DNA of 64,000 nucleotides from a virus: positions 30,549 through 94,548 of IMG/VR virus record IMGVR_UViG_3300028840_004626. One strand, given 5' to 3'. Below are positions 1-64,000 of the stretch, piece after piece. The translations under genes and the position numbers were made by a program. Below the pieces are notes generated by a model that saw only the letters and a list, made by a program, of their open reading frames with translations, was not told the DNA's origin and searched no databases. Each line of letters starts with the position of its first letter. Within the stretch, counting starts at the first letter, position 1.

Positions 1-2
1 GG

Positions 3-167
3 GATCTAGAGGAGCTGATTTGTGACACGGCTGTGCTCTGGAAGTCCAAAGATGTTGATTGGAAAACCGGAAAAGCTGGCACCCCACAGAGCCTTTCAGA
101 ACAGATTATGTCTAACTCGAACTTTATGTCGCCTCAAGCTGCCAGCATGTTGGTTGCAAAACTGTAA
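3..167 (+). CDS. 5'-truncated ORF, putative tail assembly chaperone-like protein
   Basis: Manual translation of frame 3: DLEELICDTAVLWKSKDVDWKTGKAGTPQSLSEQIMSNSNFMSPQAASMLVAKL* (TAA 165-167). Shares the E..I....VL....AG......I...S pattern with the next ORF and lies just upstream of the tape-measure-like gene. Confidence 0.55.
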   Translation, partial: DLEELICDTAVLWKSKDVDWKTGKAGTPQSLSEQIMSNSNFMSPQAASMLVAKL

Positions 168-170
168 TGA

Positions 171-1061
171 TTGATGTCATATCGTCAACTAGTCGATACG
201 CGCCGTCACTACGGCGGTGTTTATACTACATCTTTTGAGGATGGGTTAATAGTTCCTTGGAAACCCCTATCCCTAGGGGATTATATTCAATATGATGTAG
301 ATATTCAGCGCAAGTTTATCCCTCCATCTGTAATTGAGGATGAGATCTTTCGCAAATGTGTCCTCGACCCGAGGATCGTAGAAGACATTCATACCTATCG
401 AGCTGGACTAGTATCCACAGTCGTTCAGACTATCTGGCAGTTTTCTGGTCCTACTAGTGGGCCTAGTTTTCAAGAAGATATTGAACAAACGCGTCTCCTT
501 ATGGCTGGTGGCAATTCAGCTATCTTGCATCAGTGTAGCGAAATTATAGCTACAGCTTTTCCGTATAAGCCAGAAGAGATCTATGCCATGGACTATCGTA
601 CATTTTTGACCAGACTCGTACAGGCTGAATCCAAAATGTTAAAAGTTGGTCTACTTAAAGAGCCCGTATCTATCACACAGCTTGACCAGGAGCCCCAAAC
701 AAAACAGGCTCCGAAATTTGCCAATCTTAATAAGCCAGACATTGATGCCAAGAGACTATGGGAGCAGCAGCAGCCAAAGCCTGTAGTCCAGAAACCCAAG
801 AGTGAGCCTAAAGCTGCAGGCGGCAAATGGTGGAAGGTATCCCCTATCTTAGAAGCTAAAAAGAAACACAATGTGAATTTTGGGGCAGAAACCAAGATGA
901 CAGAACAATTCTTGTTAGATAGCCACGAAGCCCGTGAGCCTGAAGAAATGCGTCGTTACCTCATAGACTCCAAAATTGGCAAAGTTCGTGATAAGATGAT
1001 AAAACAGGCTCAGGATATGTATTCTGATGTCATCAAGCAGCTGGAATCTAAAAAGAAGTAG
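171..1061 (+). CDS. Putative tail assembly chaperone-like protein (start may be ATG 174)
   Basis: 296 aa; WKPLSLGDY...EDEIFRKCVLDP...AGLVSTVVQTIWQFSG core, low-complexity K/P/Q C-terminal half; immediately before the tape-measure-like gene. Confidence 0.45.
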   Translation: MMSYRQLVDTRRHYGGVYTTSFEDGLIVPWKPLSLGDYIQYDVDIQRKFIPPSVIEDEIFRKCVLDPRIVEDIHTYRAGLVSTVVQTIWQFSGPTSGPSFQEDIEQTRLLMAGGNSAILHQCSEIIATAFPYKPEEIYAMDYRTFLTRLVQAESKMLKVGLLKEPVSITQLDQEPQTKQAPKFANLNKPDIDAKRLWEQQQPKPVVQKPKSEPKAAGGKWWKVSPILEAKKKHNVNFGAETKMTEQFLLDSHEAREPEEMRRYLIDSKIGKVRDKMIKQAQDMYSDVIKQLESKKK

Positions 1062-1070
1062 GTGTCGTGA

Positions 1071-4000
1071 TTGCCTCCATTTCAGCCCTATACATATGGA
1101 CTCAGTTCCAACCAGCCGGTAGCGCTGGCTGAGGACAGTTTAACTAGGGCTGAGGCAAGTACGCGTACGTATTGGGATGCCGGCCCGCAGCCACTATCTA
1201 ACCCTCTAGAAGACCAACTATCTGGCTTAGCTTCTTTTGGTCTGGGCGTTGGGGCATTAGCTGCCGCTGGTCGTATGCAGTTCGGCCAGCAGCGTGGATG
1301 GGACTTTTATGCCCGTTTTATTCGGACAGTTGAAGAGTTTTCTCCTGGTCGCGTTTTACGAACCTTTCAGCTAAGCCACCTAATTTCTCCCCTTGAGACG
1401 GCCTCAAGGCAACAAAGGTATATTTCTGGCGCAGTTTTACAAGACCTGGCTCAGCGCAAGGGAGGGAAAGACTTCCTGCGTTATATTGCCAGGTTGACAG
1501 GCAGAGATCCGCAATTCCTTGATGATATTCTAAGCTACGGTATCCGATTTGAGGGCGGCAAGCTTTTTCTAGGCAAAACGAATAAGGTCATTCTGAAACA
1601 TGCTGCTGTTATCAGATCTCCTGCATTTGCAGCTCCTGCGTTCCAGATGGGTTATGTGAGATCTGCATTAGGTGGCCCTGCCGCTGACGATATTTTCAAG
1701 AGCATGATTAAGTTTCGGGGGGTCACGGGCCGACCCGAGCACGAGTCATTTCTCTTTATTGGAGGCAAAACAAGAGCACAGGCATGGCGTCGTTATCTTT
1801 TTGGATATGGCACAACTCTAGTTGAGAGAATGAACCAGTTGGCACGAGCACCCTTCGAGCTCGAGCCCTTTGCTACCATCATGCACAAGGTGCCTATTTT
1901 GCGTAGTTTGCGCCTGGGTGTGGTTCCGTCGAGTGGCCTCAAGACACTTGGTAAACTAACTGGAAAACTGGGCATCCTTGGTTTTGCCGCAATGCTGGCC
2001 TATAAGGAACTCGATTATCAGGCTAGAAAGTCTGAATTTCTTGACAAGACTCTTCTTGGGGAAGGTATCACAGCTGGCATTGGTAAGCTAGTAACGCAAT
2101 CTAATCTTGCTGCTTCGCGCATCGCAGAATACACGGGACTACAAGATTATCGGGAATGGCAAGAAAAGATTGCTCCTGGCAGTACCAGCCTAACTAAATT
2201 GGCCGCTTTTCCGATTATGGGTGCATTGGGTGCCTCCTGGATGGGGTATGGAAGGCGCATACATGAACAATTGAAGTTTCAGCGCATGGGCCTGTCCATG
2301 AATGAAGCCGCTATGGCCACAGCAGCCCAAAGCGATGCCTTTATGGCTGCTATTTATGGAAGGAAAAAGAAGCGTCCATCATATCTACCCTCTCAGGCAC
2401 AGCAGATCATACATCAACAAACAGAGAAGCGAGTAGCTGGCTGGGAAGGCAAGATGGCCAAGTTGGTTGCAAGTATGCAGGATGGGCGACGAAAGGGCCT
2501 GACCGGTACTTTAGCCCGTATGATGGGACAAATGACCCCTAGCAAAGTTCATGCGATCTTGGGCATAGGTGTGGGTTTTGGACTTATACTTCCATTTTTG
2601 CCTGGAGCATTGTTGCCATCAGAAAGACCAGAAGAACTAGAGGCCCTTTACGCTGGCCGCAAGAGGGTTCCGGTTCGCAAGGGTCGATGGTGGGAATTTG
2701 GACGTTCCCCGTATGAAGGTAAACGGGTCCAATACTATAGGCAGCACTGGTATCCGCGCATGCTTACCCGGGCTAGAGAAAAAGCTATTTATGGCGAAGA
2801 TATGTCGCCGTTTGAGAGATTTTTTCACGAGAATTTCACCTATGAGCTTGAAAAGAAACATTATTATGAAAGGCCCTATCCGGTAACGGGAACAGCATTT
2901 GAGGATATTCCATTCATAGGGCCGGTATTGGCAGCCACCATTGGGCGTTTCTTTAAGCCCCCTAAGTTAATGCATACAGAGGACTGGATGCGCGTAGGGG
3001 CAGAAGGTGAAGAATTAACCGTTAGAATGCCTGAAAAATATGGTTATGAGCCTGTTGCTGAAGAGGTCGGCGGAGAGCTACCCCAGGGATCTCCTATCTC
3101 TCCCTACGGGGCCAAGGGGGTTGTCGGCGAGCAGATTTACCGTATGACAGAAATGATTGGTTTGCCTGGTTTTACCATGACAGCCATAAAAGAGGCCATC
3201 ACAGGAGAATCTGATACTTTTGCCCAGGAGATGCAATTAGAGTCTGCTCGTAGACTGTACGGCGCAGAGAGGGCTTATTGGGATCTTGAATTAGGTGGCG
3301 GGATAGGCACCACAGAGCTTGTGCGACGCCTGTATCCACATAGGCGACGTCAGATACCCATGTATAATCCGATCCGGAACCGTATGCCAGAATGGCTCCC
3401 AGGGGCCGGAGAACGCGCTCCAGACTTCTTAAAGGGTGATCCGTATGCGAAGGTCCAAGAAGGGGAATTAAGGCTTCCTGGGCCGGGCTACGCAGCCCTA
3501 TACCCAGAGTTGGAAGGGGTTGCATATGAGGATTATCCTCTGATCCATAGATTTGCTATTTTGGCAGACGTGGCCCCATATACAGAACGATTCAAACAGA
3601 TTGAGCGTCAAGTAAGGGCAAGCATCAAAAGGAATGAGCTTTCTGAGCAAGAAATTGCTATATATCGCGAGCGGATGGAAGAAGTTAAGGCTCGCAAAGT
3701 AAGAAAACAATTTTCCCCCTACAAGTACAGGGAGAGAAAACTGAGTGTTCCCGAGATGATACTGGCTGAAGCCAATGAATTAGAGAAGGAGAAGGCTGAG
3801 GAGGTTTCACTAATGGAAGAGGTCTTTGGTAGTTATTGGGAGACCTTGGCTCATGAATCTGAAACCCCACTTGAATACCTGACTCCAATTAGTCCAGGAG
3901 CAAAGCTAATTCATATGAGGACTGCGGTCGAAGATTATGAAAGAACAGTAGCATACGGAACAGAAAATGCATTCTGGGGACATCCCATCAGAGACTTCTT

Positions 4001-4949
4001 TAAGCCGTTTGCTGACACCATGAAGCATGCTCTTGGCTGGGAGGGCGAGCCCAGTCAAGTATCGCAAATGCGTGAATTAGAAGAGTATTTTGACATTTTA
4101 GAATATGTGAAGTACACCGCCCTCAAGCGACAGGCTGCGCGCCAACAGGATGAGGAAACTGTTGCCGACATGGAGCAAAAACGTCGCGAAACTCTATTTG
4201 GGATTAATCCATATACGTATAAGTTTTCCCAAATTTTTCGAGCACTTCCAAGACGCGAGCGAGACTATTTCAATGCTTTTGTAGAAGCAGATATGGAGGA
4301 GCGTGCCCAGATTATTGGCATGGTCCCGGAAAATGAACAGGCACTTTATATAGCGCGGTGGCAATTGCGTGATGCAGATAACCTACGCAAGGCTATTAAA
4401 AAGGGCCTTTTGACTGAAGATCAGGTTGAACAGGCCAGGCAGACACTCAACGAATTATATCGCAGTCGCGATGTTGAGGGAATGCCAACCAGCAAAGAAC
4501 TATGGGTGGAGTATCTGGCGACGCGCTTAGACGGAGAGAGTTATGCTGACTGGTATAGGCGCCGATATTTGTTGGCTGAAAAGTTGGATGGACGCATGCT
4601 TCCAGGGCCCGATTGGAAAGGATGGCATCCATCAGTTGACCTTGAGGATATCAAGTTAAAGATTGTTCAAGATGAAGGACGCAATATGTTTGAATACGAT
4701 TTATGGCCAGATCGTGCCAGGATGGTTGCAAGGCGCCCAGCAGTAGAAGAGGCCGCAGAAGAATTACGTGGTACACTGAGTGAATCTGATGTGCGCTCTC
4801 GTATGCAGAATATCTTAGAAGCACACGGACTTGGCACGTCGCATGTGTCAGTATTACCGACACTTGGAGAATCTGTGGTAGATTTAGATATTACAGAGAA
4901 CAGAGATGCGGAGCTTATTAGTATTGCAAGAAAGCAATTACTAAATTAG
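1071..4949 (+). CDS. Large tape-measure-like / ejection protein
   Basis: 1292 aa; Gly/Ala-rich hydrophobic helices (GLASFGLGVGALAAAG, LGILGFAAMLAY, ILGIGVGFGLILPFLPGALL), helical charged C-half; located between chaperone-like genes and hub. Confidence 0.5.
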   Translation: MPPFQPYTYGLSSNQPVALAEDSLTRAEASTRTYWDAGPQPLSNPLEDQLSGLASFGLGVGALAAAGRMQFGQQRGWDFYARFIRTVEEFSPGRVLRTFQLSHLISPLETASRQQRYISGAVLQDLAQRKGGKDFLRYIARLTGRDPQFLDDILSYGIRFEGGKLFLGKTNKVILKHAAVIRSPAFAAPAFQMGYVRSALGGPAADDIFKSMIKFRGVTGRPEHESFLFIGGKTRAQAWRRYLFGYGTTLVERMNQLARAPFELEPFATIMHKVPILRSLRLGVVPSSGLKTLGKLTGKLGILGFAAMLAYKELDYQARKSEFLDKTLLGEGITAGIGKLVTQSNLAASRIAEYTGLQDYREWQEKIAPGSTSLTKLAAFPIMGALGASWMGYGRRIHEQLKFQRMGLSMNEAAMATAAQSDAFMAAIYGRKKKRPSYLPSQAQQIIHQQTEKRVAGWEGKMAKLVASMQDGRRKGLTGTLARMMGQMTPSKVHAILGIGVGFGLILPFLPGALLPSERPEELEALYAGRKRVPVRKGRWWEFGRSPYEGKRVQYYRQHWYPRMLTRAREKAIYGEDMSPFERFFHENFTYELEKKHYYERPYPVTGTAFEDIPFIGPVLAATIGRFFKPPKLMHTEDWMRVGAEGEELTVRMPEKYGYEPVAEEVGGELPQGSPISPYGAKGVVGEQIYRMTEMIGLPGFTMTAIKEAITGESDTFAQEMQLESARRLYGAERAYWDLELGGGIGTTELVRRLYPHRRRQIPMYNPIRNRMPEWLPGAGERAPDFLKGDPYAKVQEGELRLPGPGYAALYPELEGVAYEDYPLIHRFAILADVAPYTERFKQIERQVRASIKRNELSEQEIAIYRERMEEVKARKVRKQFSPYKYRERKLSVPEMILAEANELEKEKAEEVSLMEEVFGSYWETLAHESETPLEYLTPISPGAKLIHMRTAVEDYERTVAYGTENAFWGHPIRDFFKPFADTMKHALGWEGEPSQVSQMRELEEYFDILEYVKYTALKRQAARQQDEETVADMEQKRRETLFGINPYTYKFSQIFRALPRRERDYFNAFVEADMEERAQIIGMVPENEQALYIARWQLRDADNLRKAIKKGLLTEDQVEQARQTLNELYRSRDVEGMPTSKELWVEYLATRLDGESYADWYRRRYLLAEKLDGRMLPGPDWKGWHPSVDLEDIKLKIVQDEGRNMFEYDLWPDRARMVARRPAVEEAAEELRGTLSESDVRSRMQNILEAHGLGTSHVSVLPTLGESVVDLDITENRDAELISIARKQLLN

Positions 4950-4959
4950 GGGGATCATT

Positions 4960-5541
4960 ATGAATGTTATGGACCATGTATTTGGAAAACATGCTTCAGA
5001 TATCTCCAGATACTTTTCAGAGTCGCGTAATTGGTTCTCTGAGGTTACAGACAAGACTTTAACTGCAGCGAATAAGGCAGTCCAGATGGGCAAGTCTCCC
5101 ATTTTGGGAGTAAAACCAGTAGCATTAGGCGGCGCAGCAGCTGTAGCGCTAGCTGTCGCTTTGAGCGATCCTCCAGTAACGGCTGGTTCTGCTCCACGCG
5201 TGCAACCAGACCTTAAGAGTGGCACTGGTGGTTCTAGCCTAAAGCTGAATATGGGTGTTCATCCAGGTTCAGCCAACTCGCCCAGGGCACCAATTCCTCC
5301 AAATCCAGCTCGCATGGGCAATACGGCTCGTATAGCTGGTCCGGATACTGCTGGTCGAATGCGCGATGAACGGTACCGGGTTAATGTGCGTGGAACTTCA
5401 GAGGGCAGCGTAAACTATAATGTCTTGGCAAACGATATTAACAACTCTTTGGGCGGCAATGTCACCGTTAATACTAGGATTTCTGATTCAAGAAGGTCTT
5501 TGACCGCACAGAACATCAGTGATATTCTAGCAAGAGGATAA
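4960..5541 (+). CDS. Hypothetical tail-associated protein with one hydrophobic helix
   Basis: 193 aa; VALGGAAAVALAVAL helix, Pro/Gly linker, C-terminal beta-rich tail; GGGG RBS. Confidence 0.6.
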   Translation: MNVMDHVFGKHASDISRYFSESRNWFSEVTDKTLTAANKAVQMGKSPILGVKPVALGGAAAVALAVALSDPPVTAGSAPRVQPDLKSGTGGSSLKLNMGVHPGSANSPRAPIPPNPARMGNTARIAGPDTAGRMRDERYRVNVRGTSEGSVNYNVLANDINNSLGGNVTVNTRISDSRRSLTAQNISDILARG

Positions 5542-5554
5542 TCGAGGGGTCTAG

Positions 5555-8500
5555 TTGGCTAATCCTAAAGAAGTATCACAAGTTACTGACTTAATGGTTC
5601 CGGCATCACGACCTGGTGTGGTTGCGGGAGAACAAGATACCTGCATCATTAACGACGTTATGCTACAGATTCCCCCTCAGAGAATCAGGGTTAGCAAACA
5701 ATCGTTGAACTATGAATGGCATACCCTTCGGACCACATTTGCCCAGAAAGCCAAATCGGGTCACGGCAAGGTATTGATTACGCTAGATCTAATTTTTGAG
5801 GGCAATGCTGCAATTAACGGGCAAATGCGTCCGTTAATCGCCGGCCTGAGGGCCACGCCCTTTTGTGTCTGTTATAACAAATATCTACAAGATTCTCTTA
5901 TGGGTATGGAGAATGCGAAATACCTTTCAGAAAGCAAAACTCAATATAAGCACCTGAGACCGTTAGCATTGGCTGTCACCGGGATGCATGTCCAGACTAT
6001 TGAAGGGCATCCCGAAAGTGTCCGCGTAGTATTAGAGTTTATATGGTTTAATTACTCTCCTTATATGCCAGTGTGGGCGTATAAAGTAGGAGAGCTGCAT
6101 GATAGGCCAGGTACTGCGAATAAGTCTAGTCTCTGGAAGAAATTTTATGAGCCTTTTATGTACTCACGCCATAAAATTGACTGGCCTCATCAGCCCGGAT
6201 CTCGGAATAGCAAGACATCTATTTTCTTTCGCGAATTCGCTACATTTCCACGAGTTAATGCATCAGGCTATCGTGCCGTAAGACAGCTTCTTGAATTACT
6301 CAAGAACAATCCGACTGTAGTTATTCAAACACTTAACAAGGTATTGGCTGATGAAGAGATTGAGTGGACTGATCAGAATATTTTTGATGTTGTATATCGA
6401 GAACTAGCTAACAACAAAAATGTCAACGAGGAAATTCGCAAACGAATGAAACAAAGTTCGCTGCGCAACGGGATGATCACTCGTGCTGCAGAGGGCAAGG
6501 CCAAAGATGCCCTGAGCGCTATCGCAAGAGACACATACAACGATTCTGTTACCGGACAACACTCTTGGTCTCAGATGAGAGAAAAAGAAGTTGAGGATGC
6601 TATTCGCGAGCTCACAAAGAGACAGGAGGATGCTGCTCAGCAGGAAAAGATGTTGCAGTATCTTGGAGTTAGCAGCGAGAACTCGAGCGAATATAAAAAA
6701 CTAGATACCTTTAGTTTATCTGGAGAGGTGCCCCATCGTGGAAGCCAGCTATTCATTGGAGGGTTTGATGTATATGGGCGCAAGAACAAGCTAGACATTG
6801 TCCCTGAAACCGGCTTTATTATTGAATCTATTGCTGTGACATTTTCTAATGCTTTGGCTGTAATTCCGATGATGGCCTATAGATATCCTACAGCCCAACA
6901 TATTGGCAGTAATGACGTAGAAGTATCGATGGTACTTAATTGCACTAATGATGCTGCGCGTAGGCTGCAGGCATTATATGATGTCATAGAGGCTACGTCA
7001 CTCAAGTATAAGATGATCCCGCAGGGATTTTTAAATCCGTGGATTTATAACGACCTTATTAATTTCTTTGGCCTAAAAGAGTTCTTGACCAAAAATTTAG
7101 TTATCGAAACTTACCCAGGTCAGCCCGGGCGCAGTCGTGCTATCTTAACCCTTTCTCATGCCGGAGTACTCAGTTCCTCTGGCCTTAGGGACCCAGAAGC
7201 TTTAGTGCAGGAATACATTTCTACCTCTAGTACAGTTCAGGGGCGCATGAATAAAGTATTCAGTTCCCTGATTCGAGAAAAGGGCCAGACCGATAGTTTG
7301 CTGACACCTGCTTCTTTAAAATACTACTTTATTGAACCCAAGATCAATAAGTTCAATCCTCGTTATGCTGCAATAGGCAATTTATTGCAAGACTATTGTG
7401 ATGAGTATAACGGGTTTCTAAAGAGGGTTCACGGCGTGATGTGGGAAATGCCAGAAGAGGGCACTGGTGCTGGATCTTATGCTCCAGTGGAAGCTGAAGC
7501 TGAGGGCCTGGATCAAGCTAATTATAATGCACTCATGGATCTGGTTGAGTTTTCTTCAGAGCATGGTTTTATTGCCAATATCAATAGAATTCAAAATTCA
7601 GTTACTGATCGAGATTCAGCTATGAACGCTGAGGCTCAGTCTAGGGCTCGTACACGAAGGGCTCAAAGCGTAGACCAGATTACGAAACAGAGACGTCGAT
7701 ATCGGTCACTTAAAAGAGTATTCGGTATTGATGACAAGGGTCGGAAGGATTGGATTGAGCTTAATAAGCAGGCATATAATGTTGCTGATCCGAATTTTGA
7801 TTTTCTCAAGAAGGTCTATCTCAACAAGTATCAGGAAGGCATCCAGCGTGCATTTGATACCATTATGAAGCAATATCCGGATCATCCAGATTTTGCTTCT
7901 GTGTTTCAGGTTATTGAAGATTCTCCTTTACGCAAGGGAACGATGACATATATGGATTTTCGTCCACAGATCAAATCTGTATATGGATATGTTAATCCAT
8001 CAGAAGGGATTACCCCCTCAAAAAATAGGCGTGGCGGCACTGTCAAAGAAGAGGAACTGATCCAGTTTAATCCAGATCTATATTTGTACTACCCCGTATT
8101 TGATGGGGGGATTGTTAATCTATCTGAAGGCAAGATTATTGATTCTGATGTCATCAACAAAGCTAGAAAACTTAGTTTAAAGACATTTGACGAGGCGCAG
8201 CAATCTACCAATGATTGGTTTAAGGGTAACTACTTATCTAGCTTACGTAATGCATCGATTTCTCAGCCATACGATAATCTCGAAAAGCGACTAAAGAATG
8301 GAGAGTTGCAGGCTCCTTTTTATGAGGGGGAGTCTTGGAAGAACTCAACAAGAACCACAGATATCCAGAAGACTGTTGTTGTAGATGATCTTAAGCAGGG
8401 GCATATCAACTATCCTCGACCCGGTATCATGCGTGGTCAAAACGAGATCAGCGTAGCCAATACGATGTCAGCATTGTGGCAAGGCGCGGATGCTGGAGCT

Positions 8501-11500
8501 AAACCCTATAAGCCAAGCGATAGACAACGTTCATCGCCACCAGTCTCCGGAACAACTAAAGAGAGAGCGAAACGCATCTTTCCTTATGTAAAGCAAGCAG
8601 CACAGAAATGGGATTTAGATCCTGGGCTTATTTATGCTGTTATCGAAAAAGAAAGTGGCGTTGGTCGCAATATGGGACCTAACCAGGTAACCGCTACTGG
8701 GTATATGCAGTTATTGCAATATGAGATCAATCCGCGAACCAGGAAACGAGATGTTCCAAGTGAAGCACAGCAATTTGCTACGCAAAGAGGACAGACCCTA
8801 TTGGATCCTGGAACCAATATAGATCGAGGCTGTTTTCTCTTGAATCGCTATTCTAAGAGGGCCTCCAAGAAGGGATTGCGCAGAGGTAGTAACGAGCATA
8901 CAGAGCTGTTATTGGCATATTATAATATGGGTCCCGGTATCGTTGACCAATGGCAAAGCGCAAAAAAGAAAACAGCTCGTGGACAATCTTTGTCTAGCAA
9001 AGAAGAGCGTCGCATTGGCGAACCCCCCGAGACTGGTGGACAATCAGGTGGTTTCGGATCTGTAGCATCCCCTACGGGGCTTATTCCGCTGCGCACATAC
9101 AAGCGCTACACAAACAAGATTATGTCTAATGTGCCTAAGTGGCGCAAGTTTGTAGCTGAGCAGAATGCGAAGTCTGGGACCCCGTCTGCGTCACAACAAG
9201 CACGCATAGATCGTGGTAGGGAACAGGCGCTTAATACAGATGTCACCTCTAGTACCCTGTCTCCTATTACTGAGGCCATTAAATCATTCGAAGAAGACCT
9301 CTATCATGGTCAGGCTCAGAGCCTGATACGTGCCTATCCAGCATTTAAGTTATATTTTATCGAAGATGATAGCCAGGAAAAGCGTTTAGCCTTCGATGAT
9401 TTTTTCAGCTATAACGCTGTGCAGTCTATTCGTGTAGTGAGAAGTCGCAATATCCCCGCCGACATGTGCGAGATCGTATTAACTAATATATCTGGCACCC
9501 TTACCAATCGTAAATTTCGCCAGGGCCGCGATGGTGGCTCCGCCCCAAGGGATTCTTCTGGTCGTATCGTACAAGAAAGTATTAACCCTAGTCTTTCTGG
9601 AACCTCCATGGAGAATCCGATTGCATCCCTATTGCTTCGCGAGGGAACACATATTTCTTTAAGGTTGGGTTATTCTAATGATCCAGATAGGCTTGAACTA
9701 GTCTTTACTGGCGTTATTACAGAAATCGAATTCTTGGGCTCAGAAGATTTGATTCGCATTTTAGCTCAAAGTTACGCCATTGAGCTCGTACAAGATATCA
9801 AGGGCTTTGAAAAGCCGAAAAAGGTAGGCTCTTGGGAAATACTCGGCTGGGGACCTGCTGGACTTCAGGATGCATCGACATCTAAAGTTCTAGAAGAGAT
9901 GATTACACAGCCAGAGGTTGTCCACTTTGGGCGATGGAAAGCATTGGCACAAAATGCGACGCCTCTACGCGAGTTGCTTACGAACAAATATCACTATGTG
10001 CCCACACCACAGGACGATAATATTTTCGCACCACCTCCAGAAATGGAGTCTGAGGTGCTTTTGAATGAGGGCTGGTTTATTGATTCAACTAGTTATGTAA
10101 TCTACCGAACAACCATTTGGGATATCTTTCAGGAAATGACGCTCCGTCATCCCAATTTTGTTGCTTTGCCTGTTCCTTACAAGGGTAGGGATACAGAGCG
10201 AATGACTATGTTTTATGGTTTACCTAATCAGTTGTATTTTGCACGTGATGCCGACTATAAAGAAGAGAGCGCATCTAATGTCCTTAGGGACCGCATCTCA
10301 TATCTTGAGCGTAAACAGAAAGAGGCAAAGGCTGTTTCTAGTGGACTCTATAGGATGGAGGGATCTAACTGGGGCCCTGGCAAGCGCAAGGCTACCGATG
10401 ATGAAGAGGCACGCGAATTAGCGGCGAAGTTTACAGCTGAATCTATCGGGCGTACCATAGATCGTATTAAAAATCAGAGATTGAGACTTGCCAAGAGGTC
10501 TGGGTATATTAAGCCATTTAGAAACTACCATTTATTAACCAGCGACTATCATATTATCTCTAACAATATTCAGGCTAATGCTCGTGATGTGGCCAATACG
10601 ATTGTTGTTCAATATGGTGCAGACGCCGATCCTTCTGAGATAACCAGCAGTATTGGTGGAGGGGAAGTTGCTGTGGCGGGTGCAGACGAAAACGTAACTG
10701 TTAAACTGGATTCTGCTCTGCCAACAGAGGAGATTCGGACGCAAATCGCCCACTTTCTTAACGTGACAACGGAGGATATGGCCAAGCGCTATGGGCTTGG
10801 AATGCTGCTCAGGAATGTGCGCGATATCTATAAGGGCGAAATTGCGCTAATTGGCAATCCCAAGATTAAGCCTTGTGATATCTGCTATCTTTTTGATCAA
10901 TACAACGACATGATTGGTCCAGTGGAAGTTGAGCAGGTTACACACGTGTTTGATTTTCAACACGGATTTCGCACAGAGGTCAAGCCAGATATGTTTGCCC
11001 AAGTAGGAGAATGGGCCCTATTAAGTACAGCTGATGCAATGGGTGTAGTTATGGAAGGGGCCCTCAAGCATGTCTTTGGAAGTAGTGTGCTAGGAAGTGG
11101 GGCTGGTCGCGCTGTTTTATCTGGGCTCAAATATGGCTCTCGGGCGGCAGCATTCTTTGGTCCAGCGGGCCTTATTGCTGCTGGTGCGGTACACTATATA
11201 GGCGGGTTTATGAGCCAGGCCATTGTAAACTTTACACAAATGGGTTATCCGCTGGTACTCAGTCCACTACAACATCGCGGACGCGTATTTGCGGGTGGCG
11301 TGCCTACTAGTAAGTTGCCAAAATCTATGTGGAATCGTATGTTTGGCGAATGGACGCCAATGGCAGAACAGGGTTTTGCGATGTGGGCAGAAGATAAAGT
11401 TGATGAAGTCATGGTTGGACTCAAAAAGCTGGGTGGTCTTTGGGGTGGTGGCTATTCTGAGGGCGATTTCTGGAATGATGGGAATACTTTAAAAGTTAAG

Positions 11501-11503
11501 TAG
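5555..11503 (+). CDS. Baseplate hub / tail-associated lysin with internal lytic transglycosylase domain
   Basis: 1982 aa; hub-like motifs ISLRLGYSNDPDRLELVFTGVITEIE and YKGEIALIGNPKIKP..VEQVTHVFD..GFRTEVKPD; SLT motifs in the middle; precedes spike/wedge genes. Confidence 0.7.
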   Translation: MANPKEVSQVTDLMVPASRPGVVAGEQDTCIINDVMLQIPPQRIRVSKQSLNYEWHTLRTTFAQKAKSGHGKVLITLDLIFEGNAAINGQMRPLIAGLRATPFCVCYNKYLQDSLMGMENAKYLSESKTQYKHLRPLALAVTGMHVQTIEGHPESVRVVLEFIWFNYSPYMPVWAYKVGELHDRPGTANKSSLWKKFYEPFMYSRHKIDWPHQPGSRNSKTSIFFREFATFPRVNASGYRAVRQLLELLKNNPTVVIQTLNKVLADEEIEWTDQNIFDVVYRELANNKNVNEEIRKRMKQSSLRNGMITRAAEGKAKDALSAIARDTYNDSVTGQHSWSQMREKEVEDAIRELTKRQEDAAQQEKMLQYLGVSSENSSEYKKLDTFSLSGEVPHRGSQLFIGGFDVYGRKNKLDIVPETGFIIESIAVTFSNALAVIPMMAYRYPTAQHIGSNDVEVSMVLNCTNDAARRLQALYDVIEATSLKYKMIPQGFLNPWIYNDLINFFGLKEFLTKNLVIETYPGQPGRSRAILTLSHAGVLSSSGLRDPEALVQEYISTSSTVQGRMNKVFSSLIREKGQTDSLLTPASLKYYFIEPKINKFNPRYAAIGNLLQDYCDEYNGFLKRVHGVMWEMPEEGTGAGSYAPVEAEAEGLDQANYNALMDLVEFSSEHGFIANINRIQNSVTDRDSAMNAEAQSRARTRRAQSVDQITKQRRRYRSLKRVFGIDDKGRKDWIELNKQAYNVADPNFDFLKKVYLNKYQEGIQRAFDTIMKQYPDHPDFASVFQVIEDSPLRKGTMTYMDFRPQIKSVYGYVNPSEGITPSKNRRGGTVKEEELIQFNPDLYLYYPVFDGGIVNLSEGKIIDSDVINKARKLSLKTFDEAQQSTNDWFKGNYLSSLRNASISQPYDNLEKRLKNGELQAPFYEGESWKNSTRTTDIQKTVVVDDLKQGHINYPRPGIMRGQNEISVANTMSALWQGADAGAKPYKPSDRQRSSPPVSGTTKERAKRIFPYVKQAAQKWDLDPGLIYAVIEKESGVGRNMGPNQVTATGYMQLLQYEINPRTRKRDVPSEAQQFATQRGQTLLDPGTNIDRGCFLLNRYSKRASKKGLRRGSNEHTELLLAYYNMGPGIVDQWQSAKKKTARGQSLSSKEERRIGEPPETGGQSGGFGSVASPTGLIPLRTYKRYTNKIMSNVPKWRKFVAEQNAKSGTPSASQQARIDRGREQALNTDVTSSTLSPITEAIKSFEEDLYHGQAQSLIRAYPAFKLYFIEDDSQEKRLAFDDFFSYNAVQSIRVVRSRNIPADMCEIVLTNISGTLTNRKFRQGRDGGSAPRDSSGRIVQESINPSLSGTSMENPIASLLLREGTHISLRLGYSNDPDRLELVFTGVITEIEFLGSEDLIRILAQSYAIELVQDIKGFEKPKKVGSWEILGWGPAGLQDASTSKVLEEMITQPEVVHFGRWKALAQNATPLRELLTNKYHYVPTPQDDNIFAPPPEMESEVLLNEGWFIDSTSYVIYRTTIWDIFQEMTLRHPNFVALPVPYKGRDTERMTMFYGLPNQLYFARDADYKEESASNVLRDRISYLERKQKEAKAVSSGLYRMEGSNWGPGKRKATDDEEARELAAKFTAESIGRTIDRIKNQRLRLAKRSGYIKPFRNYHLLTSDYHIISNNIQANARDVANTIVVQYGADADPSEITSSIGGGEVAVAGADENVTVKLDSALPTEEIRTQIAHFLNVTTEDMAKRYGLGMLLRNVRDIYKGEIALIGNPKIKPCDICYLFDQYNDMIGPVEVEQVTHVFDFQHGFRTEVKPDMFAQVGEWALLSTADAMGVVMEGALKHVFGSSVLGSGAGRAVLSGLKYGSRAAAFFGPAGLIAAGAVHYIGGFMSQAIVNFTQMGYPLVLSPLQHRGRVFAGGVPTSKLPKSMWNRMFGEWTPMAEQGFAMWAEDKVDEVMVGLKKLGGLWGGGYSEGDFWNDGNTLKVK
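8570..9130 (+). other. Soluble lytic transglycosylase (SLT/GH23-like) domain (approximate limits)
   Basis: AAQKWDLDPGLIYAVIEKESG (catalytic E-S), ATGYMQL (GxMQ), LLDPGTNIDRG, LAYYNMGPG (AYNxG). Confidence 0.9.
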
Positions 11504-11511
11504 GTGACAAA

Positions 11512-11943
11512 ATGTCTAGTACTGGTACAGTAAATAGAAGGGTAATTGCCGGCACAACGCTGATGAGTGAGCGTCAGCGCAGCGTGGACGGAGAGATGGT
11601 TTCTAATCCAGCGATGCTGGAGGGGCTACACGCTCAATTTGGAAATATCTCAGAAGTGCATCCGGCAATGTCGTGGGTGAAAGCGAAAGATAATAAAGGC
11701 ATTCCAATTGGGGATCCTCGCAAATGGATTCCCCTTAATCATTCGGCCAAAGAATTGGCGGAGAGATTTGGCAAAGTAACTATTGGGATGAGGGTGCTAG
11801 TTATCTACAAGGGACCCAATGTAAAAGACGCGAGCGCATTTATTGTTGCCGAAACTGCTATCAAGAAACCGGTGGCCAATTTTGTGCCCAACGTCGCAAG
11901 TATTGGAATTCAAAAGATTTTTCCACCAGGAAGTGGAATATAG
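11512..11943 (+). CDS. Putative baseplate spike, OB-fold-like protein
   Basis: 143 aa; G.ISEVHP...VK...WIPL...IGMRVLVIY pattern; sits between hub and gp25-like gene. Confidence 0.45.
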   Translation: MSSTGTVNRRVIAGTTLMSERQRSVDGEMVSNPAMLEGLHAQFGNISEVHPAMSWVKAKDNKGIPIGDPRKWIPLNHSAKELAERFGKVTIGMRVLVIYKGPNVKDASAFIVAETAIKKPVANFVPNVASIGIQKIFPPGSGI

Positions 11944-11952
11944 GAGGCTGTT

Positions 11953-12291
11953 ATGGCTTTAGTCCCGTCGCCAACTACTCGATTATTTAGAGCGTCTGAG
12001 CTATCTCCTGCGTCAATTGAGATTCAAGAGACCCAGGTAACTATTTCAAGCGATCCGAGCAAATTCATTGCTATCGATGAAAAGGGCATTTATGTCAGGG
12101 GGCCAACAAGTGAGATTAATCTGGGTCCCCAAAGACGCAGAGCGGGACTATTTATTGAGGAATTTGACCTATTAAGGATTATTCCCAAGACCATTGTGAC
12201 TCCATTTCCCTTAAATTATTTATCGCCACCCTTACATGTGGCGCCTAATTTCCAAATGGACATGGCTCTGTTTGCAGCCAATCTAAGGTAG
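11953..12291 (+). CDS. Small baseplate/spike-associated protein
   Basis: 112 aa with short beta-strand repeats (SIEIQETQVTISS, FIAIDEKGIYVRG); AGGAGG RBS; synteny. Confidence 0.45.
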   Translation: MALVPSPTTRLFRASELSPASIEIQETQVTISSDPSKFIAIDEKGIYVRGPTSEINLGPQRRRAGLFIEEFDLLRIIPKTIVTPFPLNYLSPPLHVAPNFQMDMALFAANLR

Positions 12292-12306
12292 TGTGGGTGA
12301 TTTAGA

Positions 12307-12780
12307 ATGGCAGGACTTTATGATGACATCGATATTAGGTTCTACTGGAATGGTGATTTTGGTCTGGGACATGATGGCGATTTCGCTGATACCCTAGAAG
12401 ATGGACTACTATCGTTGCGTCAGGAATTACATGATATATGTGCTAGTGCTTTAGGCGACTGGGAACTATATCCGAATCGGGGAGCCGGATTAGAGGACTA
12501 TATCGGAGAGCCCAATACACGCAGCGTTTCTGAGTCGATCCACGATAGGGTACGTATGGCCATTATTGCTGCTGCTTTGGTAGCTGAAGATGACCTAGAG
12601 GTTCGGGTTGTTCCGGTACATCGTCACAAGGTGCTAATTTTACTCAGTGTCCATGTTATGCCGAGTGCTTTTAATAAAATGAATGCAGAATCAAGTTATC
12701 TGAAAACTGCATTATTATTTGATTTTGTCGAGCAAGGAATGCTATTTTTTGATAAAATTCCAGAGTTGACTAATATTTAA
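12307..12780 (+). CDS. gp25/GPW-like baseplate wedge protein
   Basis: GDWELYPNRGAGLEDYIGEPNT matches the gp25-family G-x-W-x-x-x-P-x-x-G pattern; directly before the J-like gene. Confidence 0.75.
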   Translation: MAGLYDDIDIRFYWNGDFGLGHDGDFADTLEDGLLSLRQELHDICASALGDWELYPNRGAGLEDYIGEPNTRSVSESIHDRVRMAIIAAALVAEDDLEVRVVPVHRHKVLILLSVHVMPSAFNKMNAESSYLKTALLFDFVEQGMLFFDKIPELTNI

Positions 12781-12794
12781 CTGGAGGTAGCTTA

Positions 12795-14024
12795 ATGCCC
12801 CTTTTCTCTCGCAACCTTACGGACCTGACAGCAGACACCCTTGAAGAGCTGTCAACCACCACCAATATTACCAGGCTATCTGCCGGATCTAAGGCCAGAG
12901 CTCTTCTGGACGCTGTTAATAAGCGTCTTGAGGAAGCCTATGAGAGTTTTGATCTCAATATGGCGCGCGCGTTTGTGTCGGCAGCGCCTGGCCAATACTT
13001 AGATCTCATTGGAGATCTGTTGGGTGTAACCAGAACTTCTTCAGTAGCTGCAACTATTGATGGCGACCTGGAAATCGTAAAGTTTTATGTAGATACGGGT
13101 ACTTTTGGAGATATCAACGGGGGCAATGCAATTGTAGTCAATGAAGGCAGCGTTATTTCAACTCAGCCTAATCAGAATGGAATCACTTATCGTGTTACTT
13201 CTACAGAAACCCTGCTTGCTAGCGCCAGTGCGGGGTTTGTGTCAGCTGAGGCAATTCAGCCTGGCACGGCAGGCAACGTGGGTGCGGATTCTTTAGTTTA
13301 TCATAATGTTATTGATTATAGCGACGTAGATAATGGCACCTTAAAGGTTACGAATGTTCACCCAATTGCCAACGGGGCGAACCTAGAATCCGATGCCAAC
13401 TTTAGGTATAGGATTTCCAATAGGGTTCTTGAGGCACAGGCTGCGAATGAAACTTCTATACGCCTATCGGTATTGTCGACTCCAGGAGTATCAGATGTTT
13501 TAATTGTTCCACGTTATCGTGGCATTGGTACTTTTGGGCTGATTATTGAATCAGTGACTCCGACTGTAACCCAAAATCTACTAGACGATGTAACGGCTCG
13601 AGTTGAGCTAATGCAGGGTCTCGGTACTATTGCCTATATTCGTGGCCCCAAAGAAGCTGGATTGACTATTCGCACCACTGTCGAATACGGGCAACAATAT
13701 GATCAGGATGCGCTTGATGATATTGAAGATGAGCTGGATAATACCATTCGTAGCTTTGTATCAGATCTCGGTATTGGTGACGAGTGGTCAGTTAATAGGA
13801 TGGTATCGGAAATGTTCAGAGTATCCTCCAAAATCAAGAATTTTGGAATTGCAGGCACTCCGCTTGAAGAGGTGTATGTCTATACCGAATCCAAGGTTCA
13901 GGATAACCGTGTCAAAGAACGCTTGTTAGGAGACTATTCTCCCGATAGTGACGAGAGGGTTATTATTGAGCCGTCAGTAACCAATGCAATTACATTTGAT
14001 CGAAAATTCTCTAGGCGGTTATAA
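12795..14024 (+). CDS. Baseplate J-like (gp47/JayE family) wedge protein
   Basis: APGQYLDLIGDLLGVTR, AEAIQPGTAGNV, NGANLESDANFRYRI, LSTPGVSDV are hallmark baseplate-J motifs. Confidence 0.9.
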   Translation: MPLFSRNLTDLTADTLEELSTTTNITRLSAGSKARALLDAVNKRLEEAYESFDLNMARAFVSAAPGQYLDLIGDLLGVTRTSSVAATIDGDLEIVKFYVDTGTFGDINGGNAIVVNEGSVISTQPNQNGITYRVTSTETLLASASAGFVSAEAIQPGTAGNVGADSLVYHNVIDYSDVDNGTLKVTNVHPIANGANLESDANFRYRISNRVLEAQAANETSIRLSVLSTPGVSDVLIVPRYRGIGTFGLIIESVTPTVTQNLLDDVTARVELMQGLGTIAYIRGPKEAGLTIRTTVEYGQQYDQDALDDIEDELDNTIRSFVSDLGIGDEWSVNRMVSEMFRVSSKIKNFGIAGTPLEEVYVYTESKVQDNRVKERLLGDYSPDSDERVIIEPSVTNAITFDRKFSRRL

Positions 14025-14026
14025 TC

Positions 14027-15655
14027 GTGGCAACCAAGGCTCTTAGCGCACAGCGTATCGTCAATGCTTTTCCTATGTGGTCTGAAACCCGTATGAACGA
14101 GCAAAGTCTTGGTTATCAGTTTGCCAACGTCATTGGCAATCGCATGGACGATATGCTGAAGCAAATTCAGAAGATTCGAGATAGCTATTATATAGCGTTA
14201 GCTAATGTGGCCGATATCGATCTGTATTACTATATGAGGTTGCCAGATACCTATGAGTTTACCAAGGATGATGATGATACCACTGAGTGGATATATACTC
14301 CACCAACAGCAAGCGGACTCGTTGATGGCACTTATTTTTCAGTTTCGGCGCCAACAGAAAATACAGTTGAGAACTTTTGGTATTTGACTCCACCGAGTCG
14401 CATTTCTCTTGGCACTACAGCGTCTGGCGCTTATCTTATGGCTAGCGGATACGCATGGCAATCACCACTTTCTCCGGTCGTGGTATCTGGGACTATTGAT
14501 GTTCCCAATCGTCTCTATGTAACTGTTTCGGGCGGTTCACAATACCTATATGTTGATGATTACAATATTACGTCTCGCACTATTGTGCAGCTTGATGGGG
14601 AGGATCGACCTGGGGGCGAGCTTATTGAAGAGATGTATTATGTCTATGATGAGATTCAGCGCAGTATCCATGAGTTTAGCCAGCTTGATAAAGTTAATAT
14701 ATATACTCCCAACAATAATAGTGACATTTTTGTGACTGTTCAATCGGCCAGCTACAATCTTCCCGAGCTGCCTCACGCATGGAGAGACATGACCCAGACA
14801 TCTTATCGAGATGACATGGAACTGTTTTGGGGCATTGGGCAGGGTGATGTCGATGGCCAGTGTACGTTAGAATTGCGAAAATATAATGCTGACGATCCAA
14901 CAATTCGCTTAGGAGGATTTACGGCGACCAGTGCTTTTCAGAGTTATGAATTGTTAAATACCAGCAGTCAGCGCATCCAGGCTAGAGACTTTGCAGTTGA
15001 GCCGCATTCTGACAATATATGGGTGGTTGATTCTGGGGTGCTTTACCTCTATGACGGAAATCTATATTACCCGAATATGCAAGGTATGACTGGGAGAAAT
15101 TATGATGCACCGTCAGTTATTGAACCCAGCAGCTATTGGGTAGTCCAAAACGAAGAAGTCAAACTGTATTACACCTGGAAAAGGCCAACAAGCGAAATCA
15201 CCCAATATCGTATTTGGGTAGAGAAGCCTGATGGCAACAAATATAGTATTGTTGGTGGTGTTGAGGGCGCATATCAAACAGGGGCCGGTTCCTGGAATGC
15301 TGCGTCGTTTATGACTAATAGAAGAATTCAGCAACCTGACACCTTTACGATGGATCAGCGGGGCGACTATGTATATGCGCTCGAGGTCCAGTATGCTGAC
15401 GAGACGTCGTCGATAGACAAGAGGGTTATTTCGGTGCTGTCGAAAACGCCTGAGGCCCAATTTGGTTTAGCTTCAGCCATAGGTAGCCATAATGAGATTA
15501 TAGGAATTGATATTGACAGCGAACAGAAACTATGGGTCCTAGATACTTTGGGCTATAAGTATCAAGTCAATCTGCATTACGATGTGATGATTGTTGATTT
15601 TGATCAAAAGATTGTCTATTTCCGGGAGCCATACGAACAGGTCAGGGTATATTAA
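14027..15655 (+). CDS. Baseplate/virion structural protein
   Basis: 542 aa, acidic and aromatic beta-rich; GTG start 2 bp after J gene; cluster of xSG motifs. Confidence 0.6.
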   Translation: MATKALSAQRIVNAFPMWSETRMNEQSLGYQFANVIGNRMDDMLKQIQKIRDSYYIALANVADIDLYYYMRLPDTYEFTKDDDDTTEWIYTPPTASGLVDGTYFSVSAPTENTVENFWYLTPPSRISLGTTASGAYLMASGYAWQSPLSPVVVSGTIDVPNRLYVTVSGGSQYLYVDDYNITSRTIVQLDGEDRPGGELIEEMYYVYDEIQRSIHEFSQLDKVNIYTPNNNSDIFVTVQSASYNLPELPHAWRDMTQTSYRDDMELFWGIGQGDVDGQCTLELRKYNADDPTIRLGGFTATSAFQSYELLNTSSQRIQARDFAVEPHSDNIWVVDSGVLYLYDGNLYYPNMQGMTGRNYDAPSVIEPSSYWVVQNEEVKLYYTWKRPTSEITQYRIWVEKPDGNKYSIVGGVEGAYQTGAGSWNAASFMTNRRIQQPDTFTMDQRGDYVYALEVQYADETSSIDKRVISVLSKTPEAQFGLASAIGSHNEIIGIDIDSEQKLWVLDTLGYKYQVNLHYDVMIVDFDQKIVYFREPYEQVRVY

Positions 15656-15676
15656 CGCACATGAGGGGTTTCTTGG

Positions 15677-16621
15677 ATGGCAGCAACGATATCTGGATTC
15701 GGACATAAGTTCAACGTCCACGAGATAGCTACGGTTGCTGTTCCTTCTGCACGTACTACTTGGAACCAATTTGACGAACACGGCCTAGTCTTATCTCTAG
15801 AACGCCTAAGAGGGGAAACCAACTGGGAATACAAGCGTCGTCTCCAGGATGTTTTTGTCAATATGGCAAATTCATCCTATCGCGGAATGGTGAATGGCAT
15901 AACCCGCGAGTTGGGCCTGGCTCTTTTTGAGCCCCTGGTCATTAATCCTAAGGTTGACCATGCAGGCAACTTCCTAGCCCCAGATCCATATATCAGATTT
16001 GATGGAGCATATCTGTACCTTTACTCAGATTATGGCAACGATATGCTTGATTGGGCTATCGACCGATACGAACCAGGTGGCAATTATGAGCATCTTTATC
16101 GGCTTGCTGAATTCGTCAATACAACTGCATTTTTCGAAGCCCATATTATTGAGGGCATTGATCCATATACGCGTTCCATGACGATAGTAAATCAGTCTAA
16201 TCGAACAATGGTAATCAGCGAAGATGCCCAGGAAAGCACACGATTTAATCTAGAAAATGATAAGATCGTTCCGGGATCCATATCATTTTCGGATACAAAA
16301 ACGTTTCGTCGAGAGATGTCTTCGGCATCTAGTGTTGCGGCAGCTGGACAGTACCATATTAACTATAAATCTGGCATGGTTACCGTTGGCAGCGTTCCGC
16401 CCCCAGGAGTCACTATTAGATATCAACATAGCGAATATCCGTTTTTGCCCAAGGCAAGCCCTGTAATTGTTCACGATATTACGAGCGAGGGGTTTAGGTC
16501 TAAGATGTTTGCTCAAGAATTACAGGAAGATGGAACGTATGAATTAGCGCTACCAACTGAGGTTGGCGTTGATATAATGAATGAATTATTGTCAGTAATT
16601 CCAATGTATTGGGGAGTCTAG
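15677..16621 (+). CDS. Baseplate wedge-like protein, paralog A
   Basis: FDEHGLVLSLERLRGETNWEYKRRL resembles the wedge/tail protein I LD..G....R..GE.D..YR.RL motif; GQYHINYKSGMVTV module. Confidence 0.65.
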   Translation: MAATISGFGHKFNVHEIATVAVPSARTTWNQFDEHGLVLSLERLRGETNWEYKRRLQDVFVNMANSSYRGMVNGITRELGLALFEPLVINPKVDHAGNFLAPDPYIRFDGAYLYLYSDYGNDMLDWAIDRYEPGGNYEHLYRLAEFVNTTAFFEAHIIEGIDPYTRSMTIVNQSNRTMVISEDAQESTRFNLENDKIVPGSISFSDTKTFRREMSSASSVAAAGQYHINYKSGMVTVGSVPPPGVTIRYQHSEYPFLPKASPVIVHDITSEGFRSKMFAQELQEDGTYELALPTEVGVDIMNELLSVIPMYWGV

Positions 16622-16622
16622 T

Positions 16623-17591
16623 GTGGCAAGTAGCCTAGTACAGACAGGACATCAGTTTCATGTTCATTCTGTTGAGATAGTTGCTGGTCCTATTGGCAGC
16701 ACAGATGGCTTGCGTCGAGTCAAATTTCCCAATCAATTCGACGAGTTCGGATCCCTGGTATCACTGGAGCGTTTGCAAGATGAGACTAATTGGGAGTATC
16801 GCAGACGAATCCAGGACGTCATGGTTAATCTGGCTAATGCGAGCTATCGTGGAATGGTTAACGGCATTACTCGTGAGCTTGGCTTAAGCCTATATGATTC
16901 TCTAATTATCAATCCCAAAATCAATATGAATACGGGGCGATTTCTGGCCCCAGACCCCTATATTAAGTTTGATGGGGTGTATTTGTATCTGTATTCTGAT
17001 TATGCTAATGGCGTTCTAGACTGGGCTATTGATCGCTATGAACCGGGAGGAAACTATGAACACGTTGGCAGACTGGCTTCAATGGTGAATACCACCTCAT
17101 TTTTTGAGGCACATGTAGTAGAAGGTATTGATTTATATGACAAATCTATGACAATATTAAATCAATCTAATCGCAATATTGTTAGATTTGAAAGAATCCC
17201 CAGTAGCACGAAGTTCGCACTCAAGAATACGAGGATTGTTCCCGGAACTCTATTTTTTGCTAATCGCACCACATTTAAAACAGAGGTAGAATCTGCAGAC
17301 TTAGTTTTACAAAAGGGACAGTACTATGTAGACTATCATAAGGGGATTGTTGTTGTATTCAGTGTGCCTACGTCGGGCGAAATTGCCCGCTATCAATATG
17401 TAAAATATCCTTTTTCTGCAACGGCAAGTCCTGTTATACTACACGATATCAATAAAGACAGTTTCAAAGTTAAGATGTTTTCACAGGTATTACAAGACGA
17501 TGGAGGATATGAGCACGGGAAGGTTACAGAATTAGGGGTAGATATAATTAATGAGCTAATGTCGGTTATCCCTATGTATTGGGGAACATAG
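16623..17591 (+). CDS. Baseplate wedge-like protein, paralog B
   Basis: Full-length paralog of the preceding gene (FDEFGSLVSLERLQDETNWEYRRRI ... ELMSVIPMYWGT). Confidence 0.65.
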   Translation: MASSLVQTGHQFHVHSVEIVAGPIGSTDGLRRVKFPNQFDEFGSLVSLERLQDETNWEYRRRIQDVMVNLANASYRGMVNGITRELGLSLYDSLIINPKINMNTGRFLAPDPYIKFDGVYLYLYSDYANGVLDWAIDRYEPGGNYEHVGRLASMVNTTSFFEAHVVEGIDLYDKSMTILNQSNRNIVRFERIPSSTKFALKNTRIVPGTLFFANRTTFKTEVESADLVLQKGQYYVDYHKGIVVVFSVPTSGEIARYQYVKYPFSATASPVILHDINKDSFKVKMFSQVLQDDGGYEHGKVTELGVDIINELMSVIPMYWGT

Positions 17592-17616
17592 TAGAAACAA
17601 AAAATAGTGCTACTAT
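17588..17616 (+). promoter_or_regulatory. Candidate extended -10 promoter overlapping an inverted repeat
   Basis: TG-c-TACTAT at 17608-17616 in the longest intergenic gap (41 bp, AT-rich); ATAGTAG (17588-94) is the reverse complement of CTACTAT (17610-16); GGAGG follows. Confidence 0.4.
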
Positions 17617-17632
17617 AAGACATTAGCGGAGG

Positions 17633-20095
17633 TTGTCTTTGGCTTTATTAGCGTCCACAGCATCTGGTGTTTTAAGTTTGAATATACCCGTTACCTCAGC
17701 TCGTACTGAGGCTTATGGGCCTGCTGCGCCTGCCGCTATTGGCACCCTATCTCACTATGTGTCCACCGAGCATCCCAATACGGGCAACTTTATCAAGGGT
17801 TTCCAGTGGGATGCCAGGGTATGGTATAGCGAAGAACAGGAAAACATCGATCAGGTTGTTCCCGTCCTTTGGGACCCAACAATCTCTGGCATCACCAGTA
17901 CTCGTTTTCAGTCTGGCATCGGCTCTAATCGGGATCTCGAATACCAGAGATCGGTATTTATTCCATCGTCCGGTCTTGCGTCCGCAGGAATGTACCGTGT
18001 CTGGGCTCCTGAAATTCGTCATGGATATTATTATGACTATGCTACAGAGGGGTATCTCTACAGCGATGACTCAGAGGTAGTATATCCAACCTATAGCGGC
18101 GTTGTGCCGGGAATGGCCCTAACATCAGCAGCCGATGGGTTTAATCAGGTTGAATTATTGTCTGTTCCTAAGGTTGGTGTTCCAGTTACAGCTCAACGTT
18201 ATCGGTGGAACAGTGCGCAGGGTAAGTATGAAGTCGATTTAGATATTCAAAAGAAGGTTAATTTCACAGGATTGCGTGATGCTGATAATGTGCGCCAAAA
18301 TACCTGGAGCACGCAGAAAAATACTGTTTTATGGGATTTGGTTGATCCCGAGGAGCCAGAATTTATTGTCGTGGACAGTGGGATTTATCCGACTATCCCT
18401 ACTGCGCTATTTAATAAGCAGTTCGTAGATCAATATCCCTCCACTAGTGCCCTGGAAGAATTGGGCACTATGACTGGCGGGTCTGCCGAACAGTTTCATC
18501 TTAGCTATGCTCCCATTGATAATAGTATGCCCGTGGACGTTTATGCTTATCTGGTCGCATCAGGCACCCAGACCAAGTATGAGGCTATTCCTTTCAGTCA
18601 GACTATCGCCACAGGAGTTAATCAAGCTAAGATTGATTATGACATGGGCATTGTCGAATTTGGGGATCCGACTACTTCAGGCGTTGTGGTGCCGGCAGCT
18701 GGGTATACTGTAGCTGCACGCTACTGGAGAACAGTGCGCGTTGAATATGAACCAGAAGAGTCTACAGATTTGGTCCTAGCAACAGAGGCTAATACGAACC
18801 CCATATATAGAACTTCTGGTCGCGGATTTGTATATCTCTCGACAACGGCTGATGATCCTGCTTCCATTACCCTATCAGCAGAGGCACCGTCGTTACAGCT
18901 TAATGTTTTTGGCCCAGTATATGTTGGCAACGCTTATGTTCCGGTGGTAGCTACGGTCAAAGATGCGTTGGGTCGTCCGCTAGAGGGACAAACTGTTCAG
19001 ATTTTTACAACTAGTGAGCCTGTGATAGGGAGCTTTGGTGCATTTGGTGATACGGCCACGACTATTACAGACCATCTTGGCGAGGGCCGCACCTATTATA
19101 CTCCGCCCCGTAGCGTTGCAGATCTCGGGGAATACATTACAGCTTCTGGTTATCGTATTGACGATTCGCCTACATATACGGGGGTAAACCGCACAACGAT
19201 CTTAAGCTCAGAGGATTTACTTCTTGAGGGCAATCTCGATGATATCTTTTTATACGAAGTGCATACCGATGATCCGTCTCAAGGATACAAGCGCAATGAG
19301 TTAGCTGATAGTTCTGAGGTTCAACTCAATGAATACTACAGGGATTATTTTGATAGCGAAGATATCCAAGGGCCAACAGGATTAACCAGTGGTGTTTTAT
19401 CTACTGTGCTCGATAATCTAACTTCTAGAGACTGGGAATATAACTATCGTGAAACATGGGGCATGTTACAACCTACGTTATTTAATGCATCGACTAGCAA
19501 TGGTCGAAAAGTGTTAGTAACAACTTATGATTCGGACATTTATAATCCCCATACTTTCAATCAGGGGGCTGTCGCGCCATTTCAGCCCATTGATGTTCTG
19601 TCAACGGATGCAGGTTATGATGTTGTATTTGATACAACCCAGTACAATCTGACATATCCAAGCGGAACAGCTGGAATTGCTCCTAGTGGAACCCTTCATT
19701 CATATTTCCTCGTAGCTCCCACGGCCGTTACGATGCAAGCGTCAGTGTACAATCAGAGACTCAATCAAAGCATTTTGAGCAACACAATTCAGATAAAACT
19801 GGATATTCCGCCATATCTTAGCGGCATGTGGACAGTAGATTCAATCAATCAAACACACATTGATGAAATTAATAGTGTGCTAGCTACAGGCATTGCGTCT
19901 GGTGCGCGCGTGGCACTGGGCTATAGGCTTAGGTCATCGAATGTGACTTTGGCTGGCGCGCTTAATGGAGTGACTTTCCTGGATGTGAATCCAGAATATA
20001 ATGCGCCTATATGGACAGCAGTGGAGCCAGAGGTGCCTGGATCTGGAGTATTGGCATCTGGCACTTATGCGCAACATAGTTTTACTATTACCTAA
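17633..20095 (+). CDS. Virion structural protein with Ig-like (Big_1-type) domain
   Basis: 820 aa; VVATVKDALGRPLEGQTV...TITDHLGEG Ig-like motif; IDYDMGIVEFGD wedge-type module; 17 SG dipeptides. Confidence 0.7.
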   Translation: MSLALLASTASGVLSLNIPVTSARTEAYGPAAPAAIGTLSHYVSTEHPNTGNFIKGFQWDARVWYSEEQENIDQVVPVLWDPTISGITSTRFQSGIGSNRDLEYQRSVFIPSSGLASAGMYRVWAPEIRHGYYYDYATEGYLYSDDSEVVYPTYSGVVPGMALTSAADGFNQVELLSVPKVGVPVTAQRYRWNSAQGKYEVDLDIQKKVNFTGLRDADNVRQNTWSTQKNTVLWDLVDPEEPEFIVVDSGIYPTIPTALFNKQFVDQYPSTSALEELGTMTGGSAEQFHLSYAPIDNSMPVDVYAYLVASGTQTKYEAIPFSQTIATGVNQAKIDYDMGIVEFGDPTTSGVVVPAAGYTVAARYWRTVRVEYEPEESTDLVLATEANTNPIYRTSGRGFVYLSTTADDPASITLSAEAPSLQLNVFGPVYVGNAYVPVVATVKDALGRPLEGQTVQIFTTSEPVIGSFGAFGDTATTITDHLGEGRTYYTPPRSVADLGEYITASGYRIDDSPTYTGVNRTTILSSEDLLLEGNLDDIFLYEVHTDDPSQGYKRNELADSSEVQLNEYYRDYFDSEDIQGPTGLTSGVLSTVLDNLTSRDWEYNYRETWGMLQPTLFNASTSNGRKVLVTTYDSDIYNPHTFNQGAVAPFQPIDVLSTDAGYDVVFDTTQYNLTYPSGTAGIAPSGTLHSYFLVAPTAVTMQASVYNQRLNQSILSNTIQIKLDIPPYLSGMWTVDSINQTHIDEINSVLATGIASGARVALGYRLRSSNVTLAGALNGVTFLDVNPEYNAPIWTAVEPEVPGSGVLASGTYAQHSFTIT

Positions 20096-20110
20096 TTAGG
20101 AGGAACCCTT

Positions 20111-22741
20111 ATGGCTGACAAGTTTAGGCAAACCTTTCCAATTTCCATTTCGTTTTCGGAGGGTGAGCTACCAACAGCTAGCAAGATGAATGGTCTTGCA
20201 ACCCAGGCTCGCAATGGGCAGGGCGTCATTCAATACGCGCTAGGAGATTTATGGAATCAGGGCGGAGATAGTCTGTTGTCTTCTACCTCTACCTCTGAAA
20301 ATGCGTTAATGATTCCGAGTTTGGCCAGGTATATTGGCGGAGCTCGTTACACAAGTCCGCGCATACCATACCTTGCCAATATTCAGGAGTATACCTATGC
20401 ATTTACTTCTGATGCTGGCGCCTATGAGGCCACGCTTACTTTTCCTCCTGATAGCGGTGCGCCTGCTTATACATGGTCTGCCGTAGGTGGAGAACCCAAT
20501 AATTCAGTTGCTAGTCGCGGATTGGTAGTGGCAGCCGGAGACTATTATGTAGATACCGATACTGGGCAAATTTATACCTATGATGCTATTAATGCCAACT
20601 GGACCTTAACATATAAGCCTGTGGTAGCTGGCGATATAAGTGCAACAGCCACCTATAATATTATTCCTGACTTAGACACCAATAGCTCATATGCATTTCA
20701 GGGAGTCAAAATTAGATATGCGAATGGCGTTGATAATAGTCAGGGCTATGAAATTTGGCTTCCTCCTCGTGGCCCACTCAACACTCGTCGAACAGACAGG
20801 GCCCCACATGATATTTCAGGCAACTATCAAACTAATCCTTCGGGTGGCTCAAGAACATTTTGGCAATCTGGTGCTGTTGCGGCTCCGTCAACCGACGCAA
20901 CAAATGCGGCACATTATAGGTATGTGCTTCCGGATGCTATCACGGGTGCTGCCGGATGGGGTTCTGGAACACAGTTACCTCGCGGCTTTGCATATCTATG
21001 GGATTCAAATAATACGGGAACCGTTATTGAGGGCGTAACTCTAGCTGCAGAATCAGCGGCTAGTCCGCGAACCTATCTTTTAATCGCATCTGGAACTAGT
21101 TTGGATACCTGGTTAACTTCGAGCTATGGCTCTTTGCATTATCCAGATGCAAACTTGAAGAGCTCGTCTCATGCATCCGGATACTATCCTGCAGCTGGAT
21201 TGAAGCTAGTTATTGTAGGGTCTGATATCTCGCAATTCGTATCAGAGCTGATGGCGCAGTTTATTAATCACGATCACAGTGATTCGCACTCAATGCCTGC
21301 TGCGCCTATCAAGCATGGTAAGCTTGAAGACCTATTTGAGCCAAGTGGAAACACTCCAGAGCTGGTGGCCTCTAAGCTTGATAATGATGGACACCCACAA
21401 TACCTGCATCGTGGCGGGTTTGGCGCCGGGACTCTTCGTGACACATATCGCAATGGCATGATGCGCGATATGTTGATGATGAGCTCCAACAGTACGAGCA
21501 ACTACTACAATGTTGACGACGATAGTCGCACTCTATTTTTTGGTCAGGAAAGTCGAACTGCTGGTGGTGTAGTATATTTTAGTCCATACGATGCAGCGAC
21601 TAATGCCGATGGTCTTGACCGCCTAGTAGTTTATGGAAATAATAGCGGCAATACTGCTGGCGGAATTCGTGTTGGTGATGCGGGCTACACCAATAATACA
21701 TATCTAGATATTGGTTACGATACTTCGACTAAGTATATTACGGTCAAAACTGAGCAAAACAATTCAAATCTATATTTTCAGACTGATGGTGGTAGCGCTC
21801 CGTTATATGTAAAAACTACCGGTTCATCAAGCGATATTTTTGTTACTACCGAAGGTGAAGATTCAGATATTTATATTAGCACCGAAGGTGTCAATGAGAC
21901 GATCTTTATTACGGCCGGCAGTAGTGCTGTTGCGCCTCCCACCACTGGTGGAGGATATGATTCTGTGGTTATTCGTGCTGGAGAAGACATCTATGGAAGA
22001 GCTTTTGACGATATCGTTTTTCAGTGCGCCTATGACATTCCAGGAGGTGCAGGAACTGCAGGTACTGCTTTGTCACTAGGTGGCGGGGCACAGATTGCTT
22101 GTGCGGGTGAAATCGACCTAACAACAACGGGTAGCGATATTGATATCAATGCGGACGACGATATCTACATAAACGCCTATGATAAATTTCATCTCGACAG
22201 CGATACGGAAGATATTGTTATGTATATCGGTGCGGTCGACCGCGAATATATGATGCCCCTCATTCCGTTGCCACATGGTACCTATAGGGGCGGAAATTCA
22301 AGGGAGTTCTTGGAATCCGGATGGTATGCATGGGATCCATCAGAATATAATTTCTATGGTGCCACACGCGTACTGAAGACAGGCCCAGGTATGTTTTATG
22401 CCGCAGGTCAACTTCCATGGAACTGTGAAATTGATGGAGCATATCTAGGAATCAGACAATTCGACTCAGGCACCAATCAGCGAATTGAATTTGGTATACG
22501 CTATATTGATTACTATAATGCAGAGTTGACAGCCGAAACTTCTCGCGATAGTGGTCTATTTAATTATGGTGATGTAGTTTGGCATTGGCACTATTTCAAC
22601 CTTAATGGTGGAAATATGTATAACCCGGCATGCCTTTGCAGAATTGCACTGACGGCAGGCGAAATTGAATTTCGTCACGCCATACGGCTCGAAGTAGAAG
22701 ATTGTCGTAATTTTGGAGAATGGTATAGTGCATATATTTAA
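20111..22741 (+). CDS. Tail fibre-like protein
   Basis: 876 aa; N-terminal FSEGELPTASKMN, HGKL..L...DGHPQYL His motif, ~11-aa beta repeats (LYFQTDGGSAP/LYVKTTGSSSD/IFVTTEGEDSD/IYISTEGVNET), globular C-terminus. Confidence 0.65.
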   Translation: MADKFRQTFPISISFSEGELPTASKMNGLATQARNGQGVIQYALGDLWNQGGDSLLSSTSTSENALMIPSLARYIGGARYTSPRIPYLANIQEYTYAFTSDAGAYEATLTFPPDSGAPAYTWSAVGGEPNNSVASRGLVVAAGDYYVDTDTGQIYTYDAINANWTLTYKPVVAGDISATATYNIIPDLDTNSSYAFQGVKIRYANGVDNSQGYEIWLPPRGPLNTRRTDRAPHDISGNYQTNPSGGSRTFWQSGAVAAPSTDATNAAHYRYVLPDAITGAAGWGSGTQLPRGFAYLWDSNNTGTVIEGVTLAAESAASPRTYLLIASGTSLDTWLTSSYGSLHYPDANLKSSSHASGYYPAAGLKLVIVGSDISQFVSELMAQFINHDHSDSHSMPAAPIKHGKLEDLFEPSGNTPELVASKLDNDGHPQYLHRGGFGAGTLRDTYRNGMMRDMLMMSSNSTSNYYNVDDDSRTLFFGQESRTAGGVVYFSPYDAATNADGLDRLVVYGNNSGNTAGGIRVGDAGYTNNTYLDIGYDTSTKYITVKTEQNNSNLYFQTDGGSAPLYVKTTGSSSDIFVTTEGEDSDIYISTEGVNETIFITAGSSAVAPPTTGGGYDSVVIRAGEDIYGRAFDDIVFQCAYDIPGGAGTAGTALSLGGGAQIACAGEIDLTTTGSDIDINADDDIYINAYDKFHLDSDTEDIVMYIGAVDREYMMPLIPLPHGTYRGGNSREFLESGWYAWDPSEYNFYGATRVLKTGPGMFYAAGQLPWNCEIDGAYLGIRQFDSGTNQRIEFGIRYIDYYNAELTAETSRDSGLFNYGDVVWHWHYFNLNGGNMYNPACLCRIALTAGEIEFRHAIRLEVEDCRNFGEWYSAYI

Positions 22742-22758
22742 TTGATTGAGGAATTAAC

Positions 22759-25038
22759 GTGTCATTATCTGTAGGTGGACATAAATTTAAAGTTAGCCAA
22801 GTTCCCTTCTCGGCCGAGGTTCCTTGTCGTGTTAATGTCAAGAAACGTCGAGAGAAGGTAGTATATCGCGCACTGAGTGACAACGACAATATAAATATTG
22901 AATATCTGATTGGAAATACAATTTCGCCAGATGATAATGTATATATTTCTGATCGCAGCACCTCTCTTGTTCAAAATCGTGTTCCTTCAGCTGATGATAT
23001 TACTACAGAGACGACATCTTCATTTACTCTGAACGTTGACCAATTTTTAGTTACAGATATCTTTACTTCACCAACACCGACACAGCCATCCCAGCCATTG
23101 TTCTACGTACATACACTAGAAAACTTTAACAGCACAGTAGATAACTTTGCGTATAAAGAGTTGATCTCTATTGAGTTTGCTAACTACGATCTGCAATCCA
23201 CTGAGCTGTCAGCGTACGTCTTAGATTCAACCACCGGAGAGTTCTTTAATAACTTAGAAAATTCGTATAATGAAGATACCGGCGAAGCCAATGTAACGTT
23301 TATTAAATATGCTGTTCGCACCACTCTAACAAATTCATCTACTATTGAGGTATTCCATGAGTTGTTGGATAATGAGCCCATATATCAAGAGGCATCTTTT
23401 GACGACATTGATGAGTTTGGTATTTTGCTTCCAAGCGTTAAGCGCTACCTGATTGATGAGCTTTTGGGGGGCACACAGTTTCTTATTACCATGCCGTCTA
23501 AACAGGTATACGCCTACAAGGAATTGCCAGAATCTCGTATTCGTCTGTTGCCGCCGACTGCCACAAGTGTGTCTGATCTATGGAATGTTCGAGTTACAAA
23601 TGGCAAGTTTATTACTTCGCTCAATTATACCTCTACTGTATTTCGCAATTATAAGTATCAGATTGCTGAGTTCGATTCACAAACATTTACCCCATATCCG
23701 CCTTATAAATCACAGGTAGAAGAAACAGCAACATGGATTACCCCTGGGCTATGTCAAGTAGCCAAGAATGTTGTTGATGACGTAAACTTGAATTTCTATG
23801 TTGACGTTATTGTGCTGAGTCGTACCGGAACAGTCAAATATGCCTACAGCACTGATCCACAAAAAATAGGAACCCTATACGGGATTAGTTCGGTATCCTA
23901 TACTGCCGGCATACTAAGTGTTGATCAGCCTAATGGATTTATTGAATTATCTGGAACTACGCGCGACGATGACGAGATTTTAGTCAGTTACGTGACGAAA
24001 GAAGAGGAGTATGAGTTCACCTCTTTAGACTTTAATCCTGTTAGTAACCTCGATATCCTTAATCAGCGTATTGTTCTTTATATTTCTCCCGAGAGTGTGG
24101 GAACTGGTAGCTTAGATAGGAGTTTGTATTATCTGGTTGTTGATCCCCTAGGCAAGATTATCTATTCAAGTCAGGCGGACGAGAATGCTGCTGGGCTCGA
24201 TCCAGCGACCCAGAAGCTTCTAGCAGAGGACTTTGATACCACTGGCACCCCAACCCACACATTTTATTATGATAAGACATCTACTACTGCGGGGTTAGCT
24301 AGTAGGGCCAGTGGTGTTAATCCAAGCAGTGTTGAGGATTTTTCGTTTATCGATAAATATACTGTTGAAAGTCAACTGTTTAGTTCTCTTACAACGGTCT
24401 CTGGTACTACCCTTGAGAACCTGACCGAGAACGGTCGTTTCCTGGTTCTCGGAGATGTATATGTCGGAGAAAGTCAACGACCAACTGCTTTTACTGAATT
24501 TGATGTTCGCATAGAAGGCGGCGGGATTAAAGATGACCAGGTCACAGATGCCTTGGCAGAGCAGCCAGAGGCTGCGTGGTATTGGGATTTCATTGCCAGG
24601 AGGCCCTATCCTGCTACAACGGCATTTTATGTTGAGGTTCCACAAACTCTTTTATCAACTCATGGTGGAAGATTTACACGTAGCGAAATCAAAACTCTAA
24701 TTGATAAACATATGCAGCTAGGTGGATATGCTGCGTTAAATACCTATGGGGTAGATCCAACAGTTACTGGTGTATCAACCTCGTCTGGCTCAGCACTGAT
24801 TGCATGGCCGAGCTATGGATCATCAACTACGTACGCTATTTTCCAGTCAAAAAATATTGATGGCCCATTTAGCCAGTACAATAATGTTACCTATAATGAT
24901 AGGTCTGCGGGCAATTGCGTGCTGATGACTGGTTTCATTCCGAATACCAAGTACTATTTAGAAGTAAGGGCAACAAAGGATAGCGATGTATCGGCTGGTC
25001 CTCTAGTAGCCATTACTACGACAGCCTTAGGGGGATAA
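22759..25038 (+). CDS. Baseplate structural protein with C-terminal fibronectin type III-like domain
   Basis: 759 aa; C-terminal ALIAWP...YAIFQS...GFIPNTKYYLEVRAT is FN3-like; ILSVDQPNGFIEL module. Confidence 0.65.
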   Translation: MSLSVGGHKFKVSQVPFSAEVPCRVNVKKRREKVVYRALSDNDNINIEYLIGNTISPDDNVYISDRSTSLVQNRVPSADDITTETTSSFTLNVDQFLVTDIFTSPTPTQPSQPLFYVHTLENFNSTVDNFAYKELISIEFANYDLQSTELSAYVLDSTTGEFFNNLENSYNEDTGEANVTFIKYAVRTTLTNSSTIEVFHELLDNEPIYQEASFDDIDEFGILLPSVKRYLIDELLGGTQFLITMPSKQVYAYKELPESRIRLLPPTATSVSDLWNVRVTNGKFITSLNYTSTVFRNYKYQIAEFDSQTFTPYPPYKSQVEETATWITPGLCQVAKNVVDDVNLNFYVDVIVLSRTGTVKYAYSTDPQKIGTLYGISSVSYTAGILSVDQPNGFIELSGTTRDDDEILVSYVTKEEEYEFTSLDFNPVSNLDILNQRIVLYISPESVGTGSLDRSLYYLVVDPLGKIIYSSQADENAAGLDPATQKLLAEDFDTTGTPTHTFYYDKTSTTAGLASRASGVNPSSVEDFSFIDKYTVESQLFSSLTTVSGTTLENLTENGRFLVLGDVYVGESQRPTAFTEFDVRIEGGGIKDDQVTDALAEQPEAAWYWDFIARRPYPATTAFYVEVPQTLLSTHGGRFTRSEIKTLIDKHMQLGGYAALNTYGVDPTVTGVSTSSGSALIAWPSYGSSTTYAIFQSKNIDGPFSQYNNVTYNDRSAGNCVLMTGFIPNTKYYLEVRATKDSDVSAGPLVAITTTALGG

Positions 25039-25041
25039 GCA

Positions 25042-25587
25042 ATGTCAGTTAATGTAATTTGGTCTTATACAAATGGAGGTACCGCAATTAGCGACTTGAT
25101 TAATCATGGGAATATCGCTAATGGGAATACGTCGACTGCTAAAACGATTTATTTACGTCATGATGGCGCAAGTGAGATTACTAATGTTGGCGTATATATT
25201 AGGCAATATTCTGGTACATATAATGGGGATGCTACTGCAGCTTCCGATTTTGCTGAAATAATTGCCTGGGGAGATAATAGTGCCTCAAATACATTTGGGG
25301 GTATACATATTAATTGGGATGCAGTAGGAGCATTTCCTGCGGCATCATGGCCCCTATATAATGACAAAGATCCCTCGAATGGTTTTACTCATCGGACGGG
25401 CGTGGGTGATAGCGAAGGCAATGCGGTTACTATACCTACAGCTACTGGAGCTACGACGGCTGGTGAAATTGAGGCTGGCGCTTCCCCTAACGTACGGTTT
25501 CAACTACGGGTTCAGGTTCCAACAGCCGAAGATACGACCGGAACACGGCAATTTGACCAGGTGATACGATATAGCTTTACAAGCTAA
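25042..25587 (+). CDS. Small beta-rich virion structural protein
   Basis: 181 aa, G/T/A/N-rich Ig-like strands; inside the structural module. Confidence 0.55.
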   Translation: MSVNVIWSYTNGGTAISDLINHGNIANGNTSTAKTIYLRHDGASEITNVGVYIRQYSGTYNGDATAASDFAEIIAWGDNSASNTFGGIHINWDAVGAFPAASWPLYNDKDPSNGFTHRTGVGDSEGNAVTIPTATGATTAGEIEAGASPNVRFQLRVQVPTAEDTTGTRQFDQVIRYSFTS

Positions 25588-25597
25588 AGGAGAACTT

Positions 25598-26026
25598 ATG
25601 AACGGCTGGACCAAATATTATGCAGATGGCAGAACATATATTGGAACTGACCAGGATGTTCAGGCTGGGACCGCAAGTTGGCGCAAAAGTCCACAGAGGG
25701 GCATGATTGCAGCCTCTATGCAGCATGGCAACTGTTGTGTCCGTATCAATGGCATGGGCACATTCTGGCAGTCAGATGGTTATGAGTCGTCTTATCCTGG
25801 GACAACTAAGCTTATTAAGCGAAGCATCATGAAGCAGATTGCTCCTGGGGATAAATTCTATAGAATGGCTCGTAGTGATTACAGGTTAGAAATCACTTTC
25901 AATGGCGAGCTAGCTAACGGAAAGTTTATTAAGGTGCCACAGTCATATCAGGGTAAATGGCTTGTAGCAGAAATAGACCTGTTGATCAATAAAGTGAAAA
26001 TTTTTATATCGGATATCAGAGTATAA
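25598..26026 (+). CDS. Hypothetical protein
   Basis: 142 aa ORF, AAGGAG RBS, TAATG coupling to next gene. Confidence 0.65.
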   Translation: MNGWTKYYADGRTYIGTDQDVQAGTASWRKSPQRGMIAASMQHGNCCVRINGMGTFWQSDGYESSYPGTTKLIKRSIMKQIAPGDKFYRMARSDYRLEITFNGELANGKFIKVPQSYQGKWLVAEIDLLINKVKIFISDIRV

Positions 26027-28083
26027 TGGCAAGTAATTATCTGGATAAATTTCGCAGCACACTGCCCGTTACACAGGGCAACCAATTGCTCAAGCGCCTT
26101 CTGGCCAAGAGAGACTCGGGCGAGATACGTACTGTCGACGAGTTTAAGGCTCGCTTGCGAGAATTGACTGCTGAGCTTCTCGAAAAGAGAATTAAGCCTA
26201 CTTTTAAGTTATTCGAGGCAGTAGCAGGAGAAGACATTAGCTCCGAGCAATACAACGAGATGCTTGAGCGCATTCACGATGATCTTGAGGCCGCATTTTC
26301 TGAAGCTGACAATATTGATGAAATTGTCTCAGCACATCGCAACCTTATTGATGATGTGGCATTGAAAGCAATTGAATTTGGGGTCAACGAACTAGAATCT
26401 AGAATTAATCTTTACGAATTTCTCAATCGCAGCGGAGATGGATTTGACAGCGCCCTTTTCAACACCTTTAGGGAATCTGAAACATTTGCTTTATCCCGGT
26501 CTTCTGATGATGCCACTCTAGTCTATATTGATCCTCGTGCTACCGAAAGCATTGGTCCAACCGAAGAGGCGTTAATTGATCTGGTGGGAGAACGATTGAC
26601 CATGGGAACCTCTTCAGCTGCTTATGTATCTGTGCGAGAAGCCGAGTGGCTTTTCAATCGCAACAGTGTTCAGAGTGAGCTGGATGTGAGGTTTGATGGG
26701 TCCGACGTTAATAATATTATTGATGGTACAAGCAACACATACTGGGTTGTACCAGTATTAAGTAGCACCATTCGTACGGGGGGTATGCCCATGGAGGTTG
26801 CCCTCAAGACTAATGCGTCTCAGGATATCAACTTTATTGATATTGAGCCTGCCACTGAATTTCCTATGTATCTGGCACAGATTGATTATTTAGATAGCAA
26901 TTATACGAGACAAACAGTTAGTAGTGACCTGATAACCTTGTCTGGGCCCACGCGAGTTAACTTTGAGCGCATTACCACTAAAACACTTATCTTGCGTTTT
27001 CGACAAGATAACTATAAAGAGGTACAGTTTAAACCAAAGCTTGGCACTTCTAATTTCCATCGGGCAGTTTTGAGCAAAAACAATTTCACGGTGGATATGG
27101 AATCGGTAAGTGACGATTTGTACGAGATGTTATCGTCTGATTTCATGCTGAGCGACATCATGAATGTGCCCACCAACACCAATACGGTACAGAAGTATTT
27201 TGAATACGTATTGGGATTTGATAACATTCGACCAGGATTTAATAGGTATAACAATAGGGCGATCTTCGTGAGCGTCAAAAAAGAAGTAGATTATCCTGGA
27301 CAGTTTGGACTGCGTGTAGACGAGCAGAGGCCCGTACAAGTCGGAGGGTCAACCTCCGTTACTATCGCAGATCATTCTTATCCATCCCGTTCGACAGACG
27401 AAGACAATCGTTTTTACCATAGCGTGCCAGAGTATTGGTTGACTCTTAAATTTTATAGTGATGATGATTATCTTATTGCCACTGATACTGTCCCTATCCT
27501 CCCCATTGGGGCTAAACGGATATATCACGAGCAACTAATCTTTACACATAAAAGCGCACCAACCGAACTCAATCCAAATCAGGGTTCGTTACGTTTTTAT
27601 TGTGACGAAGATTCATCGGATGTAAGGGTTTATCGAAATAACACACTTCTAACTTATGGCGACACTGAGCAGTGGAGATTTGTTCCTGCTACAGGAGCAG
27701 ATGCTAACAGTGATCTGACACTGGAAGTTGCTGCAGGTGGTAGCAGAATGAAGAGAGGCATTTGGATTGTGGGCGGTGTACGCCCACTGGATATTTATAC
27801 TGTGAGCTATACCCCTAAAACATCTAATACGCGGATATTGCCCGCCGACAGTACATTATTTGATCTTGTAGATCTTGTTGGGGATCAGTCTATTCGGATG
27901 ATTAGAGACAACTTAATCACGGTTGACGGTGTTCGCAAATCGCAGGCAGTGGCTAGGGCAGATGTTTATTTAAGTATTCTAATGAGACTTAACTCGGCCA
28001 ATGATAACTTTTCTACTATCATTGAGGAATATATGTTATTGACTGGATCGCGAAATCTAGAAAAGTTTGTGAGTGATGTCTAA
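26026..28083 (+). CDS. Baseplate/fibre-network protein with discoidin (F5/8C)-like domain, paralog 1
   Basis: 685 aa; helical N-terminus (ISSEQYNEMLERIHDDL), SDVNNIIDGTSNTYW and INFIDIEP discoidin-type motifs. Confidence 0.6.
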   Translation: MASNYLDKFRSTLPVTQGNQLLKRLLAKRDSGEIRTVDEFKARLRELTAELLEKRIKPTFKLFEAVAGEDISSEQYNEMLERIHDDLEAAFSEADNIDEIVSAHRNLIDDVALKAIEFGVNELESRINLYEFLNRSGDGFDSALFNTFRESETFALSRSSDDATLVYIDPRATESIGPTEEALIDLVGERLTMGTSSAAYVSVREAEWLFNRNSVQSELDVRFDGSDVNNIIDGTSNTYWVVPVLSSTIRTGGMPMEVALKTNASQDINFIDIEPATEFPMYLAQIDYLDSNYTRQTVSSDLITLSGPTRVNFERITTKTLILRFRQDNYKEVQFKPKLGTSNFHRAVLSKNNFTVDMESVSDDLYEMLSSDFMLSDIMNVPTNTNTVQKYFEYVLGFDNIRPGFNRYNNRAIFVSVKKEVDYPGQFGLRVDEQRPVQVGGSTSVTIADHSYPSRSTDEDNRFYHSVPEYWLTLKFYSDDDYLIATDTVPILPIGAKRIYHEQLIFTHKSAPTELNPNQGSLRFYCDEDSSDVRVYRNNTLLTYGDTEQWRFVPATGADANSDLTLEVAAGGSRMKRGIWIVGGVRPLDIYTVSYTPKTSNTRILPADSTLFDLVDLVGDQSIRMIRDNLITVDGVRKSQAVARADVYLSILMRLNSANDNFSTIIEEYMLLTGSRNLEKFVSDV

Positions 28084-31000
28084 TGAATAAGGAACGCACT
28101 GAAGTTAAAAGCCGTATGTTGCGCAATAAGTTGGGCACTTTAGCGACTCGACTGCAACAGGCTGCTGATCCTAAGGGCGCAAATCCAGACTATCAAACGC
28201 TTGAAAAAATTATTGCTCAATCCGTAAAGATTTTGAGTGATTTTTATAAGAGACTGTCTGAGCCAATTCATAAGCCTAACGAGATTAAGGCTGATACTTT
28301 ACCTGATCCAGATGACTATAATGACAATTTTCAGGCTATCGCCGATGACCTTGAAGTCGTTTTCGCAGAGTTTGAGAACCTAGAGAGTCTTGTATTGGGC
28401 AACTTTAATTATATTGTATCGCGGCTCAATCGATTGAATCGCAAGCTGAAATCTACTTACTCTTCGCTTGGTGACTTTATTCTATATGCCGATTTGCCGC
28501 TCAAAGACGCATTCTATTTTCAGGACTCATTTACCAATCTGGCGCGAGTGGAAACCAACTCTCCACTGCTCAATGGAGAGCAATGCGAGATTAACCAGGT
28601 TGAAGGTATCGCAACGCTACCAGTTGATAGGGAGTCACAAGAAGTTATTTCTGTAACAGAACTGCCTGTTATCAATTCTAACAGCAATGGCGTGAATGGT
28701 AACAACCAAGAGGCGGGTGCAGCTACAAACTCGGATATTTCAACCATTACCGATAATAATGCGGATACCTGGTTTGAATACGAACGGGTTGTCGCTGTAG
28801 ATGATGGAGTAACTCTTGTACTGGATTTCACCATCAATCTGGGTGATATAAAGGTGATTAATTTTGTCCGCATTAATCCCAATAATTTTGGTACAAAAAC
28901 CCAGGTTAAAATTGTCAATATTGATACGTCGTCAAATGGTAATGACTTCATAAGCATTAAAGACGACATTCCCATTGCTGACTTTGTAGTGGAAGACGAA
29001 GAGAATGTTTTTACGTTGGCCCCTAGCACATCTAAGTACGCAGGACAGGGACTATATACTTTTACTGCGCGCGAAGCTAAATATATTCGTTTTACCTTAG
29101 AACAGCAGACCCCTTATACCATCGTTACTTCGGCTGGTTTAACGAAGTCTAGGTACGCTATTGGTATTCGAGATGTCGAGGTTGCTGCTTTGCCATACAA
29201 AACCAAGGCTGAATTGATTTCTACAGAATATCTCGCATATGATGATATCCGGAAAGTAGCGCTGCTAAGCAATCAGAATCCTGATGCGGCCACCACATCT
29301 GCACTAGTATCTATTGACCATTATGTGTCTCCAGACAATGGTATTACTTGGCATCAGATCCGACCACTTGTGTCTGGGGGACTAATAGCGGTAGATCAGA
29401 CTGTGCCCGAGGTGTTAGATTTTAATGGGGTGGGAGAGAATTCTATCGAGACTACTAATCCGGTTTATACCTTGCGCTACAAAGCTGTCATGGAGAGGTA
29501 TACTGAAGCCTTTGTAGATGATGCCTCTGAATTGGCCCAGCGGATTCAGGACGGCACAGAACTTCACTCGGTGCCTGGCTCCACTCCATTTGAACTTACA
29601 CTACAGCAACGTCCCATTACTGGCACAATTAAATTGATTGATCCTAATATGGGAAGTCGTGGCAAGGATGATATTCGCTATAAGATTGCAAAAGGAACAG
29701 GTTCGCAGCTTCGCATTGTGCTATCTGCATTTAAGCCGTTAGTCAAAGATAAGTCTAAGGTGTTATCTGGCGGCAAGTATTATATTCAAGAGAGTGACCC
29801 TCAAACCATTTATATCAATGGTATTGCGTGGAGTCGCGGAGCTTTATCGGGTGCTAGCACCAAAAACTACAAACTTAATTTTGAAGAGGGAACCCTTGAG
29901 TTTGGCGATGGAACTAATGGCAAGGCGGTACCCAATGATTCATTGATCGAAATGTCTTTATCAGAGGAGAGGGTTTTTCCTGGACGTGGCGAGGGGCATT
30001 ATGCGACCCTGCAATATCCTACGGCAAGAGACCAGAAGCGCGTTGCCTTGCGTGTACGCCATCCAGAAAAAACAGTTACCAAAGTTCTCAATAAGGGTGC
30101 AACCCGCAACCTGCTTGATGCAGACATTGTTTCTGGTAGCGCCCTACGTTTTAGCTCTAGTGCTGCTGCCACTAGTTTTGTGACCGAGATTGATTTTGAT
30201 AATTGGGATGAAGATAGCCAGTCAGATGGGGACTGGTCTGTAGATAGGACCAATGGGGTGCTTTACAATAAGTTGCGCACAAGCGAACAGGAGGATATGA
30301 CTGTCACATATACCTATTATCCCTCTACCGTGCTAACAGAGAACCAGTGGTCGTTTGCAGAGGGGACCGAGGGAAGCAATGTCATTTCGATATCTGCGGA
30401 TGCTTTCCAGACCTTTACAGCATCCACTATGGATGTTCCAAAAAATGCGAAGTACTTTAATCTTGCGCATATGGCTATTGTTAAAGGAACGATTGAGTTT
30501 AAGAATTCTATTACAGGCAATGTTCCAGCGACCCTGTCTCAGGAGGTCGAGTTTGTTGATGGTCGAACAGAATTGCTAGGGGCCATCTCGACAACCGAAG
30601 AACTGTCCCCCATTACATCAGTGGGGTTTCATAGCATTCCTTTTCGCATGAAGGTAATCGATAATACTAGTTATGCGGTCACTTTTTCCAATACGACTAT
30701 TTTCTCACAAGAGGTTGTGGGAGAACCTTCATCTCCTGGCGAATATCGTGTGCGCCGTGATTATGGGCTCAAGGGTTCTGTGGAAGTATATGTGGGACAA
30801 ACCTATGAGGATCCGGGAGAAATTAACTATTACTATCGAGACTACCAAATCAATCGGGCTGGGCGATATTCAGTCAACTACGAAACTGGAGAGGTTTATT
30901 GCGTTGAACGTCCTGGCATTAATGTTACAGTGGATTATGAGTACACCGACTATCGCGTCAAGTATGATATAGCGCGCCTGGTGAATGCTGATGACTGGGA

Positions 31001-31223
31001 TCATGACAATGATACCAACAAGATTACGATTAAAGATCGGGAAATCATGAAGAATTTAGCTGTGCGGCAGACTGGTGCCGAGGGGGCAGCTAAGAGATAT
31101 TATCAGGTTTCTTACCAGTATATCGAGGAGCCGAGAGATAATGTAACTAATCTGGAGCCATATTTTACTCCGGTTCTCAAGGACTATGCACTCAAGGTTG
31201 TGACTAAGAGCAGGTTAATTTAA
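28083..31223 (+). CDS. Baseplate/fibre-network protein with discoidin-like domain, paralog 2
   Basis: 1046 aa; DDYNDNFQAIADDL, SDISTITDNNADTWF, INFVRINP; LNFEEGTLEFGDGTNGKAVP and repeated Y/W-S-V-D/N-x-x-x-G modules. Confidence 0.6.
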   Translation: MNKERTEVKSRMLRNKLGTLATRLQQAADPKGANPDYQTLEKIIAQSVKILSDFYKRLSEPIHKPNEIKADTLPDPDDYNDNFQAIADDLEVVFAEFENLESLVLGNFNYIVSRLNRLNRKLKSTYSSLGDFILYADLPLKDAFYFQDSFTNLARVETNSPLLNGEQCEINQVEGIATLPVDRESQEVISVTELPVINSNSNGVNGNNQEAGAATNSDISTITDNNADTWFEYERVVAVDDGVTLVLDFTINLGDIKVINFVRINPNNFGTKTQVKIVNIDTSSNGNDFISIKDDIPIADFVVEDEENVFTLAPSTSKYAGQGLYTFTAREAKYIRFTLEQQTPYTIVTSAGLTKSRYAIGIRDVEVAALPYKTKAELISTEYLAYDDIRKVALLSNQNPDAATTSALVSIDHYVSPDNGITWHQIRPLVSGGLIAVDQTVPEVLDFNGVGENSIETTNPVYTLRYKAVMERYTEAFVDDASELAQRIQDGTELHSVPGSTPFELTLQQRPITGTIKLIDPNMGSRGKDDIRYKIAKGTGSQLRIVLSAFKPLVKDKSKVLSGGKYYIQESDPQTIYINGIAWSRGALSGASTKNYKLNFEEGTLEFGDGTNGKAVPNDSLIEMSLSEERVFPGRGEGHYATLQYPTARDQKRVALRVRHPEKTVTKVLNKGATRNLLDADIVSGSALRFSSSAAATSFVTEIDFDNWDEDSQSDGDWSVDRTNGVLYNKLRTSEQEDMTVTYTYYPSTVLTENQWSFAEGTEGSNVISISADAFQTFTASTMDVPKNAKYFNLAHMAIVKGTIEFKNSITGNVPATLSQEVEFVDGRTELLGAISTTEELSPITSVGFHSIPFRMKVIDNTSYAVTFSNTTIFSQEVVGEPSSPGEYRVRRDYGLKGSVEVYVGQTYEDPGEINYYYRDYQINRAGRYSVNYETGEVYCVERPGINVTVDYEYTDYRVKYDIARLVNADDWDHDNDTNKITIKDREIMKNLAVRQTGAEGAAKRYYQVSYQYIEEPRDNVTNLEPYFTPVLKDYALKVVTKSRLI

Positions 31224-33415
31224 TGTCGATTTATAATACCTACGCAGAAATTATTACTGAAGATATTATCCGGCAGCTACTGGAAGACGGCACTGCGCCC
31301 TCTGTAGGCGAAATAGCCGACCAGCTCGACACCTTTCTGGAAGATAATGATATTTCTCAGCCCCTATTTAACAATAATAGCTACAATGTGGCCTGGAATG
31401 AAAATGCTAGTGCTCTAAAGTGGAACAATTGCAATGAAGCTATCAATAAAGATATAAGAGTGTTGTATAAACATCTCATTAGCACCACTGATCAAAGCAT
31501 CCAGGACTTTGATAGATGGCGTATTGGTGCCCGGCTATTAGAGGGTCGCCTCGATGATCTCCAGGAACGCCTGACGTCATTGCTATTGATTGCCCAGGAC
31601 ACTGCTGGGTACTTTAACTTTATGCAGGACAACTTTGTTAATACAAGCAAGGTGGACCTATCGGCCACTACGGCATATGTCAATATCGATAAGGGCATTG
31701 TAACCCTGGGTACTTCTAGTACTGGAGCTACACGTATTGACACCTCTGATATTCCAGCAGAAGATATTGAATTTACAGTTTTGAGTCGCAATGAGCGGAT
31801 CACGGAGGTTCCAGCCAAACAATCCAATATCGAGAATGTTCTAAGCGATGTTACCAATTTCTGGCAGACCACCGTGTTTGCCCGCAGACCCCAGGCCGTT
31901 ACTGCTGAGCTTAAAATCAATCTTCCTAGTGCACAAAGTCTATCGCGCATTGACATAGATTTGCATCAATCAAATCAAAATAGCTCAATGCAGATTACGC
32001 CAATGTTGTCTACCGATAATTACAATTTTTCGCAGCTGGCCACCAATACCTTTACCCGGTCAGTTATGGATAAAACTACATTTTATTTCACTCCAACCTC
32101 AGCACAGTATGTCAAGCTGATCTTGACTAAGACGGGCTACGATACCTTCGAGGATAGCCAGTATGGATATGAGTTTGGTTTCGATGAAATTGCGTTATAT
32201 AATGAGGGGTTTGCTGCCAATACTGACTCTCAGGTTGTATCTGAAGCACTGTCTGTTACGGGCAATGATGGACAGCCAGAGGAATTTAGTAAGCTTGTTT
32301 TAGAGGTGTGCGAGGATGTGCCCGAGGACACCACTATTGATTACTCTGTGGCTGTTTTCAACAGCGCTACAACCGCAGTGAGCGATCTAACTTTTGTGCC
32401 AATCGATCCGCTAGACCGTTCGCAGACCAGCAAGCCAACCGTGTTGGACTTTGGCGACATTTCATCTGTAACCGTGTCTGGTATTCAGCTATCGTACAAT
32501 ACGACAGCGACCAGTGGTGTATTTTCCAATCCGGCACAAGATTATATCTATGTTCCATCTGTACAAGGAACCACTATTGCGACATCTAGCGGAACTGCTT
32601 CTGCGGTAAGATATACTTTCTCTGCCAGTAATGAACGTATTCTAGATCACACATTATCTTCGGGGATTAATATTGCCCAGGGCACCCTCGAGGTCTGGAG
32701 AAATGTAAATCGCAAGGGATATGACGATACCAAGGTGAGGGGTTATCAGAACGGCTGGGGCTTTGAGGATCCTTATTACAAAACAACGATTTACGCAGAA
32801 AACAAGTCTGGCGTGGACATTGATTTCGGGAGCAACCCTGTTATTATTGATGGAGCTGCTGTTACTGGAAAAGTTAATATTGCAGCTGGTCGCCATACAG
32901 TTATGGTGCATAAAGACAACTGGAGGGCCATCAACAGGAGTGCCGTGGTTGGTAATGGATTATCAGGACTAAAAGACAACGATCCTCTATATCCTTACAA
33001 CCATCGTTATCTTATTGAAGGATTTGCTTATCCCGGAAACTGGCCCACCGCCGAAGAAAAAGTTTATCAAGGGTTTGATATTGTTGCAGAATTCTTCATG
33101 AGCGAGGTTAGTCCATTTGATATGGCCAATAATGTAGCTTCAGATAACTATAGTGTTTATGCCATAGATCAGGACGCAGAAGATGCGACAGCCACATTAG
33201 TTGGGGTTGTAACCCAGACGGGAAAAGAGCCGTCTAGGGTTTTTGTTATGAAAGTTAATGAGAATAATTCCGATTTTATTAATGAGGAATTCTTGATAAA
33301 ATTTAAAGCAGCCAATTCGCTTTCCAAATATGTAAGACTGAAAGCGGTTTTGAGCACAGAAGATACAGCAGTGGCACCATCATTAGACAGTTATAGAATC
33401 AAAATAAGTAGCTAG
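31223..33415 (+). CDS. Baseplate/fibre-network protein with discoidin-like domain, paralog 3
   Basis: 730 aa; ASALKWNNCNEAINKDI, SNIENVLSDVTNFW, AQYVKLIL; C-terminal VRLKAVL...APSLDSYRIKI. Confidence 0.6.
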   Translation: MSIYNTYAEIITEDIIRQLLEDGTAPSVGEIADQLDTFLEDNDISQPLFNNNSYNVAWNENASALKWNNCNEAINKDIRVLYKHLISTTDQSIQDFDRWRIGARLLEGRLDDLQERLTSLLLIAQDTAGYFNFMQDNFVNTSKVDLSATTAYVNIDKGIVTLGTSSTGATRIDTSDIPAEDIEFTVLSRNERITEVPAKQSNIENVLSDVTNFWQTTVFARRPQAVTAELKINLPSAQSLSRIDIDLHQSNQNSSMQITPMLSTDNYNFSQLATNTFTRSVMDKTTFYFTPTSAQYVKLILTKTGYDTFEDSQYGYEFGFDEIALYNEGFAANTDSQVVSEALSVTGNDGQPEEFSKLVLEVCEDVPEDTTIDYSVAVFNSATTAVSDLTFVPIDPLDRSQTSKPTVLDFGDISSVTVSGIQLSYNTTATSGVFSNPAQDYIYVPSVQGTTIATSSGTASAVRYTFSASNERILDHTLSSGINIAQGTLEVWRNVNRKGYDDTKVRGYQNGWGFEDPYYKTTIYAENKSGVDIDFGSNPVIIDGAAVTGKVNIAAGRHTVMVHKDNWRAINRSAVVGNGLSGLKDNDPLYPYNHRYLIEGFAYPGNWPTAEEKVYQGFDIVAEFFMSEVSPFDMANNVASDNYSVYAIDQDAEDATATLVGVVTQTGKEPSRVFVMKVNENNSDFINEEFLIKFKAANSLSKYVRLKAVLSTEDTAVAPSLDSYRIKISS

Positions 33416-33429
33416 CGAGGAGGAGCACC

Positions 33430-35052
33430 TTGGCTAATGACAGGCTAAATAACTTCAGTTTTTCGTTTACGGTACGAAATGCTCCCAAGAGTGGCCCCAC
33501 ATCGTCTGATGCATGGAATGATAGCTTTACTGAATTGTCTAATGATTTGGCGGCTATTGCTTCTGAGTGGAACAATAAACTGGTCACAATCATTGGGGGT
33601 TTGCCAAGAGGCGTACAGGATACAGCGGTTAATGTATTCGTAAACGGTCTTGACGGGAAGAATATGTGGGTAGATCAAGCGATCACCTCGACTTCCGATG
33701 AGACGAATTACTACAATAGTGGAAAAGATCGACCCAATACAGTTAAAGAACAGTTTGACCATATCTATACGACAATCTCCAATGAAATTGAAAGCTTAGA
33801 AGATACGATTGCATCTTCGGCAAGTGGCCTTACCACTGACCAGAAAAACCGTATTGGCGCGAATATCTTTGATCCAACTGCAACCTCCAGCTCCTCCAGC
33901 CTTGATGGCAAATCAGAGAATAACAGACTAAATATTGTTCAGGTTGCCAACGATCTCTACGGCGATGATGTTCAACTAAATAATAATGGTATTGCCATAT
34001 TGACTAATTCGGTCAAGACTATGGTAGATGCCCTTCTTCAAATTCATAATGGTGCCTGGGATAATGATGCGGTAGTTAGTCACGTCGGAGCACTTACCGG
34101 AACGCAGAACGACATTTCGTCATCGCATCCTGGCGATGACACCTTCGTTGGCGTGTGTGTGGACCTAGAGAATGACCTCAACCGAATTCGTCAGGAAATT
34201 CGCGAATTAAGAGGAACAGGGGGATGGCAGACAGGCAATACGGCGCTCTATGTTGGCGGGGCCGATTCTCTGGAAGACTTACTGGTTAGCACTCAGGGAT
34301 CTGCTGCTAAGTCGGCGACAAATCCTTGGGGCTATGATTATACTGACGTAGACGGGGTTTCAACACGCTTTGATGCCGTTCGTGATTTTACGGGTCAGAC
34401 TACACATCTAGACGCATCTCCCAGTTATTCTAGTAACAACTATGTGACCGATGCGACATCTCTGGAAACTGCTATTGGTGCTCTTGATGCAGGGGCTGCG
34501 GCAGCTGTAGCTAGCAACGCGGCCGATATTGCCGAGAACGCTACATGGATTGCAACCCATTCTGGAAACTTGTATGGGACTGTTTATCCTCAGCTGGCAG
34601 CATTAGAAACCTTTGTGGGGCAGGATAGCAATACTGATTCGACACCAGACTACAGCAGCAACAATTATGTAGTAGATGGAGAATCTCTCGAAGATGCTAT
34701 TGGTCGACTAGATGACGCCCTGGCTACAGTATCGGGCTCGTTTACAACGGCGTTTACTAGTTTGACAGATACCCCATCAGACTATTCGGGTAAATCTGGG
34801 CAGTATGCCAGAGTTAATACGGCTGAGACTGGATTGGAATTTGGATATGTGACGCTATCGGGCAATGTAACATTATCTGGAAATGTTACAGTAGAAACGC
34901 TCACAAGCCATTCACATATTGTAACCAACACGGGCTATATGATGGTGGAAAGTAGTGGCTATGGGCTTGTATTGCAGGCCCCGGATTCAACATATTACAT
35001 GGTCCAAGTAACGAACGGTGGAGCGCTGACCACAACAGCGTTTGTACCTTAA
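33430..35052 (+). CDS. Tail fibre / fibre adaptor protein
   Basis: 540 aa; coiled-coil segments, two YSSNNYVxDxxSLExAIGxLD repeats, FTSLTDTPSDYSG...VN...GLEF fibre motif, C-terminal GLVLQAPDSTYYMVQVTNGGAL. Confidence 0.7.
   Translation: MANDRLNNFSFSFTVRNAPKSGPTSSDAWNDSFTELSNDLAAIASEWNNKLVTIIGGLPRGVQDTAVNVFVNGLDGKNMWVDQAITSTSDETNYYNSGKDRPNTVKEQFDHIYTTISNEIESLEDTIASSASGLTTDQKNRIGANIFDPTATSSSSSLDGKSENNRLNIVQVANDLYGDDVQLNNNGIAILTNSVKTMVDALLQIHNGAWDNDAVVSHVGALTGTQNDISSSHPGDDTFVGVCVDLENDLNRIRQEIRELRGTGGWQTGNTALYVGGADSLEDLLVSTQGSAAKSATNPWGYDYTDVDGVSTRFDAVRDFTGQTTHLDASPSYSSNNYVTDATSLETAIGALDAGAAAAVASNAADIAENATWIATHSGNLYGTVYPQLAALETFVGQDSNTDSTPDYSSNNYVVDGESLEDAIGRLDDALATVSGSFTTAFTSLTDTPSDYSGKSGQYARVNTAETGLEFGYVTLSGNVTLSGNVTVETLTSHSHIVTNTGYMMVESSGYGLVLQAPDSTYYMVQVTNGGALTTTAFVP
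34387..34716 (+). repeat. Two imperfect ~35-aa coding repeats in the fibre gene (approximate limits)
   Basis: FTGQTTHLDASPSYSSNNYVTDATSLETAIGALDA vs FVGQDSNTDSTPDYSSNNYVVDGESLEDAIGRLDD. Confidence 0.8.
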
Positions 35053-35067
35053 GCAGGAGTTGAGTCA

Positions 35068-37308
35068 ATGTCAGGACGACACTTAACACAGTCTGAAGTT
35101 GCTGATTCAGTCGGCGTAGAAGAATTTGCTAATTTTAACCAGGCCGTTCACTCTCATGGTTCAGCTCCCGTGCGTGTGATGGTTGGCACAGACCAGACCA
35201 TTGCATCAGATACCACTATTCCAGATAATGTCACCGTTGTTGTGGGACCGGGCGCGACTATTACTGTGAACCATAATGTTACCCTGACCGTTAAGGGTAA
35301 TATTGAAGCAGGCTCTTATCAGATTTTTGAGTGGGGTGGCGTAAGTCCAGACTGGGATTTTTCTCAGAGCCAAAGGCAAGAACGTGTTCTTGCAACATGG
35401 TGGGGGGCCAAGGGTGATGGGGTCACAAACAATCAAACTGCTCTTACTGCAGCCTTTAACTGTGGTGCCGGGAAAGTGATTCTTCCGGATGGCGTATACG
35501 CCACCAATGAAGTTATCTATATTACCACTAGCGATACGACGATTGAGGGCACCGGTAATTCGTGGCTGTTTCGCCCTACTACATGGTCAAGTGTATGGTC
35601 TGGTGCGATTGGCATTTTGTCAATTGGGAATGGATCGACTACGACTAGTCGCGTTAAGGTTAAAAACATCAAACTAGATGGAAATTACTACAATCTGACA
35701 GGCGGCAACAAGTATCCATTTAATGGAAGCGATCCAGTGTGGGGCGGACTAAATGTTCTATCTAACTGTTACGATATTGACATTGAAGACTGCTATGCCG
35801 TTCGTTGCAGCATGACTGGGTTCTTTATGTGGGGCGGCAACAATGGGGATACCAAGCGTGTTACATTCTTGCGTTGCACTACCGAAGATAGCGCTCTGGC
35901 TATGGCCGAGGAGCGCGGTGGCGCAGTAGGACATAACCATGAATTCCACGCAATAGGATGTCGCGGTTTTGACAATACTTTTGGAATCCAGGTTGGATGC
36001 CGCAAATTTAAGGTTACCAATTGCCACTTTGAAGCTACAGATCAATATGCCTTATCATGCGGAACATCAGACTGGGGAGACCTTGAGTCTTCTGGAACAT
36101 TTACGAACTCAACTTTTGTTTTAAAGAGTACGGCGCGCAATATTCTAGGTCGCGTTATGGGCACTCCTATCAATCCAGTTGTTCCACTGTATGTTGGCAA
36201 GCATACTGATATGAATATTCAGTTCACTGGATGTACCTTTATCTGTGAAGCCGACAAACAGAACTTCAAGGTATTTCAGCCCGTAAATTGTTCGTTTACT
36301 AATTGTGAGTTTATCGGGGGATCGCATCCGTTTAATATTGATATTAACGAATATGCTGAAGATTACGGAAGAACGCCCGTGCCTCTTGTTGGATGTAAAT
36401 TTTTGGCGGCACGCGATATGCATCTCAACCTTGAGGGTCCAGTATATGCTTCTAATTGTATTATTGCCTCAGGCATTAACGATGGAGACGCAGTATGGGC
36501 AGCAGTCTGGTTGGCGGATGACAAATGTAGTGGATCGGTATTCCGAGATTGTCAAATTGGAGCGGTAGACGGTACCCGCGAGGATATGACTAGGGGATTT
36601 AGAATGCCTGGCAACCCCCAACTTTATGGATGGGGAAGTGTTCCGCAGGACATTACTATTGATAATTGTAGATTTGGGCCTACCATAACAACACCATTTG
36701 TTGTGCGAGGAAGAGATGTACGCAACTGGAGGATCTTAAATTCTCAAGAAGTGCTAGAAAATGCAAATTTGGGCTATTTGGCTACTGATCATCGCGTTTG
36801 GACAACTACCGGTTCTCCATATAGTGTGCGACTCGATGTTAGCGAGATGGTTTACAATAAGTATGACCCCGAGAATAATAGTCGACCATATGCTTGGGTG
36901 TGCACAGAGTCTGGACTAGTTCATATTGCCAATACTGGTGACACGACTAGTGGAGACTACTATGTTCGCAATCTATCGTCAGTTAGTTCCTGGGAAGCGG
37001 GAGACCCCATTAAGGGAACTGGCATCCCCGCTGCTACTACGGTAACTGGTGTAGATCTTGTTGGTTTACAGGCGGGCATGGACAATGCTGCGACAGCAAC
37101 CAATACGGGCATTTCCTTATATGAGGGAGTCCTGCAAGAACTGGATGCTGCTGGCGATGAAGCGCCAATAAGTGTTGGCGGAGTCACAGCATCTGGTAAC
37201 ATTGAGGTTACCGCTAGTGGCTTTGGACTAGTTTTAAAAGCCGATAATGGCACGCGATATTTGCTAGAAGTGGCTAATGACGGATCGTTAACCACATCAG
37301 TAGTGTAA
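35068..37308 (+). CDS. Tailspike / depolymerase 1 (right-handed beta-helix)
   Basis: WWGAKGDGVTNNQTALTAA pectate-lyase-3-type cap, repeated NCxF/GCxF rungs. Confidence 0.8.
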   Translation: MSGRHLTQSEVADSVGVEEFANFNQAVHSHGSAPVRVMVGTDQTIASDTTIPDNVTVVVGPGATITVNHNVTLTVKGNIEAGSYQIFEWGGVSPDWDFSQSQRQERVLATWWGAKGDGVTNNQTALTAAFNCGAGKVILPDGVYATNEVIYITTSDTTIEGTGNSWLFRPTTWSSVWSGAIGILSIGNGSTTTSRVKVKNIKLDGNYYNLTGGNKYPFNGSDPVWGGLNVLSNCYDIDIEDCYAVRCSMTGFFMWGGNNGDTKRVTFLRCTTEDSALAMAEERGGAVGHNHEFHAIGCRGFDNTFGIQVGCRKFKVTNCHFEATDQYALSCGTSDWGDLESSGTFTNSTFVLKSTARNILGRVMGTPINPVVPLYVGKHTDMNIQFTGCTFICEADKQNFKVFQPVNCSFTNCEFIGGSHPFNIDINEYAEDYGRTPVPLVGCKFLAARDMHLNLEGPVYASNCIIASGINDGDAVWAAVWLADDKCSGSVFRDCQIGAVDGTREDMTRGFRMPGNPQLYGWGSVPQDITIDNCRFGPTITTPFVVRGRDVRNWRILNSQEVLENANLGYLATDHRVWTTTGSPYSVRLDVSEMVYNKYDPENNSRPYAWVCTESGLVHIANTGDTTSGDYYVRNLSSVSSWEAGDPIKGTGIPAATTVTGVDLVGLQAGMDNAATATNTGISLYEGVLQELDAAGDEAPISVGGVTASGNIEVTASGFGLVLKADNGTRYLLEVANDGSLTTSVV

Positions 37309-37320
37309 GGAGTCAATAAT

Positions 37321-39486
37321 ATGCCTCGACATTTACATCGTGATGAAATAAGTATTCGTAGCATCGGGGAGTTTGATGGCGCTTCTGCAGCTACTCTGGA
37401 GAATGCGATCCATAACCTGAAAACGACTGGCGACGAGGCTATTCTTGCCATCGGCGAAGACCTAACTATTGCTAGTAATTTAACTATTCCAGCTAATGTT
37501 ACGCTACGGGTTTATCGCGGTGCTACGATTACCATAAACAATGGTGTTGCAGTTACAATCCTTGGTGGCGTAGAGGCAGGAGATTATCAAATATTTTCGT
37601 TTGGTGGGGGCAGCGCTAGTGTCGATTTCTCTTCTGCCAAGCAGAGGGAAGTTAACGTATTATGGTGGGGCGCAGTAGCTGATGATTCAACCGATAACTA
37701 TGCGCCTTTTCAATATGCAATTAATTCTTCTGCGGCTGTTATCCACGTACCAGGAGAGGGCACATATAGATTTGATGACAAGCCTCTTATTAATTTGCCA
37801 GGCATCAGGTTGCAGGGCCAAGGGGCCACACTTAAAGCGGGAAACAACTTTTCTCCTAGCCGCATTCTAGAAATTTTAGGCGGAGCATCGGATATTATCA
37901 TTGATGGTTTGGTGTTTGATACCAATGTTAGCGAAAATGGCGGGTCTGTTTATGAGGCTGCAGCTGGCGACAGAATTTACGGGATCATGCTTAACGACAC
38001 TGGCGGCCAATCACCGTCTAATGTTGTGATCTCGAATTGTCAATTCAATAATATGACGGGTGGCCCGATATATGTATTTTGTGACGGGCTAGATTACCTA
38101 ACAATCAGGGACTGTAATGTAGATACTTCTCGCCTGGCTATGTTTATTAGCCCCAACAGCGTGAACTGGAAGTTTGTTCCACAGATTACGATTGACAATT
38201 TTCACGCCAAGGCCTGCAATGAAGGCTTTTATATTTATTATGGAAATTTAAATGTCACCAATAGCTCAGTAGAGGTTAGGTGGAGGTATGGCATTTACCA
38301 GGGCCCACCTACATACCTTGGCGATAGTGATACAAGGTGGACCAATTGCAGATTTTACCATAATGGAGAATATAGCTCTCGCGACAAAATGATTTGGATT
38401 TTCGGTGGAACTGGTGGAGTTGTTACAACCATTAATACTGCACAGTTTACTAATTGTTTATTCTATATTGGGTATTATTGGACAGCTGCGACATCCGTGG
38501 ACGTGGACTTACCAGCTCGCGCTACGTTTGATAACTGTACTTGGGAGGGCGGAACCTACGGGCTAGGTTGCGGTCCAGATATTGCGGCAGCAGTATATGA
38601 AAAGCCTCCGGTTAAAGTCAATAACTGTAATATGTTCTTAAATCGGTATGCAATCTATGCATCTGCGCCGATTCAGGTTTTCAATACAACTATTGCATCA
38701 GGATATGATGGCGGCGGATCGTGTATCTATTTGGCGACAGCTAATGCAAATACGTCAACCTTCGTGGGGTGTCACTTAGGCTGGGATCAAAATGAAAATT
38801 ATAGCAGTGGCTACAGAACTGCTGGCGCCATTTGTTCTGGGGTTAGGGCGATTGCCACTACATTCGGTGCTGGTATTACCAACCAATTTAATATTGCTGG
38901 TTCTGGAACCAAGCAGACTAGATGGGACATTCGAGCTAGCCAGCCGCCTCACAATAAAGACGGCAAGGCCTGGAGGCAGAGTAGCAGTAGGCCGTTTGAC
39001 GACTCAGTTCTTACCCAGGGAGTTTTTCAGTGGAGAGCAGCTCCCACGTCGGCCGGAACAGCAGGATGGGCAATAACTAAAACCGGAAAAGGCCACCAAG
39101 AATCTTATGGTGTTACTACATCAGGAAGCTACATAATCACATCAGTATCTCAGGCTGTTACGTGGAGTGTCGGAGACCGATTAATTAGCGACCGCGCATT
39201 TCCTAATGCCTACGGGGTCACGGTTACTGGGGTTGACTATTCGACAGCACAGGTTGGATTGGATAAGCCAGCCCTATATACTTGTGATTCTGAAGAGCTA
39301 TATGAGGGTCGCATTAGTCACTGGGGGCACATTGAGCCAATCACTACAGCTCGCGACATTACCATTAGCTCTGATGACTCTGGATTGGTTTTGACTGATA
39401 GCGACGCCAAGAAATGGAAATTCCGCGTCAACACTAAGGGATCTCTTTATGCCGAAAGACAGCTTGACGTGCCGGAGGATTACTAA
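37321..39486 (+). CDS. Tailspike / depolymerase 2 (right-handed beta-helix)
   Basis: WWGAVADDSTDNYAPFQYAIN cap, NCQF/NCRF/NCLF rungs; N- and C-terminal modules shared with tailspike 1. Confidence 0.8.
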   Translation: MPRHLHRDEISIRSIGEFDGASAATLENAIHNLKTTGDEAILAIGEDLTIASNLTIPANVTLRVYRGATITINNGVAVTILGGVEAGDYQIFSFGGGSASVDFSSAKQREVNVLWWGAVADDSTDNYAPFQYAINSSAAVIHVPGEGTYRFDDKPLINLPGIRLQGQGATLKAGNNFSPSRILEILGGASDIIIDGLVFDTNVSENGGSVYEAAAGDRIYGIMLNDTGGQSPSNVVISNCQFNNMTGGPIYVFCDGLDYLTIRDCNVDTSRLAMFISPNSVNWKFVPQITIDNFHAKACNEGFYIYYGNLNVTNSSVEVRWRYGIYQGPPTYLGDSDTRWTNCRFYHNGEYSSRDKMIWIFGGTGGVVTTINTAQFTNCLFYIGYYWTAATSVDVDLPARATFDNCTWEGGTYGLGCGPDIAAAVYEKPPVKVNNCNMFLNRYAIYASAPIQVFNTTIASGYDGGGSCIYLATANANTSTFVGCHLGWDQNENYSSGYRTAGAICSGVRAIATTFGAGITNQFNIAGSGTKQTRWDIRASQPPHNKDGKAWRQSSSRPFDDSVLTQGVFQWRAAPTSAGTAGWAITKTGKGHQESYGVTTSGSYIITSVSQAVTWSVGDRLISDRAFPNAYGVTVTGVDYSTAQVGLDKPALYTCDSEELYEGRISHWGHIEPITTARDITISSDDSGLVLTDSDAKKWKFRVNTKGSLYAERQLDVPEDY

Positions 39487-41891
39487 TGAGCTACGATTTA
39501 CAACGGGTCTATCTGAGTGATTTTTCGACCAATACGAAAACATTGGCTAATTATACTAACTTGTCCAATGCGATATCATTGCTGGGCTCAACAGAATGCG
39601 TCCTAATATACAATGAGACTGAAGCGACCAAGCTGAATTACACTTTGATTATTCCAGAGAACATCGTGTTGCGTTTTGAAAAGGGCGCTTACATTCCTTT
39701 GGATCAGAGTGGCAACCTACGCTGCTATGGAAGAATCGATGCTGATCGAGAGAAAATCTTTGATTTTCCTAGTAACCGTACTCAACCTGTTGTATTTTAT
39801 CACGCCCAGCCCGTTTATCCGGAGTGGTTTGGTGCTGTTGGTGATGGAGTTACTGATGATGCGGCAGCGCTGAGATGTGCTCTTGCTGCAGTACATACTG
39901 ATGCTGAGCTAACTATTGATAATAGATTTGGAACCCTTGACTGGGGATGGAGGCACTTCTATACAACAGAGGGCCTAACAACAGTCTATGGCTGCCATAT
40001 GAAAACCAGTGGCGCTCGCATTACGGTGCCCAATACTTTCGAGGGGACAGTTATCAATATCGATGGGCCCCGTGCAAATGAGATTTATAGCCTAGATTTA
40101 CATTTTCCAGAAATACATAAAGCCCCAAGTGGCGGCAATGCTACGTGGGCGCAGGATGCGATTGGCATCCAAATGACCAACGTGCGCAATTCTAAGATTC
40201 GCATCGACAAGGTTAGTGGTTTTTGGAAAGGCATTGTCGCACGGGGCAATCAGCAGGGTTTTGTATACAATCAGATTTGGCTTGGCAATATTGTCAATTG
40301 TCAGTATGGATTACAGTTTGAGTTTGCGGCTTCTGGCTGGGTGAATGAGAACACCTGGTATGGTGGCAAGTTTAGTGATGCGACAGGAGCATCTACTGAA
40401 AACCTCGAATGTGTATCTATTAATGCTGGAGACGAAACATCAGTCATCCTCAATGATCACAATATGTTTATTCGGCCTTGTCTTGAAAGCACTAACCCAA
40501 GGCGAACTGCCGTTATCATGGGTGGTACCAATAATCAGTTTATGCAACCTCGTCTTGAGGGTATTCGGAACGCTGGTTTTCGGTTTACGACAAGTGCTAT
40601 TGCGAACAAGATTGAGCGTGCAGAACGCATGTTGATAGACCCTGTTATTTTAGACTCAGGATCGATCAATACTGTTATCAGCGCAGAAATGCTTAATGTT
40701 ACTACGCGCGATAACACTCGTGGAAATGATGCTCTAGTTATTGGCGCCAACAAAAAGGAACAGATAGAGAACGCGATGACGGTTGGGTCCTTGCCTCAAT
40801 CGGGGTGGTATCGTGGATGTGTGGGCTTTACTCAAGGAAGTTCTATTCGGTGGCCCGCATTTTCAATTGATGTAGATTCGGTAGCTGGGGTCAATGTCAA
40901 TACTGATACGTTACATACATTGTTGCCAACAATCGATACCGGCCTAACTACAGCTAGGGGGCTTTACTACAATACTAGTGGAGATGCTGCAATTGGTGGT
41001 TTAACCAATGGCACTTGGTATTATGCGATTCCGGTGGCTTCTAGTGGATTCAAATTGGCTAGCAGCTCAACCAATGCTGCTGCGGGCACCTGCATTAATA
41101 TTACGGGTGTTGGTGGCGGAGGAACCCATAACTTTTCTAACTCGGCCAAACAGCTAGAGCTGCAAAGCTGGGGAAGCTATTCTGCCATTAATCTGGACGA
41201 CGATATTTATAACCTGTATTTCGTGCCAGGCAAGGGCCTCTGGTTCACTGGGATGCAGCTCAATAGCGAGGAAAGTTCCACGGCTCGCTATCGCATGCTG
41301 TATGTAGATCAACAATATAAGACCTTTAATCCTTCTACTGATATTACGGGCAATGCCTATCATTGGTACGTAACTGAAGCTTCCCATGGTTTTTATACTG
41401 GAGAGCGAGTTTATTACACTGGGTCTACATCAATTAGTAGCGAGCTAACCTCGGGCGAACCAGCTTATGTTATTAATAGGTCAACCAATACTTTTAGACT
41501 GGCCAAGAATATTCATCTGGCAGGCATTGGTACGCCAGCCTTGCTAACTGCTACTCCAAATGAAACACACAATATTCAGAAAGTTCGATTAAAGTTCGTA
41601 ACTGGCGATGATGTTCGCCATCGCGAAGTAGGTATTGCGAGAAAGTACTATGGTGCCTGGAATCCTGGCAATATCGCTCCTGGTAATAGTGTAACTAGAG
41701 AGATCAATGTAGACTTTGCAGTTCCTGGGGACCTGGTCTTAGCGAACCTATCGTCTATTCAACATCAGCAATGTATTATTACGGGAACTGTAGTACGTGA
41801 CCATTATGCAAATATTGTACTTGCAAATGTGGCTGCTAGTGGTGTGACTATTGGTTCTGGCGTATTGACTGTTGCCGCATTCGAACAATAA
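39486..41891 (+). CDS. Tailspike / depolymerase 3 (beta-helix plus two fibre repeat modules)
   Basis: PEWFGAVGDGVTDDAAAL cap; beta-helix; two (H/T)GxxT..xYY...F(K/R)LA modules near the C-terminus. Confidence 0.8.
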   Translation: MSYDLQRVYLSDFSTNTKTLANYTNLSNAISLLGSTECVLIYNETEATKLNYTLIIPENIVLRFEKGAYIPLDQSGNLRCYGRIDADREKIFDFPSNRTQPVVFYHAQPVYPEWFGAVGDGVTDDAAALRCALAAVHTDAELTIDNRFGTLDWGWRHFYTTEGLTTVYGCHMKTSGARITVPNTFEGTVINIDGPRANEIYSLDLHFPEIHKAPSGGNATWAQDAIGIQMTNVRNSKIRIDKVSGFWKGIVARGNQQGFVYNQIWLGNIVNCQYGLQFEFAASGWVNENTWYGGKFSDATGASTENLECVSINAGDETSVILNDHNMFIRPCLESTNPRRTAVIMGGTNNQFMQPRLEGIRNAGFRFTTSAIANKIERAERMLIDPVILDSGSINTVISAEMLNVTTRDNTRGNDALVIGANKKEQIENAMTVGSLPQSGWYRGCVGFTQGSSIRWPAFSIDVDSVAGVNVNTDTLHTLLPTIDTGLTTARGLYYNTSGDAAIGGLTNGTWYYAIPVASSGFKLASSSTNAAAGTCINITGVGGGGTHNFSNSAKQLELQSWGSYSAINLDDDIYNLYFVPGKGLWFTGMQLNSEESSTARYRMLYVDQQYKTFNPSTDITGNAYHWYVTEASHGFYTGERVYYTGSTSISSELTSGEPAYVINRSTNTFRLAKNIHLAGIGTPALLTATPNETHNIQKVRLKFVTGDDVRHREVGIARKYYGAWNPGNIAPGNSVTREINVDFAVPGDLVLANLSSIQHQQCIITGTVVRDHYANIVLANVAASGVTIGSGVLTVAAFEQ

Positions 41892-41908
41892 ATGTAGGAG
41901 AAATAAGA

Positions 41909-43978
41909 ATGTCCTCATTGCAAAAAACGTTTACTCCGCTCTATAGCTTGCACGCATATAGCAATCAGAGTCTCAGTGGGCTCATAGCTAGTATTGGTAG
42001 CGAAGAGGCAACGATTCTGATTGATACCCCGTGTCAAATTACTACCAATCTTATTCCGCCCTCCAATATTTCTTTTAAGTTTGTAAAGGGTGTCACTATG
42101 ACTATTGATGACACCAAGTGGATTGAGATATTGGGCAGCGTTGACGCGGGGCCATGGCAGATCTTTGAGTTCGGTGGTACTAACGCATGGGTGAAATTTG
42201 GAGATGGTTCGCGGCAAACCTATTCCCATGTTGATTGGTTTGGTGCTGATCCAACTGGAGTAAGTGACAGTTACTGGGCTATATGGAGGGCCATTATTTC
42301 TCGCGCTGGCCAGGCCGAATTGGGAGAACAGCTCAATGCAGTTGGTGGAGAAGTTCGTTTTGGCAAGGGTACATATCGCTACGGAACACCAATTGTAATC
42401 GAAGATCTTGCTAATATCCGATTCCAGGGTGCTGGCAATAGGCTCTATCAGGATTTTAAACGTGCAGAAACAAGGCTAATCTACACTGGAACTGGTGGCC
42501 GGTATCATGGGGGCGCCGCTGGCACTGCGGGCACCGACAGCATTCCTTCGTCCAGTCAATGTGGGATTTATAATACAACCAATTATGGTCGAGGCTTTCA
42601 GATTAAAGATATGGCCATCTTGTATGATCAGATTGATTTTCAGGGCTGCTTAGTTTATTCGGATACTCCCGGGTTTTATTGTGAGAACGTTACTTTTGGT
42701 GATGATTCAACCGATGCTGGGTATGGGGTTGGTGGAGTTAGAAAGTATACCGCATTTGCCCTTGTGTGTTTAGGTGGCACAGAATGGCCCCATTTCTATC
42801 GTTGCTCTTTTGACTGTGCGCAGCGTGCTGTTTATGTTCCAAGACTCGGCGGAATGAAGTGCAACGGGCTTTTTATGGACCAGTGTGTTGTATATACGGT
42901 CAATACAGCTGGGATTGACTATGCTGGTGTTGGTAACCTGGGAGCAACATTTCATAGGGTAACTATCGATCCGGTACGCTATGCTCTTGCCGCCCAGGGT
43001 GCGACCAACATGGCTTATGGCATGAGAATAGCCAGCAACTCTTTTGAGGTTTCCAACTGTGTATTTGCGGGATCGAGTTCAGACTATATGCCAACCGAGT
43101 GGGCCTTCTATCCATATGGTCGAGGCAGCATGAGAGATTGTTTATTCTTCACTAACTGGGGTGGTGTTCTGGTAAGTGGCAGCACCCTGGATGTAGCTAG
43201 TAACGAAATTTGGGCACAAAACCCTGTTAATATAATGTCCGGAGGATGGTTCGGGGGTAATAATCGATATCGCCAGGTTAATGATCATGCTAACGTGAGC
43301 TGTAGGCGAGCGATAACGATTGCTTCCGGGCAGGACGTTGGGGTCTACGGGGGTTCTATTGATTTTGTCCAAACATCTCCGGACGACTTTTATGGCACTG
43401 GCGGAACCAATCCTTTTCATTGGGATATTTACGTAGGTCGTATCGCCAGCAGTAATCTCGATAATATCAATGGCAAGATTACATACAATCCTAAGTTGAG
43501 TAACTCATACTTTGGGGTTAATGATGTAACTGGAGCCATGGAGATTGTTCCTATTAACGCCAATCGGTTTCAGGAGATTGAGGGAGATACCGTGCTGACT
43601 AGCGGCGATATCTATAGGTTTAATGGTGGTATATGGCGTATCAATGTTGCGGCTTCGGGACATTGTTTTGTTCAGTTGCCATCTGGAAAGGCTGGATACG
43701 AATTATCGTTTTTTAACCTAAATGGATGTAATGTAACCCTCTTGGCAAGTGGATGGAACCGGGGCGGCTTTGATGACCGTATTTGGGCTTCTGGCACCAA
43801 TACAACGGTTGGCAACCCAGCACTAGTACATAGGCCTGGGACTAGAATGTCGACTTGTCACCTGAGGTGTCACGGGGCATCTGATTATTACCCGAGATGG
43901 GTATTAACGAGTGCTATTGGTGGCTGGGCTCCTAGTGAGAAAACTGCTTTTAATGGGAACCTTACGCCAGGCTATTAA
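41909..43978 (+). CDS. Tailspike / depolymerase 4 (right-handed beta-helix)
   Basis: VDWFGADPTGVSDSYWAI cap, GGEVRFGKGTY, RCSF/NCVF/DCLF rungs. Confidence 0.8.
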   Translation: MSSLQKTFTPLYSLHAYSNQSLSGLIASIGSEEATILIDTPCQITTNLIPPSNISFKFVKGVTMTIDDTKWIEILGSVDAGPWQIFEFGGTNAWVKFGDGSRQTYSHVDWFGADPTGVSDSYWAIWRAIISRAGQAELGEQLNAVGGEVRFGKGTYRYGTPIVIEDLANIRFQGAGNRLYQDFKRAETRLIYTGTGGRYHGGAAGTAGTDSIPSSSQCGIYNTTNYGRGFQIKDMAILYDQIDFQGCLVYSDTPGFYCENVTFGDDSTDAGYGVGGVRKYTAFALVCLGGTEWPHFYRCSFDCAQRAVYVPRLGGMKCNGLFMDQCVVYTVNTAGIDYAGVGNLGATFHRVTIDPVRYALAAQGATNMAYGMRIASNSFEVSNCVFAGSSSDYMPTEWAFYPYGRGSMRDCLFFTNWGGVLVSGSTLDVASNEIWAQNPVNIMSGGWFGGNNRYRQVNDHANVSCRRAITIASGQDVGVYGGSIDFVQTSPDDFYGTGGTNPFHWDIYVGRIASSNLDNINGKITYNPKLSNSYFGVNDVTGAMEIVPINANRFQEIEGDTVLTSGDIYRFNGGIWRINVAASGHCFVQLPSGKAGYELSFFNLNGCNVTLLASGWNRGGFDDRIWASGTNTTVGNPALVHRPGTRMSTCHLRCHGASDYYPRWVLTSAIGGWAPSEKTAFNGNLTPGY

Positions 43979-43980
43979 TC

Positions 43981-44000
43981 TGGTATAATAACCTTGGAGG
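43981..44000 (+). promoter_or_regulatory. Extended -10 sigma70-type promoter plus RBS for the accessory operon
   Basis: TGGTATAAT (TGnTATAAT consensus) at 43981-43989 in an intergenic gap, GGAGG at 43996-44000, ATG at 44009. No good -35 seen. Confidence 0.65.
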
Positions 44001-44008
44001 TCAATTGA

Positions 44009-44464
44009 ATGGCTGTTACTAAAAACATTTTGCAGGTCAGGGACTACCAGGTATGGACCTCTGCCAATATGGTTGATGGCGATATCCTAGGAGTCTACGA
44101 ATCCCTGGGGCGCAGATGCGCTGATACGGTAACCCTGGAAAGCGCTGGGGGTGCCTCCCGGGTCAGGTTTAACGTTGCGCGTACTACGTATCGTGAACAG
44201 GGGGCCGTTTACAGCGGAACCTATCATGGCAATAGTCCGAACGGGCCATGGAGTCAAGCGTTGTTTCATAATGTTCACAATAATTTCGCAGGCTTGGGTG
44301 CTGGTGGATCAAGAAGCCCCGAGCTGGTTTACGAACATGAGGACGACCAGCAGCCCGATATTATTGTGGCTAATGGTACTACCCAGACCTGGACTAGAAC
44401 TGAAATTGCTGTTAATGACATTAAAATTGTCAATGCTTCAGGATTGCGCGTTACGGTGACCTAA
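44009..44464 (+). CDS. Hypothetical beta-rich protein (possible virion decoration protein)
   Basis: 151 aa ORF with strong RBS; first gene after the promoter. Confidence 0.6.
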   Translation: MAVTKNILQVRDYQVWTSANMVDGDILGVYESLGRRCADTVTLESAGGASRVRFNVARTTYREQGAVYSGTYHGNSPNGPWSQALFHNVHNNFAGLGAGGSRSPELVYEHEDDQQPDIIVANGTTQTWTRTEIAVNDIKIVNASGLRVTVT

Positions 44465-44471
44465 TAATGCT

Positions 44472-44960
44472 ATGGGATCACTCAAGATTTGCCCACGTAC
44501 TGGTATGATTATCAGGGGGCCGGCACCGCTCCGGCTCCCTGCTTTCCCTCCTGTAGCTCGTAGGAATAAAAGGCCGCCCAAGAAATCGGGGAATATGTTT
44601 CCTGCTAAACTTGCCGGAAAAGATGTTCATATCCCAATCCCAGCTCCAATCCCCCAGGCCGGGCCGACCTTTGAACAACTCCAGGAGCTTGCGGAAAGCA
44701 TAGGGAGGGCTATCGCTGAGAATATTACCCTCAAGGTACCAGCGGCACAAACATACCAAGCGAAGGGTCAGATTACTTCAGTGCGAGAAGCACCCACAGA
44801 TATCCATATCGATATTGATGAATCGATTATTGATGTTGGTATAGGAGAGACGAAACAGTTGGCTAAAGGGAAACATTCTGCTAAGATCAAAAAAGAGAAG
44901 GCCGAATCTGATAACATCGCAGCTTCTCTGGCAAAATTGAAAAAACATAAACAAAAATAG
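44472..44960 (+). CDS. Low-complexity protein, putative partner/adaptor of the actin-like ATPase
   Basis: 162 aa; Pro/Lys-rich N-half, acidic IDIDESIIDV strand, basic C-terminal helix IAASLAKLKKHKQK; 9 bp upstream of the actin gene. Confidence 0.55.
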   Translation: MGSLKICPRTGMIIRGPAPLRLPAFPPVARRNKRPPKKSGNMFPAKLAGKDVHIPIPAPIPQAGPTFEQLQELAESIGRAIAENITLKVPAAQTYQAKGQITSVREAPTDIHIDIDESIIDVGIGETKQLAKGKHSAKIKKEKAESDNIAASLAKLKKHKQK

Positions 44961-44969
44961 GAGGCTATC

Positions 44970-46010
44970 ATGGCCGGACAATTTGAAAGCGGAAGAGGCC
45001 TGGACATCGGAACCAGCTTCATTATTAGCTCCAGGGCTTTTAAGGAGGGTGGCAAGACCCAGTATACAGAGTTCCGTGATGCGTTTTATGTAATGAAGCC
45101 GACCTCTCCTATTGCCAAGAAGATGATGGAAAAGGGCCTTAAGGGTCAACAATATTTCAATGACGTTGACGGATCCTTTATTGTTGTAGGCCAGGACGCC
45201 ATAGAGCGCGCCATAGAGCGCAATCAAAGTGCTAGGCGCCCCCTCCAGAGGGGAGTAATTGCACCCCGTGAGAAGCAAGCTAGGCGCATTCTACGCCATA
45301 TTTTTAAGGAGATCCTAGACAAGCCTCTCGAAGAGGGAGAGAAGCTCGTATATTCAGTTCCTTCTCAGCCCGTGGATCAGCCCGCAGAGAATTTTGATGT
45401 GGGATTTCATATAGATGCACTTAATAATGATCTAGCTGCTCTGGGCTATAGTCCGCAGCCCCTTAGTGAGGCCGAAGCCATTTGTTATTCAGAGCTCGAG
45501 GCTGACGATTATACGGGTTTGGCATTTTCATTTGGCGCAGGCATGGTTAATGTCTGCCTGATGAGCTCTGGCGAGGGAATCCTCCATTGGAGCACCACCA
45601 GAAGCGGGGATTGGGTAGACAGAATGGCAGCCCAGGCTACCGCTACACCCGATACCGTAGTGCAGGTAGAAAAAGAGGGTACAAAATTTAAAATTGGTGA
45701 AGAAAACACTAGCAATCCAATTTTGAGTGCGGTATCCTTGTATTACATTCGATTAATAGACTATACAGTACAATACATGATTAAGAGACTTCTTCAGGCA
45801 GACAATCTACCAAAGTTTACATCTCCGATTCCAATTGTTTTGTCTGGAGGAACAAGCCGAGCGCAGGGTTTTGTTGAACAATTTGATCGGCTGTTAAAAG
45901 AACACAACAAAGATGACAACACCTTACCATTCGAAATCAAAGAAGTTCGTTCTGCTAAAGACCCTCTTCGCGCGGTATCGCGAGGATGCTTACTTGCATC
46001 CCAGATTTAG
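44970..46010 (+). CDS. Actin-fold (ASKHA) ATPase, volactin/MamK/MreB-like
   Basis: All five actin motifs: phosphate-1 GLDIGTS, connect-1 SEAEAI, phosphate-2 SFGAGMVN, adenosine IVLSGGTS, connect-2 DPLRAVSRG; AGGAGG RBS. Confidence 0.9.
   Translation: MAGQFESGRGLDIGTSFIISSRAFKEGGKTQYTEFRDAFYVMKPTSPIAKKMMEKGLKGQQYFNDVDGSFIVVGQDAIERAIERNQSARRPLQRGVIAPREKQARRILRHIFKEILDKPLEEGEKLVYSVPSQPVDQPAENFDVGFHIDALNNDLAALGYSPQPLSEAEAICYSELEADDYTGLAFSFGAGMVNVCLMSSGEGILHWSTTRSGDWVDRMAAQATATPDTVVQVEKEGTKFKIGEENTSNPILSAVSLYYIRLIDYTVQYMIKRLLQADNLPKFTSPIPIVLSGGTSRAQGFVEQFDRLLKEHNKDDNTLPFEIKEVRSAKDPLRAVSRGCLLASQI
45198..45221 (+). repeat. Perfect 12-bp tandem repeat in the actin gene
   Basis: GCCATAGAGCGC x2, encoding AIER-AIER. 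Confidence 0.9.
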
Positions 46011-46019
46011 GGAGAAGGC

Positions 46020-47117
46020 ATGAGGCCTTTAAAACCAAATAGTCGTGGGGCATTCGTTCCCACACCCATGGCACTTCGACCAAGACGAAAAGAATCGCCA
46101 TTTTCAAAACCTTGCCAGGCTCTTGGCCACCTAGATAGAGTAATCAAGGGTGAGCCTCCCAGGATTTGTATTGTGCGCAGCAGGGGTGGTATTGGCGACG
46201 TACTAATGACAACTCCAACCGTCAAAGCTATTTCAAAAAAGTATAACTGCAAGGTTGACTATGCTACAGATTTTGAATATCTTGACGGAGCACTTCTCAA
46301 GGTGATGACGGGAAACCCATATGTGGGTCACATCTTTGAGCATCGAGAGCTAGACTTTCGCAAAGATGACTATAATGCAATTATTAATTTGACTTGCCCG
46401 TGTACCTCTCACGAGAAACCCTTGGCTCCGCCAGTTAATCGTATAGATCTGTTTGCCCGCCATGCAACTATTCCTCTTGAAGATACGTCAATGGATTTTG
46501 TTCTGAGCTCAGATGAGTTAGAGTGGGCCAGAAACTATATTTCTTCCCAGGGATTAAGCTCATATAAATTAATCATGGTGCAACCATCTTCTAGCAATAC
46601 AAGACGAGATGCGCCTGTTGCTACGATGAAGAATGCACTCACTGAAATCTTGGCTCACCACAAAGATATAAGGGCCTTGATTATTACCCATAGCAGTGAC
46701 AATACGCGTACAGAATGGAAATTTGCGGAGACTCATGTTTTACAAAATTTTGATGTTCGCCAGCTTGCCGCTCTTATGCATTATTGCGATCTGGTTTTGT
46801 GTCCAGATAGTGCGATTTTGCATGTCGCGTCAGCGTTCCATAAACCAACCGTCACCCTCTTCGGACCAACCGACCCGAGGGCACGAGTTAATTATCATCC
46901 CGAAGCCGTGGCTATTTGGCCCGGCAAAGAATTACACAACTACCCTTGCTGGTATGAAGACCCAAAAGATGGATATCTTTGTTGGAAGAGATTGGAGCCA
47001 AATGTTATAGCCGCTGCTTGCCTGGCGGTAATGAACAAAACCGATTTGCCCCCTTCTCGCGACCTGGTCACCTTTGGCCAATACAAGACATCTAATGAAT
47101 TCTATGAAATTTTATAG
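46020..47117 (+). CDS. Glycosyltransferase family 9 (heptosyltransferase-like)
   Basis: RGGIGDVLMTTP and DLVLCPDSAILHVASAFHKPTVTLFGPT signature motifs. Confidence 0.9.
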   Translation: MRPLKPNSRGAFVPTPMALRPRRKESPFSKPCQALGHLDRVIKGEPPRICIVRSRGGIGDVLMTTPTVKAISKKYNCKVDYATDFEYLDGALLKVMTGNPYVGHIFEHRELDFRKDDYNAIINLTCPCTSHEKPLAPPVNRIDLFARHATIPLEDTSMDFVLSSDELEWARNYISSQGLSSYKLIMVQPSSSNTRRDAPVATMKNALTEILAHHKDIRALIITHSSDNTRTEWKFAETHVLQNFDVRQLAALMHYCDLVLCPDSAILHVASAFHKPTVTLFGPTDPRARVNYHPEAVAIWPGKELHNYPCWYEDPKDGYLCWKRLEPNVIAAACLAVMNKTDLPPSRDLVTFGQYKTSNEFYEIL

Positions 47118-47125
47118 GAGAATAC

Positions 47126-48511
47126 ATGGACAACAAATTTGCCTTTGGCACCAACAAGCTGGTGATGCCCACCGGTTTATCTCAAAGCTTTAATTCTGTC
47201 AGCCAGCCCGTCACTAGTCAGCCCGCTAATATTCAGCCCCCTCGCAAGAAAAAGGTTCTGGTATGGTCAGACGCAGTTATTGCTACTACCGGATTTGGGG
47301 TAGTTTCAAAACACATTCTGAAAGCTCTACATGAGACAGGTCTATATGATATCGATCAGTTGGCAATTAATTACTTTGGCGATTTTGTAGACAAGTCGGA
47401 AGTCCCATATAGCATGGTGCCTGCCCGCCTCAACAATCCGAACGACCCGTATGGCAATCAGATGTTTTTGGATGCTATCGGCGCTAAGCCATATGATATT
47501 GTATTTGTTGTTAATGACACGTTTGTGGTCGAGGGGGTTTCTGCCCATATCAGCGAGATTAAGTCTAACAAGCTAAACTCGGGGCAACCAGTATTTGATT
47601 TGGTATATTATTTCCCTGTAGATTGTCGCTTCTTGCAGCGTGCTTCAACAATGGCCAAAGCGGCCGACCGCGCCGTGGCCTACACAGAGTTTGCGAAGCG
47701 CTCAGCAGAAGAGGCAGAGGTCAATGTAACGGACGTTATCTATCATGGCACTGATATAAAGAATTTTTTTCCAGTTCCTCCAGAGGTGAGGAACTTATGC
47801 CGGAAACGTTTCTTTAACATTGAGGACCCAGATCGCTTCATTCTCGTCAACGTCAATCGCAACAATAGTCGCAAAGACATCGCCAGAAGCATACTGGCCT
47901 TTAAGGAATTTAGAAAGCGTGTTCCTAATTCTGCCTACTATCTTCACACTAAAATGGTAGACTCCCCTGGGCATGGGCATGAAATTGACCTGGGTGTCTG
48001 CATTGAAGAGCTGGGACTTAGCACCCAGACGGATGTAATTTTTCCCAACGCTTTGCATCCGGCCAAGGGGTTTCCGATCGAGGTACTCAACCAGCTCTAT
48101 AACGCTGGTGATGCTTATTTCACAACCACCCTGGGAGAGGGATGGGGTTTAACTATCACTGAAGCGATGGCTGCAGGTATCCCAGTTATTGCTCCTAATA
48201 ACACGAGTATCCCAGAAATCCTGGGAGAAAATCTTGACCGGGGCTATGTATATCCATGCAAAGAACAGGTATATGTAGATAATAGCGGTTACCGTCCGTA
48301 TGGTTCGATGGAAGATATCGTCAATAGCATGATGCAATGTTATGAAGACTGGAAAACTCAGGCTCCGCGTCGACAAGAGATCGTCAGTCGCGCCAAAGAG
48401 TTTGTACACAAATATTCTTGGGAGCATATATGCAAACAATGGGTAACATTATTTGGAGAGCTTGGAAATGGCAACAATGCTAATTACCAGATGGAAGGGG
48501 AGATGATGTAA
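47126..48511 (+). CDS. Glycosyltransferase family 4 (GT-B)
   Basis: TGFGVVS, IYHGTD, NVNRNNSRKD, LYNAGD...GEGWGLTITEAMAAGIPVI. Confidence 0.9.
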   Translation: MDNKFAFGTNKLVMPTGLSQSFNSVSQPVTSQPANIQPPRKKKVLVWSDAVIATTGFGVVSKHILKALHETGLYDIDQLAINYFGDFVDKSEVPYSMVPARLNNPNDPYGNQMFLDAIGAKPYDIVFVVNDTFVVEGVSAHISEIKSNKLNSGQPVFDLVYYFPVDCRFLQRASTMAKAADRAVAYTEFAKRSAEEAEVNVTDVIYHGTDIKNFFPVPPEVRNLCRKRFFNIEDPDRFILVNVNRNNSRKDIARSILAFKEFRKRVPNSAYYLHTKMVDSPGHGHEIDLGVCIEELGLSTQTDVIFPNALHPAKGFPIEVLNQLYNAGDAYFTTTLGEGWGLTITEAMAAGIPVIAPNNTSIPEILGENLDRGYVYPCKEQVYVDNSGYRPYGSMEDIVNSMMQCYEDWKTQAPRRQEIVSRAKEFVHKYSWEHICKQWVTLFGELGNGNNANYQMEGEMM

Positions 48512-49644
48512 TGTCAGACCATCCCATAAAACTGAAATACGTCGGTGCAGTTGGCGATACTAGTGGATATGCAAATGCATGTCGCAACTATATCTGTGCG
48601 CTACTTGATACTAACGAGATAGACTTGTCGGTGGGTATCGCAAGTTTTGAGAAGACCAAAACGAGTCATGGTCCAGCCATGGAGCGTATTGCACCATATG
48701 TCAACCGCCCAATAAAGCCCAAGATTCAGATTACTCATCTTACCCCAGAGAATTATCCAGCATTTAAAACGCCTGGTGCATACAACATTGCATATACGGT
48801 ATGGGAAACTGAAATGCTGCCACATGGATGGGTTGACCTAATTAATAGTATGGATGAGGTATGGGTTCCTTCCGACTGGAATATTGAGATATTTAAGAAG
48901 AGCGGAATTAGGAAGCCCATGTTTAAGGTGCCTCATGTAATTCCTATCCCCTCTGGTGGTCACGCAAAACATGTGACGGTTCCTACTCAAGATAACGAAA
49001 CCTATGTGTTTTATTCAATCTTTCAGTGGATAGAAAGAAAAAATCCACTAGCTCTTTTAAGAGCCTATTTTACGGAGTTCGGCCCTAAGGACAATGTGTG
49101 TTTGGCCCTGAAGAGTTATCGACTAGATAGTTCTGCGCAAGAGAAGGCTATTGTTAAAGGCGATATCAAGACTTGCAAGCAGTCTTTGAACTTGCCGTAT
49201 TATCCTCCGGTAATTTTCTTTGGAGATCTGATGCCGGCTGAATATATTCATGGATTACATGAACGTGGTGATTGTTTTGTAATGGCCCAGCGTGGCGAGG
49301 GGTTTGGTATTCCTCATGCAGAAGCTATGGCTCATGGCAATCCTGTTATTGCTACTGGATATGGTGGCAATATGGAATTCATGAACAAAGAAACAGCTTT
49401 TCCAGTAGACTGTCAGCGAACACCAGTGGCCGGCATGATCTTTGCCAACTATCATGGCCATATGGTTTGGGCTGAACCCAATATTATGCATATGCGAGAG
49501 CATATGAGGTTTTGCTACGAGAATCGAGATAGGGCAAAAGATGTTGGTAAAACTGGCAGAGAATTTATTGAACACAATTACAGCTCTAAGGCGATTGGCA
49601 AACTCATGCTAGATCGTCTGAGAGAGATCGAGAAAGGACTATAG
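48511..49644 (+). CDS. Glycosyltransferase family 4 (GT-B)
   Basis: SGYANA, YTVWET, DEVWVPS, ERKN, RGEGFGIPHAEAMAHGNPVIATGYGG. Confidence 0.9.
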   Translation: MSDHPIKLKYVGAVGDTSGYANACRNYICALLDTNEIDLSVGIASFEKTKTSHGPAMERIAPYVNRPIKPKIQITHLTPENYPAFKTPGAYNIAYTVWETEMLPHGWVDLINSMDEVWVPSDWNIEIFKKSGIRKPMFKVPHVIPIPSGGHAKHVTVPTQDNETYVFYSIFQWIERKNPLALLRAYFTEFGPKDNVCLALKSYRLDSSAQEKAIVKGDIKTCKQSLNLPYYPPVIFFGDLMPAEYIHGLHERGDCFVMAQRGEGFGIPHAEAMAHGNPVIATGYGGNMEFMNKETAFPVDCQRTPVAGMIFANYHGHMVWAEPNIMHMREHMRFCYENRDRAKDVGKTGREFIEHNYSSKAIGKLMLDRLREIEKGL

Positions 49645-49645
49645 C

Positions 49646-51226
49646 ATGGATACTGGACTAATATATACAGGCGAAGACCACGAAGGTAACTGGTTTTATA
49701 ATCGATATTACTATGGTGGTTCTAATTCTCGGTATTATACGTTTCAGTTGGCCATGAATTTACTTAATCAACGTCATGATTGTCCTACCATTATTGAGAC
49801 CGGGTGCCAGAGGCAAGAAGAAGATGTGGGCGCAGGGATGTCTACCAGTATTTTTGCTGAATATGTTGATAGATATGGTGGGCATTTAATTGCTGTTGAT
49901 AACGATACTACTCATCTGGCTCGTGCCGCAACCTTTGTTCAAAAGTGGCCTAATGCCAGCGTTAAATTAGTGCCATCTGACTCTGTTAAATTTCTCGAAT
50001 GGTATGATGGTCCATGCAACCTTCTTTACCTAGATAGCCTTGATTATCCTATTGCAGAGAATCTTGGCAATCAACAGATGCAGCAAGATGCCCAACAACA
50101 TTGTCTGAAGGAATTTAAGGCTATCGAGGACAAGCTAGACCCCAAAGCTATTCTGCTTATTGACGATAACCAGCTAGGTGGCGGCGGCAAGCCCCGAGCC
50201 CTAAAGGAATATATCGTCGAAAAGGGCTGGATATACGAAGTAAAGATGTTCCATGAGCTTGGACACGAGGTGTTCTCTCCTGGGGCCTATGTGGAACCAG
50301 CGAATCCTGGAGACGCCACATTGCGACCAGCTATACCTGGACTTATATATGATCCAGATATCGTCAAACAATTTCATGAAATCGGAGCGCGGCACCCAGG
50401 GGAAGATGCTAAAAATTATCTCACCAAAGAATTTGTGGATAATTTTGACTGCATTATCGTAATGCACATGCCCAGGTGGATTGCTGGCAATTGGCCTGAA
50501 ATCAAGCATAAAAGAGTAATCTGGAGAACTATCGGCCAGTCTGTTTCTACTACCGAACAAGAGTTGGCCCCTTACCGAAAGAGGGGTATGGAGATTGTTC
50601 GTTATTCGCCCAAAGAGCGAAATATTCCGGGGTATATAGGGCAGGATGCGCTGATTCGTTTCTATAAAGACCCGGCTGATTATGGGCCCTGGAATGGTAA
50701 TAATAAAAGAGTCATTACATTTGCTCAGAGCATGAAACAGCGCGGGCCCGCATGTAGTTTCGATTTCTTTGAGGAAGTAACGCGCAAATTTCCTCGACAT
50801 CTTTATGGTCCGGGCAACGAGGGCATAGGCCCATGGGCTAGTGGCAAAGTGTCCTATGACCAACTCAAAGAGGAGATGCGCTGCAACAGGGTATACTTCT
50901 ATACGGGAACACATCCCGCCAGCTATACGCTCAACTTTATTGAGGCGTGGATGACCGGCATCCCGATTGTTGCGCTTGGTCCAGAACACGGCAATGCCTC
51001 ATATTTCCCCGGCCATGATCTTTATGAAGTTACAGACCTGATTCAAACGCATTACAGTGGGTTTGTATCTGATAACCCGTATGAGCTCCAGGGATATATC
51101 CAAATGCTACTCGACAATGATGATATCGCTAGTTTAATCAGTACACAGGGTCGCCAGATGGCTATCCACCACTTTGGCAAGGACAGGATCTACAAATCTT
51201 GGCAAGAGTACCTGGGAGAATCATAA
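49646..51226 (+). CDS. Fused class I SAM methyltransferase plus GT-B glycosyltransferase
   Basis: N-half IIETGCQR..DSVKFL..LLYLDSLD..ILLIDD (methyltransferase); C-half YTLNFIEAWMTGIPIV...GFVSDN (GT-B); abrupt junction near 50230. Confidence 0.8.
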   Translation: MDTGLIYTGEDHEGNWFYNRYYYGGSNSRYYTFQLAMNLLNQRHDCPTIIETGCQRQEEDVGAGMSTSIFAEYVDRYGGHLIAVDNDTTHLARAATFVQKWPNASVKLVPSDSVKFLEWYDGPCNLLYLDSLDYPIAENLGNQQMQQDAQQHCLKEFKAIEDKLDPKAILLIDDNQLGGGGKPRALKEYIVEKGWIYEVKMFHELGHEVFSPGAYVEPANPGDATLRPAIPGLIYDPDIVKQFHEIGARHPGEDAKNYLTKEFVDNFDCIIVMHMPRWIAGNWPEIKHKRVIWRTIGQSVSTTEQELAPYRKRGMEIVRYSPKERNIPGYIGQDALIRFYKDPADYGPWNGNNKRVITFAQSMKQRGPACSFDFFEEVTRKFPRHLYGPGNEGIGPWASGKVSYDQLKEEMRCNRVYFYTGTHPASYTLNFIEAWMTGIPIVALGPEHGNASYFPGHDLYEVTDLIQTHYSGFVSDNPYELQGYIQMLLDNDDIASLISTQGRQMAIHHFGKDRIYKSWQEYLGES

Positions 51227-51957
51227 TGAAAGGCATTGTTTTGGCAGGTGGAATGGGTACACGCCTAGCCCCATTAACAAGAAATGACAACAAACATCTC
51301 TTGCCGGTCTATAACAAGCGTATGGTAGAGTATCCCGTTAATACACTGGTTGAGGCAGGTATTGATGAGATCGTATTAATCACTGGGGGTAAACGCCCTG
51401 GCGCATTTCTTGAGCTATTTCGTAACGGGCAAGACCATGGTGTCAAGAAGTTCTATTATGCTTACCAAACAGGCAATGGTGGCATTGCTGATGCGTTAAA
51501 GCTAGCTGAGCCTTTCTGTGACAAAGAGCCGTGCGTAGTTATCTTAGGGGATAATTATTTTGAGGATGGCATTGAAGACCAGGTGGCGCTTTGGTGGCGC
51601 GCTGAGGCATGTATGGGGGCCGGATGCATACTGAAGCCCACAGAGACACCATGGCATTTCGGTATTGCGGAAACAGATGGGGGCAAGATAGTCTCCATTG
51701 AAGAGAAGCCCAGTGAGCCCAAATCCGACCAGGCCATTTTGGGATGCTACTTTTTTGATCGCACAGTATGGGATATCCTCCCATCGATTAAGCCTTCCGC
51801 GCGTGGCGAGCTAGAAATTACTCATGTCCTCGAAGAGTACATGAAGCAAGACAAGCTAGAAGCCTATGGTTATGACGGTTACTGGTCTGATATGGGCACG
51901 TTTGAGACATGGACAGAAGTTTCTCAGAGGATTGCAGATCGATGTCAAAAGTCCTAA
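51226..51957 (+). CDS. rmlA: Glucose-1-phosphate thymidylyltransferase (RmlA/RfbA-like)
   Basis: MKGIVLAGGMGTRLAPLT..NKHLLPVY, ILGDN, IEEKP, KPSARGELEIT, WSDMGT; start refined to ATG 51226 (TAATG overlap). Confidence 0.9.
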   Translation: MKGIVLAGGMGTRLAPLTRNDNKHLLPVYNKRMVEYPVNTLVEAGIDEIVLITGGKRPGAFLELFRNGQDHGVKKFYYAYQTGNGGIADALKLAEPFCDKEPCVVILGDNYFEDGIEDQVALWWRAEACMGAGCILKPTETPWHFGIAETDGGKIVSIEEKPSEPKSDQAILGCYFFDRTVWDILPSIKPSARGELEITHVLEEYMKQDKLEAYGYDGYWSDMGTFETWTEVSQRIADRCQKS

Positions 51958-52919
51958 TTACAGGCGTAGCTGGATTTATTGGATATAATCTGGCCAAACT
52001 AATGATGGCTCGTGGATACGAGGTTGTCGGTATTGACAATTTTGACCCATATTATGATCCCACGATTAAACATCGACGAATCAAGAATCTAACAAACAAG
52101 AAATATTATTTTACGGATGGTTGTTATTTCCACTTTTACAGAATTGATATTAGAAATCAGGAATCGATTAGCTGGTTAATGAATGAGTATAAATTTGATG
52201 GAGTTATTCATTTGGCAGCCCTGGCGGGGGTTCGACCTTCATTACAAAGACCAGCCGATTACATGGATGTTAATGTTAGGGGCTCCACTATTCTTCTGGA
52301 GCAATGCCGGCTTCACGGCATCAAGAATGTGGTAGTTGCCTCATCTTCATCCGTTTATGGAGACAGAGTGACAGGGGCTTGTCTTGAGTCTCTTATCTGT
52401 ACGCATCCAGAATCTCCTTATGCGGCCAGCAAAAGAGCCATGGAGCTAATCTGCGATAATTTTAGTCGCTTATACGATATGGACATCAAGGCCTTGAGAT
52501 ATTTCACGGTATATGGTCCTGGCCAGAGGCCAGAGATGGCTATCCATCAATTTATTCGCAAGGCCATGTTAGGTGAGGAAATTACACTGTTTGGAAGCAT
52601 GGAGTCTAAAAGGGATTACACATATATTGATGATATCTGTGAGGGTACTTTAGCTGCCTATAGGCATACTCCCGGCGGGTTTTCAATTTTTAATTTAGGG
52701 AATAATAGGCCTATTGAACTGATCGATTTAGTTTTTGCAGTGCACCATCATACAGGCAAGGAGCTTAATCTAAAGTGTCTTCCTAAGCAGCCGGGTGATG
52801 TTCATGCAACGTGGGCTCATCCAGGCTTGGCCCTCAAGGAGCTTAATTGGGAGGCCACTACCCCATTTGAAGAGGGCATGCGTCTTACGTCCGAGTGGGC
52901 GAAGGAGAAATACCAATGA
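51942..52919 (+). CDS. NAD-dependent nucleotide-sugar epimerase (UDP-glucuronate 4-epimerase-like)
   Basis: TGVAGFIG, IHLAALAGVRPS, ASSSSVYG, PYAASK, LRYFTVYGPGQRPEMA, RDYTYIDDI; start refined to ATG 51942. Confidence 0.85.
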   Translation: MSKVLITGVAGFIGYNLAKLMMARGYEVVGIDNFDPYYDPTIKHRRIKNLTNKKYYFTDGCYFHFYRIDIRNQESISWLMNEYKFDGVIHLAALAGVRPSLQRPADYMDVNVRGSTILLEQCRLHGIKNVVVASSSSVYGDRVTGACLESLICTHPESPYAASKRAMELICDNFSRLYDMDIKALRYFTVYGPGQRPEMAIHQFIRKAMLGEEITLFGSMESKRDYTYIDDICEGTLAAYRHTPGGFSIFNLGNNRPIELIDLVFAVHHHTGKELNLKCLPKQPGDVHATWAHPGLALKELNWEATTPFEEGMRLTSEWAKEKYQ

Positions 52920-53857
52920 TTCTTGTAACTGGATCTGCAGGATTTATCGGATCAAACCTCTGTTACCACCTTGTTAATGATCTTGGGGCCGATGTGATCG
53001 GCATCGATAAGCTAGGCCCCGAGTCCAATAGGGGTTGGACTGAGCCCCTTGAGGCTGGACCTGGTGGCAAAAGAATGATATTTCGCCCAGTGAACTTGTG
53101 CGAGTATCATCCAGTAAAGAGATTATTCGAAGAATATCCTATTGAGCATGTAATTCACTTGGCTGCTGAGTCTCATGTGGATCGGAGCATCACCAACCCA
53201 TCCTCTTTTTGGATGTCTAACGTGATTGGCACAGAGCACCTACTGCATGCGTGCCATAAGTTTGGGGTCAAAACAGTCATCAACCAAATTACGGACGAGG
53301 TATATGGAGAACGCCCAGATGATCCAGCATGTGAAGGGGATGCGTTTGCTCCCACTTCACCCTATCCATGTTCCAAGATGGCCCAGTACTATGTAGGGAA
53401 AAGTTATCATACGACCTATGGACTACCCGTAATGTCAACTTTTCCTGTCAACTGTTATGGGCCACGCCAGTTTCACGAGAAGCTGATTCCCAAGTTCATC
53501 ACCAAGTTGATGGAAGGTGAGAAGGTACCCCTAATGGCCTCAACGCATTTTGAACGTGACTGGCTGCCAGTGGAGGACATGTGTAAGGCGCATTCCACAC
53601 TAATCAGTAAGGGTGTCCCAGGAGAAGATTATAATGTAGGGGCTTTTAATCATCACACCAATATGCAGATTACCCACAAGTTATTAGATCTGTGTGGGCG
53701 AGATGAAAATGCCATTGAAATTGTACCGGATCGCAAAGCACACGACTCGAGGTATGCGGTGACCAATCAGAAAATGAAGGATCTTGGGTGGGCCGTGACA
53801 TATGATTTCGATGACTATTTGGAATATACAGTGGAGTGGTATCGTGAACAACTTTAA
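52916..53857 (+). CDS. rmlB: dTDP-glucose 4,6-dehydratase (RmlB/RfbB-like)
   Basis: TGSAGFIG, HLAAESHVDRSI, TDEVYG, PYPCSK, YGPRQFHEKLIP, DRKAHDSRY; start refined to ATG 52916. Confidence 0.88.
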   Translation: MILVTGSAGFIGSNLCYHLVNDLGADVIGIDKLGPESNRGWTEPLEAGPGGKRMIFRPVNLCEYHPVKRLFEEYPIEHVIHLAAESHVDRSITNPSSFWMSNVIGTEHLLHACHKFGVKTVINQITDEVYGERPDDPACEGDAFAPTSPYPCSKMAQYYVGKSYHTTYGLPVMSTFPVNCYGPRQFHEKLIPKFITKLMEGEKVPLMASTHFERDWLPVEDMCKAHSTLISKGVPGEDYNVGAFNHHTNMQITHKLLDLCGRDENAIEIVPDRKAHDSRYAVTNQKMKDLGWAVTYDFDDYLEYTVEWYREQL

Positions 53858-54272
53858 TATTGATCATGTAGGATGGATTACCGGCGACGTTGAACTGTTT
53901 GAGAAGTTTTGGGTTGGTGTTCTGGGCTATGCGTTTGTTCGAGAAACCTATATTGAGGAAGAAGCCTGCTTCAACCTGTTTGAGCGTACGTCGGGCGCTC
54001 GTATTAGGCGTTATCGACGTGATGGCGCTGGACCCGATATTGAGATTCATTGCTTTGATCAGGGTCCGCGTCCCAGGCTGCAGGCCTTTGACGCATTCGG
54101 TATCAACCATATCTGTTTGCATACGGGTGGTCCAGGCAGTCGCAGAGAGCTTGTGTCTGAGCTTCCTGGCGACGTGAAGGTCCACATCTACGATAATCCT
54201 AAGGGTTGGGAAAATATTTTTATTCAAGACTATGAGGGTAATTGGGTCGAGCTGAGAGAGAACTTTGCCTAA
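53844..54272 (+). CDS. VOC/glyoxalase-family protein
   Basis: IDHVGW...FWVGVLGY, GINHICLH, FIQDYEGNWVELRE; likely GTG start at 53844 after GGAG. Confidence 0.8.
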   Translation: MNNFNIDHVGWITGDVELFEKFWVGVLGYAFVRETYIEEEACFNLFERTSGARIRRYRRDGAGPDIEIHCFDQGPRPRLQAFDAFGINHICLHTGGPGSRRELVSELPGDVKVHIYDNPKGWENIFIQDYEGNWVELRENFA

Positions 54273-55011
54273 GCCAACAGTATCACGTAGATTTATTTCA
54301 CTACCCAAGTGTGGTCGCACCTGGCAAGAGGTACGCATGCAGCTTTTTTTGGACCATATTATGCAGTGTCCGTCTCCAGAAAAGGAGATGAGGGCTCGCA
54401 TAGCCCTAGATCACTTTGGGTTTGGGAAGCCCGGCATCGAACAATATAATCCAAACCTCGCTAAGTTTGCGCCTGGTGCCCACTTGTTCGTGGCTCTACG
54501 TGATGCAAAAGAAGTAATTAATTCTACCTATTGGCGTCTTCGTGGGCGCCCAAACATTGTGTTGCCCAAGTCTATTGACGAGTTTGCAGTAGGGTCTAGG
54601 GGCATGGCCAGGTTTTGCGCTTATCTTGAGAAGCTATGTCGCCTTCTCAAGAAAAGTACATACCAGTTTACCTGGATTTATTATGAGGATTTGTTCATGC
54701 CACAGTCACTCCACTTAGTGCCCGAGATGTTGGGGATGGACTATTCTTTATCTGAAACTGAAGTAGGCTTTCTTCACCAATATAGTTCTATAGACACCAT
54801 TTATCGTATCGTGAAACAGAGACAGGGTACCCGGGAGGAAAAAGGCATTTATCGCAACCTACAGCTGCCCATAGATCCAAAGCACGGGCATATTCGCCGG
54901 GGTGTACGCGAGGATTATAAGCAGCACATGTCTCCCAAGACCCAGCAGGCCATTGACGACTATCTAGACTCAGAATGTAAACTACAACAGTATAGGGAAA
55001 GATATTTATAA
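54265..55011 (+). CDS. Sulfotransferase-like protein 1
   Basis: 5'-PSB loop FISLPKCGRTW, 3'-PB LRDAKEVINSTY, IYYEDL, HIRRG...YK. Confidence 0.75.
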   Translation: MPKPTVSRRFISLPKCGRTWQEVRMQLFLDHIMQCPSPEKEMRARIALDHFGFGKPGIEQYNPNLAKFAPGAHLFVALRDAKEVINSTYWRLRGRPNIVLPKSIDEFAVGSRGMARFCAYLEKLCRLLKKSTYQFTWIYYEDLFMPQSLHLVPEMLGMDYSLSETEVGFLHQYSSIDTIYRIVKQRQGTREEKGIYRNLQLPIDPKHGHIRRGVREDYKQHMSPKTQQAIDDYLDSECKLQQYRERYL

Positions 55012-55598
55012 TGTCTAATCCGGTATTTACTACGTCCTATATGAATGACGCAGCAGATAACTTTTTAACATCATTTGCGCGACTTATTGATCCTAATTTA
55101 GCTATTGAATTAGGAGCTCAACAGGGACATAGCGCTGTCAATATCAGTATGGGCATGAGGGTAGATGCTACTTTTGTAACCTACGATTTGTTTGACCCAC
55201 AGTATGCACAGCCTCCGCACGGACCAACACATGCCAGCATGGAAGGAGTTCAGAACAACCTAAGGCGCGCACAACCCGTGTGTGACTGGGAAGTTAGGCG
55301 CGGCAGCATAGAGGAAATCATTGTCGATTATCCAGATGGTTTTGATCTTTTTCATTTAGATATCTGCAATCACTATGAGAATGCCAAGCCAGTTCTGGAA
55401 CAGATTGCGCCATTAGTTTCAACAGCCATGATTATAGAGGGTGGCATTTATAATCAGTGGCAAAAGCAGTGTGGGTTTAAGCCATGGCACCCGATTCTCG
55501 ATGAAGCCTGGTTTCGTAAACACTGGAAAAGTATTACGATTGCTCTCAATGATCACAATGCTATTACGCTCGCCACAAGGAAGCGTCAAGGAGATTAA
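55011..55598 (+). CDS. Class I SAM-dependent methyltransferase
   Basis: AIELGAQQGHSA, TYDLF, FDLFHLDI, IIEGG. Confidence 0.8.
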   Translation: MSNPVFTTSYMNDAADNFLTSFARLIDPNLAIELGAQQGHSAVNISMGMRVDATFVTYDLFDPQYAQPPHGPTHASMEGVQNNLRRAQPVCDWEVRRGSIEEIIVDYPDGFDLFHLDICNHYENAKPVLEQIAPLVSTAMIIEGGIYNQWQKQCGFKPWHPILDEAWFRKHWKSITIALNDHNAITLATRKRQGD

Positions 55599-55600
55599 GG

Positions 55601-56779
55601 ATGATTAGCGTATGTTGTTGTATTTTTAATGCTAAATGGGATGTGCAGACTCTCATTGAGGCGTGTGAATATCATAACGACCCGGCAGAATTTGAGATTG
55701 TGGTAACCCTGGATGACCGGGTAGAAGATGGCTCTCTAGAATTATTGCGCGACCTGCAGACGAGATATGATAACCTAAAGGTAGTCGTTCACACTGACGA
55801 GGATACTATCGAATATATGTCGGCTGCTCTGGATTATTATCATCGACGACAATTTTTCAATGAGGAGATTCGCGTTGGTATGCGTGATGCGTTAGAGAGA
55901 TACAAGAAAGGCGAGCTGCTTAATAAGAGCAAGGCTTTTCTGTGGCAAAGCTCAGGGATCTTGTATAACAAAGCCGTAGAGGCATCTAGTGGCGATGTCA
56001 TTCTCGTTACCCCGGGAGACTTCCTGTATCTTTTTGGATTGGGCAACCTAGAAAGGTTCGTGAGAAAACATGCCATAGGGGATATATTTTATGCATCGCC
56101 CCCTGCCATATGGGCAAGAGTTAATAATATGGACCCGGAGTGGCTCAGGAGGCATATTAACGAGGTGCACAATGATGCTCAAAAGGCACGCCCAGGTTTT
56201 CGCTGGGATAGTCGAGAAACCTTTAGAGATTACTTGCGATATCCTCCACAATTATCCGATTTCAATTTGCCAGATTTTCGTAATAACCGTATGATCAACT
56301 TTACAGATCCTGATTTTCTCGACAAATCTCGCCAGTTCTGTATCGAATCTATGACTCAGGGCGGGGTTCAGTGCAATCCTAAGTTTCATGGGTGTCATGT
56401 GATGACGCGAAAGACCTTCGAGATGATTGGTGGATTTACTGAGGAGTGGATTCATCGCGCCTTTCCAGATGACAAGATGACTTACCTGGGTTCTAGGATC
56501 GGTGGACATACAGAACTTCCCCCACAATTTGCTTTTGCCTGGCTTGGCAATGGAGAGTTGTTGCCTGGCCACGGGCCGGGATATGAAGATGCCTGGAAGG
56601 TGGAGCTGCCAAAGGTAGATCCATTATGGGATAAACATCCAATACCCCCTCGGGTTCACAAAGTATATTTACACGACAAGATTGTAAAAGAGAAACATAT
56701 GAATGACCTGGTGCGCAAAAGCTTTGGTACTAATACTCCACCGATAAGGATAGGAACATGCAAAAGGATCGACTCTTAA
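55601..56779 (+). CDS. Glycosyltransferase family 2-like
   Basis: ISVCCCIFN, FEIVV..D..EDGSLELL, YNKAVEASSGDVIL, FEMIGGFTEEW; DxD position reads PGD. Confidence 0.75.
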   Translation: MISVCCCIFNAKWDVQTLIEACEYHNDPAEFEIVVTLDDRVEDGSLELLRDLQTRYDNLKVVVHTDEDTIEYMSAALDYYHRRQFFNEEIRVGMRDALERYKKGELLNKSKAFLWQSSGILYNKAVEASSGDVILVTPGDFLYLFGLGNLERFVRKHAIGDIFYASPPAIWARVNNMDPEWLRRHINEVHNDAQKARPGFRWDSRETFRDYLRYPPQLSDFNLPDFRNNRMINFTDPDFLDKSRQFCIESMTQGGVQCNPKFHGCHVMTRKTFEMIGGFTEEWIHRAFPDDKMTYLGSRIGGHTELPPQFAFAWLGNGELLPGHGPGYEDAWKVELPKVDPLWDKHPIPPRVHKVYLHDKIVKEKHMNDLVRKSFGTNTPPIRIGTCKRIDS

Positions 56780-57660
56780 TTCTATCTAATCACTATAGGC
56801 GCAGTGCGTTTTTTGAGGATACAATACGGCTGCTATATGATGCCGGATACCAGAATGTCTGGATTCAGGATACTGGCCATGAGACATGGGGGCCCTATCA
56901 GGGGCCCAGTCGGATATATGATAAGCCAGGACATTATACGTATGACTCTGGCATGGTTAATTTGAAAAACCAGATCCCGCGAGGGTCTGGCCCATGCGAC
57001 GTAATTCTATTTATTGACAACGACTGTTTCCTAAATAATCTAGATAATTTTCAAACCTATTTGCAAGAATTTTTGGATGGAGGATATGATTATGCATGCC
57101 ATTTTGCCCATCCCTGTTATTACAAAAATTATAGGTTTGAAGGCAAAGAAATCTTGCCCGTTAACAACCAGACTTTTCATCCGTCTGATGACAAGCCGGG
57201 TTTTGCTCCAGATCCACACTGGGAAAATGCGTATATGCTTATCGCCAAGTCAACATGGGATGCCCTAACCCCACAGGAAATGTCACATGGTAGACTATGG
57301 ACTAGGGGATTGGTTCGGACAGGGGCGCGATTGGGTACACATAGCTGCAAATATAAGTTATCGTTTAGTCACTTTGGGCCTGGATGGTTCCATGTGGGCA
57401 ACCTGATGGGCACCCATATTGCTTTGGAAAAGATGATTAAGGTGGAACGAAAATTTAATCCTGAGTCGCGCATGAATATGGCTCGCTTAGGCTATTTTAT
57501 TGTTCAAAGGGACATATATGGCAAAGACATATATCCCAAGTACATTAATGGCAACCTTAATCAGATTATCAAAATGGTTGGGGGCAGGCAGATAGCAATA
57601 GACGCATGGGAACAGCTAGTATCTGGAACTTGTATGGAACACTGGGAGAAATTGTCATGA
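56758..57660 (+). CDS. Putative GT-A-fold glycosyltransferase, unclassified family X copy 1
   Basis: VILFIDNDCFL DxD motif after a beta-strand, WFHVGNLM; paralog of 62198..63097. Confidence 0.55.
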   Translation: MQKDRLLILSNHYRRSAFFEDTIRLLYDAGYQNVWIQDTGHETWGPYQGPSRIYDKPGHYTYDSGMVNLKNQIPRGSGPCDVILFIDNDCFLNNLDNFQTYLQEFLDGGYDYACHFAHPCYYKNYRFEGKEILPVNNQTFHPSDDKPGFAPDPHWENAYMLIAKSTWDALTPQEMSHGRLWTRGLVRTGARLGTHSCKYKLSFSHFGPGWFHVGNLMGTHIALEKMIKVERKFNPESRMNMARLGYFIVQRDIYGKDIYPKYINGNLNQIIKMVGGRQIAIDAWEQLVSGTCMEHWEKLS

Positions 57661-58775
57661 AACAGAATATTCCCCTTTTTAAAGTTAGAATGACTGGTGG
57701 TGCAGCGGAAGCCGTGAAGGCGACAGTAGAGTCTGGCTGGATTGGGCAGGGGCCTCGAGTAGAGGAGTTCGAAAGGGGCTTGGTGGACTATATTCAATAC
57801 CCCCATCTGGTTACGTTAAACAGCGCCACATCTGCATTGCAGCTAGGGCTCAGATTGGCTGGCGTGAGGCCGTATGACCAAGTTCTAAGCTCACCCCTGA
57901 CTTGTTTCGCAACCAACACTCCGATATTAGCTAGCCATGCAACAATTAAATGGGCCGATGTGGACCCGCAGACCTGTAATATTGACATCGACGATGTGGT
58001 CAAGAAAGTGTCAGATGATACAGCGGCCATATTGTTTGTTCATTGGGGTGGTGTGCCCGTGGACGTAGAACAATTGGTTAGTAGAGTAACTGATAAATTG
58101 GGCAAGTGTCCTCCTATCATTGAGGATTGTGCTCATAGCATGGGCAGTTATTATAAGGGCGGCACTCATCACGTAGGCACCAATGGTAATTTTGGGGCTT
58201 TTTCTTTCCAGGCCATCAAACACCTGACAACAGCAGATGGAGGGATGTTGACTATGGCCCCCGAATTTCATAGACGGGCTAAGCTAATGCGCTGGTACGG
58301 AATTGATCGCGATAACCCTAATAAAAAGGATTTCCGCAGCGAACTGCCTGTTGAGGAATGGGGATATAAATTTCATATGAATGATGTCGCTGCGGTAATG
58401 GGCATCGAAAATCTTAAAACTCTCGATGAGGCCGTAGATCGACATCGTGACAATGCAGCATATTATGATCAGGAGCTCAGGGGTTTAGATGGGTTGGGCT
58501 TTTTTGATATTCCAGAAGGCTCGCGTCCCGCATATTGGTTATATACGATGAAGGTAGAACGTCGCGAAGACTTCATGAGGCATCTTAGGGACCATGGCAT
58601 TGTTGCAAGCAGAACACATGAACGCAATGATATTCATCCATGTGTAGAAAGATTCCAGGTTGAGCTGCCCAAATTAGATTCCTTTAATACGAAGGTGTGT
58701 TGTATCCCGGTGGGGTGGTGGGTATCTGATGAAGACCGCGAATATATTGTTGAGGTAATCAAACAAGGATGGTAA
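57657..58775 (+). CDS. DegT/DnrJ/EryC1/StrS-family PLP sugar aminotransferase
   Basis: GPRVEEFE, NSATSAL, IIEDCAHS, FSFQAIKHLTTADGGM (Schiff-base Lys); start refined to ATG 57657. Confidence 0.93.
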   Translation: MKQNIPLFKVRMTGGAAEAVKATVESGWIGQGPRVEEFERGLVDYIQYPHLVTLNSATSALQLGLRLAGVRPYDQVLSSPLTCFATNTPILASHATIKWADVDPQTCNIDIDDVVKKVSDDTAAILFVHWGGVPVDVEQLVSRVTDKLGKCPPIIEDCAHSMGSYYKGGTHHVGTNGNFGAFSFQAIKHLTTADGGMLTMAPEFHRRAKLMRWYGIDRDNPNKKDFRSELPVEEWGYKFHMNDVAAVMGIENLKTLDEAVDRHRDNAAYYDQELRGLDGLGFFDIPEGSRPAYWLYTMKVERREDFMRHLRDHGIVASRTHERNDIHPCVERFQVELPKLDSFNTKVCCIPVGWWVSDEDREYIVEVIKQGW

Positions 58776-59611
58776 TGAAGCGGTTTGATTATGTATATAT
58801 TCTGTGTATTTGGCCAGGACGCAACCGCGTATTACATACAGCGCGTGCCCACATGAACTTCTTGCGCCAATATGAATATCTCAAGGACCGGGTCTACCCA
58901 AGATTCGTAGACGCAAGAGTCAAGACCACGGGAGACAAGAGTGTTTTGCTAGTTGTAGCCATACGTGGAGACTTGTGTCCAGATTACGAGAGGCAGGTCC
59001 AGGAAGCTTTCGATGGCCTATGTATGCCAAGCAATATTCATCTCAAAGTTGTACGTCATACCAATTGGGGAGGCACCATAGGTAGTCTCTGGGATGTATG
59101 GAAGGATGTGCTCAAGGGTAAAATTGTTTCTCAATATGTGAGTGTGTCTGAAGACGACTACATAAGCAGCAACTGGTCTTTGCGGGAACGATTATTAGAA
59201 CTGGGGTATATCTATGTGGGCATGATTTTATCACAGAAACATTGTGGCCACCTATATTGGGTTAGCAAGCATGGCTATCGGACTTTGCATCGGAATGATC
59301 GACCTGTTATTGGCAATGCCCTGAATTTTATACACGCAAAATACGGGTATGAGAACCTGGACTGGACAGACGGGGGTTTTTATTTTATGAAATATGAGTC
59401 TCTTCAGGCGATTGAGAACAAGATTGGCATATTTACCAAGGCCCCAAAGGACAAACCCTATAACCATACTCGTGATGGGATGTATTTTGGCGAAGCAGGT
59501 TTTCCAACAGAATTACAGGCTGCCGGATTTAAGATTATAGGTCTGGGCCCGGAATCACATCGCCCTTATCGCAATTTGGGCAGGGCTCCAGAGCTATTTT
59601 TTAGGATTTAA
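58775..59611 (+). CDS. Putative GT-A-fold glycosyltransferase, unclassified family Y copy 1
   Basis: NWGGTIGSLWDVW, YVSVSEDDY acidic motif, WTDGGFYFMKY, GEAGFPTEL; paralog of 60148..60984. Confidence 0.5.
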   Translation: MKRFDYVYILCIWPGRNRVLHTARAHMNFLRQYEYLKDRVYPRFVDARVKTTGDKSVLLVVAIRGDLCPDYERQVQEAFDGLCMPSNIHLKVVRHTNWGGTIGSLWDVWKDVLKGKIVSQYVSVSEDDYISSNWSLRERLLELGYIYVGMILSQKHCGHLYWVSKHGYRTLHRNDRPVIGNALNFIHAKYGYENLDWTDGGFYFMKYESLQAIENKIGIFTKAPKDKPYNHTRDGMYFGEAGFPTELQAAGFKIIGLGPESHRPYRNLGRAPELFFRI

Positions 59612-59612
59612 A

Positions 59613-60161
59613 ATGTTCCATGATGGAGACCTATACATACGACCAGTGGTTCGAGATGACCTAGATTTCTTAAGGTATCTACGCAGTGATCCCGCTGTAT
59701 GGAGTCAACTAGGAACCCTTGTGGCCCCTACCGAGGCTAGCCAAGAGGCATGGCTGTCATCACTTAAGGATTCGAGGAAGCAATATCACATCATTGCATC
59801 GGACAAATTTGTCTATCCGGTAGGCTTAGCGCGCATGGATGAAATTGATCACCAGAATCGATCTATACGAATTGGTGCTGATATTGCTAAGGAATTTCGT
59901 GGCCAGGGCCTTGGGACCCAGACCTACAATCTGCTTTTGAGATATTGCTTTGATTTTCTCAACATGCATCGTGTCTGGCTAGCCGTAATGAACACGAATG
60001 CTATTGCGTTGGGACTATACAAGAAGATGGGTTTTCGAGAAGAGGGACGACAAAGGGATGCCATTTTCCGTAATGGTATTTATAATGACTATATCCTTAT
60101 GTCGATACTCGAGGATGAATATCGAGCAGAAATTCAACAGGAAAAAGATGCTAAGGCGTAA
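59613..60161 (+). CDS. GNAT N-acetyltransferase (PseH/RimJ-like)
   Basis: FRGQGLG acetyl-CoA motif, YCFDFLNMHRVWLAV..N..A..LYKKMGF.EEG; near the aminotransferase. Confidence 0.88.
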   Translation: MFHDGDLYIRPVVRDDLDFLRYLRSDPAVWSQLGTLVAPTEASQEAWLSSLKDSRKQYHIIASDKFVYPVGLARMDEIDHQNRSIRIGADIAKEFRGQGLGTQTYNLLLRYCFDFLNMHRVWLAVMNTNAIALGLYKKMGFREEGRQRDAIFRNGIYNDYILMSILEDEYRAEIQQEKDAKA

Positions 60162-60984
60162 ATATCATTATGTTTATATGACATGTATATTTGCAGGATC
60201 TCGCCGGGGGGCAGGCAATGTGCGTCGCCACCTGCAGTTTGTATGCAATTACAACCATCTTCAGGATGGCAAGAAGCGGGTGTTGTTCGTGGTGTCAGTT
60301 CGTGGTGATCACGAAGAATATGAGAGGCAGGTTACCCAGGCTTTGTTTGAAGAAAATACTCGTCCCGACTACGTAGATATTGTTTGCCTCAAGGATGAAA
60401 ACTGGGGTATGCTAGTTGGTGCACTATGGGATACATGGAGATTTCTCAAGAAAGAAAATATCAAGTCTAAGTACGTGCTGGCATGTGAGGATGATTGGCT
60501 GTTTAGTCACTGGCCCCACAGGGCACGCCTTCTCAAGCGCAAGGGATATATATATGTAGGCATGTTTAGTTACATTAACATGAAGAGGGAACCACTGAAA
60601 TATGCGCGCTACCTACAAAACGGGGTTAAGGAAAGTCGGTGTGATGGCGGTTGGGGTCGCGTTGTTACTCACTTTAAGCCCAACAAGAGGATATGGACGG
60701 ATGGCGGATTGTATTTCATGAAGTACGACGCCCTACAAAAAATGGAAGATGCCATGGGGGTATTTACGAAAGCGCCACGTCACTTTGACAAGGGAATACA
60801 CGGAGTGGACTTTGGGGAAGTTGGTTTCCCAACCGAGCTCCATCACTTAGGATTCAGATTTCGTGCCTTTACGGAGGCGTATGAGGTATTTGATGGCTTT
60901 AGGTGGGTGGACATGTCTAGTTGGCGAATTAAAGGCCAGATCCCATCCTATCTTTTAGAGGACAGAACCAATGAACTTATGTAG
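60148..60984 (+). CDS. Putative GT-A-fold glycosyltransferase, unclassified family Y copy 2
   Basis: NWGMLVGALWDTW, YVLACEDDW, WTDGGLYFMKY, GEVGFPTEL; start refined to ATG 60148 by alignment with its paralog. Confidence 0.5.
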   Translation: MLRRKYHYVYMTCIFAGSRRGAGNVRRHLQFVCNYNHLQDGKKRVLFVVSVRGDHEEYERQVTQALFEENTRPDYVDIVCLKDENWGMLVGALWDTWRFLKKENIKSKYVLACEDDWLFSHWPHRARLLKRKGYIYVGMFSYINMKREPLKYARYLQNGVKESRCDGGWGRVVTHFKPNKRIWTDGGLYFMKYDALQKMEDAMGVFTKAPRHFDKGIHGVDFGEVGFPTELHHLGFRFRAFTEAYEVFDGFRWVDMSSWRIKGQIPSYLLEDRTNELM

Positions 60985-61513
60985 TTCATACCGAGAGAAT
61001 AACTACGGCCAACTGATTCAAAGTCTGGTGGCCCTTTATAATCCAGAGATGGTAGTTGAGTTTGGCATCTTGGGGGGATACAGTCTAAACTGCATTCTTG
61101 ATGCAGTAGAGCCAGAAACCATTGTAAGGGCATATGATATCTTTGACGATTATCAGTATAGGCACGCCGACTATAAATATCTTTATGATAGATATGGCGA
61201 AATCATCCAGTATGGCGATTTTTATCAACACTATAAAGATATGCCCAACAATAGCGTAGACCTTTTCCATATTGATGTATCTAATGATGGTCGTACATAC
61301 CAAGTCTTTTTTGATCACTATATGGATAAGCTAACTGATAATGGAATTGCTCTATTGGAGGGCGGTACAGAAGAGAGAGATAAGGGATGGATTAAGTCAT
61401 ATGGGCACCCGCCCATTGTTCCTGTCTTGATTGAGTGCCCCTATGAGCACTTTGTATTTAATCCATTTCCAGGACTAACTGTGGTCAAGAAACAACTCAG
61501 GGAGGCAAAATGA
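60971..61513 (+). CDS. Class I SAM-dependent methyltransferase
   Basis: VVEFGILGGYSL, AYDIF, VDLFHIDVSN, LLEGG; paralog of 55011..55598. Confidence 0.8.
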   Translation: MNLCSSYRENNYGQLIQSLVALYNPEMVVEFGILGGYSLNCILDAVEPETIVRAYDIFDDYQYRHADYKYLYDRYGEIIQYGDFYQHYKDMPNNSVDLFHIDVSNDGRTYQVFFDHYMDKLTDNGIALLEGGTEERDKGWIKSYGHPPIVPVLIECPYEHFVFNPFPGLTVVKKQLREAK

Positions 61514-62214
61514 ACTATTTTATTTCTTATCCGCGTTCGGGGCGCATTTGGCAAGAGCATCGAATGAAGCTTTTTCTGGAGAAGAATTATAATATCTTTC
61601 AGGAAACCTTTCCTGGTGTATTTCCTCCTGAGGCCCCCGTCGGGCCCAAGCATGTCTGGAATTGCCTAAGTCAGATACTTGTTGGATCGCATATTGGTTT
61701 TGCTCCAGTGGGCGGCAGCGGAGTGATGAGATTTGCTATGCCCCTTAAAAAGAACAAGGATATCGCATATGTCCTTCTTAGGGATACGCAGAAATCAGTA
61801 GTATCTCATTATTATTATCTCAAAAATCGTAAGAATGCGCTGGGCGGAAATATACCCACCGAATTGAACCAGTTTATTACGAGCGAGGAGTATGGCGTTT
61901 TACGGTTTTGTCGTTACTGCGAAAAGATTAATCAGCTTAAGCGCATGGTCAAGGAAGTCAGGTTTATTTACTACGAGGATGCTTCAGATAGAGAGTTTAT
62001 TTATAATATCCCAAAAATGATGGGCCTAGAAGATTATGTTCCTACTGACGAAGAAATAGACTATGTCTATCAAAACAGTATTGCTAAGGTGAACACCTCT
62101 GGGACCAAACACGAGTTGGGCGACGAAGTTGTGGATTACATACATCGTACCCTAAAAAAGAACTGTCAGCTTGAGGAATACAGAGAGAGGTATATTGATG
62201 TCGTCTCCAAATAA
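61510..62214 (+). CDS. Sulfotransferase-like protein 2
   Basis: FISYPRSGRIW, LRDTQKSVVSHYYY, IYYED; C-terminus CQLEEYRERY matches copy 1 (CKLQQYRERY). Confidence 0.75.
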   Translation: MNYFISYPRSGRIWQEHRMKLFLEKNYNIFQETFPGVFPPEAPVGPKHVWNCLSQILVGSHIGFAPVGGSGVMRFAMPLKKNKDIAYVLLRDTQKSVVSHYYYLKNRKNALGGNIPTELNQFITSEEYGVLRFCRYCEKINQLKRMVKEVRFIYYEDASDREFIYNIPKMMGLEDYVPTDEEIDYVYQNSIAKVNTSGTKHELGDEVVDYIHRTLKKNCQLEEYRERYIDVVSK

Positions 62215-63097
62215 TGTTCTGGTGTTTTCTAATCATCATCGTCGCAGCCTATATTTCGAAGATACGTGTCAGTTACTTTGGGACAATGGCTATCGCAACC
62301 TTTGGATTCAGGATACGGGGAACAAATCATGGGGGCCATACGCTGGACCCTGTAGCCAATATATTGATATGGGTAGGCCATCAGTATCGTACGATGGCGG
62401 CATGATGAATTTTAAGGCAATTACTGATCATCATAAAAATGATCTCAACTATGATTGTCTATATTTTATTGACAATGACCTGTTCCTAACTAATGTTGAC
62501 GAGCTTCAGGGGTATATCGATGAATTTCGCGAAGGTGACTATGATCTGGTTTGTCACCTAGTATCTAAAAAGCAACAAGATGACTATTCGTTTGAAGACG
62601 GCCGTGTGATTAGTCATGTGCCAGAAATTGATTTTGTACACGGTGATGTTGTGCCTGCTCCTACTCCGCACTGGCAGACTACACACTGGCTAATGAGTCG
62701 CAGGCTCTGGGATGCCCTACAGGTCGATGAGGTAGGGCACCATCGCAAACTGGTTTATGCCGCACACAAGCTAGGGGCTAAATTTGGATCACATTATGCG
62801 AACTATAGAGACAAATTGACTGCTTGGGGCGAGGAATGGTTTCATATTGGCAATTTAATGCTGTATTATTATCATGTTGAAAACGCTTCGATTCATAGAT
62901 GTCGGACAGACAAGCCCTCTGACATGTTTAGGATTGGCTATTTTGCAGCGCAAACTAGAGCCTATGGAGATGAGATTTATCCGCAACATATCCGCAACAA
63001 TCTGAGGCAGGTATACAAACATATGGGTGGTCGCAATGCGGTGTTGGGTTTATGGGATAAGTGGACTGCAAGCACATGCATGGAGTATAAGTCATGA
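62198..63097 (+). CDS. Putative GT-A-fold glycosyltransferase, unclassified family X copy 2
   Basis: SNHHRRSLYFEDT, WIQDTG, LYFIDNDLFL, WFHIGNLM; start refined to ATG 62198. Confidence 0.55.
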   Translation: MSSPNNVLVFSNHHRRSLYFEDTCQLLWDNGYRNLWIQDTGNKSWGPYAGPCSQYIDMGRPSVSYDGGMMNFKAITDHHKNDLNYDCLYFIDNDLFLTNVDELQGYIDEFREGDYDLVCHLVSKKQQDDYSFEDGRVISHVPEIDFVHGDVVPAPTPHWQTTHWLMSRRLWDALQVDEVGHHRKLVYAAHKLGAKFGSHYANYRDKLTAWGEEWFHIGNLMLYYYHVENASIHRCRTDKPSDMFRIGYFAAQTRAYGDEIYPQHIRNNLRQVYKHMGGRNAVLGLWDKWTASTCMEYKS

Positions 63098-63903
63098 AAT
63101 TTTCTGATGAACTATGGCAAACTAAGTGGGCGCCAAAAGGTGCTCCCATGGGCGGGCTAAAGGGGTACAAATATCCGGTTATTAATCCTGAATTTAGAGA
63201 TCATGGCTACGGGTGCGACAACTGGAGACTCGGAGCATTATGGCTAGCTTCATTATGTGAGGGTGCTGGAGATTATTTTAAAGAAGGGGTGACTATATTT
63301 GATTACGGGAGTGGCTCTGGGCGATTAGCCAATTTTGTGAGTGGCCACCTGAAAGATTTTACTTATTATGGTGCAGAACCCCAGGGGGCCGGCAAATGGA
63401 CCCCGTCTAAGCGACAACCCGCATTGCCCTGGGGACAGAGAAGCATCGAAAAGGGCCGAGAACTGCTGGGGCACGATGATCGTGTGCAATTTGGTTATAC
63501 CGACACACCCTTTGAAGATGAAGCGGTAGGAAGTGCAGATATTGCTATTCTGGGCAGTGTGTTTACCCACTTATTGCCCAATGAAGTCAGGCGGATCTGC
63601 GACAAATTATTGCCCATTATACATCGTGGCGGCGCTGTTGTTTTTTCGGTATTTTTAACCAATGGACAGGAGCAGAACATCAAGGTCAAATCTTCCGGCA
63701 GAGCGGAAGGTATATATGTTAAGGGGCAAGACGGGGCCTATGGCACTAGTGGGTGCTATGCTATGACCTGGTTTCCATATAAGTGGTTTGTGCAGTATGC
63801 TGCCCAAAATGATATTCAATTATCAAAAACGAGCACATTTTTGCACAATGAAAACTGCCCATGGTTAACCCACCATATACTACGACTGGAGAAAAAGGCA
63901 TGA
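63094..63903 (+). CDS. Class I SAM-dependent methyltransferase
   Basis: IFDYGSGSGRLA, YYGAE, SVFTHL, GGAVVFS. Confidence 0.85.
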   Translation: MKFSDELWQTKWAPKGAPMGGLKGYKYPVINPEFRDHGYGCDNWRLGALWLASLCEGAGDYFKEGVTIFDYGSGSGRLANFVSGHLKDFTYYGAEPQGAGKWTPSKRQPALPWGQRSIEKGRELLGHDDRVQFGYTDTPFEDEAVGSADIAILGSVFTHLLPNEVRRICDKLLPIIHRGGAVVFSVFLTNGQEQNIKVKSSGRAEGIYVKGQDGAYGTSGCYAMTWFPYKWFVQYAAQNDIQLSKTSTFLHNENCPWLTHHILRLEKKA

Positions 63904-64000
63904 AACGGATTGTTTTCTTTTTGCATTATCGCGGTGGATCTACGCTATTTCAACATCTAGTCAGCACTACTCCCTTCTTCGCATTGAGCGACGAAGAGCT
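63900..64000 (+). CDS. 3'-truncated ORF, probable third sulfotransferase
   Basis: Manual translation from ATG 63900 (ATGA overlap): MKRIVFFLHYRGGSTLFQHLVSTTPFF...; RGGSTL fits the R-[ST/G]-G-[ST]-T 5'-PSB loop. Only 33 codons visible. Confidence 0.55.
   Translation, partial: MKRIVFFLHYRGGSTLFQHLVSTTPFFALSDEE

Follow-up and report, generated by a model that had tools for sequence, protein, structure and literature searches.

Ser-Gly content of the tail genes

The DNA analyzed here (the window) is a 64,000-nt stretch, positions 30,549 to 94,548 of IMG/VR record IMGVR_UViG_3300028840_004626, from an uncultured phage of ~190 kb; the coordinates below are window positions. The study region (14027 to 44464) begins just past the gene for baseplate J, a gp6-like wedge subunit (12795..14024, +). 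Immediately 3′ of the latter lies the gene for a 542-aa baseplate-side protein (14027..15655, +), the N-terminal domain of which matches phrog_21059. The region also encodes an 820-aa baseplate-side protein (17633..20095, +), a 759-aa virion protein (22759..25038, +), a 540-aa protein (33430..35052, +), and an 801-aa tail-fibre or tailspike-like protein (39486..41891, +), and glycosyltransferase (GT) genes start ~1.5 kb past the last tail gene. An earlier note, made by a model from the letters alone, had listed clustered Ser-Gly (SG) motifs in outer virion proteins and proposed them as acceptor sites for the phage's own GTs. Its SG and GS counts and motif listings were all exact on recount.

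We tested SG in each protein by composition-preserving shuffles with correction over 46 proteins. The main carrier was the 820-aa protein, with 17 SG versus 5.5 expected (GS 4), a number attained in 4 of 200,000 shuffles (p about 2e-5). SG was its most enriched dipeptide, at sites including PTISG, PTYSG, and PTTSG. The 542-aa protein has 6 SG versus 2.7 expected (shuffle p=0.047), its enrichment being established at the family level, and five of the six, the conserved PPTASG included, fall inside residues 96-168 (cluster p=0.0016). Nominal excesses that failed the correction for 46 proteins were found in the 540-aa protein (10 versus 4.9 expected, p=0.017, GS 2) and the 801-aa protein (12 versus 5.2 expected, p=0.003, GS 7). 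The SG cluster of the former is VTLSGNVTLSGN, its excess arises partly through a tandem VTLSGN duplication, and its orthologs in contigs G002 and G003 are not enriched; the latter contains AASGVTIGSGV and has no orthologs among the compared genomes.

The claim that the motif is general to outer virion proteins, tailspikes and the 730-aa protein among them, did not survive shuffling. SG was non-significant in the 730-, 746-, 721-, 689-, 876-, 759-, 685-, and 1046-aa proteins, which include the SG at 419-480 of the 730-aa protein, the stretch VTASGNIEVTASGF of the 746-aa protein, and five SG at 565-628 of the 689-aa protein. Short SG doublets were non-significant as well (p 0.4-0.5), the 1292-aa protein has 3 SG, and baseplate J has none. 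The 730-aa protein and the tailspikes other than the 801-aa protein were near the background observed/expected ratio (O/E) of ~1.15. Two related whole genomes and 599 other viral ORFs gave 1.13-1.15 for that background, with a slight general bias of SG over GS (1.15 versus 1.01), and p<1e-4 for SG was reached by none of the 599 unrelated viral ORFs (at least 300 aa). Without its four enriched proteins, the study region has 59 SG versus 49 expected (~1.2), and the head and tail-tube region upstream showed no SG excess.

Two families with an SG excess in one clade

Related loci were located with baseplate J as the anchor, which doubled as a negative control, giving a comparison set of 25 related viral contigs; the SG-rich clade comprised 15 sequences, and its sister clade was SG-normal. 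The SG O/E was 2.33 in the SG-rich clade versus 1.16 in the sister clade for the 820 family and 3.08 versus 1.15 for the 542 family. Pooled over the SG-rich clade, this amounted to 225 SG versus 97 expected (Poisson 6e-29) and 104 versus 34 (Poisson 3e-22), respectively, and 40 homologs of the 820-aa protein held 643 versus 236 expected. SG stood at z=13.1 and 12.1 in the two core families, the next dipeptides at 4.1 and 8.0; GS, TG, NG, and DG in the SG-rich 820 family were all about 1 (NG 0.97, DG 0.78). Beyond these two families, to which the excess is confined, only the 759-aa family showed a mild clade-level excess (1.59 in the SG-rich versus 1.16 in the sister clade), the window's own copy having 4 SG versus 4.2 expected, and the baseplate J family showed 1.25 versus 1.42. 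The 542-aa and 820-aa proteins have no detectable homology to each other (BLASTP E=0.4). SG in the 820-aa protein is encoded by diverse codons and occurs 17 times in frame versus 3 and 7 times out of frame, so the signal is one at the protein level.

Ser is rarely replaced by Thr at conserved SG sites (e.g., 33 S versus 1 T and 36 S versus 2 T), and the sister clade has unrelated residues such as QG, LG, and YA at the window's SG columns. There are exceptions in which the surroundings are kept: in the 542 family, both clades have P93 throughout, Gly is retained in both at sites 85 and 730, where the preceding residue alone changes, and RFQSGIG at residue 94 has SG in both. Within the SG-rich clade, the sites turn over. 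Pairs below 30% identity have 13-20% of their SG columns in common and maintain the excess nonetheless, and L042 has 20 SG, only 2 of which are at the window's SG positions. SG private to a subclade outnumber private GS by 66 to 25 and 14 to 2.

The measured context (V/I at -3, T/V at -2, A/T/P at -1, then S-G and V/I/L at +1) retains the Ser-Gly core of the acceptor motif proposed in the earlier note and agrees roughly with its flanks. The form PT.SG occurs 16 times in SG-rich loci, every time in a 542 or 820 family member, and never in SG-normal loci, and T.SG[VIL] occurs 68 times in SG-rich versus 5 times in SG-normal loci. The 820-aa protein is predicted to be a string of Ig-like beta-sandwich domains (AF2 pLDDT 76.5; Ig-like fold matches), with coil at 14 of its 17 SG sites. 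The expectation that the sites lie in loops does not hold for all of them: the confident 542-aa model (pLDDT 87.7) has hairpin loops at sites 133 and 336, but 96 and 140, two of the six, are inside beta-strands. Because the sister-clade orthologs of both proteins have an O/E of only 1.15-1.16, the folds do not depend on the SG excess.

A soluble glycosyltransferase operon beside the tail genes

The GT genes comprise a GT9-family gene (46020..47117, +), the product of which is single-domain in the SG-rich clade, followed by GT4a (461 aa; 47126..48511, +), GT4b (377 aa; 48511..49644, +), and further GT-like genes. Every SG-rich record of sufficient length has GT4a, and GT4b always adjoins it in that clade. 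The variable part of the operon extends from 49646 to 63903 (+). According to Pfam scans, it encodes methyltransferase-domain proteins, an RmlA-type nucleotidyltransferase, a DegT aminotransferase, a GNAT protein, a GT2-like protein, two SDR dehydratase/epimerases, a sulfotransferase-like protein (a weak Pfam match), and unassigned ORFs. None of the 22 proteins encoded between 44009 and 63903 has a TM-like segment, which fits a cytoplasmic acceptor.

Of the SG-rich records, 10 extend far enough downstream, and all 10 have the GT4 pair beside a single GT9. The order GT9-GT4a-GT4b was kept in all 8 fetched cassettes, with a volactin-like gene detected directly upstream in 6. In the sister clade, PF00534 had no match among well-covered records, one complete genome among them; this clade has a fused double GT9 together with methyl- and pyruvyl-transferases and lacks the GT4a/GT4b pair. 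The proposed tie between motif and phage GTs is borne out insofar as the motif tracks the GT4-bearing set, and sister-clade homologs show ~1.15 against 2.3-3.1. However, the sister clade is not free of GTs and probably also glycosylates something, without an SG excess. One bipartition of the tree (support 99) carries the whole association, which counts statistically as about one evolutionary event; for L046, a possible second contrast, the AU test of its placement gave p=0.075.

The closest solved relative of the GT4a family profile is chlorovirus NY-2A B736L (PDB 3OY2, E=2e-17), at low identity, and relatives of GT4a are present on giant-virus MAG contigs. More distant GT4a homologs on other viral contigs had no robust SG-rich neighbours. 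A GT9 profile from 10 phage orthologs matched 3TOV and the LPS heptosyltransferases WaaC and WaaF among PDB sequences but did not retrieve TibC (E<=0.1). Most GT9 orthologs and the double GT9 of G003 have a C-x2-C-x4-C-x5-C cluster near the C-terminus with spacing unlike that of TibC, two of the four cysteines being retained in the window's GT9.

Candidate roles of the motif and known systems

Judged from these comparisons, SG on the 542 and 820 families is a short motif under selection, and it is most plausibly an O-glycosylation acceptor. Since the excess is found only in the lineage with the GT trio, the motif is probably a tag for sugar attachment. We put the probability at about 0.4 that this lineage-specific motif is Ser-O-glycosylated by the phage's own soluble GTs. 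The extended form would be [V/I]-[T/V]-[A/T/P]-S-G-[V/I/L], strongest as P-T-x-S-G-hydrophobic, and selection would maintain its abundance on two beta-rich baseplate-side proteins that are not homologous to each other and, to a lesser degree, on the 759-aa family. As core enzymes, GT9, GT4a, and GT4b, the clade-specific trio, would modify virion proteins, folded or in assembly, inside the host cell ahead of lysis, in its cytoplasm. A decorated glycan would then come from the variable genes downstream, which would supply a dTDP-sugar pathway and aminotransferase, acetyl-, methyl-, and sulfo-transferase-like enzymes. We infer here the modification of Ser, a sugar as the modification, and the identity of the priming enzyme, and the operon could instead act on DNA or another soluble acceptor. 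A narrower picture is doubtful: a ~190-kb aquatic phage clade in which a GT4 pair of virus type, with chlorovirus B736L/A546L as relatives, would O-glycosylate an SG sequon on two baseplate-side proteins in the cytoplasm, the sites shifting in position but not in number, in the manner of a glycan shield.

A structural or assembly role of SG is rather unlikely but deserves weighing. Small SG pairs with beta-branched neighbours would form lineage-specific hairpin or bulge elements, or a series of weak docking sites where a partner or chaperone binds at the baseplate periphery. Common descent alone would account for the presence of the GT4 pair in this clade, as a single phylogenetic contrast would allow. 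Such a role would fit the many SG in hairpins or where strands meet loops (coil at 14 of 17 sites in the 820-aa model; 133 and 336 in the 542-aa one), the Gly conserved at sites 85 and 730, and the SG of RFQSGIG in both clades. Against it, the sister clade has both proteins without the excess, NG and DG, the usual turn dipeptides, show no enrichment in the 820 family, and SG number is held while positions turn over, which would be unusual for a fold element or fixed docking site; the synteny comparison showed no clade-specific structural partner. Generic beta-turn usage of SG is contradicted by the sister-clade ratios and the NG and DG values.

There is a small chance that SG marks some other modification or processing, for example acylation, proteolysis, or phosphorylation through a kinase of the phage. 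Any modification directed at Ser would agree with Ser being preferred to Thr and with the turnover of positions. A polyvalent protein encoded upstream on the same contig has a kinase-like domain and a weak homolog in G002. However, this domain was not detected in SG-rich G002, G013, and G014, which are complete or near-complete, and it is present in SG-normal G018 and G019, so it does not track the SG-rich clade; the GTs set aside, no clade-specific modifying enzyme was seen. It is very improbable that the excess stems from composition, chance, or by-eye selection in S/G-rich proteins, even though most proteins listed in the earlier note are at background after shuffling and SG is generally favoured over GS. 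For the 542 and 820 families, this explanation is refuted by the shuffles, the pooled counts (p 1e-22 to 1e-29), the frame-specificity, and the clade contrast; it stands for the 730-, 746-, 721-, 689-, and 876-aa proteins.

To our knowledge, phage-encoded virion glycosylation has been chemically shown only for mycobacteriophages, and an acceptor motif has been defined for none. Ser-O-glycosylation at SG, if true, would mean that an acceptor motif had for the first time been defined for protein glycosylation by phage enzymes, and it would tie virion glycosylation in phages to that in giant viruses at the enzyme level, GT4a/GT4b being candidate protein O-glycosyltransferases with giant-virus relatives. 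It would make glycosylated virion proteins predictable from sequence and offer a compact system testable in E. coli, with one 542-aa substrate and three enzymes. Baseplate glycans could influence how the phage adsorbs and how well it withstands proteases or host defences, and they could matter for phage-surface engineering. Should the role prove structural instead, the finding would still be a useful caution, as a dipeptide bias restricted to one clade would have passed for a sequon.

In eukaryotic glycosaminoglycan attachment, the xylosyltransferase sequon has a Ser-Gly core, a Ser-only acceptor, and acidic flanks. The Ser-Gly core is shared, as the Ser-only acceptor would be, and the phage operon has its sulfotransferase-like gene (the weak Pfam match). 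However, the flanks here are hydrophobic and beta-branched rather than acidic, which speaks against a sequon of this type, and Pfam scans of the operon showed no xylosyltransferase-type family.

Mycobacteriophages O-glycosylate their virions with GTs of their own (Freeman et al. 2023, Cell Host Microbe 31:1216, as cited in PMC12619734). The two systems are alike in that soluble phage GTs adjoin structural genes, with virion proteins as presumed acceptors. They differ in that the mycobacteriophage glycans are reported to sit on capsid and tail-tube subunits, at their C-termini, whereas the candidate sites here are internal SG of two baseplate-side proteins; the GT set here is much larger, with a GT9, two GT4, and a decorated-sugar pathway. 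AAH and TibC are cytoplasmic GT-B enzymes related to LPS heptosyltransferases, and they heptosylate Ser, not Thr, in beta-helix loops of their substrates AIDA-I and TibA, e.g., Ser313 in ..QNSGGAV.. (PMC4358343). They modify many Ser in short loops of a beta-rich protein, one mapped site being N-S-G-G, and have no strict linear sequon (PMC4358343). Ser is likewise far above Thr at the SG columns here and most sites are in coil, but the AAH/TibC acceptors are modified Ser, whereas ours are predicted. The systems differ in that TibC was not among the matches of the phage GT9 profile and in that the motif co-varies with the GT4 pair and not with GT9; the cysteine cluster of the phage orthologs is spaced differently from the TibC iron finger (Cys339, 342, 358, and 370, in the C-lobe; PMC4358343). 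Chloroviruses glycosylate their capsid proteins autonomously in the cytoplasm with virus-encoded soluble GTs at non-canonical sequons (PMC9614988). Their glycans are N-linked, whereas the candidate sites here would be Ser-O-linked; the likeness lies in GT4a, the best solved match of which is a GT4 of the B736L/A546L type (PDB 3OY2; PMC9614988).

Genomic setting and Ser-Gly counts in the window

The source contig is a 94.5-kb IMG/VR viral contig with an estimated completeness of ~50%, and all genes in the window lie on the + strand. A myovirus baseplate module with a gp6-like baseplate J (12795-14024) and a run of large virion proteins and four beta-helix tailspike-like proteins extend to 44464. 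These are followed by a volactin-like actin gene (44970-46010; PF25216, E=1.6e-57) and ~20 glycan genes (46020-63903), starting with a GT9 (46020-47117) and two GT4 genes, GT4a (47126-48511, 461 aa) and GT4b (48511-49644, 377 aa). The other glycan genes encode methyltransferase-domain proteins, an RmlA-type nucleotidyltransferase, two SDR dehydratase/epimerases, a DegT aminotransferase, a GNAT protein, and a GT2-like protein; a sulfotransferase-like match among them is weak. TM-like hydrophobic segments were found in none of the 22 proteins spanning 44009-63903. An N-terminal domain of ~55-70 residues matching phrog_21059 is common to the 542-, 314-, and 322-aa proteins (14027-17591), the latter two being paralogs that both match one single gene in the related records G002 and G003.

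An earlier note, based on Ser-Gly (SG) and Gly-Ser (GS) dipeptides counted by eye, proposed that SG motifs clustered in outer virion proteins are O-glycosylation acceptors for the phage's own glycosyltransferases. Every one of its counts was right upon recounting, and we tested the SG count of each protein by shuffling. The 820-aa protein (17633-20095) had 17 SG versus 5.5 expected and 4 GS, a count of at least 17 being reached in 4 of 200,000 shuffles, and SG ranked first among its dipeptides. The 542-aa protein (14027-15655) had 6 versus 2.7 expected (p=0.047), with a cluster of five at residues 96-168 (p=0.0016). The excesses in the 540-aa protein (33430-35052; 10 versus 4.9) and the 801-aa protein (12 versus 5.2) were nominal only. 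Two of the ten SG in the 540-aa protein belong to a tandem hexapeptide duplication, VTLSGN-VTLSGN, at residues 474-488. Significance was absent in shuffles of the 730-, 746-, 721-, 689-, 876-, 759-, 685-, and 1046-aa proteins and of the short doublets. With the four enriched proteins left out, the observed/expected ratio (O/E) of the region under study was ~1.2. Two related complete genomes and a set of 599 other viral ORFs (minimum length, 300 aa) gave a background of 1.13-1.15, and not one of these 599 ORFs reached a Poisson p<1e-4 for SG. Ser-Gly hexamers occurred 17 times in frame versus 3 and 7 times out of frame with diverse codons, which rules out a DNA-level motif and places the signal at the protein level.

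Ser-Gly excess across relatives and its link with the glycosyltransferases

Among 40 homologs of the 820-aa protein (27-52% identity), SG was the top dipeptide by far (643 versus 236 expected; GS, 221). Seven alignment columns were SG in at least 20 of the 40 sequences, and in conserved SG columns Ser far outnumbered Thr, e.g., 33 S versus 1 T. Even the columns represented by only 1-3 sequences held 155 SG versus 90 GS. A tblastn search with the 820-aa protein gave no match in 50,697 phage records.

We retrieved 48 related viral loci with a baseplate-J alignment and found orthologs of the 542-aa protein in 24 and of the 820-aa protein in 23. A concatenated tree of 2787 columns, from which these two proteins were left out, split cleanly into an SG-rich and an SG-normal clade with a support of 99. 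The SG-rich clade (15 sequences, window included) had an SG O/E of 2.33 (225 versus 97) in the 820 family and 3.08 (104 versus 34) in the 542 family, with GS at 0.79-0.89 in both and TG, NG, and DG at 1.09, 0.97, and 0.78, respectively, in the 820 family. The corresponding z values for SG were 13.1 and 12.1, versus 4.1 and 8.0 for the runner-up dipeptides. The nine SG-normal members showed 1.16 and 1.15, and the remaining ORFs of the same loci 1.15 and 1.10. In a family-by-clade table, the clades differed only in the 542 and 820 families, plus mildly in that of the 759-aa protein (22759-25038; 1.59 versus 1.16). Judging from these sequences, the SG excess is real, strong, and selected, and it is limited to two, perhaps three, protein families. 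Chance or composition is excluded as its source for the 542 and 820 families and remains the explanation for most of the other proteins that the earlier note had listed. Enrichment does not hold as a general property of outer virion proteins.

A single-domain GT9 plus a GT4 pair was present in all 10 SG-rich records with enough downstream DNA (window included). The order GT9-GT4a-GT4b was kept in 8/8 fetched SG-rich genomes (L080-L087), whose proteins are 32-58% identical to those of the window. A volactin-like gene was detected directly upstream of the trio in six of these eight cassettes (window counterpart, 44970-49644), and the genes downstream were variable. No match to PF00534 was found in the sister-clade records, including the complete G003 and the well-covered G022, G024, and G025; this clade has a fused double GT9 of ~660 aa instead of the GT9 and GT4 pair. 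In G003, the fused double GT9 comes directly after volactin, with three methyltransferases and then a polysaccharide pyruvyl transferase behind it, which makes the actin-GT9 pairing older than the GT4 pair. Another related record, G010, has one unrelated GT4 within its tail module, and SG excess is absent there. The expectation that homologs from phages without the glycosyltransferase cluster would lack the motif agrees in direction with the values of the GT4-lacking sister orthologs (O/E, 1.15-1.16 versus 2.33/3.08).

As the two groups form one clean tree split, the association between SG and GT4 is perfect yet represents a single evolutionary contrast. The existence of a second independent contrast hinges on the placement of L046 (IMGVR_UViG_3300035661_000012, 154 kb), in which an 817-aa protein replaces the 542-aa one and no 820-aa ortholog, GT9, GT4, or SG excess was found. 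We rejected it for this purpose because its placement, on a very long branch, is unreliable, with a flagged long-branch join and an AU test p=0.075.

Motif context, predicted structures, and alternative explanations

The residues flanking SG were enriched for V/I at -3, T/V at -2, A/T/P at -1, and V/I/L after Gly. PT.SG occurred 16 times in the SG-rich loci, 8 in the 542 family and 8 in the 820 family, and never in other proteins of these loci or in normal loci; T.SG[VIL] occurred 68 versus 5 times. Origin of the common motif by homology of the two proteins was ruled out, as none was detectable (BLASTP E=0.4). The peptide YTPPTASGLVDG carries the SG motif as a putative acceptor type for GT9, GT4a, and GT4b.

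A purely structural or assembly role of SG may still apply but is weakened by several of these patterns, since the sister clade does without the excess, NG and DG are not co-enriched, and the SG positions turn over. The window's SG columns hold unrelated residues (QG, LG, YA, and others) in SG-normal orthologs. One site departs from this: RFQSGIG, at residue 94, has SG in the rich and the normal group alike. In the 542 family, P93 is invariant in 24/24 sequences and the following S96-G97 is confined to the rich group. The protein fold, as read from these alignments, does not require the motif. Pairs below 30% identity have 13-20% of their SG columns in common and keep a 2- to 3-fold excess; one ortholog (L042) has 20 SG, just 2 of them at the window's 17 positions, and private SG exceed private GS at the subclade level. 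Alignment error exaggerates this apparent turnover, yet it cannot generate the excess.

The sites were expected to lie in exposed loops, and most but not all of them fell in coil in predicted models. In the 820-aa model (pLDDT 76.5), Ig-like beta-sandwich domains follow one another in a string and 14/17 SG are in coil; its fold matched only generic Ig-domain strings and, weakly, a contractile-injection-system baseplate chain. The confident 542-aa model (pLDDT 87.7, pTM 0.86), for which a fold search gave no meaningful match (TM <=0.2), places SG in hairpin loops (133 and 336), in a floppy loop (154), and at a strand end (168), but also within strands (96 and 140).

That SG might instead be a kinase-based modification site is unlikely, because the upstream kinase-like domain does not follow the SG-rich clade in its phyletic pattern. 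This domain, part of a 1093-aa polyvalent protein (G000:C1:4578-7859, upstream of the window; also in G001, G018, and G019), is patchily distributed in both clades, and it was undetected in the complete or near-complete G002, G003, G013, and G014.

A role as putative O-glycosylation acceptor is the best available explanation of the SG excess, and we give it a probability of about 0.4. This reading draws on a single phylogenetic contrast, the adjacency of the genes in the genome, the specificity for Ser, and analogy. The original proposal is partly upheld in that the excess is real and tracks the glycosyltransferase set, but it narrows to two or three families and one contrast.

Relationships of the glycosyltransferases

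The best match of the GT4a family profile among solved structures was chlorovirus NY-2A B736L (3OY2, E=2e-17), a GT-B enzyme binding GDP-mannose (PMC9614988). It was followed by 5I45, a group-1 glycosyltransferase (E=5e-8), and a next tier at ~1e-6 that includes the serine-rich-adhesin glycosyltransferase Gtf1. Giant-virus MAG contigs (GVMAG records among L125-L159) hold more distant GT4a relatives, with identities of 21-30%. By sequence, GT4a looks like a GT4 lineage common to phages and NCLDVs.

No robust SG-rich neighbors of distant GT4a homologs were found in other viral contigs, the only candidates being in L105 and L109. In L105 (IMGVR_UViG_3300010933_000088), a 165-aa ORF (170-667) has three 46-aa tandem repeats, each bearing ..QSGPYL.. 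and ..CDTWSGIAH.., with a distant GT4a homolog ~9 kb downstream; being repeat copies, these sites are non-independent. In L109, an unrelated 59.5-kb viral contig, a 292-aa ORF (11398-12276) directly 3' of a distant GT4a homolog (30% identity) has 7 SG versus 1.7 expected and 1 GS, in ASG and VSGV contexts, which is nominal (p=0.002 among several hundred ORFs).

The GT9 profile search matched LPS heptosyltransferases and did not retrieve TibC, leaving a TibC-like identity for GT9 unsupported. A C-terminal four-cysteine cluster, spaced C-x2-C-x4-C-x5-C in most cases, occurs in the majority of the GT9 orthologs and in each half of the G003 double GT9 (L029:1645-3621); the window GT9 keeps only two of these cysteines (residues ~307-324). 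The position of this cluster recalls the TibC iron finger. TibC/AAH, which are GT-B enzymes of the cytoplasm, act on numerous Ser residues but not on Thr, the sites being in loops of a substrate rich in beta structure, for example, Ser313 in ..QNSGGAV.. (PMC4358343). They remain the best functional analogy for the candidate SG glycosylation.

Follow-up and report, generated by a model that had tools for sequence, protein, structure and literature searches.

Giant viruses make a 4-amino-4,6-dideoxyhexose with N-acetylation (viosamine), and the virion-glycosylation systems of mycobacteriophages comprise few glycosyltransferases (GTs). Phage GTs glycosylate the virions of the mycobacteriophages Che8, Corndog and Myrna (Freeman 2023, cited in PMC12619734 and PMC12801897); as those citing papers present them, the enzymes are soluble, are encoded with structural genes, and O-glycosylate virion proteins in the cytoplasm, at the C-termini of capsid and tail tube proteins. 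Cyanomyoviruses with 13 GTs and 22 cell-wall genes have also been published: the clusters of the large marine myoviruses S-SCSM2R, S-SCSM1 and P-SSM2 contain up to 13 GTs, NDP-sugar epimerases and RmlC, mostly soluble, together with Kdo genes and the export protein PgaA, and are predicted to modify the host surface (PMC12801897). In the Mimivirus fibril clusters and in chlorovirus PBCV-1 (A064R) and its relatives, nucleotide sugars are synthesized autonomously in the cytoplasm, GT and methyltransferase domains are fused, and cluster content is clade-specific; the same review does not mention sulfotransferases (PMC9614988). Among bacterial enzymes, the GT9-fold protein TibC O-glycosylates serine in the cytoplasm, and TibC/AAH are GT9-like GT-B enzymes whose acceptor is a serine of a beta-helical protein (PMC4358343).

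Here we describe a gene island in a 64-kb window (the whole stretch of DNA analysed, 64,000 nucleotides) that ends with its 94,548-bp contig, which originates from marine or sediment metagenomes. The source is an uncultured jumbo-type myovirus with a genome of roughly 190 kb, about half of which the contig covers. Like the mycobacteriophage systems, the island encodes soluble GTs alongside structural genes; unlike them, it has about nine probable GT domains, its own dTDP-aminosugar pathway, methyltransferases, sulfotransferases and a marine host, and cytoplasmic O-glycosylation of virion proteins, with candidates on the baseplate/fibre side, is here a proposal. It shares a large marine myovirus setting with the cyanomyovirus clusters, but is a single uninterrupted block joined directly to the tail module; it is headed by a conserved GT9-GT4-GT4 trio, includes sulfotransferases and lacks an export gene. 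Giant viruses resemble it in the features listed above, but they have eukaryotic hosts and belong to a different realm, and the likeness is limited to shared enzyme families. "Giant-virus scale", as the initial annotation put it, is fair for gene number, although such size has precedent in the cyanomyoviruses. Phage Gtr serotype-conversion cassettes, like the O-antigen and capsule loci that depend on Wzx/Wzy or ABC export, draw on the same nucleotide-sugar and GT families, but the island is without the membrane parts that define them: an initiating transferase, a flippase, a polymerase or ABC exporter, and GtrA/GtrB/GtrC.

The island (46020-64000) comprises 20 complete ORFs (46020-63903), all on the + strand and either overlapping or separated by gaps of at most 8 bp, and a 21st ORF cut by the contig end. 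These features, with the gene preceding them, are:

44970-46010, +, actin-like protein, Volactin family (PF25216, E 1.6e-57)
46020-47117, +, GT9-fold glycosyltransferase, trio gene 1 (PF01075, 59.9 bits; cut-off 22 bits)
47126-48511, +, GT4 (GT-B) glycosyltransferase, trio gene 2 (PF00534, E 6.7e-13)
48511-49644, +, GT4 (GT-B) glycosyltransferase, trio gene 3 (PF00534, E 4.8e-11)
49646-51226, +, Methyltransf_24 and GT-B-type fusion (PF13578, E 4.4e-7, about aa 62-174)
51199-51957, +, RmlA-type glucose-1-phosphate thymidylyltransferase (PF00483, E 2.6e-51; TIGR01207/01208, E about 3e-54, under the equivalog cut-off)
51909-52919, +, SDR NDP-sugar 4-epimerase or reductase, GalE-like (PF01370, E 1.6e-59; TIGR01179 galE, E 1e-47)
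52895-53857, +, RmlB-type dTDP-glucose 4,6-dehydratase (TIGR01181, E 2.3e-82)
53802-54272, +, small protein, weak glyoxalase/VOC-fold match (PF13669 and PF00903, E 2e-4 to 7e-4, under cut-off)
54265-55011, +, PAPS-type sulfotransferase, family A (motifs PKCGRTW, RD)
55011-55598, +, Methyltransf_24 SAM-dependent methyltransferase (PF13578, E 2e-6)
55601-56779, +, candidate GT2-like glycosyltransferase, weak call (PF00535, E 2e-4, N-terminal 65 aa only)
56758-57660, +, GT-A-like glycosyltransferase, family B (FIDND motif; 40% identical to 62171)
57606-58775, +, DegT/DnrJ/EryC1 sugar aminotransferase (PF01041, E 2.2e-75; also matches PseC, LegC and DesI types)
58769-59611, +, GT-A-like glycosyltransferase, family C (36.5% identical to 59998/60148, E 3e-46; EDD motif)
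59613-60161, +, GNAT N-acetyltransferase, PseH-like (PF13302, E 2.1e-16; TIGR03585, E 2e-17)
60148-60984, +, GT-A-like glycosyltransferase, family C (ESM Atlas structural neighbours)
60971-61513, +, Methyltransf_24 methyltransferase (PF13578, E 6.6e-8)
61510-62214, +, PAPS-type sulfotransferase, family A (motifs PRSGRIW, LLRDT; paralogue of 54265)
62171-63097, +, GT-A-like glycosyltransferase, family B (40% identical to 56758, E 1e-73)
63094-63903, +, probable class I SAM methyltransferase, weak call (PF08242, E 0.01; DYGSGSG motif)
63900-64000, +, 21st ORF, cut by the contig end (ATGA overlap; sulfotransferase-like PAPS-binding loop, motif alone)

The island is confirmed as real: chance is ruled out because the family matches are significant, the genes form a single co-directional block that is met again in relatives. 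The initial annotation had counted at least 21 coupled genes adjoining tail genes, which agrees with the ORF list of the window and with the baseplate, virion and tailspike genes lying upstream on the same strand. The RmlA, RmlB, epimerase, aminotransferase and acetyltransferase that it named are all matched by Pfam or TIGR profiles. Its statement that the operon continues past the window is correct in that ORF 63900 runs off the end (33 residues, N-terminus FFLHYRGGSTLF), past the window here meaning past the contig end. From 43978 onward we found no intergenic gap greater than 30 bp, and no excess of promoter-like sites.

Five relatives (G001, G003, G005, G006 and G002) have an island at the corresponding position, behind the fibre genes, and orthologues of the actin-like protein (52-71% identical) lie just upstream of it in G001, G005, G002 and G006. 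GT9 orthologues are present in all five and in G004, and 240 GT9 homologues occur on contigs of up to about 205 kb. The GT9-GT4-GT4 trio is common to four of the five relatives, with identities of 41-58% for 47126 and 39-55% for 48511; in the complete genome G002 the GT9 is in tandem and the GT4 pair is missing. An intein-like insert lies within the GT9 of G001 and G005, and strong conservation of the insertion site can therefore be argued. The remainder differs from island to island, so that across relatives the island consists of a conserved head and a variable tail.

The proposed count of about nine GT domains is plausible: one GT9, two GT4s, the GT-B fusion, a weak GT2 and two GT-A-like pairs. 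The GT4s are paralogues (PF00534, 49 and 42.9 bits), and the nearest solved structure for both is the chlorovirus glycosyltransferase B736L (3oy2), the best PDB match in profile searches with 47126 (E 1.8e-16) and 48511 (E 5.4e-8). The C-terminal 344 aa of the 49646 fusion have 2108 homologues, up to 73% identical and some with PF00534 or PF13524; in G006 the methyltransferase and GT-B parts are encoded by two neighbouring genes. Neither of the paralogous pairs, 56758/62171 and 58769/60148, matches a Pfam family, but they carry DND or EDD motifs and look GT-A-like: ESM Atlas features and structure place 56758 with phage clusters and GT2, and the neighbours of the 60148 product are GT31/Fringe-type, GT2 and phage glycosyltransferases (TM 0.55-0.66). 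The longest ORF for this last gene begins at 59998, and its ESM Atlas entry runs from residue 51; 60148 is the likely start codon.

Four methyltransferase domains had been claimed, and we likewise find three Methyltransf_24 domains (55011 and 60971 being paralogues) and the weak fourth at 63094, which has a SAM motif. As for the three sulfotransferases, two are supported by profile or model, while the third is the 33-residue start at 63900, recognized by motif alone. The 54265 product matches 1aqu in a profile search of the PDB (E 1.9e-32), and the best 50 Foldseek matches listed for its AF2 model (pLDDT 87.6) all have the sulfotransferase fold; 61510 is 27% identical to it (BLASTP, E 6e-22) and falls within the profile matching SULT structures. 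In the closest relative, G001, an APS kinase closes the island (E 1e-37). Together, family A and this APS kinase indicate that sulfation is a real predicted function of the island.

A hydropathy scan detected no membrane segment in any island ORF, consistent with the description of the island as fully soluble, and the complete relatives G002 and G003 encode no polytopic membrane protein. PF02397, PF00953, PF01943, PF04932 and PF01061 gave no valid match in any of five records (the contig, two complete relatives and two fragmentary ones), and the flippase, Wzy, ligase and initiating transferase reported missing are indeed absent from these five records, as is an ABC exporter. Export or polymerase genes just downstream, which the initial annotation had named as evidence against its proposal, are absent in G001, where a nuclease and primase-helicase lie directly beyond the island, and in complete G003, where an intein protein and then a primase follow.

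One upstream protein is a candidate acceptor:

17633-20095, +, baseplate-side virion protein with Ser-Gly excess; candidate acceptor, a lead only (17 SG against 5.5 expected)

Here SG occurs at 3.1 times expectation and GS only 4 times. Its orthologues show SG at 1.9-3.0 times expectation in trio-bearing relatives versus 1.25 times in G002, the single relative without the GT4 pair in this contrast.

We consider cytoplasmic glycosylation of virion proteins the best reading of the island, tentatively and at somewhat less than an even chance. The inventory, solubility and lack of downstream export genes in the earlier interpretation stand; the virion acceptor we infer because of the late structural position, the Ser-Gly excess in one protein, and analogy. 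Enzymes of the GT4, GT2 and GT9 families, although soluble, also use lipid-linked intermediates that the host makes and exports, so a cytoplasmic acceptor is not proved by the absence of membrane genes. The main rival, somewhat less likely in our estimate, is that the enzymes work at the inner face of the host membrane, altering the host's undecaprenyl-linked O-antigen, capsule or core intermediates, which host machinery then exports; if so, the island could block superinfection or keep progeny from sticking to debris. Host Wzx and Wzy are usually substrate-selective, which counts against such remodelling, as do the nine GT domains and full nucleotide-sugar pathway, which look more like de novo synthesis than editing, the missing export genes, and a position that closes the late structural block instead of lying with the early genes. 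Yet GT9, GT4 and GT2 are classic LPS/EPS families, the variable cassette could follow host glycan types, and the phage encodes four unique beta-helix/pectate-lyase-like tailspikes, so the host is probably encapsulated. The candidate priming enzyme GT9, annotated in its sources as "ADP-heptose:LPS heptosyltransferase", points the same way: Foldseek with its AF2 model (pLDDT 87.7) returned 3tov first (E 1e-14), then WaaF, WaaC and TibC (TM about 0.55). We found no TibC sequence-profile match for it, and it has only two cysteines at the motif, unlike TibC with its N-terminal beta-barrel, four-Cys iron finger and dodecamer (PMC4358343). In sequence and predicted fold it resembles LPS heptosyltransferases and 3tov more than TibC, which argues against virion glycosylation, as do the host-surface interpretation of the large cyanomyovirus clusters (PMC12801897) and the chlorovirus enzyme B736L, whose acceptor is not established (PMC9614988).

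The solubility evidence fits equally well with another soluble acceptor, such as a non-virion phage or host protein, a small molecule, or a free oligosaccharide serving, for example, as a decoy, signalling or defence-interfering molecule. Family A sulfotransferases are nearest to small-molecule SULT, Teg and StaL enzymes, and both GT4s weakly match PF20706 ("GT4 in conflict systems"); these matches are under cut-off, however, the island has no evident carrier-like or scaffold gene, and fibre-gene adjacency in every relative and the SG pattern point to virion proteins, leaving this explanation improbable. Far less probable still is glycosylation of hydroxymethylated phage bases to evade restriction. 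Phage GTs have been described that assemble di- and oligosaccharides on DNA (Pyle 2024, cited in PMC12619734), as has RB69 arabinosylation (PMC6024577), but DNA hypermodification is unlikely because no thymidylate-synthase-type (dCMP) hydroxymethylase occurs in the contig or two complete relatives; a Tet/JBP search found no match, but neither did its control, so this negative carries no weight. The late structural site, sulfotransferases, methyltransferases and nine GT domains are also unlike known DNA systems.

If virion proteins are the acceptors, the island would be a jumbo-type myovirus's own glycan factory, expressed late and working entirely in the cytoplasm, and its steps might run as follows. 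RmlA and RmlB would supply dTDP-4-keto-6-deoxyglucose, which the DegT aminotransferase and GNAT enzyme may convert to an N-acetylated amino-dideoxyhexose, while the SDR enzyme would yield a second, epimeric or reduced sugar. The GT9-GT4-GT4 trio would then begin a glycan on serines of new virion proteins on the baseplate/fibre side, to be extended by the variable enzymes (the GT-B fusion, one GT2-like and four GT-A-like) and decorated by four SAM methyltransferases and two or three PAPS sulfotransferases. The particle would in the end carry a glycan coat that is methylated, sulfated and specific to the strain.

The window spans positions 30549-94548 of one virus contig 94,548 bp long, and all 76 retained ORFs lie on the plus strand. 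In the PHROGs annotation, the upstream part of the contig encodes large terminase, portal, major head and tail sheath proteins, and the window itself a baseplate wedge along with a number of other virion structural proteins. The terminase is nearest, at ~30% identity, to those of the jumbo myoviruses Moorella MTATph1, Bacillus 0305phi8-36-like phages and Acinetobacter ME3. Moraphages (PMC12619734) form a separate, T4-related lineage. At least 58 relatives in IMG/VR were matched by the major capsid protein. CheckV put the completeness of the contig at ~50%, and because two complete relatives carry terminal repeats (G002, 194,631 bp; G003, 191,113 bp), we conclude that the contig represents about half of a ~190-kb phage. 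The stretch is present in two public sequencing runs, from sediment (2018) and seawater (2021), and the contig of both ends at the same base; no RNA run is listed as containing it. A DNA search of phage GenBank records gave no match, single-protein scans of IMG/VR with the last ORF, the GT9 and the GT4s found nothing, and neither an exact 41-mer of the contig end nor a protein of family B, described below, found anything among metagenome contigs. No tRNA genes were found in the window, and relatives of the RmlB in GTDB genomes gave no pointer to the host. Between the terminase and portal genes lies a 511-aa protein (contig 12684-14219) that is kept in all relatives, matches no family and has four hydrophobic segments. 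No other protein on the contig has several such segments, and this one may be an ejection or internal protein.

The 3' part of the window is occupied by a glycan island of 20 complete ORFs (46020-63903), which overlap or are separated by gaps of at most 8 bp. A 21st ORF starts at 63900 with an ATGA overlap and is cut off by the contig end. ORFs are referred to here by their start coordinates.

Features of the island and its upstream neighbours (window coordinates)
35068-43978, (+), four consecutive predicted tailspike ORFs of 689-801 aa each, upstream of the island
44970-46010, (+), Volactin-family actin-fold protein (PF25216, E 1.6e-57), 9 bp upstream of the GT9 gene
46020, (+), GT9 (PF01075, 59.9 bits against a gathering cut-off of 22)
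47126 and 48511, (+), two GT4 (Pfam/NCBIfam)
49646, (+), Methyltransf_24 domain at the N-terminus (Pfam/NCBIfam)
51199, (+), RmlA (Pfam/NCBIfam)
51909, (+), GalE-like SDR (Pfam/NCBIfam)
52895, (+), RmlB (Pfam/NCBIfam)
53802, (+), VOC-fold protein (weak match, Pfam/NCBIfam)
54265 and 61510, (+), family A
55011 and 60971, (+), Methyltransf_24 domains (Pfam/NCBIfam)
55601, (+), GT2 (weak match, Pfam/NCBIfam)
56758 and 62171, (+), family B
57606, (+), DegT (Pfam/NCBIfam)
58769 and 60148, (+), family C
59613, (+), GNAT (Pfam/NCBIfam)

Six ORFs had no Pfam match, and internal BLAST revealed three paralogue pairs (families A, B and C) among the poorly annotated ORFs. The initial annotation had described at least 21 coupled genes with ~9 glycosyltransferase domains, four methyltransferase domains and three sulfotransferases. 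Our tally agrees with the gene number, with about nine glycosyltransferase domains (two calls weak or indirect) and with four methyltransferases (one weak); two sulfotransferases are firm (family A), and the third is just the 33-residue start of the cut gene. RmlA, RmlB, an aminotransferase and an N-acetyltransferase bring all four dTDP-amino-dideoxyhexose pathway families into one operon. At the family level, the chemistry predicted from these sequences is clear: a dTDP-6-deoxy-4-keto-hexose branch that ends in an N-acetylated amino-dideoxyhexose (aminated at C3 or C4), as many as nine transfer steps, and both O-methylation and O-sulfation.

Beta-helix or pectate-lyase-like signatures were found in three of the four ORFs at 35068-43978, the fourth (39486-41891) having no Pfam match. 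By tblastn synteny the structural module as a whole is conserved in relatives G001 (the closest), G005, G003 and G002; these four ORFs have no homologues in the relatives, and are therefore variable tailspikes. They probably form a set of swappable depolymerase tailspikes, which would in turn imply encapsulated hosts and several receptor types. Two small ORFs follow, then the Volactin-family actin, then the island. A promoter and terminator scan found nothing above chance separating the island from the tail genes; the glycosyltransferase genes lie in or beside the virion structural operon, as in virion glycosylation systems of the mycobacteriophage type. The actin gene is kept at the same place in G001, G005, G002 and G006, though not in G003, and 11 IMG/VR contigs that share nothing else with this phage also encode homologues, at ~34% identity. 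The Volactin match had prompted the idea of a haloarchaeal virus, which we rejected because the phage proteome is not halophilic (median pI 5.6, not acidic); the family is therefore not confined to haloarchaea.

We found islands at the same position in the relatives. The GT9-GT4-GT4 trio at the head of the island is common to G001, G005, G003 and G006, and G002 carries a tandem GT9 and no GT4 pair. Past the trio, content differs in each relative, each having its own co-directional block of ~10-25 kb. That of G001 encodes three aminotransferases, LbH acetyltransferases, a B12/radical-SAM enzyme, a GFO/IDH/MocA oxidoreductase, RmlD-like SDRs, methyltransferases and a GT2; in those of G003, G005 and G002 there are numerous methyltransferases, together with GT2s, RmlC, DegT and an ATP-grasp enzyme. 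The island comes at the end of the late structural block in all relatives, and gene packing is unbroken. The relatives also supply the view downstream that the initial annotation had called for: the G001 island ends in an APS kinase gene and is followed by a PD-(D/E)XK nuclease and a primase-helicase, and the island of the complete G003 gives way to an intein-bearing protein and a primase.

Features of the relatives
G001:C1:3690-4202 (locus L092), (-), APS kinase (PF01583, E 1e-37), final gene of the G001 glycan island
G001 L093:7353-9479, (-), GT9 with intein-like insert
G005 L101:11959-13920, (-), GT9 with intein-like insert
G001:C1:20721-21161 and G005:C1:43011-43463, cupin ORFs above the PF14667 cut-off

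Several lines of evidence identify the family A proteins (54265 and 61510) as PAPS-dependent sulfotransferases. Both contain a 5'-phosphosulfate loop resembling PKxGTTW (PKCGRTW, PRSGRIW) and a 3'-phosphate motif of the RD(P) type (ALRDA, LLRDT). A full-library HMMER search gathered 153 relatives, and a profile of 31 of them matched estrogen sulfotransferase 1aqu (E 1.9e-32). The AlphaFold model (pLDDT 87.6) gave Foldseek matches that, among those listed (ranks 1-50), were all of the sulfotransferase fold at probability 1.00. Single-sequence Pfam scored below threshold (17.6 bits against a cut-off of 22), and a word-indexed homologue search with the sulfotransferase returned only the query itself. 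No sulfotransferase motif was recognised in the G001 island despite its terminal APS kinase. Our literature search found no phage sulfotransferases within a glycan operon; phage examples appeared only in lists of auxiliary metabolic genes.

Among the glycosyltransferases, the GT9 model (pLDDT 87.7) is predicted to have a bona fide GT9 fold, a GT-B fold nearest to solved GT9 structures (Foldseek: 3tov, E 1e-14; 1psw; WaaC). This fold does not tell the acceptor, because 3tov, WaaF and WaaC rank alongside TibC. On the question of an ADP-heptose donor and a lipid A-core acceptor, every LPS heptosyltransferase equivalog model scores far under its cut-off (in one case 44 bits, where 185 are required). 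We also considered membership of the BAHT family of protein heptosyltransferases (TibC/AAH), whose members have an N-terminal beta-barrel and, within the C-lobe, an inserted four-Cys iron finger (PMC4358343). A PDB search with the clade GT9 profile recovered 3tov, WaaF and WaaC and missed TibC, the GT9 of this phage has two Cys at the C-lobe site and no four-Cys finger, and its model has no N-terminal barrel; we thus rejected this assignment. The GT9s of G002 and G003 carry C-x2-C-x4-C-x5-C at that site. In G001 and G005, the GT9 is interrupted exactly at the C-terminal Cys motif by a ~340-aa insert with intein-like ends and LAGLIDADG-type motifs. An intein within a glycosyltransferase is unusual, and the insert marks the gene as strongly conserved. 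In G003, the primase and a 698-aa protein contain inteins (Pfam Intein_splicing).

In ORF 49646-51226, the methyltransferase is fused in frame to a C-terminal domain of 344 residues that is a GT-B enzyme by homology. Over 2000 homologues match this domain, with identities reaching 73%, and PF00534 or PF13524 occurs in some of them; G006 has the two parts as separate genes. Stand-alone homologues of this domain (60-73% identity) occur on metagenome contigs of up to 207 kb, and its conservation is far above that of the trio. Comparison of 49646 or 55601 with glycosyltransferase profiles by hhalign gave weak scores. Families B and C look like GT-A enzymes: in the ESM Atlas (features and structure) they form phage-specific clusters adjoining GT2 and GT31, and they contain DND or EDD motifs. 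Single-sequence PDB searches with either family gave no real match.

The island had been described as fully soluble, and we found no hydrophobic segment in any of its ORFs, even at a lax threshold. It had further been said to lack a flippase, Wzy and an initiating transferase. Six-frame searches of this contig (about half its genome), G001, G005 and the complete G002 and G003 bear this out for those five records, with this phage's own genome half covered: there were no matches to initiating phosphoglycosyl transferases (Bac_transf, PF02397; Glycos_transf_4, PF00953), Polysacc_synt/Wzx (PF01943) or Wzy_C (PF04932), and no valid match to ABC2_membrane (PF01061), all of which matched in control genomes. 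The five records thus lack the membrane components that define a Wzx/Wzy- or ABC-dependent polysaccharide locus. G002 and G003 encode no polytopic membrane proteins; hydrophobic segments occur there just in large virion proteins and, two or three at a time, in small ORFs. The membrane proteins GtrA and GtrB and the polytopic GtrC that make up a phage Gtr cassette have no counterpart among the island ORFs, which are free of hydrophobic segments. A Wzx-like signal to PF14667 (Polysacc_synt_C) in G001 and G005 came from soluble 146-150-aa FdtA/RmlC-type cupins and not from a flippase. That PF14667, a membrane domain, matches soluble cupins is an apparent quirk of the model that could yield false flippase calls.

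A candidate acceptor came from the baseplate side of the virion. The protein at 17633-20095 contains 17 Ser-Gly dipeptides against 5.5 expected, and just 4 Gly-Ser; most sites read x-S-G-[VILT]. Its orthologues in the trio-bearing relatives show Ser-Gly excesses of 2.8x (G001), 3.0x (G005) and 1.9x (G003). G002 has no GT4 pair, and in this one contrasting relative the orthologue is near background (1.25x against ~1.15). This pattern is a lead to a candidate virion acceptor.

The reading we favour, with slightly less than even confidence, is that a cytoplasmically made glycan is put on virion proteins. It is favoured because in every relative the island ends the late block of structural genes, with neither a packing break nor an above-chance promoter, because the complete relatives show no membrane step, and because the Ser-Gly excess tracks the GT4 pair, in one contrast. 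It also draws on the precedent of TibC, a GT9-fold enzyme that glycosylates Ser in the cytoplasm (PMC4358343), on the conservation implied by the intein-like insert, and on chlorovirus B736L, the nearest solved structure to both GT4s, although its own acceptor is not known (PMC9614988). We more tentatively propose that, in a widespread clade of ~190-kb myoviruses from sea and sediment, the baseplate or fibre proteins are coated with a complex O-glycan whose synthesis is wholly cytoplasmic. The trio would prime this glycan at Ser-Gly sites, and the hypervariable cassette would diversify it from strain to strain, here with N-acetyl amino-dideoxyhexose, O-methyl groups and sulfate esters.

Remodelling of the host envelope on host lipid carriers is rather unlikely but is the main rival: it is consistent with the enzyme families and with the encapsulated host suggested by the four tailspikes, and it is the published reading of cyanophage clusters such as those of cyanomyovirus S-SCSM2R, with 13 glycosyltransferases and 22 cell-wall genes (PMC12801897). 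It would require the host to initiate and export a largely new glycan. Another soluble acceptor is improbable, and DNA hypermodification very improbable indeed, the latter because a hydroxymethylase of the thymidylate-synthase family (PF00303) is absent from all five records, two of them complete; a search for Tet/JBP (PF12851) found no match, and the control genomes likewise gave none.

To our knowledge, complex sugar coats made without membrane machinery at such a scale have so far been known only for giant viruses of eukaryotes. These viruses synthesize glycans autonomously, with fused glycosyltransferase and methyltransferase domains and clade-specific clusters (PMC9614988), and virion glycosylation by phages is known in mycobacteriophages (work cited in PMC12619734). 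Three features are new here. One is that a tailed phage combines a conserved head of three enzymes with a swappable cassette of at least 15 kb and with sulfotransferases, a relative also having an APS kinase. The others are the total lack of membrane steps in the complete relatives and a candidate acceptor motif. Because the conserved head and swappable tail recur in many relatives, the acceptor question is testable under either reading. Should the host envelope be the target, the island would be a large case of surface conversion by a lytic phage dependent on host exporters. If the more detailed proposal, which we hold only tentatively, is true, this would be the first sulfated and the first giant-virus-scale glycan coat on a tailed phage. 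A glycan on the virion would mean that tailed phages make complex, sulfated, strain-variable coats without membrane machinery. It would offer a source of soluble protein-glycosylating and glycan-sulfating enzymes for glycoengineering, and would have consequences for the adhesion of marine phages to particles and mucus, for their avoidance of decoy adsorption and grazing, and for the variation of their surfaces.
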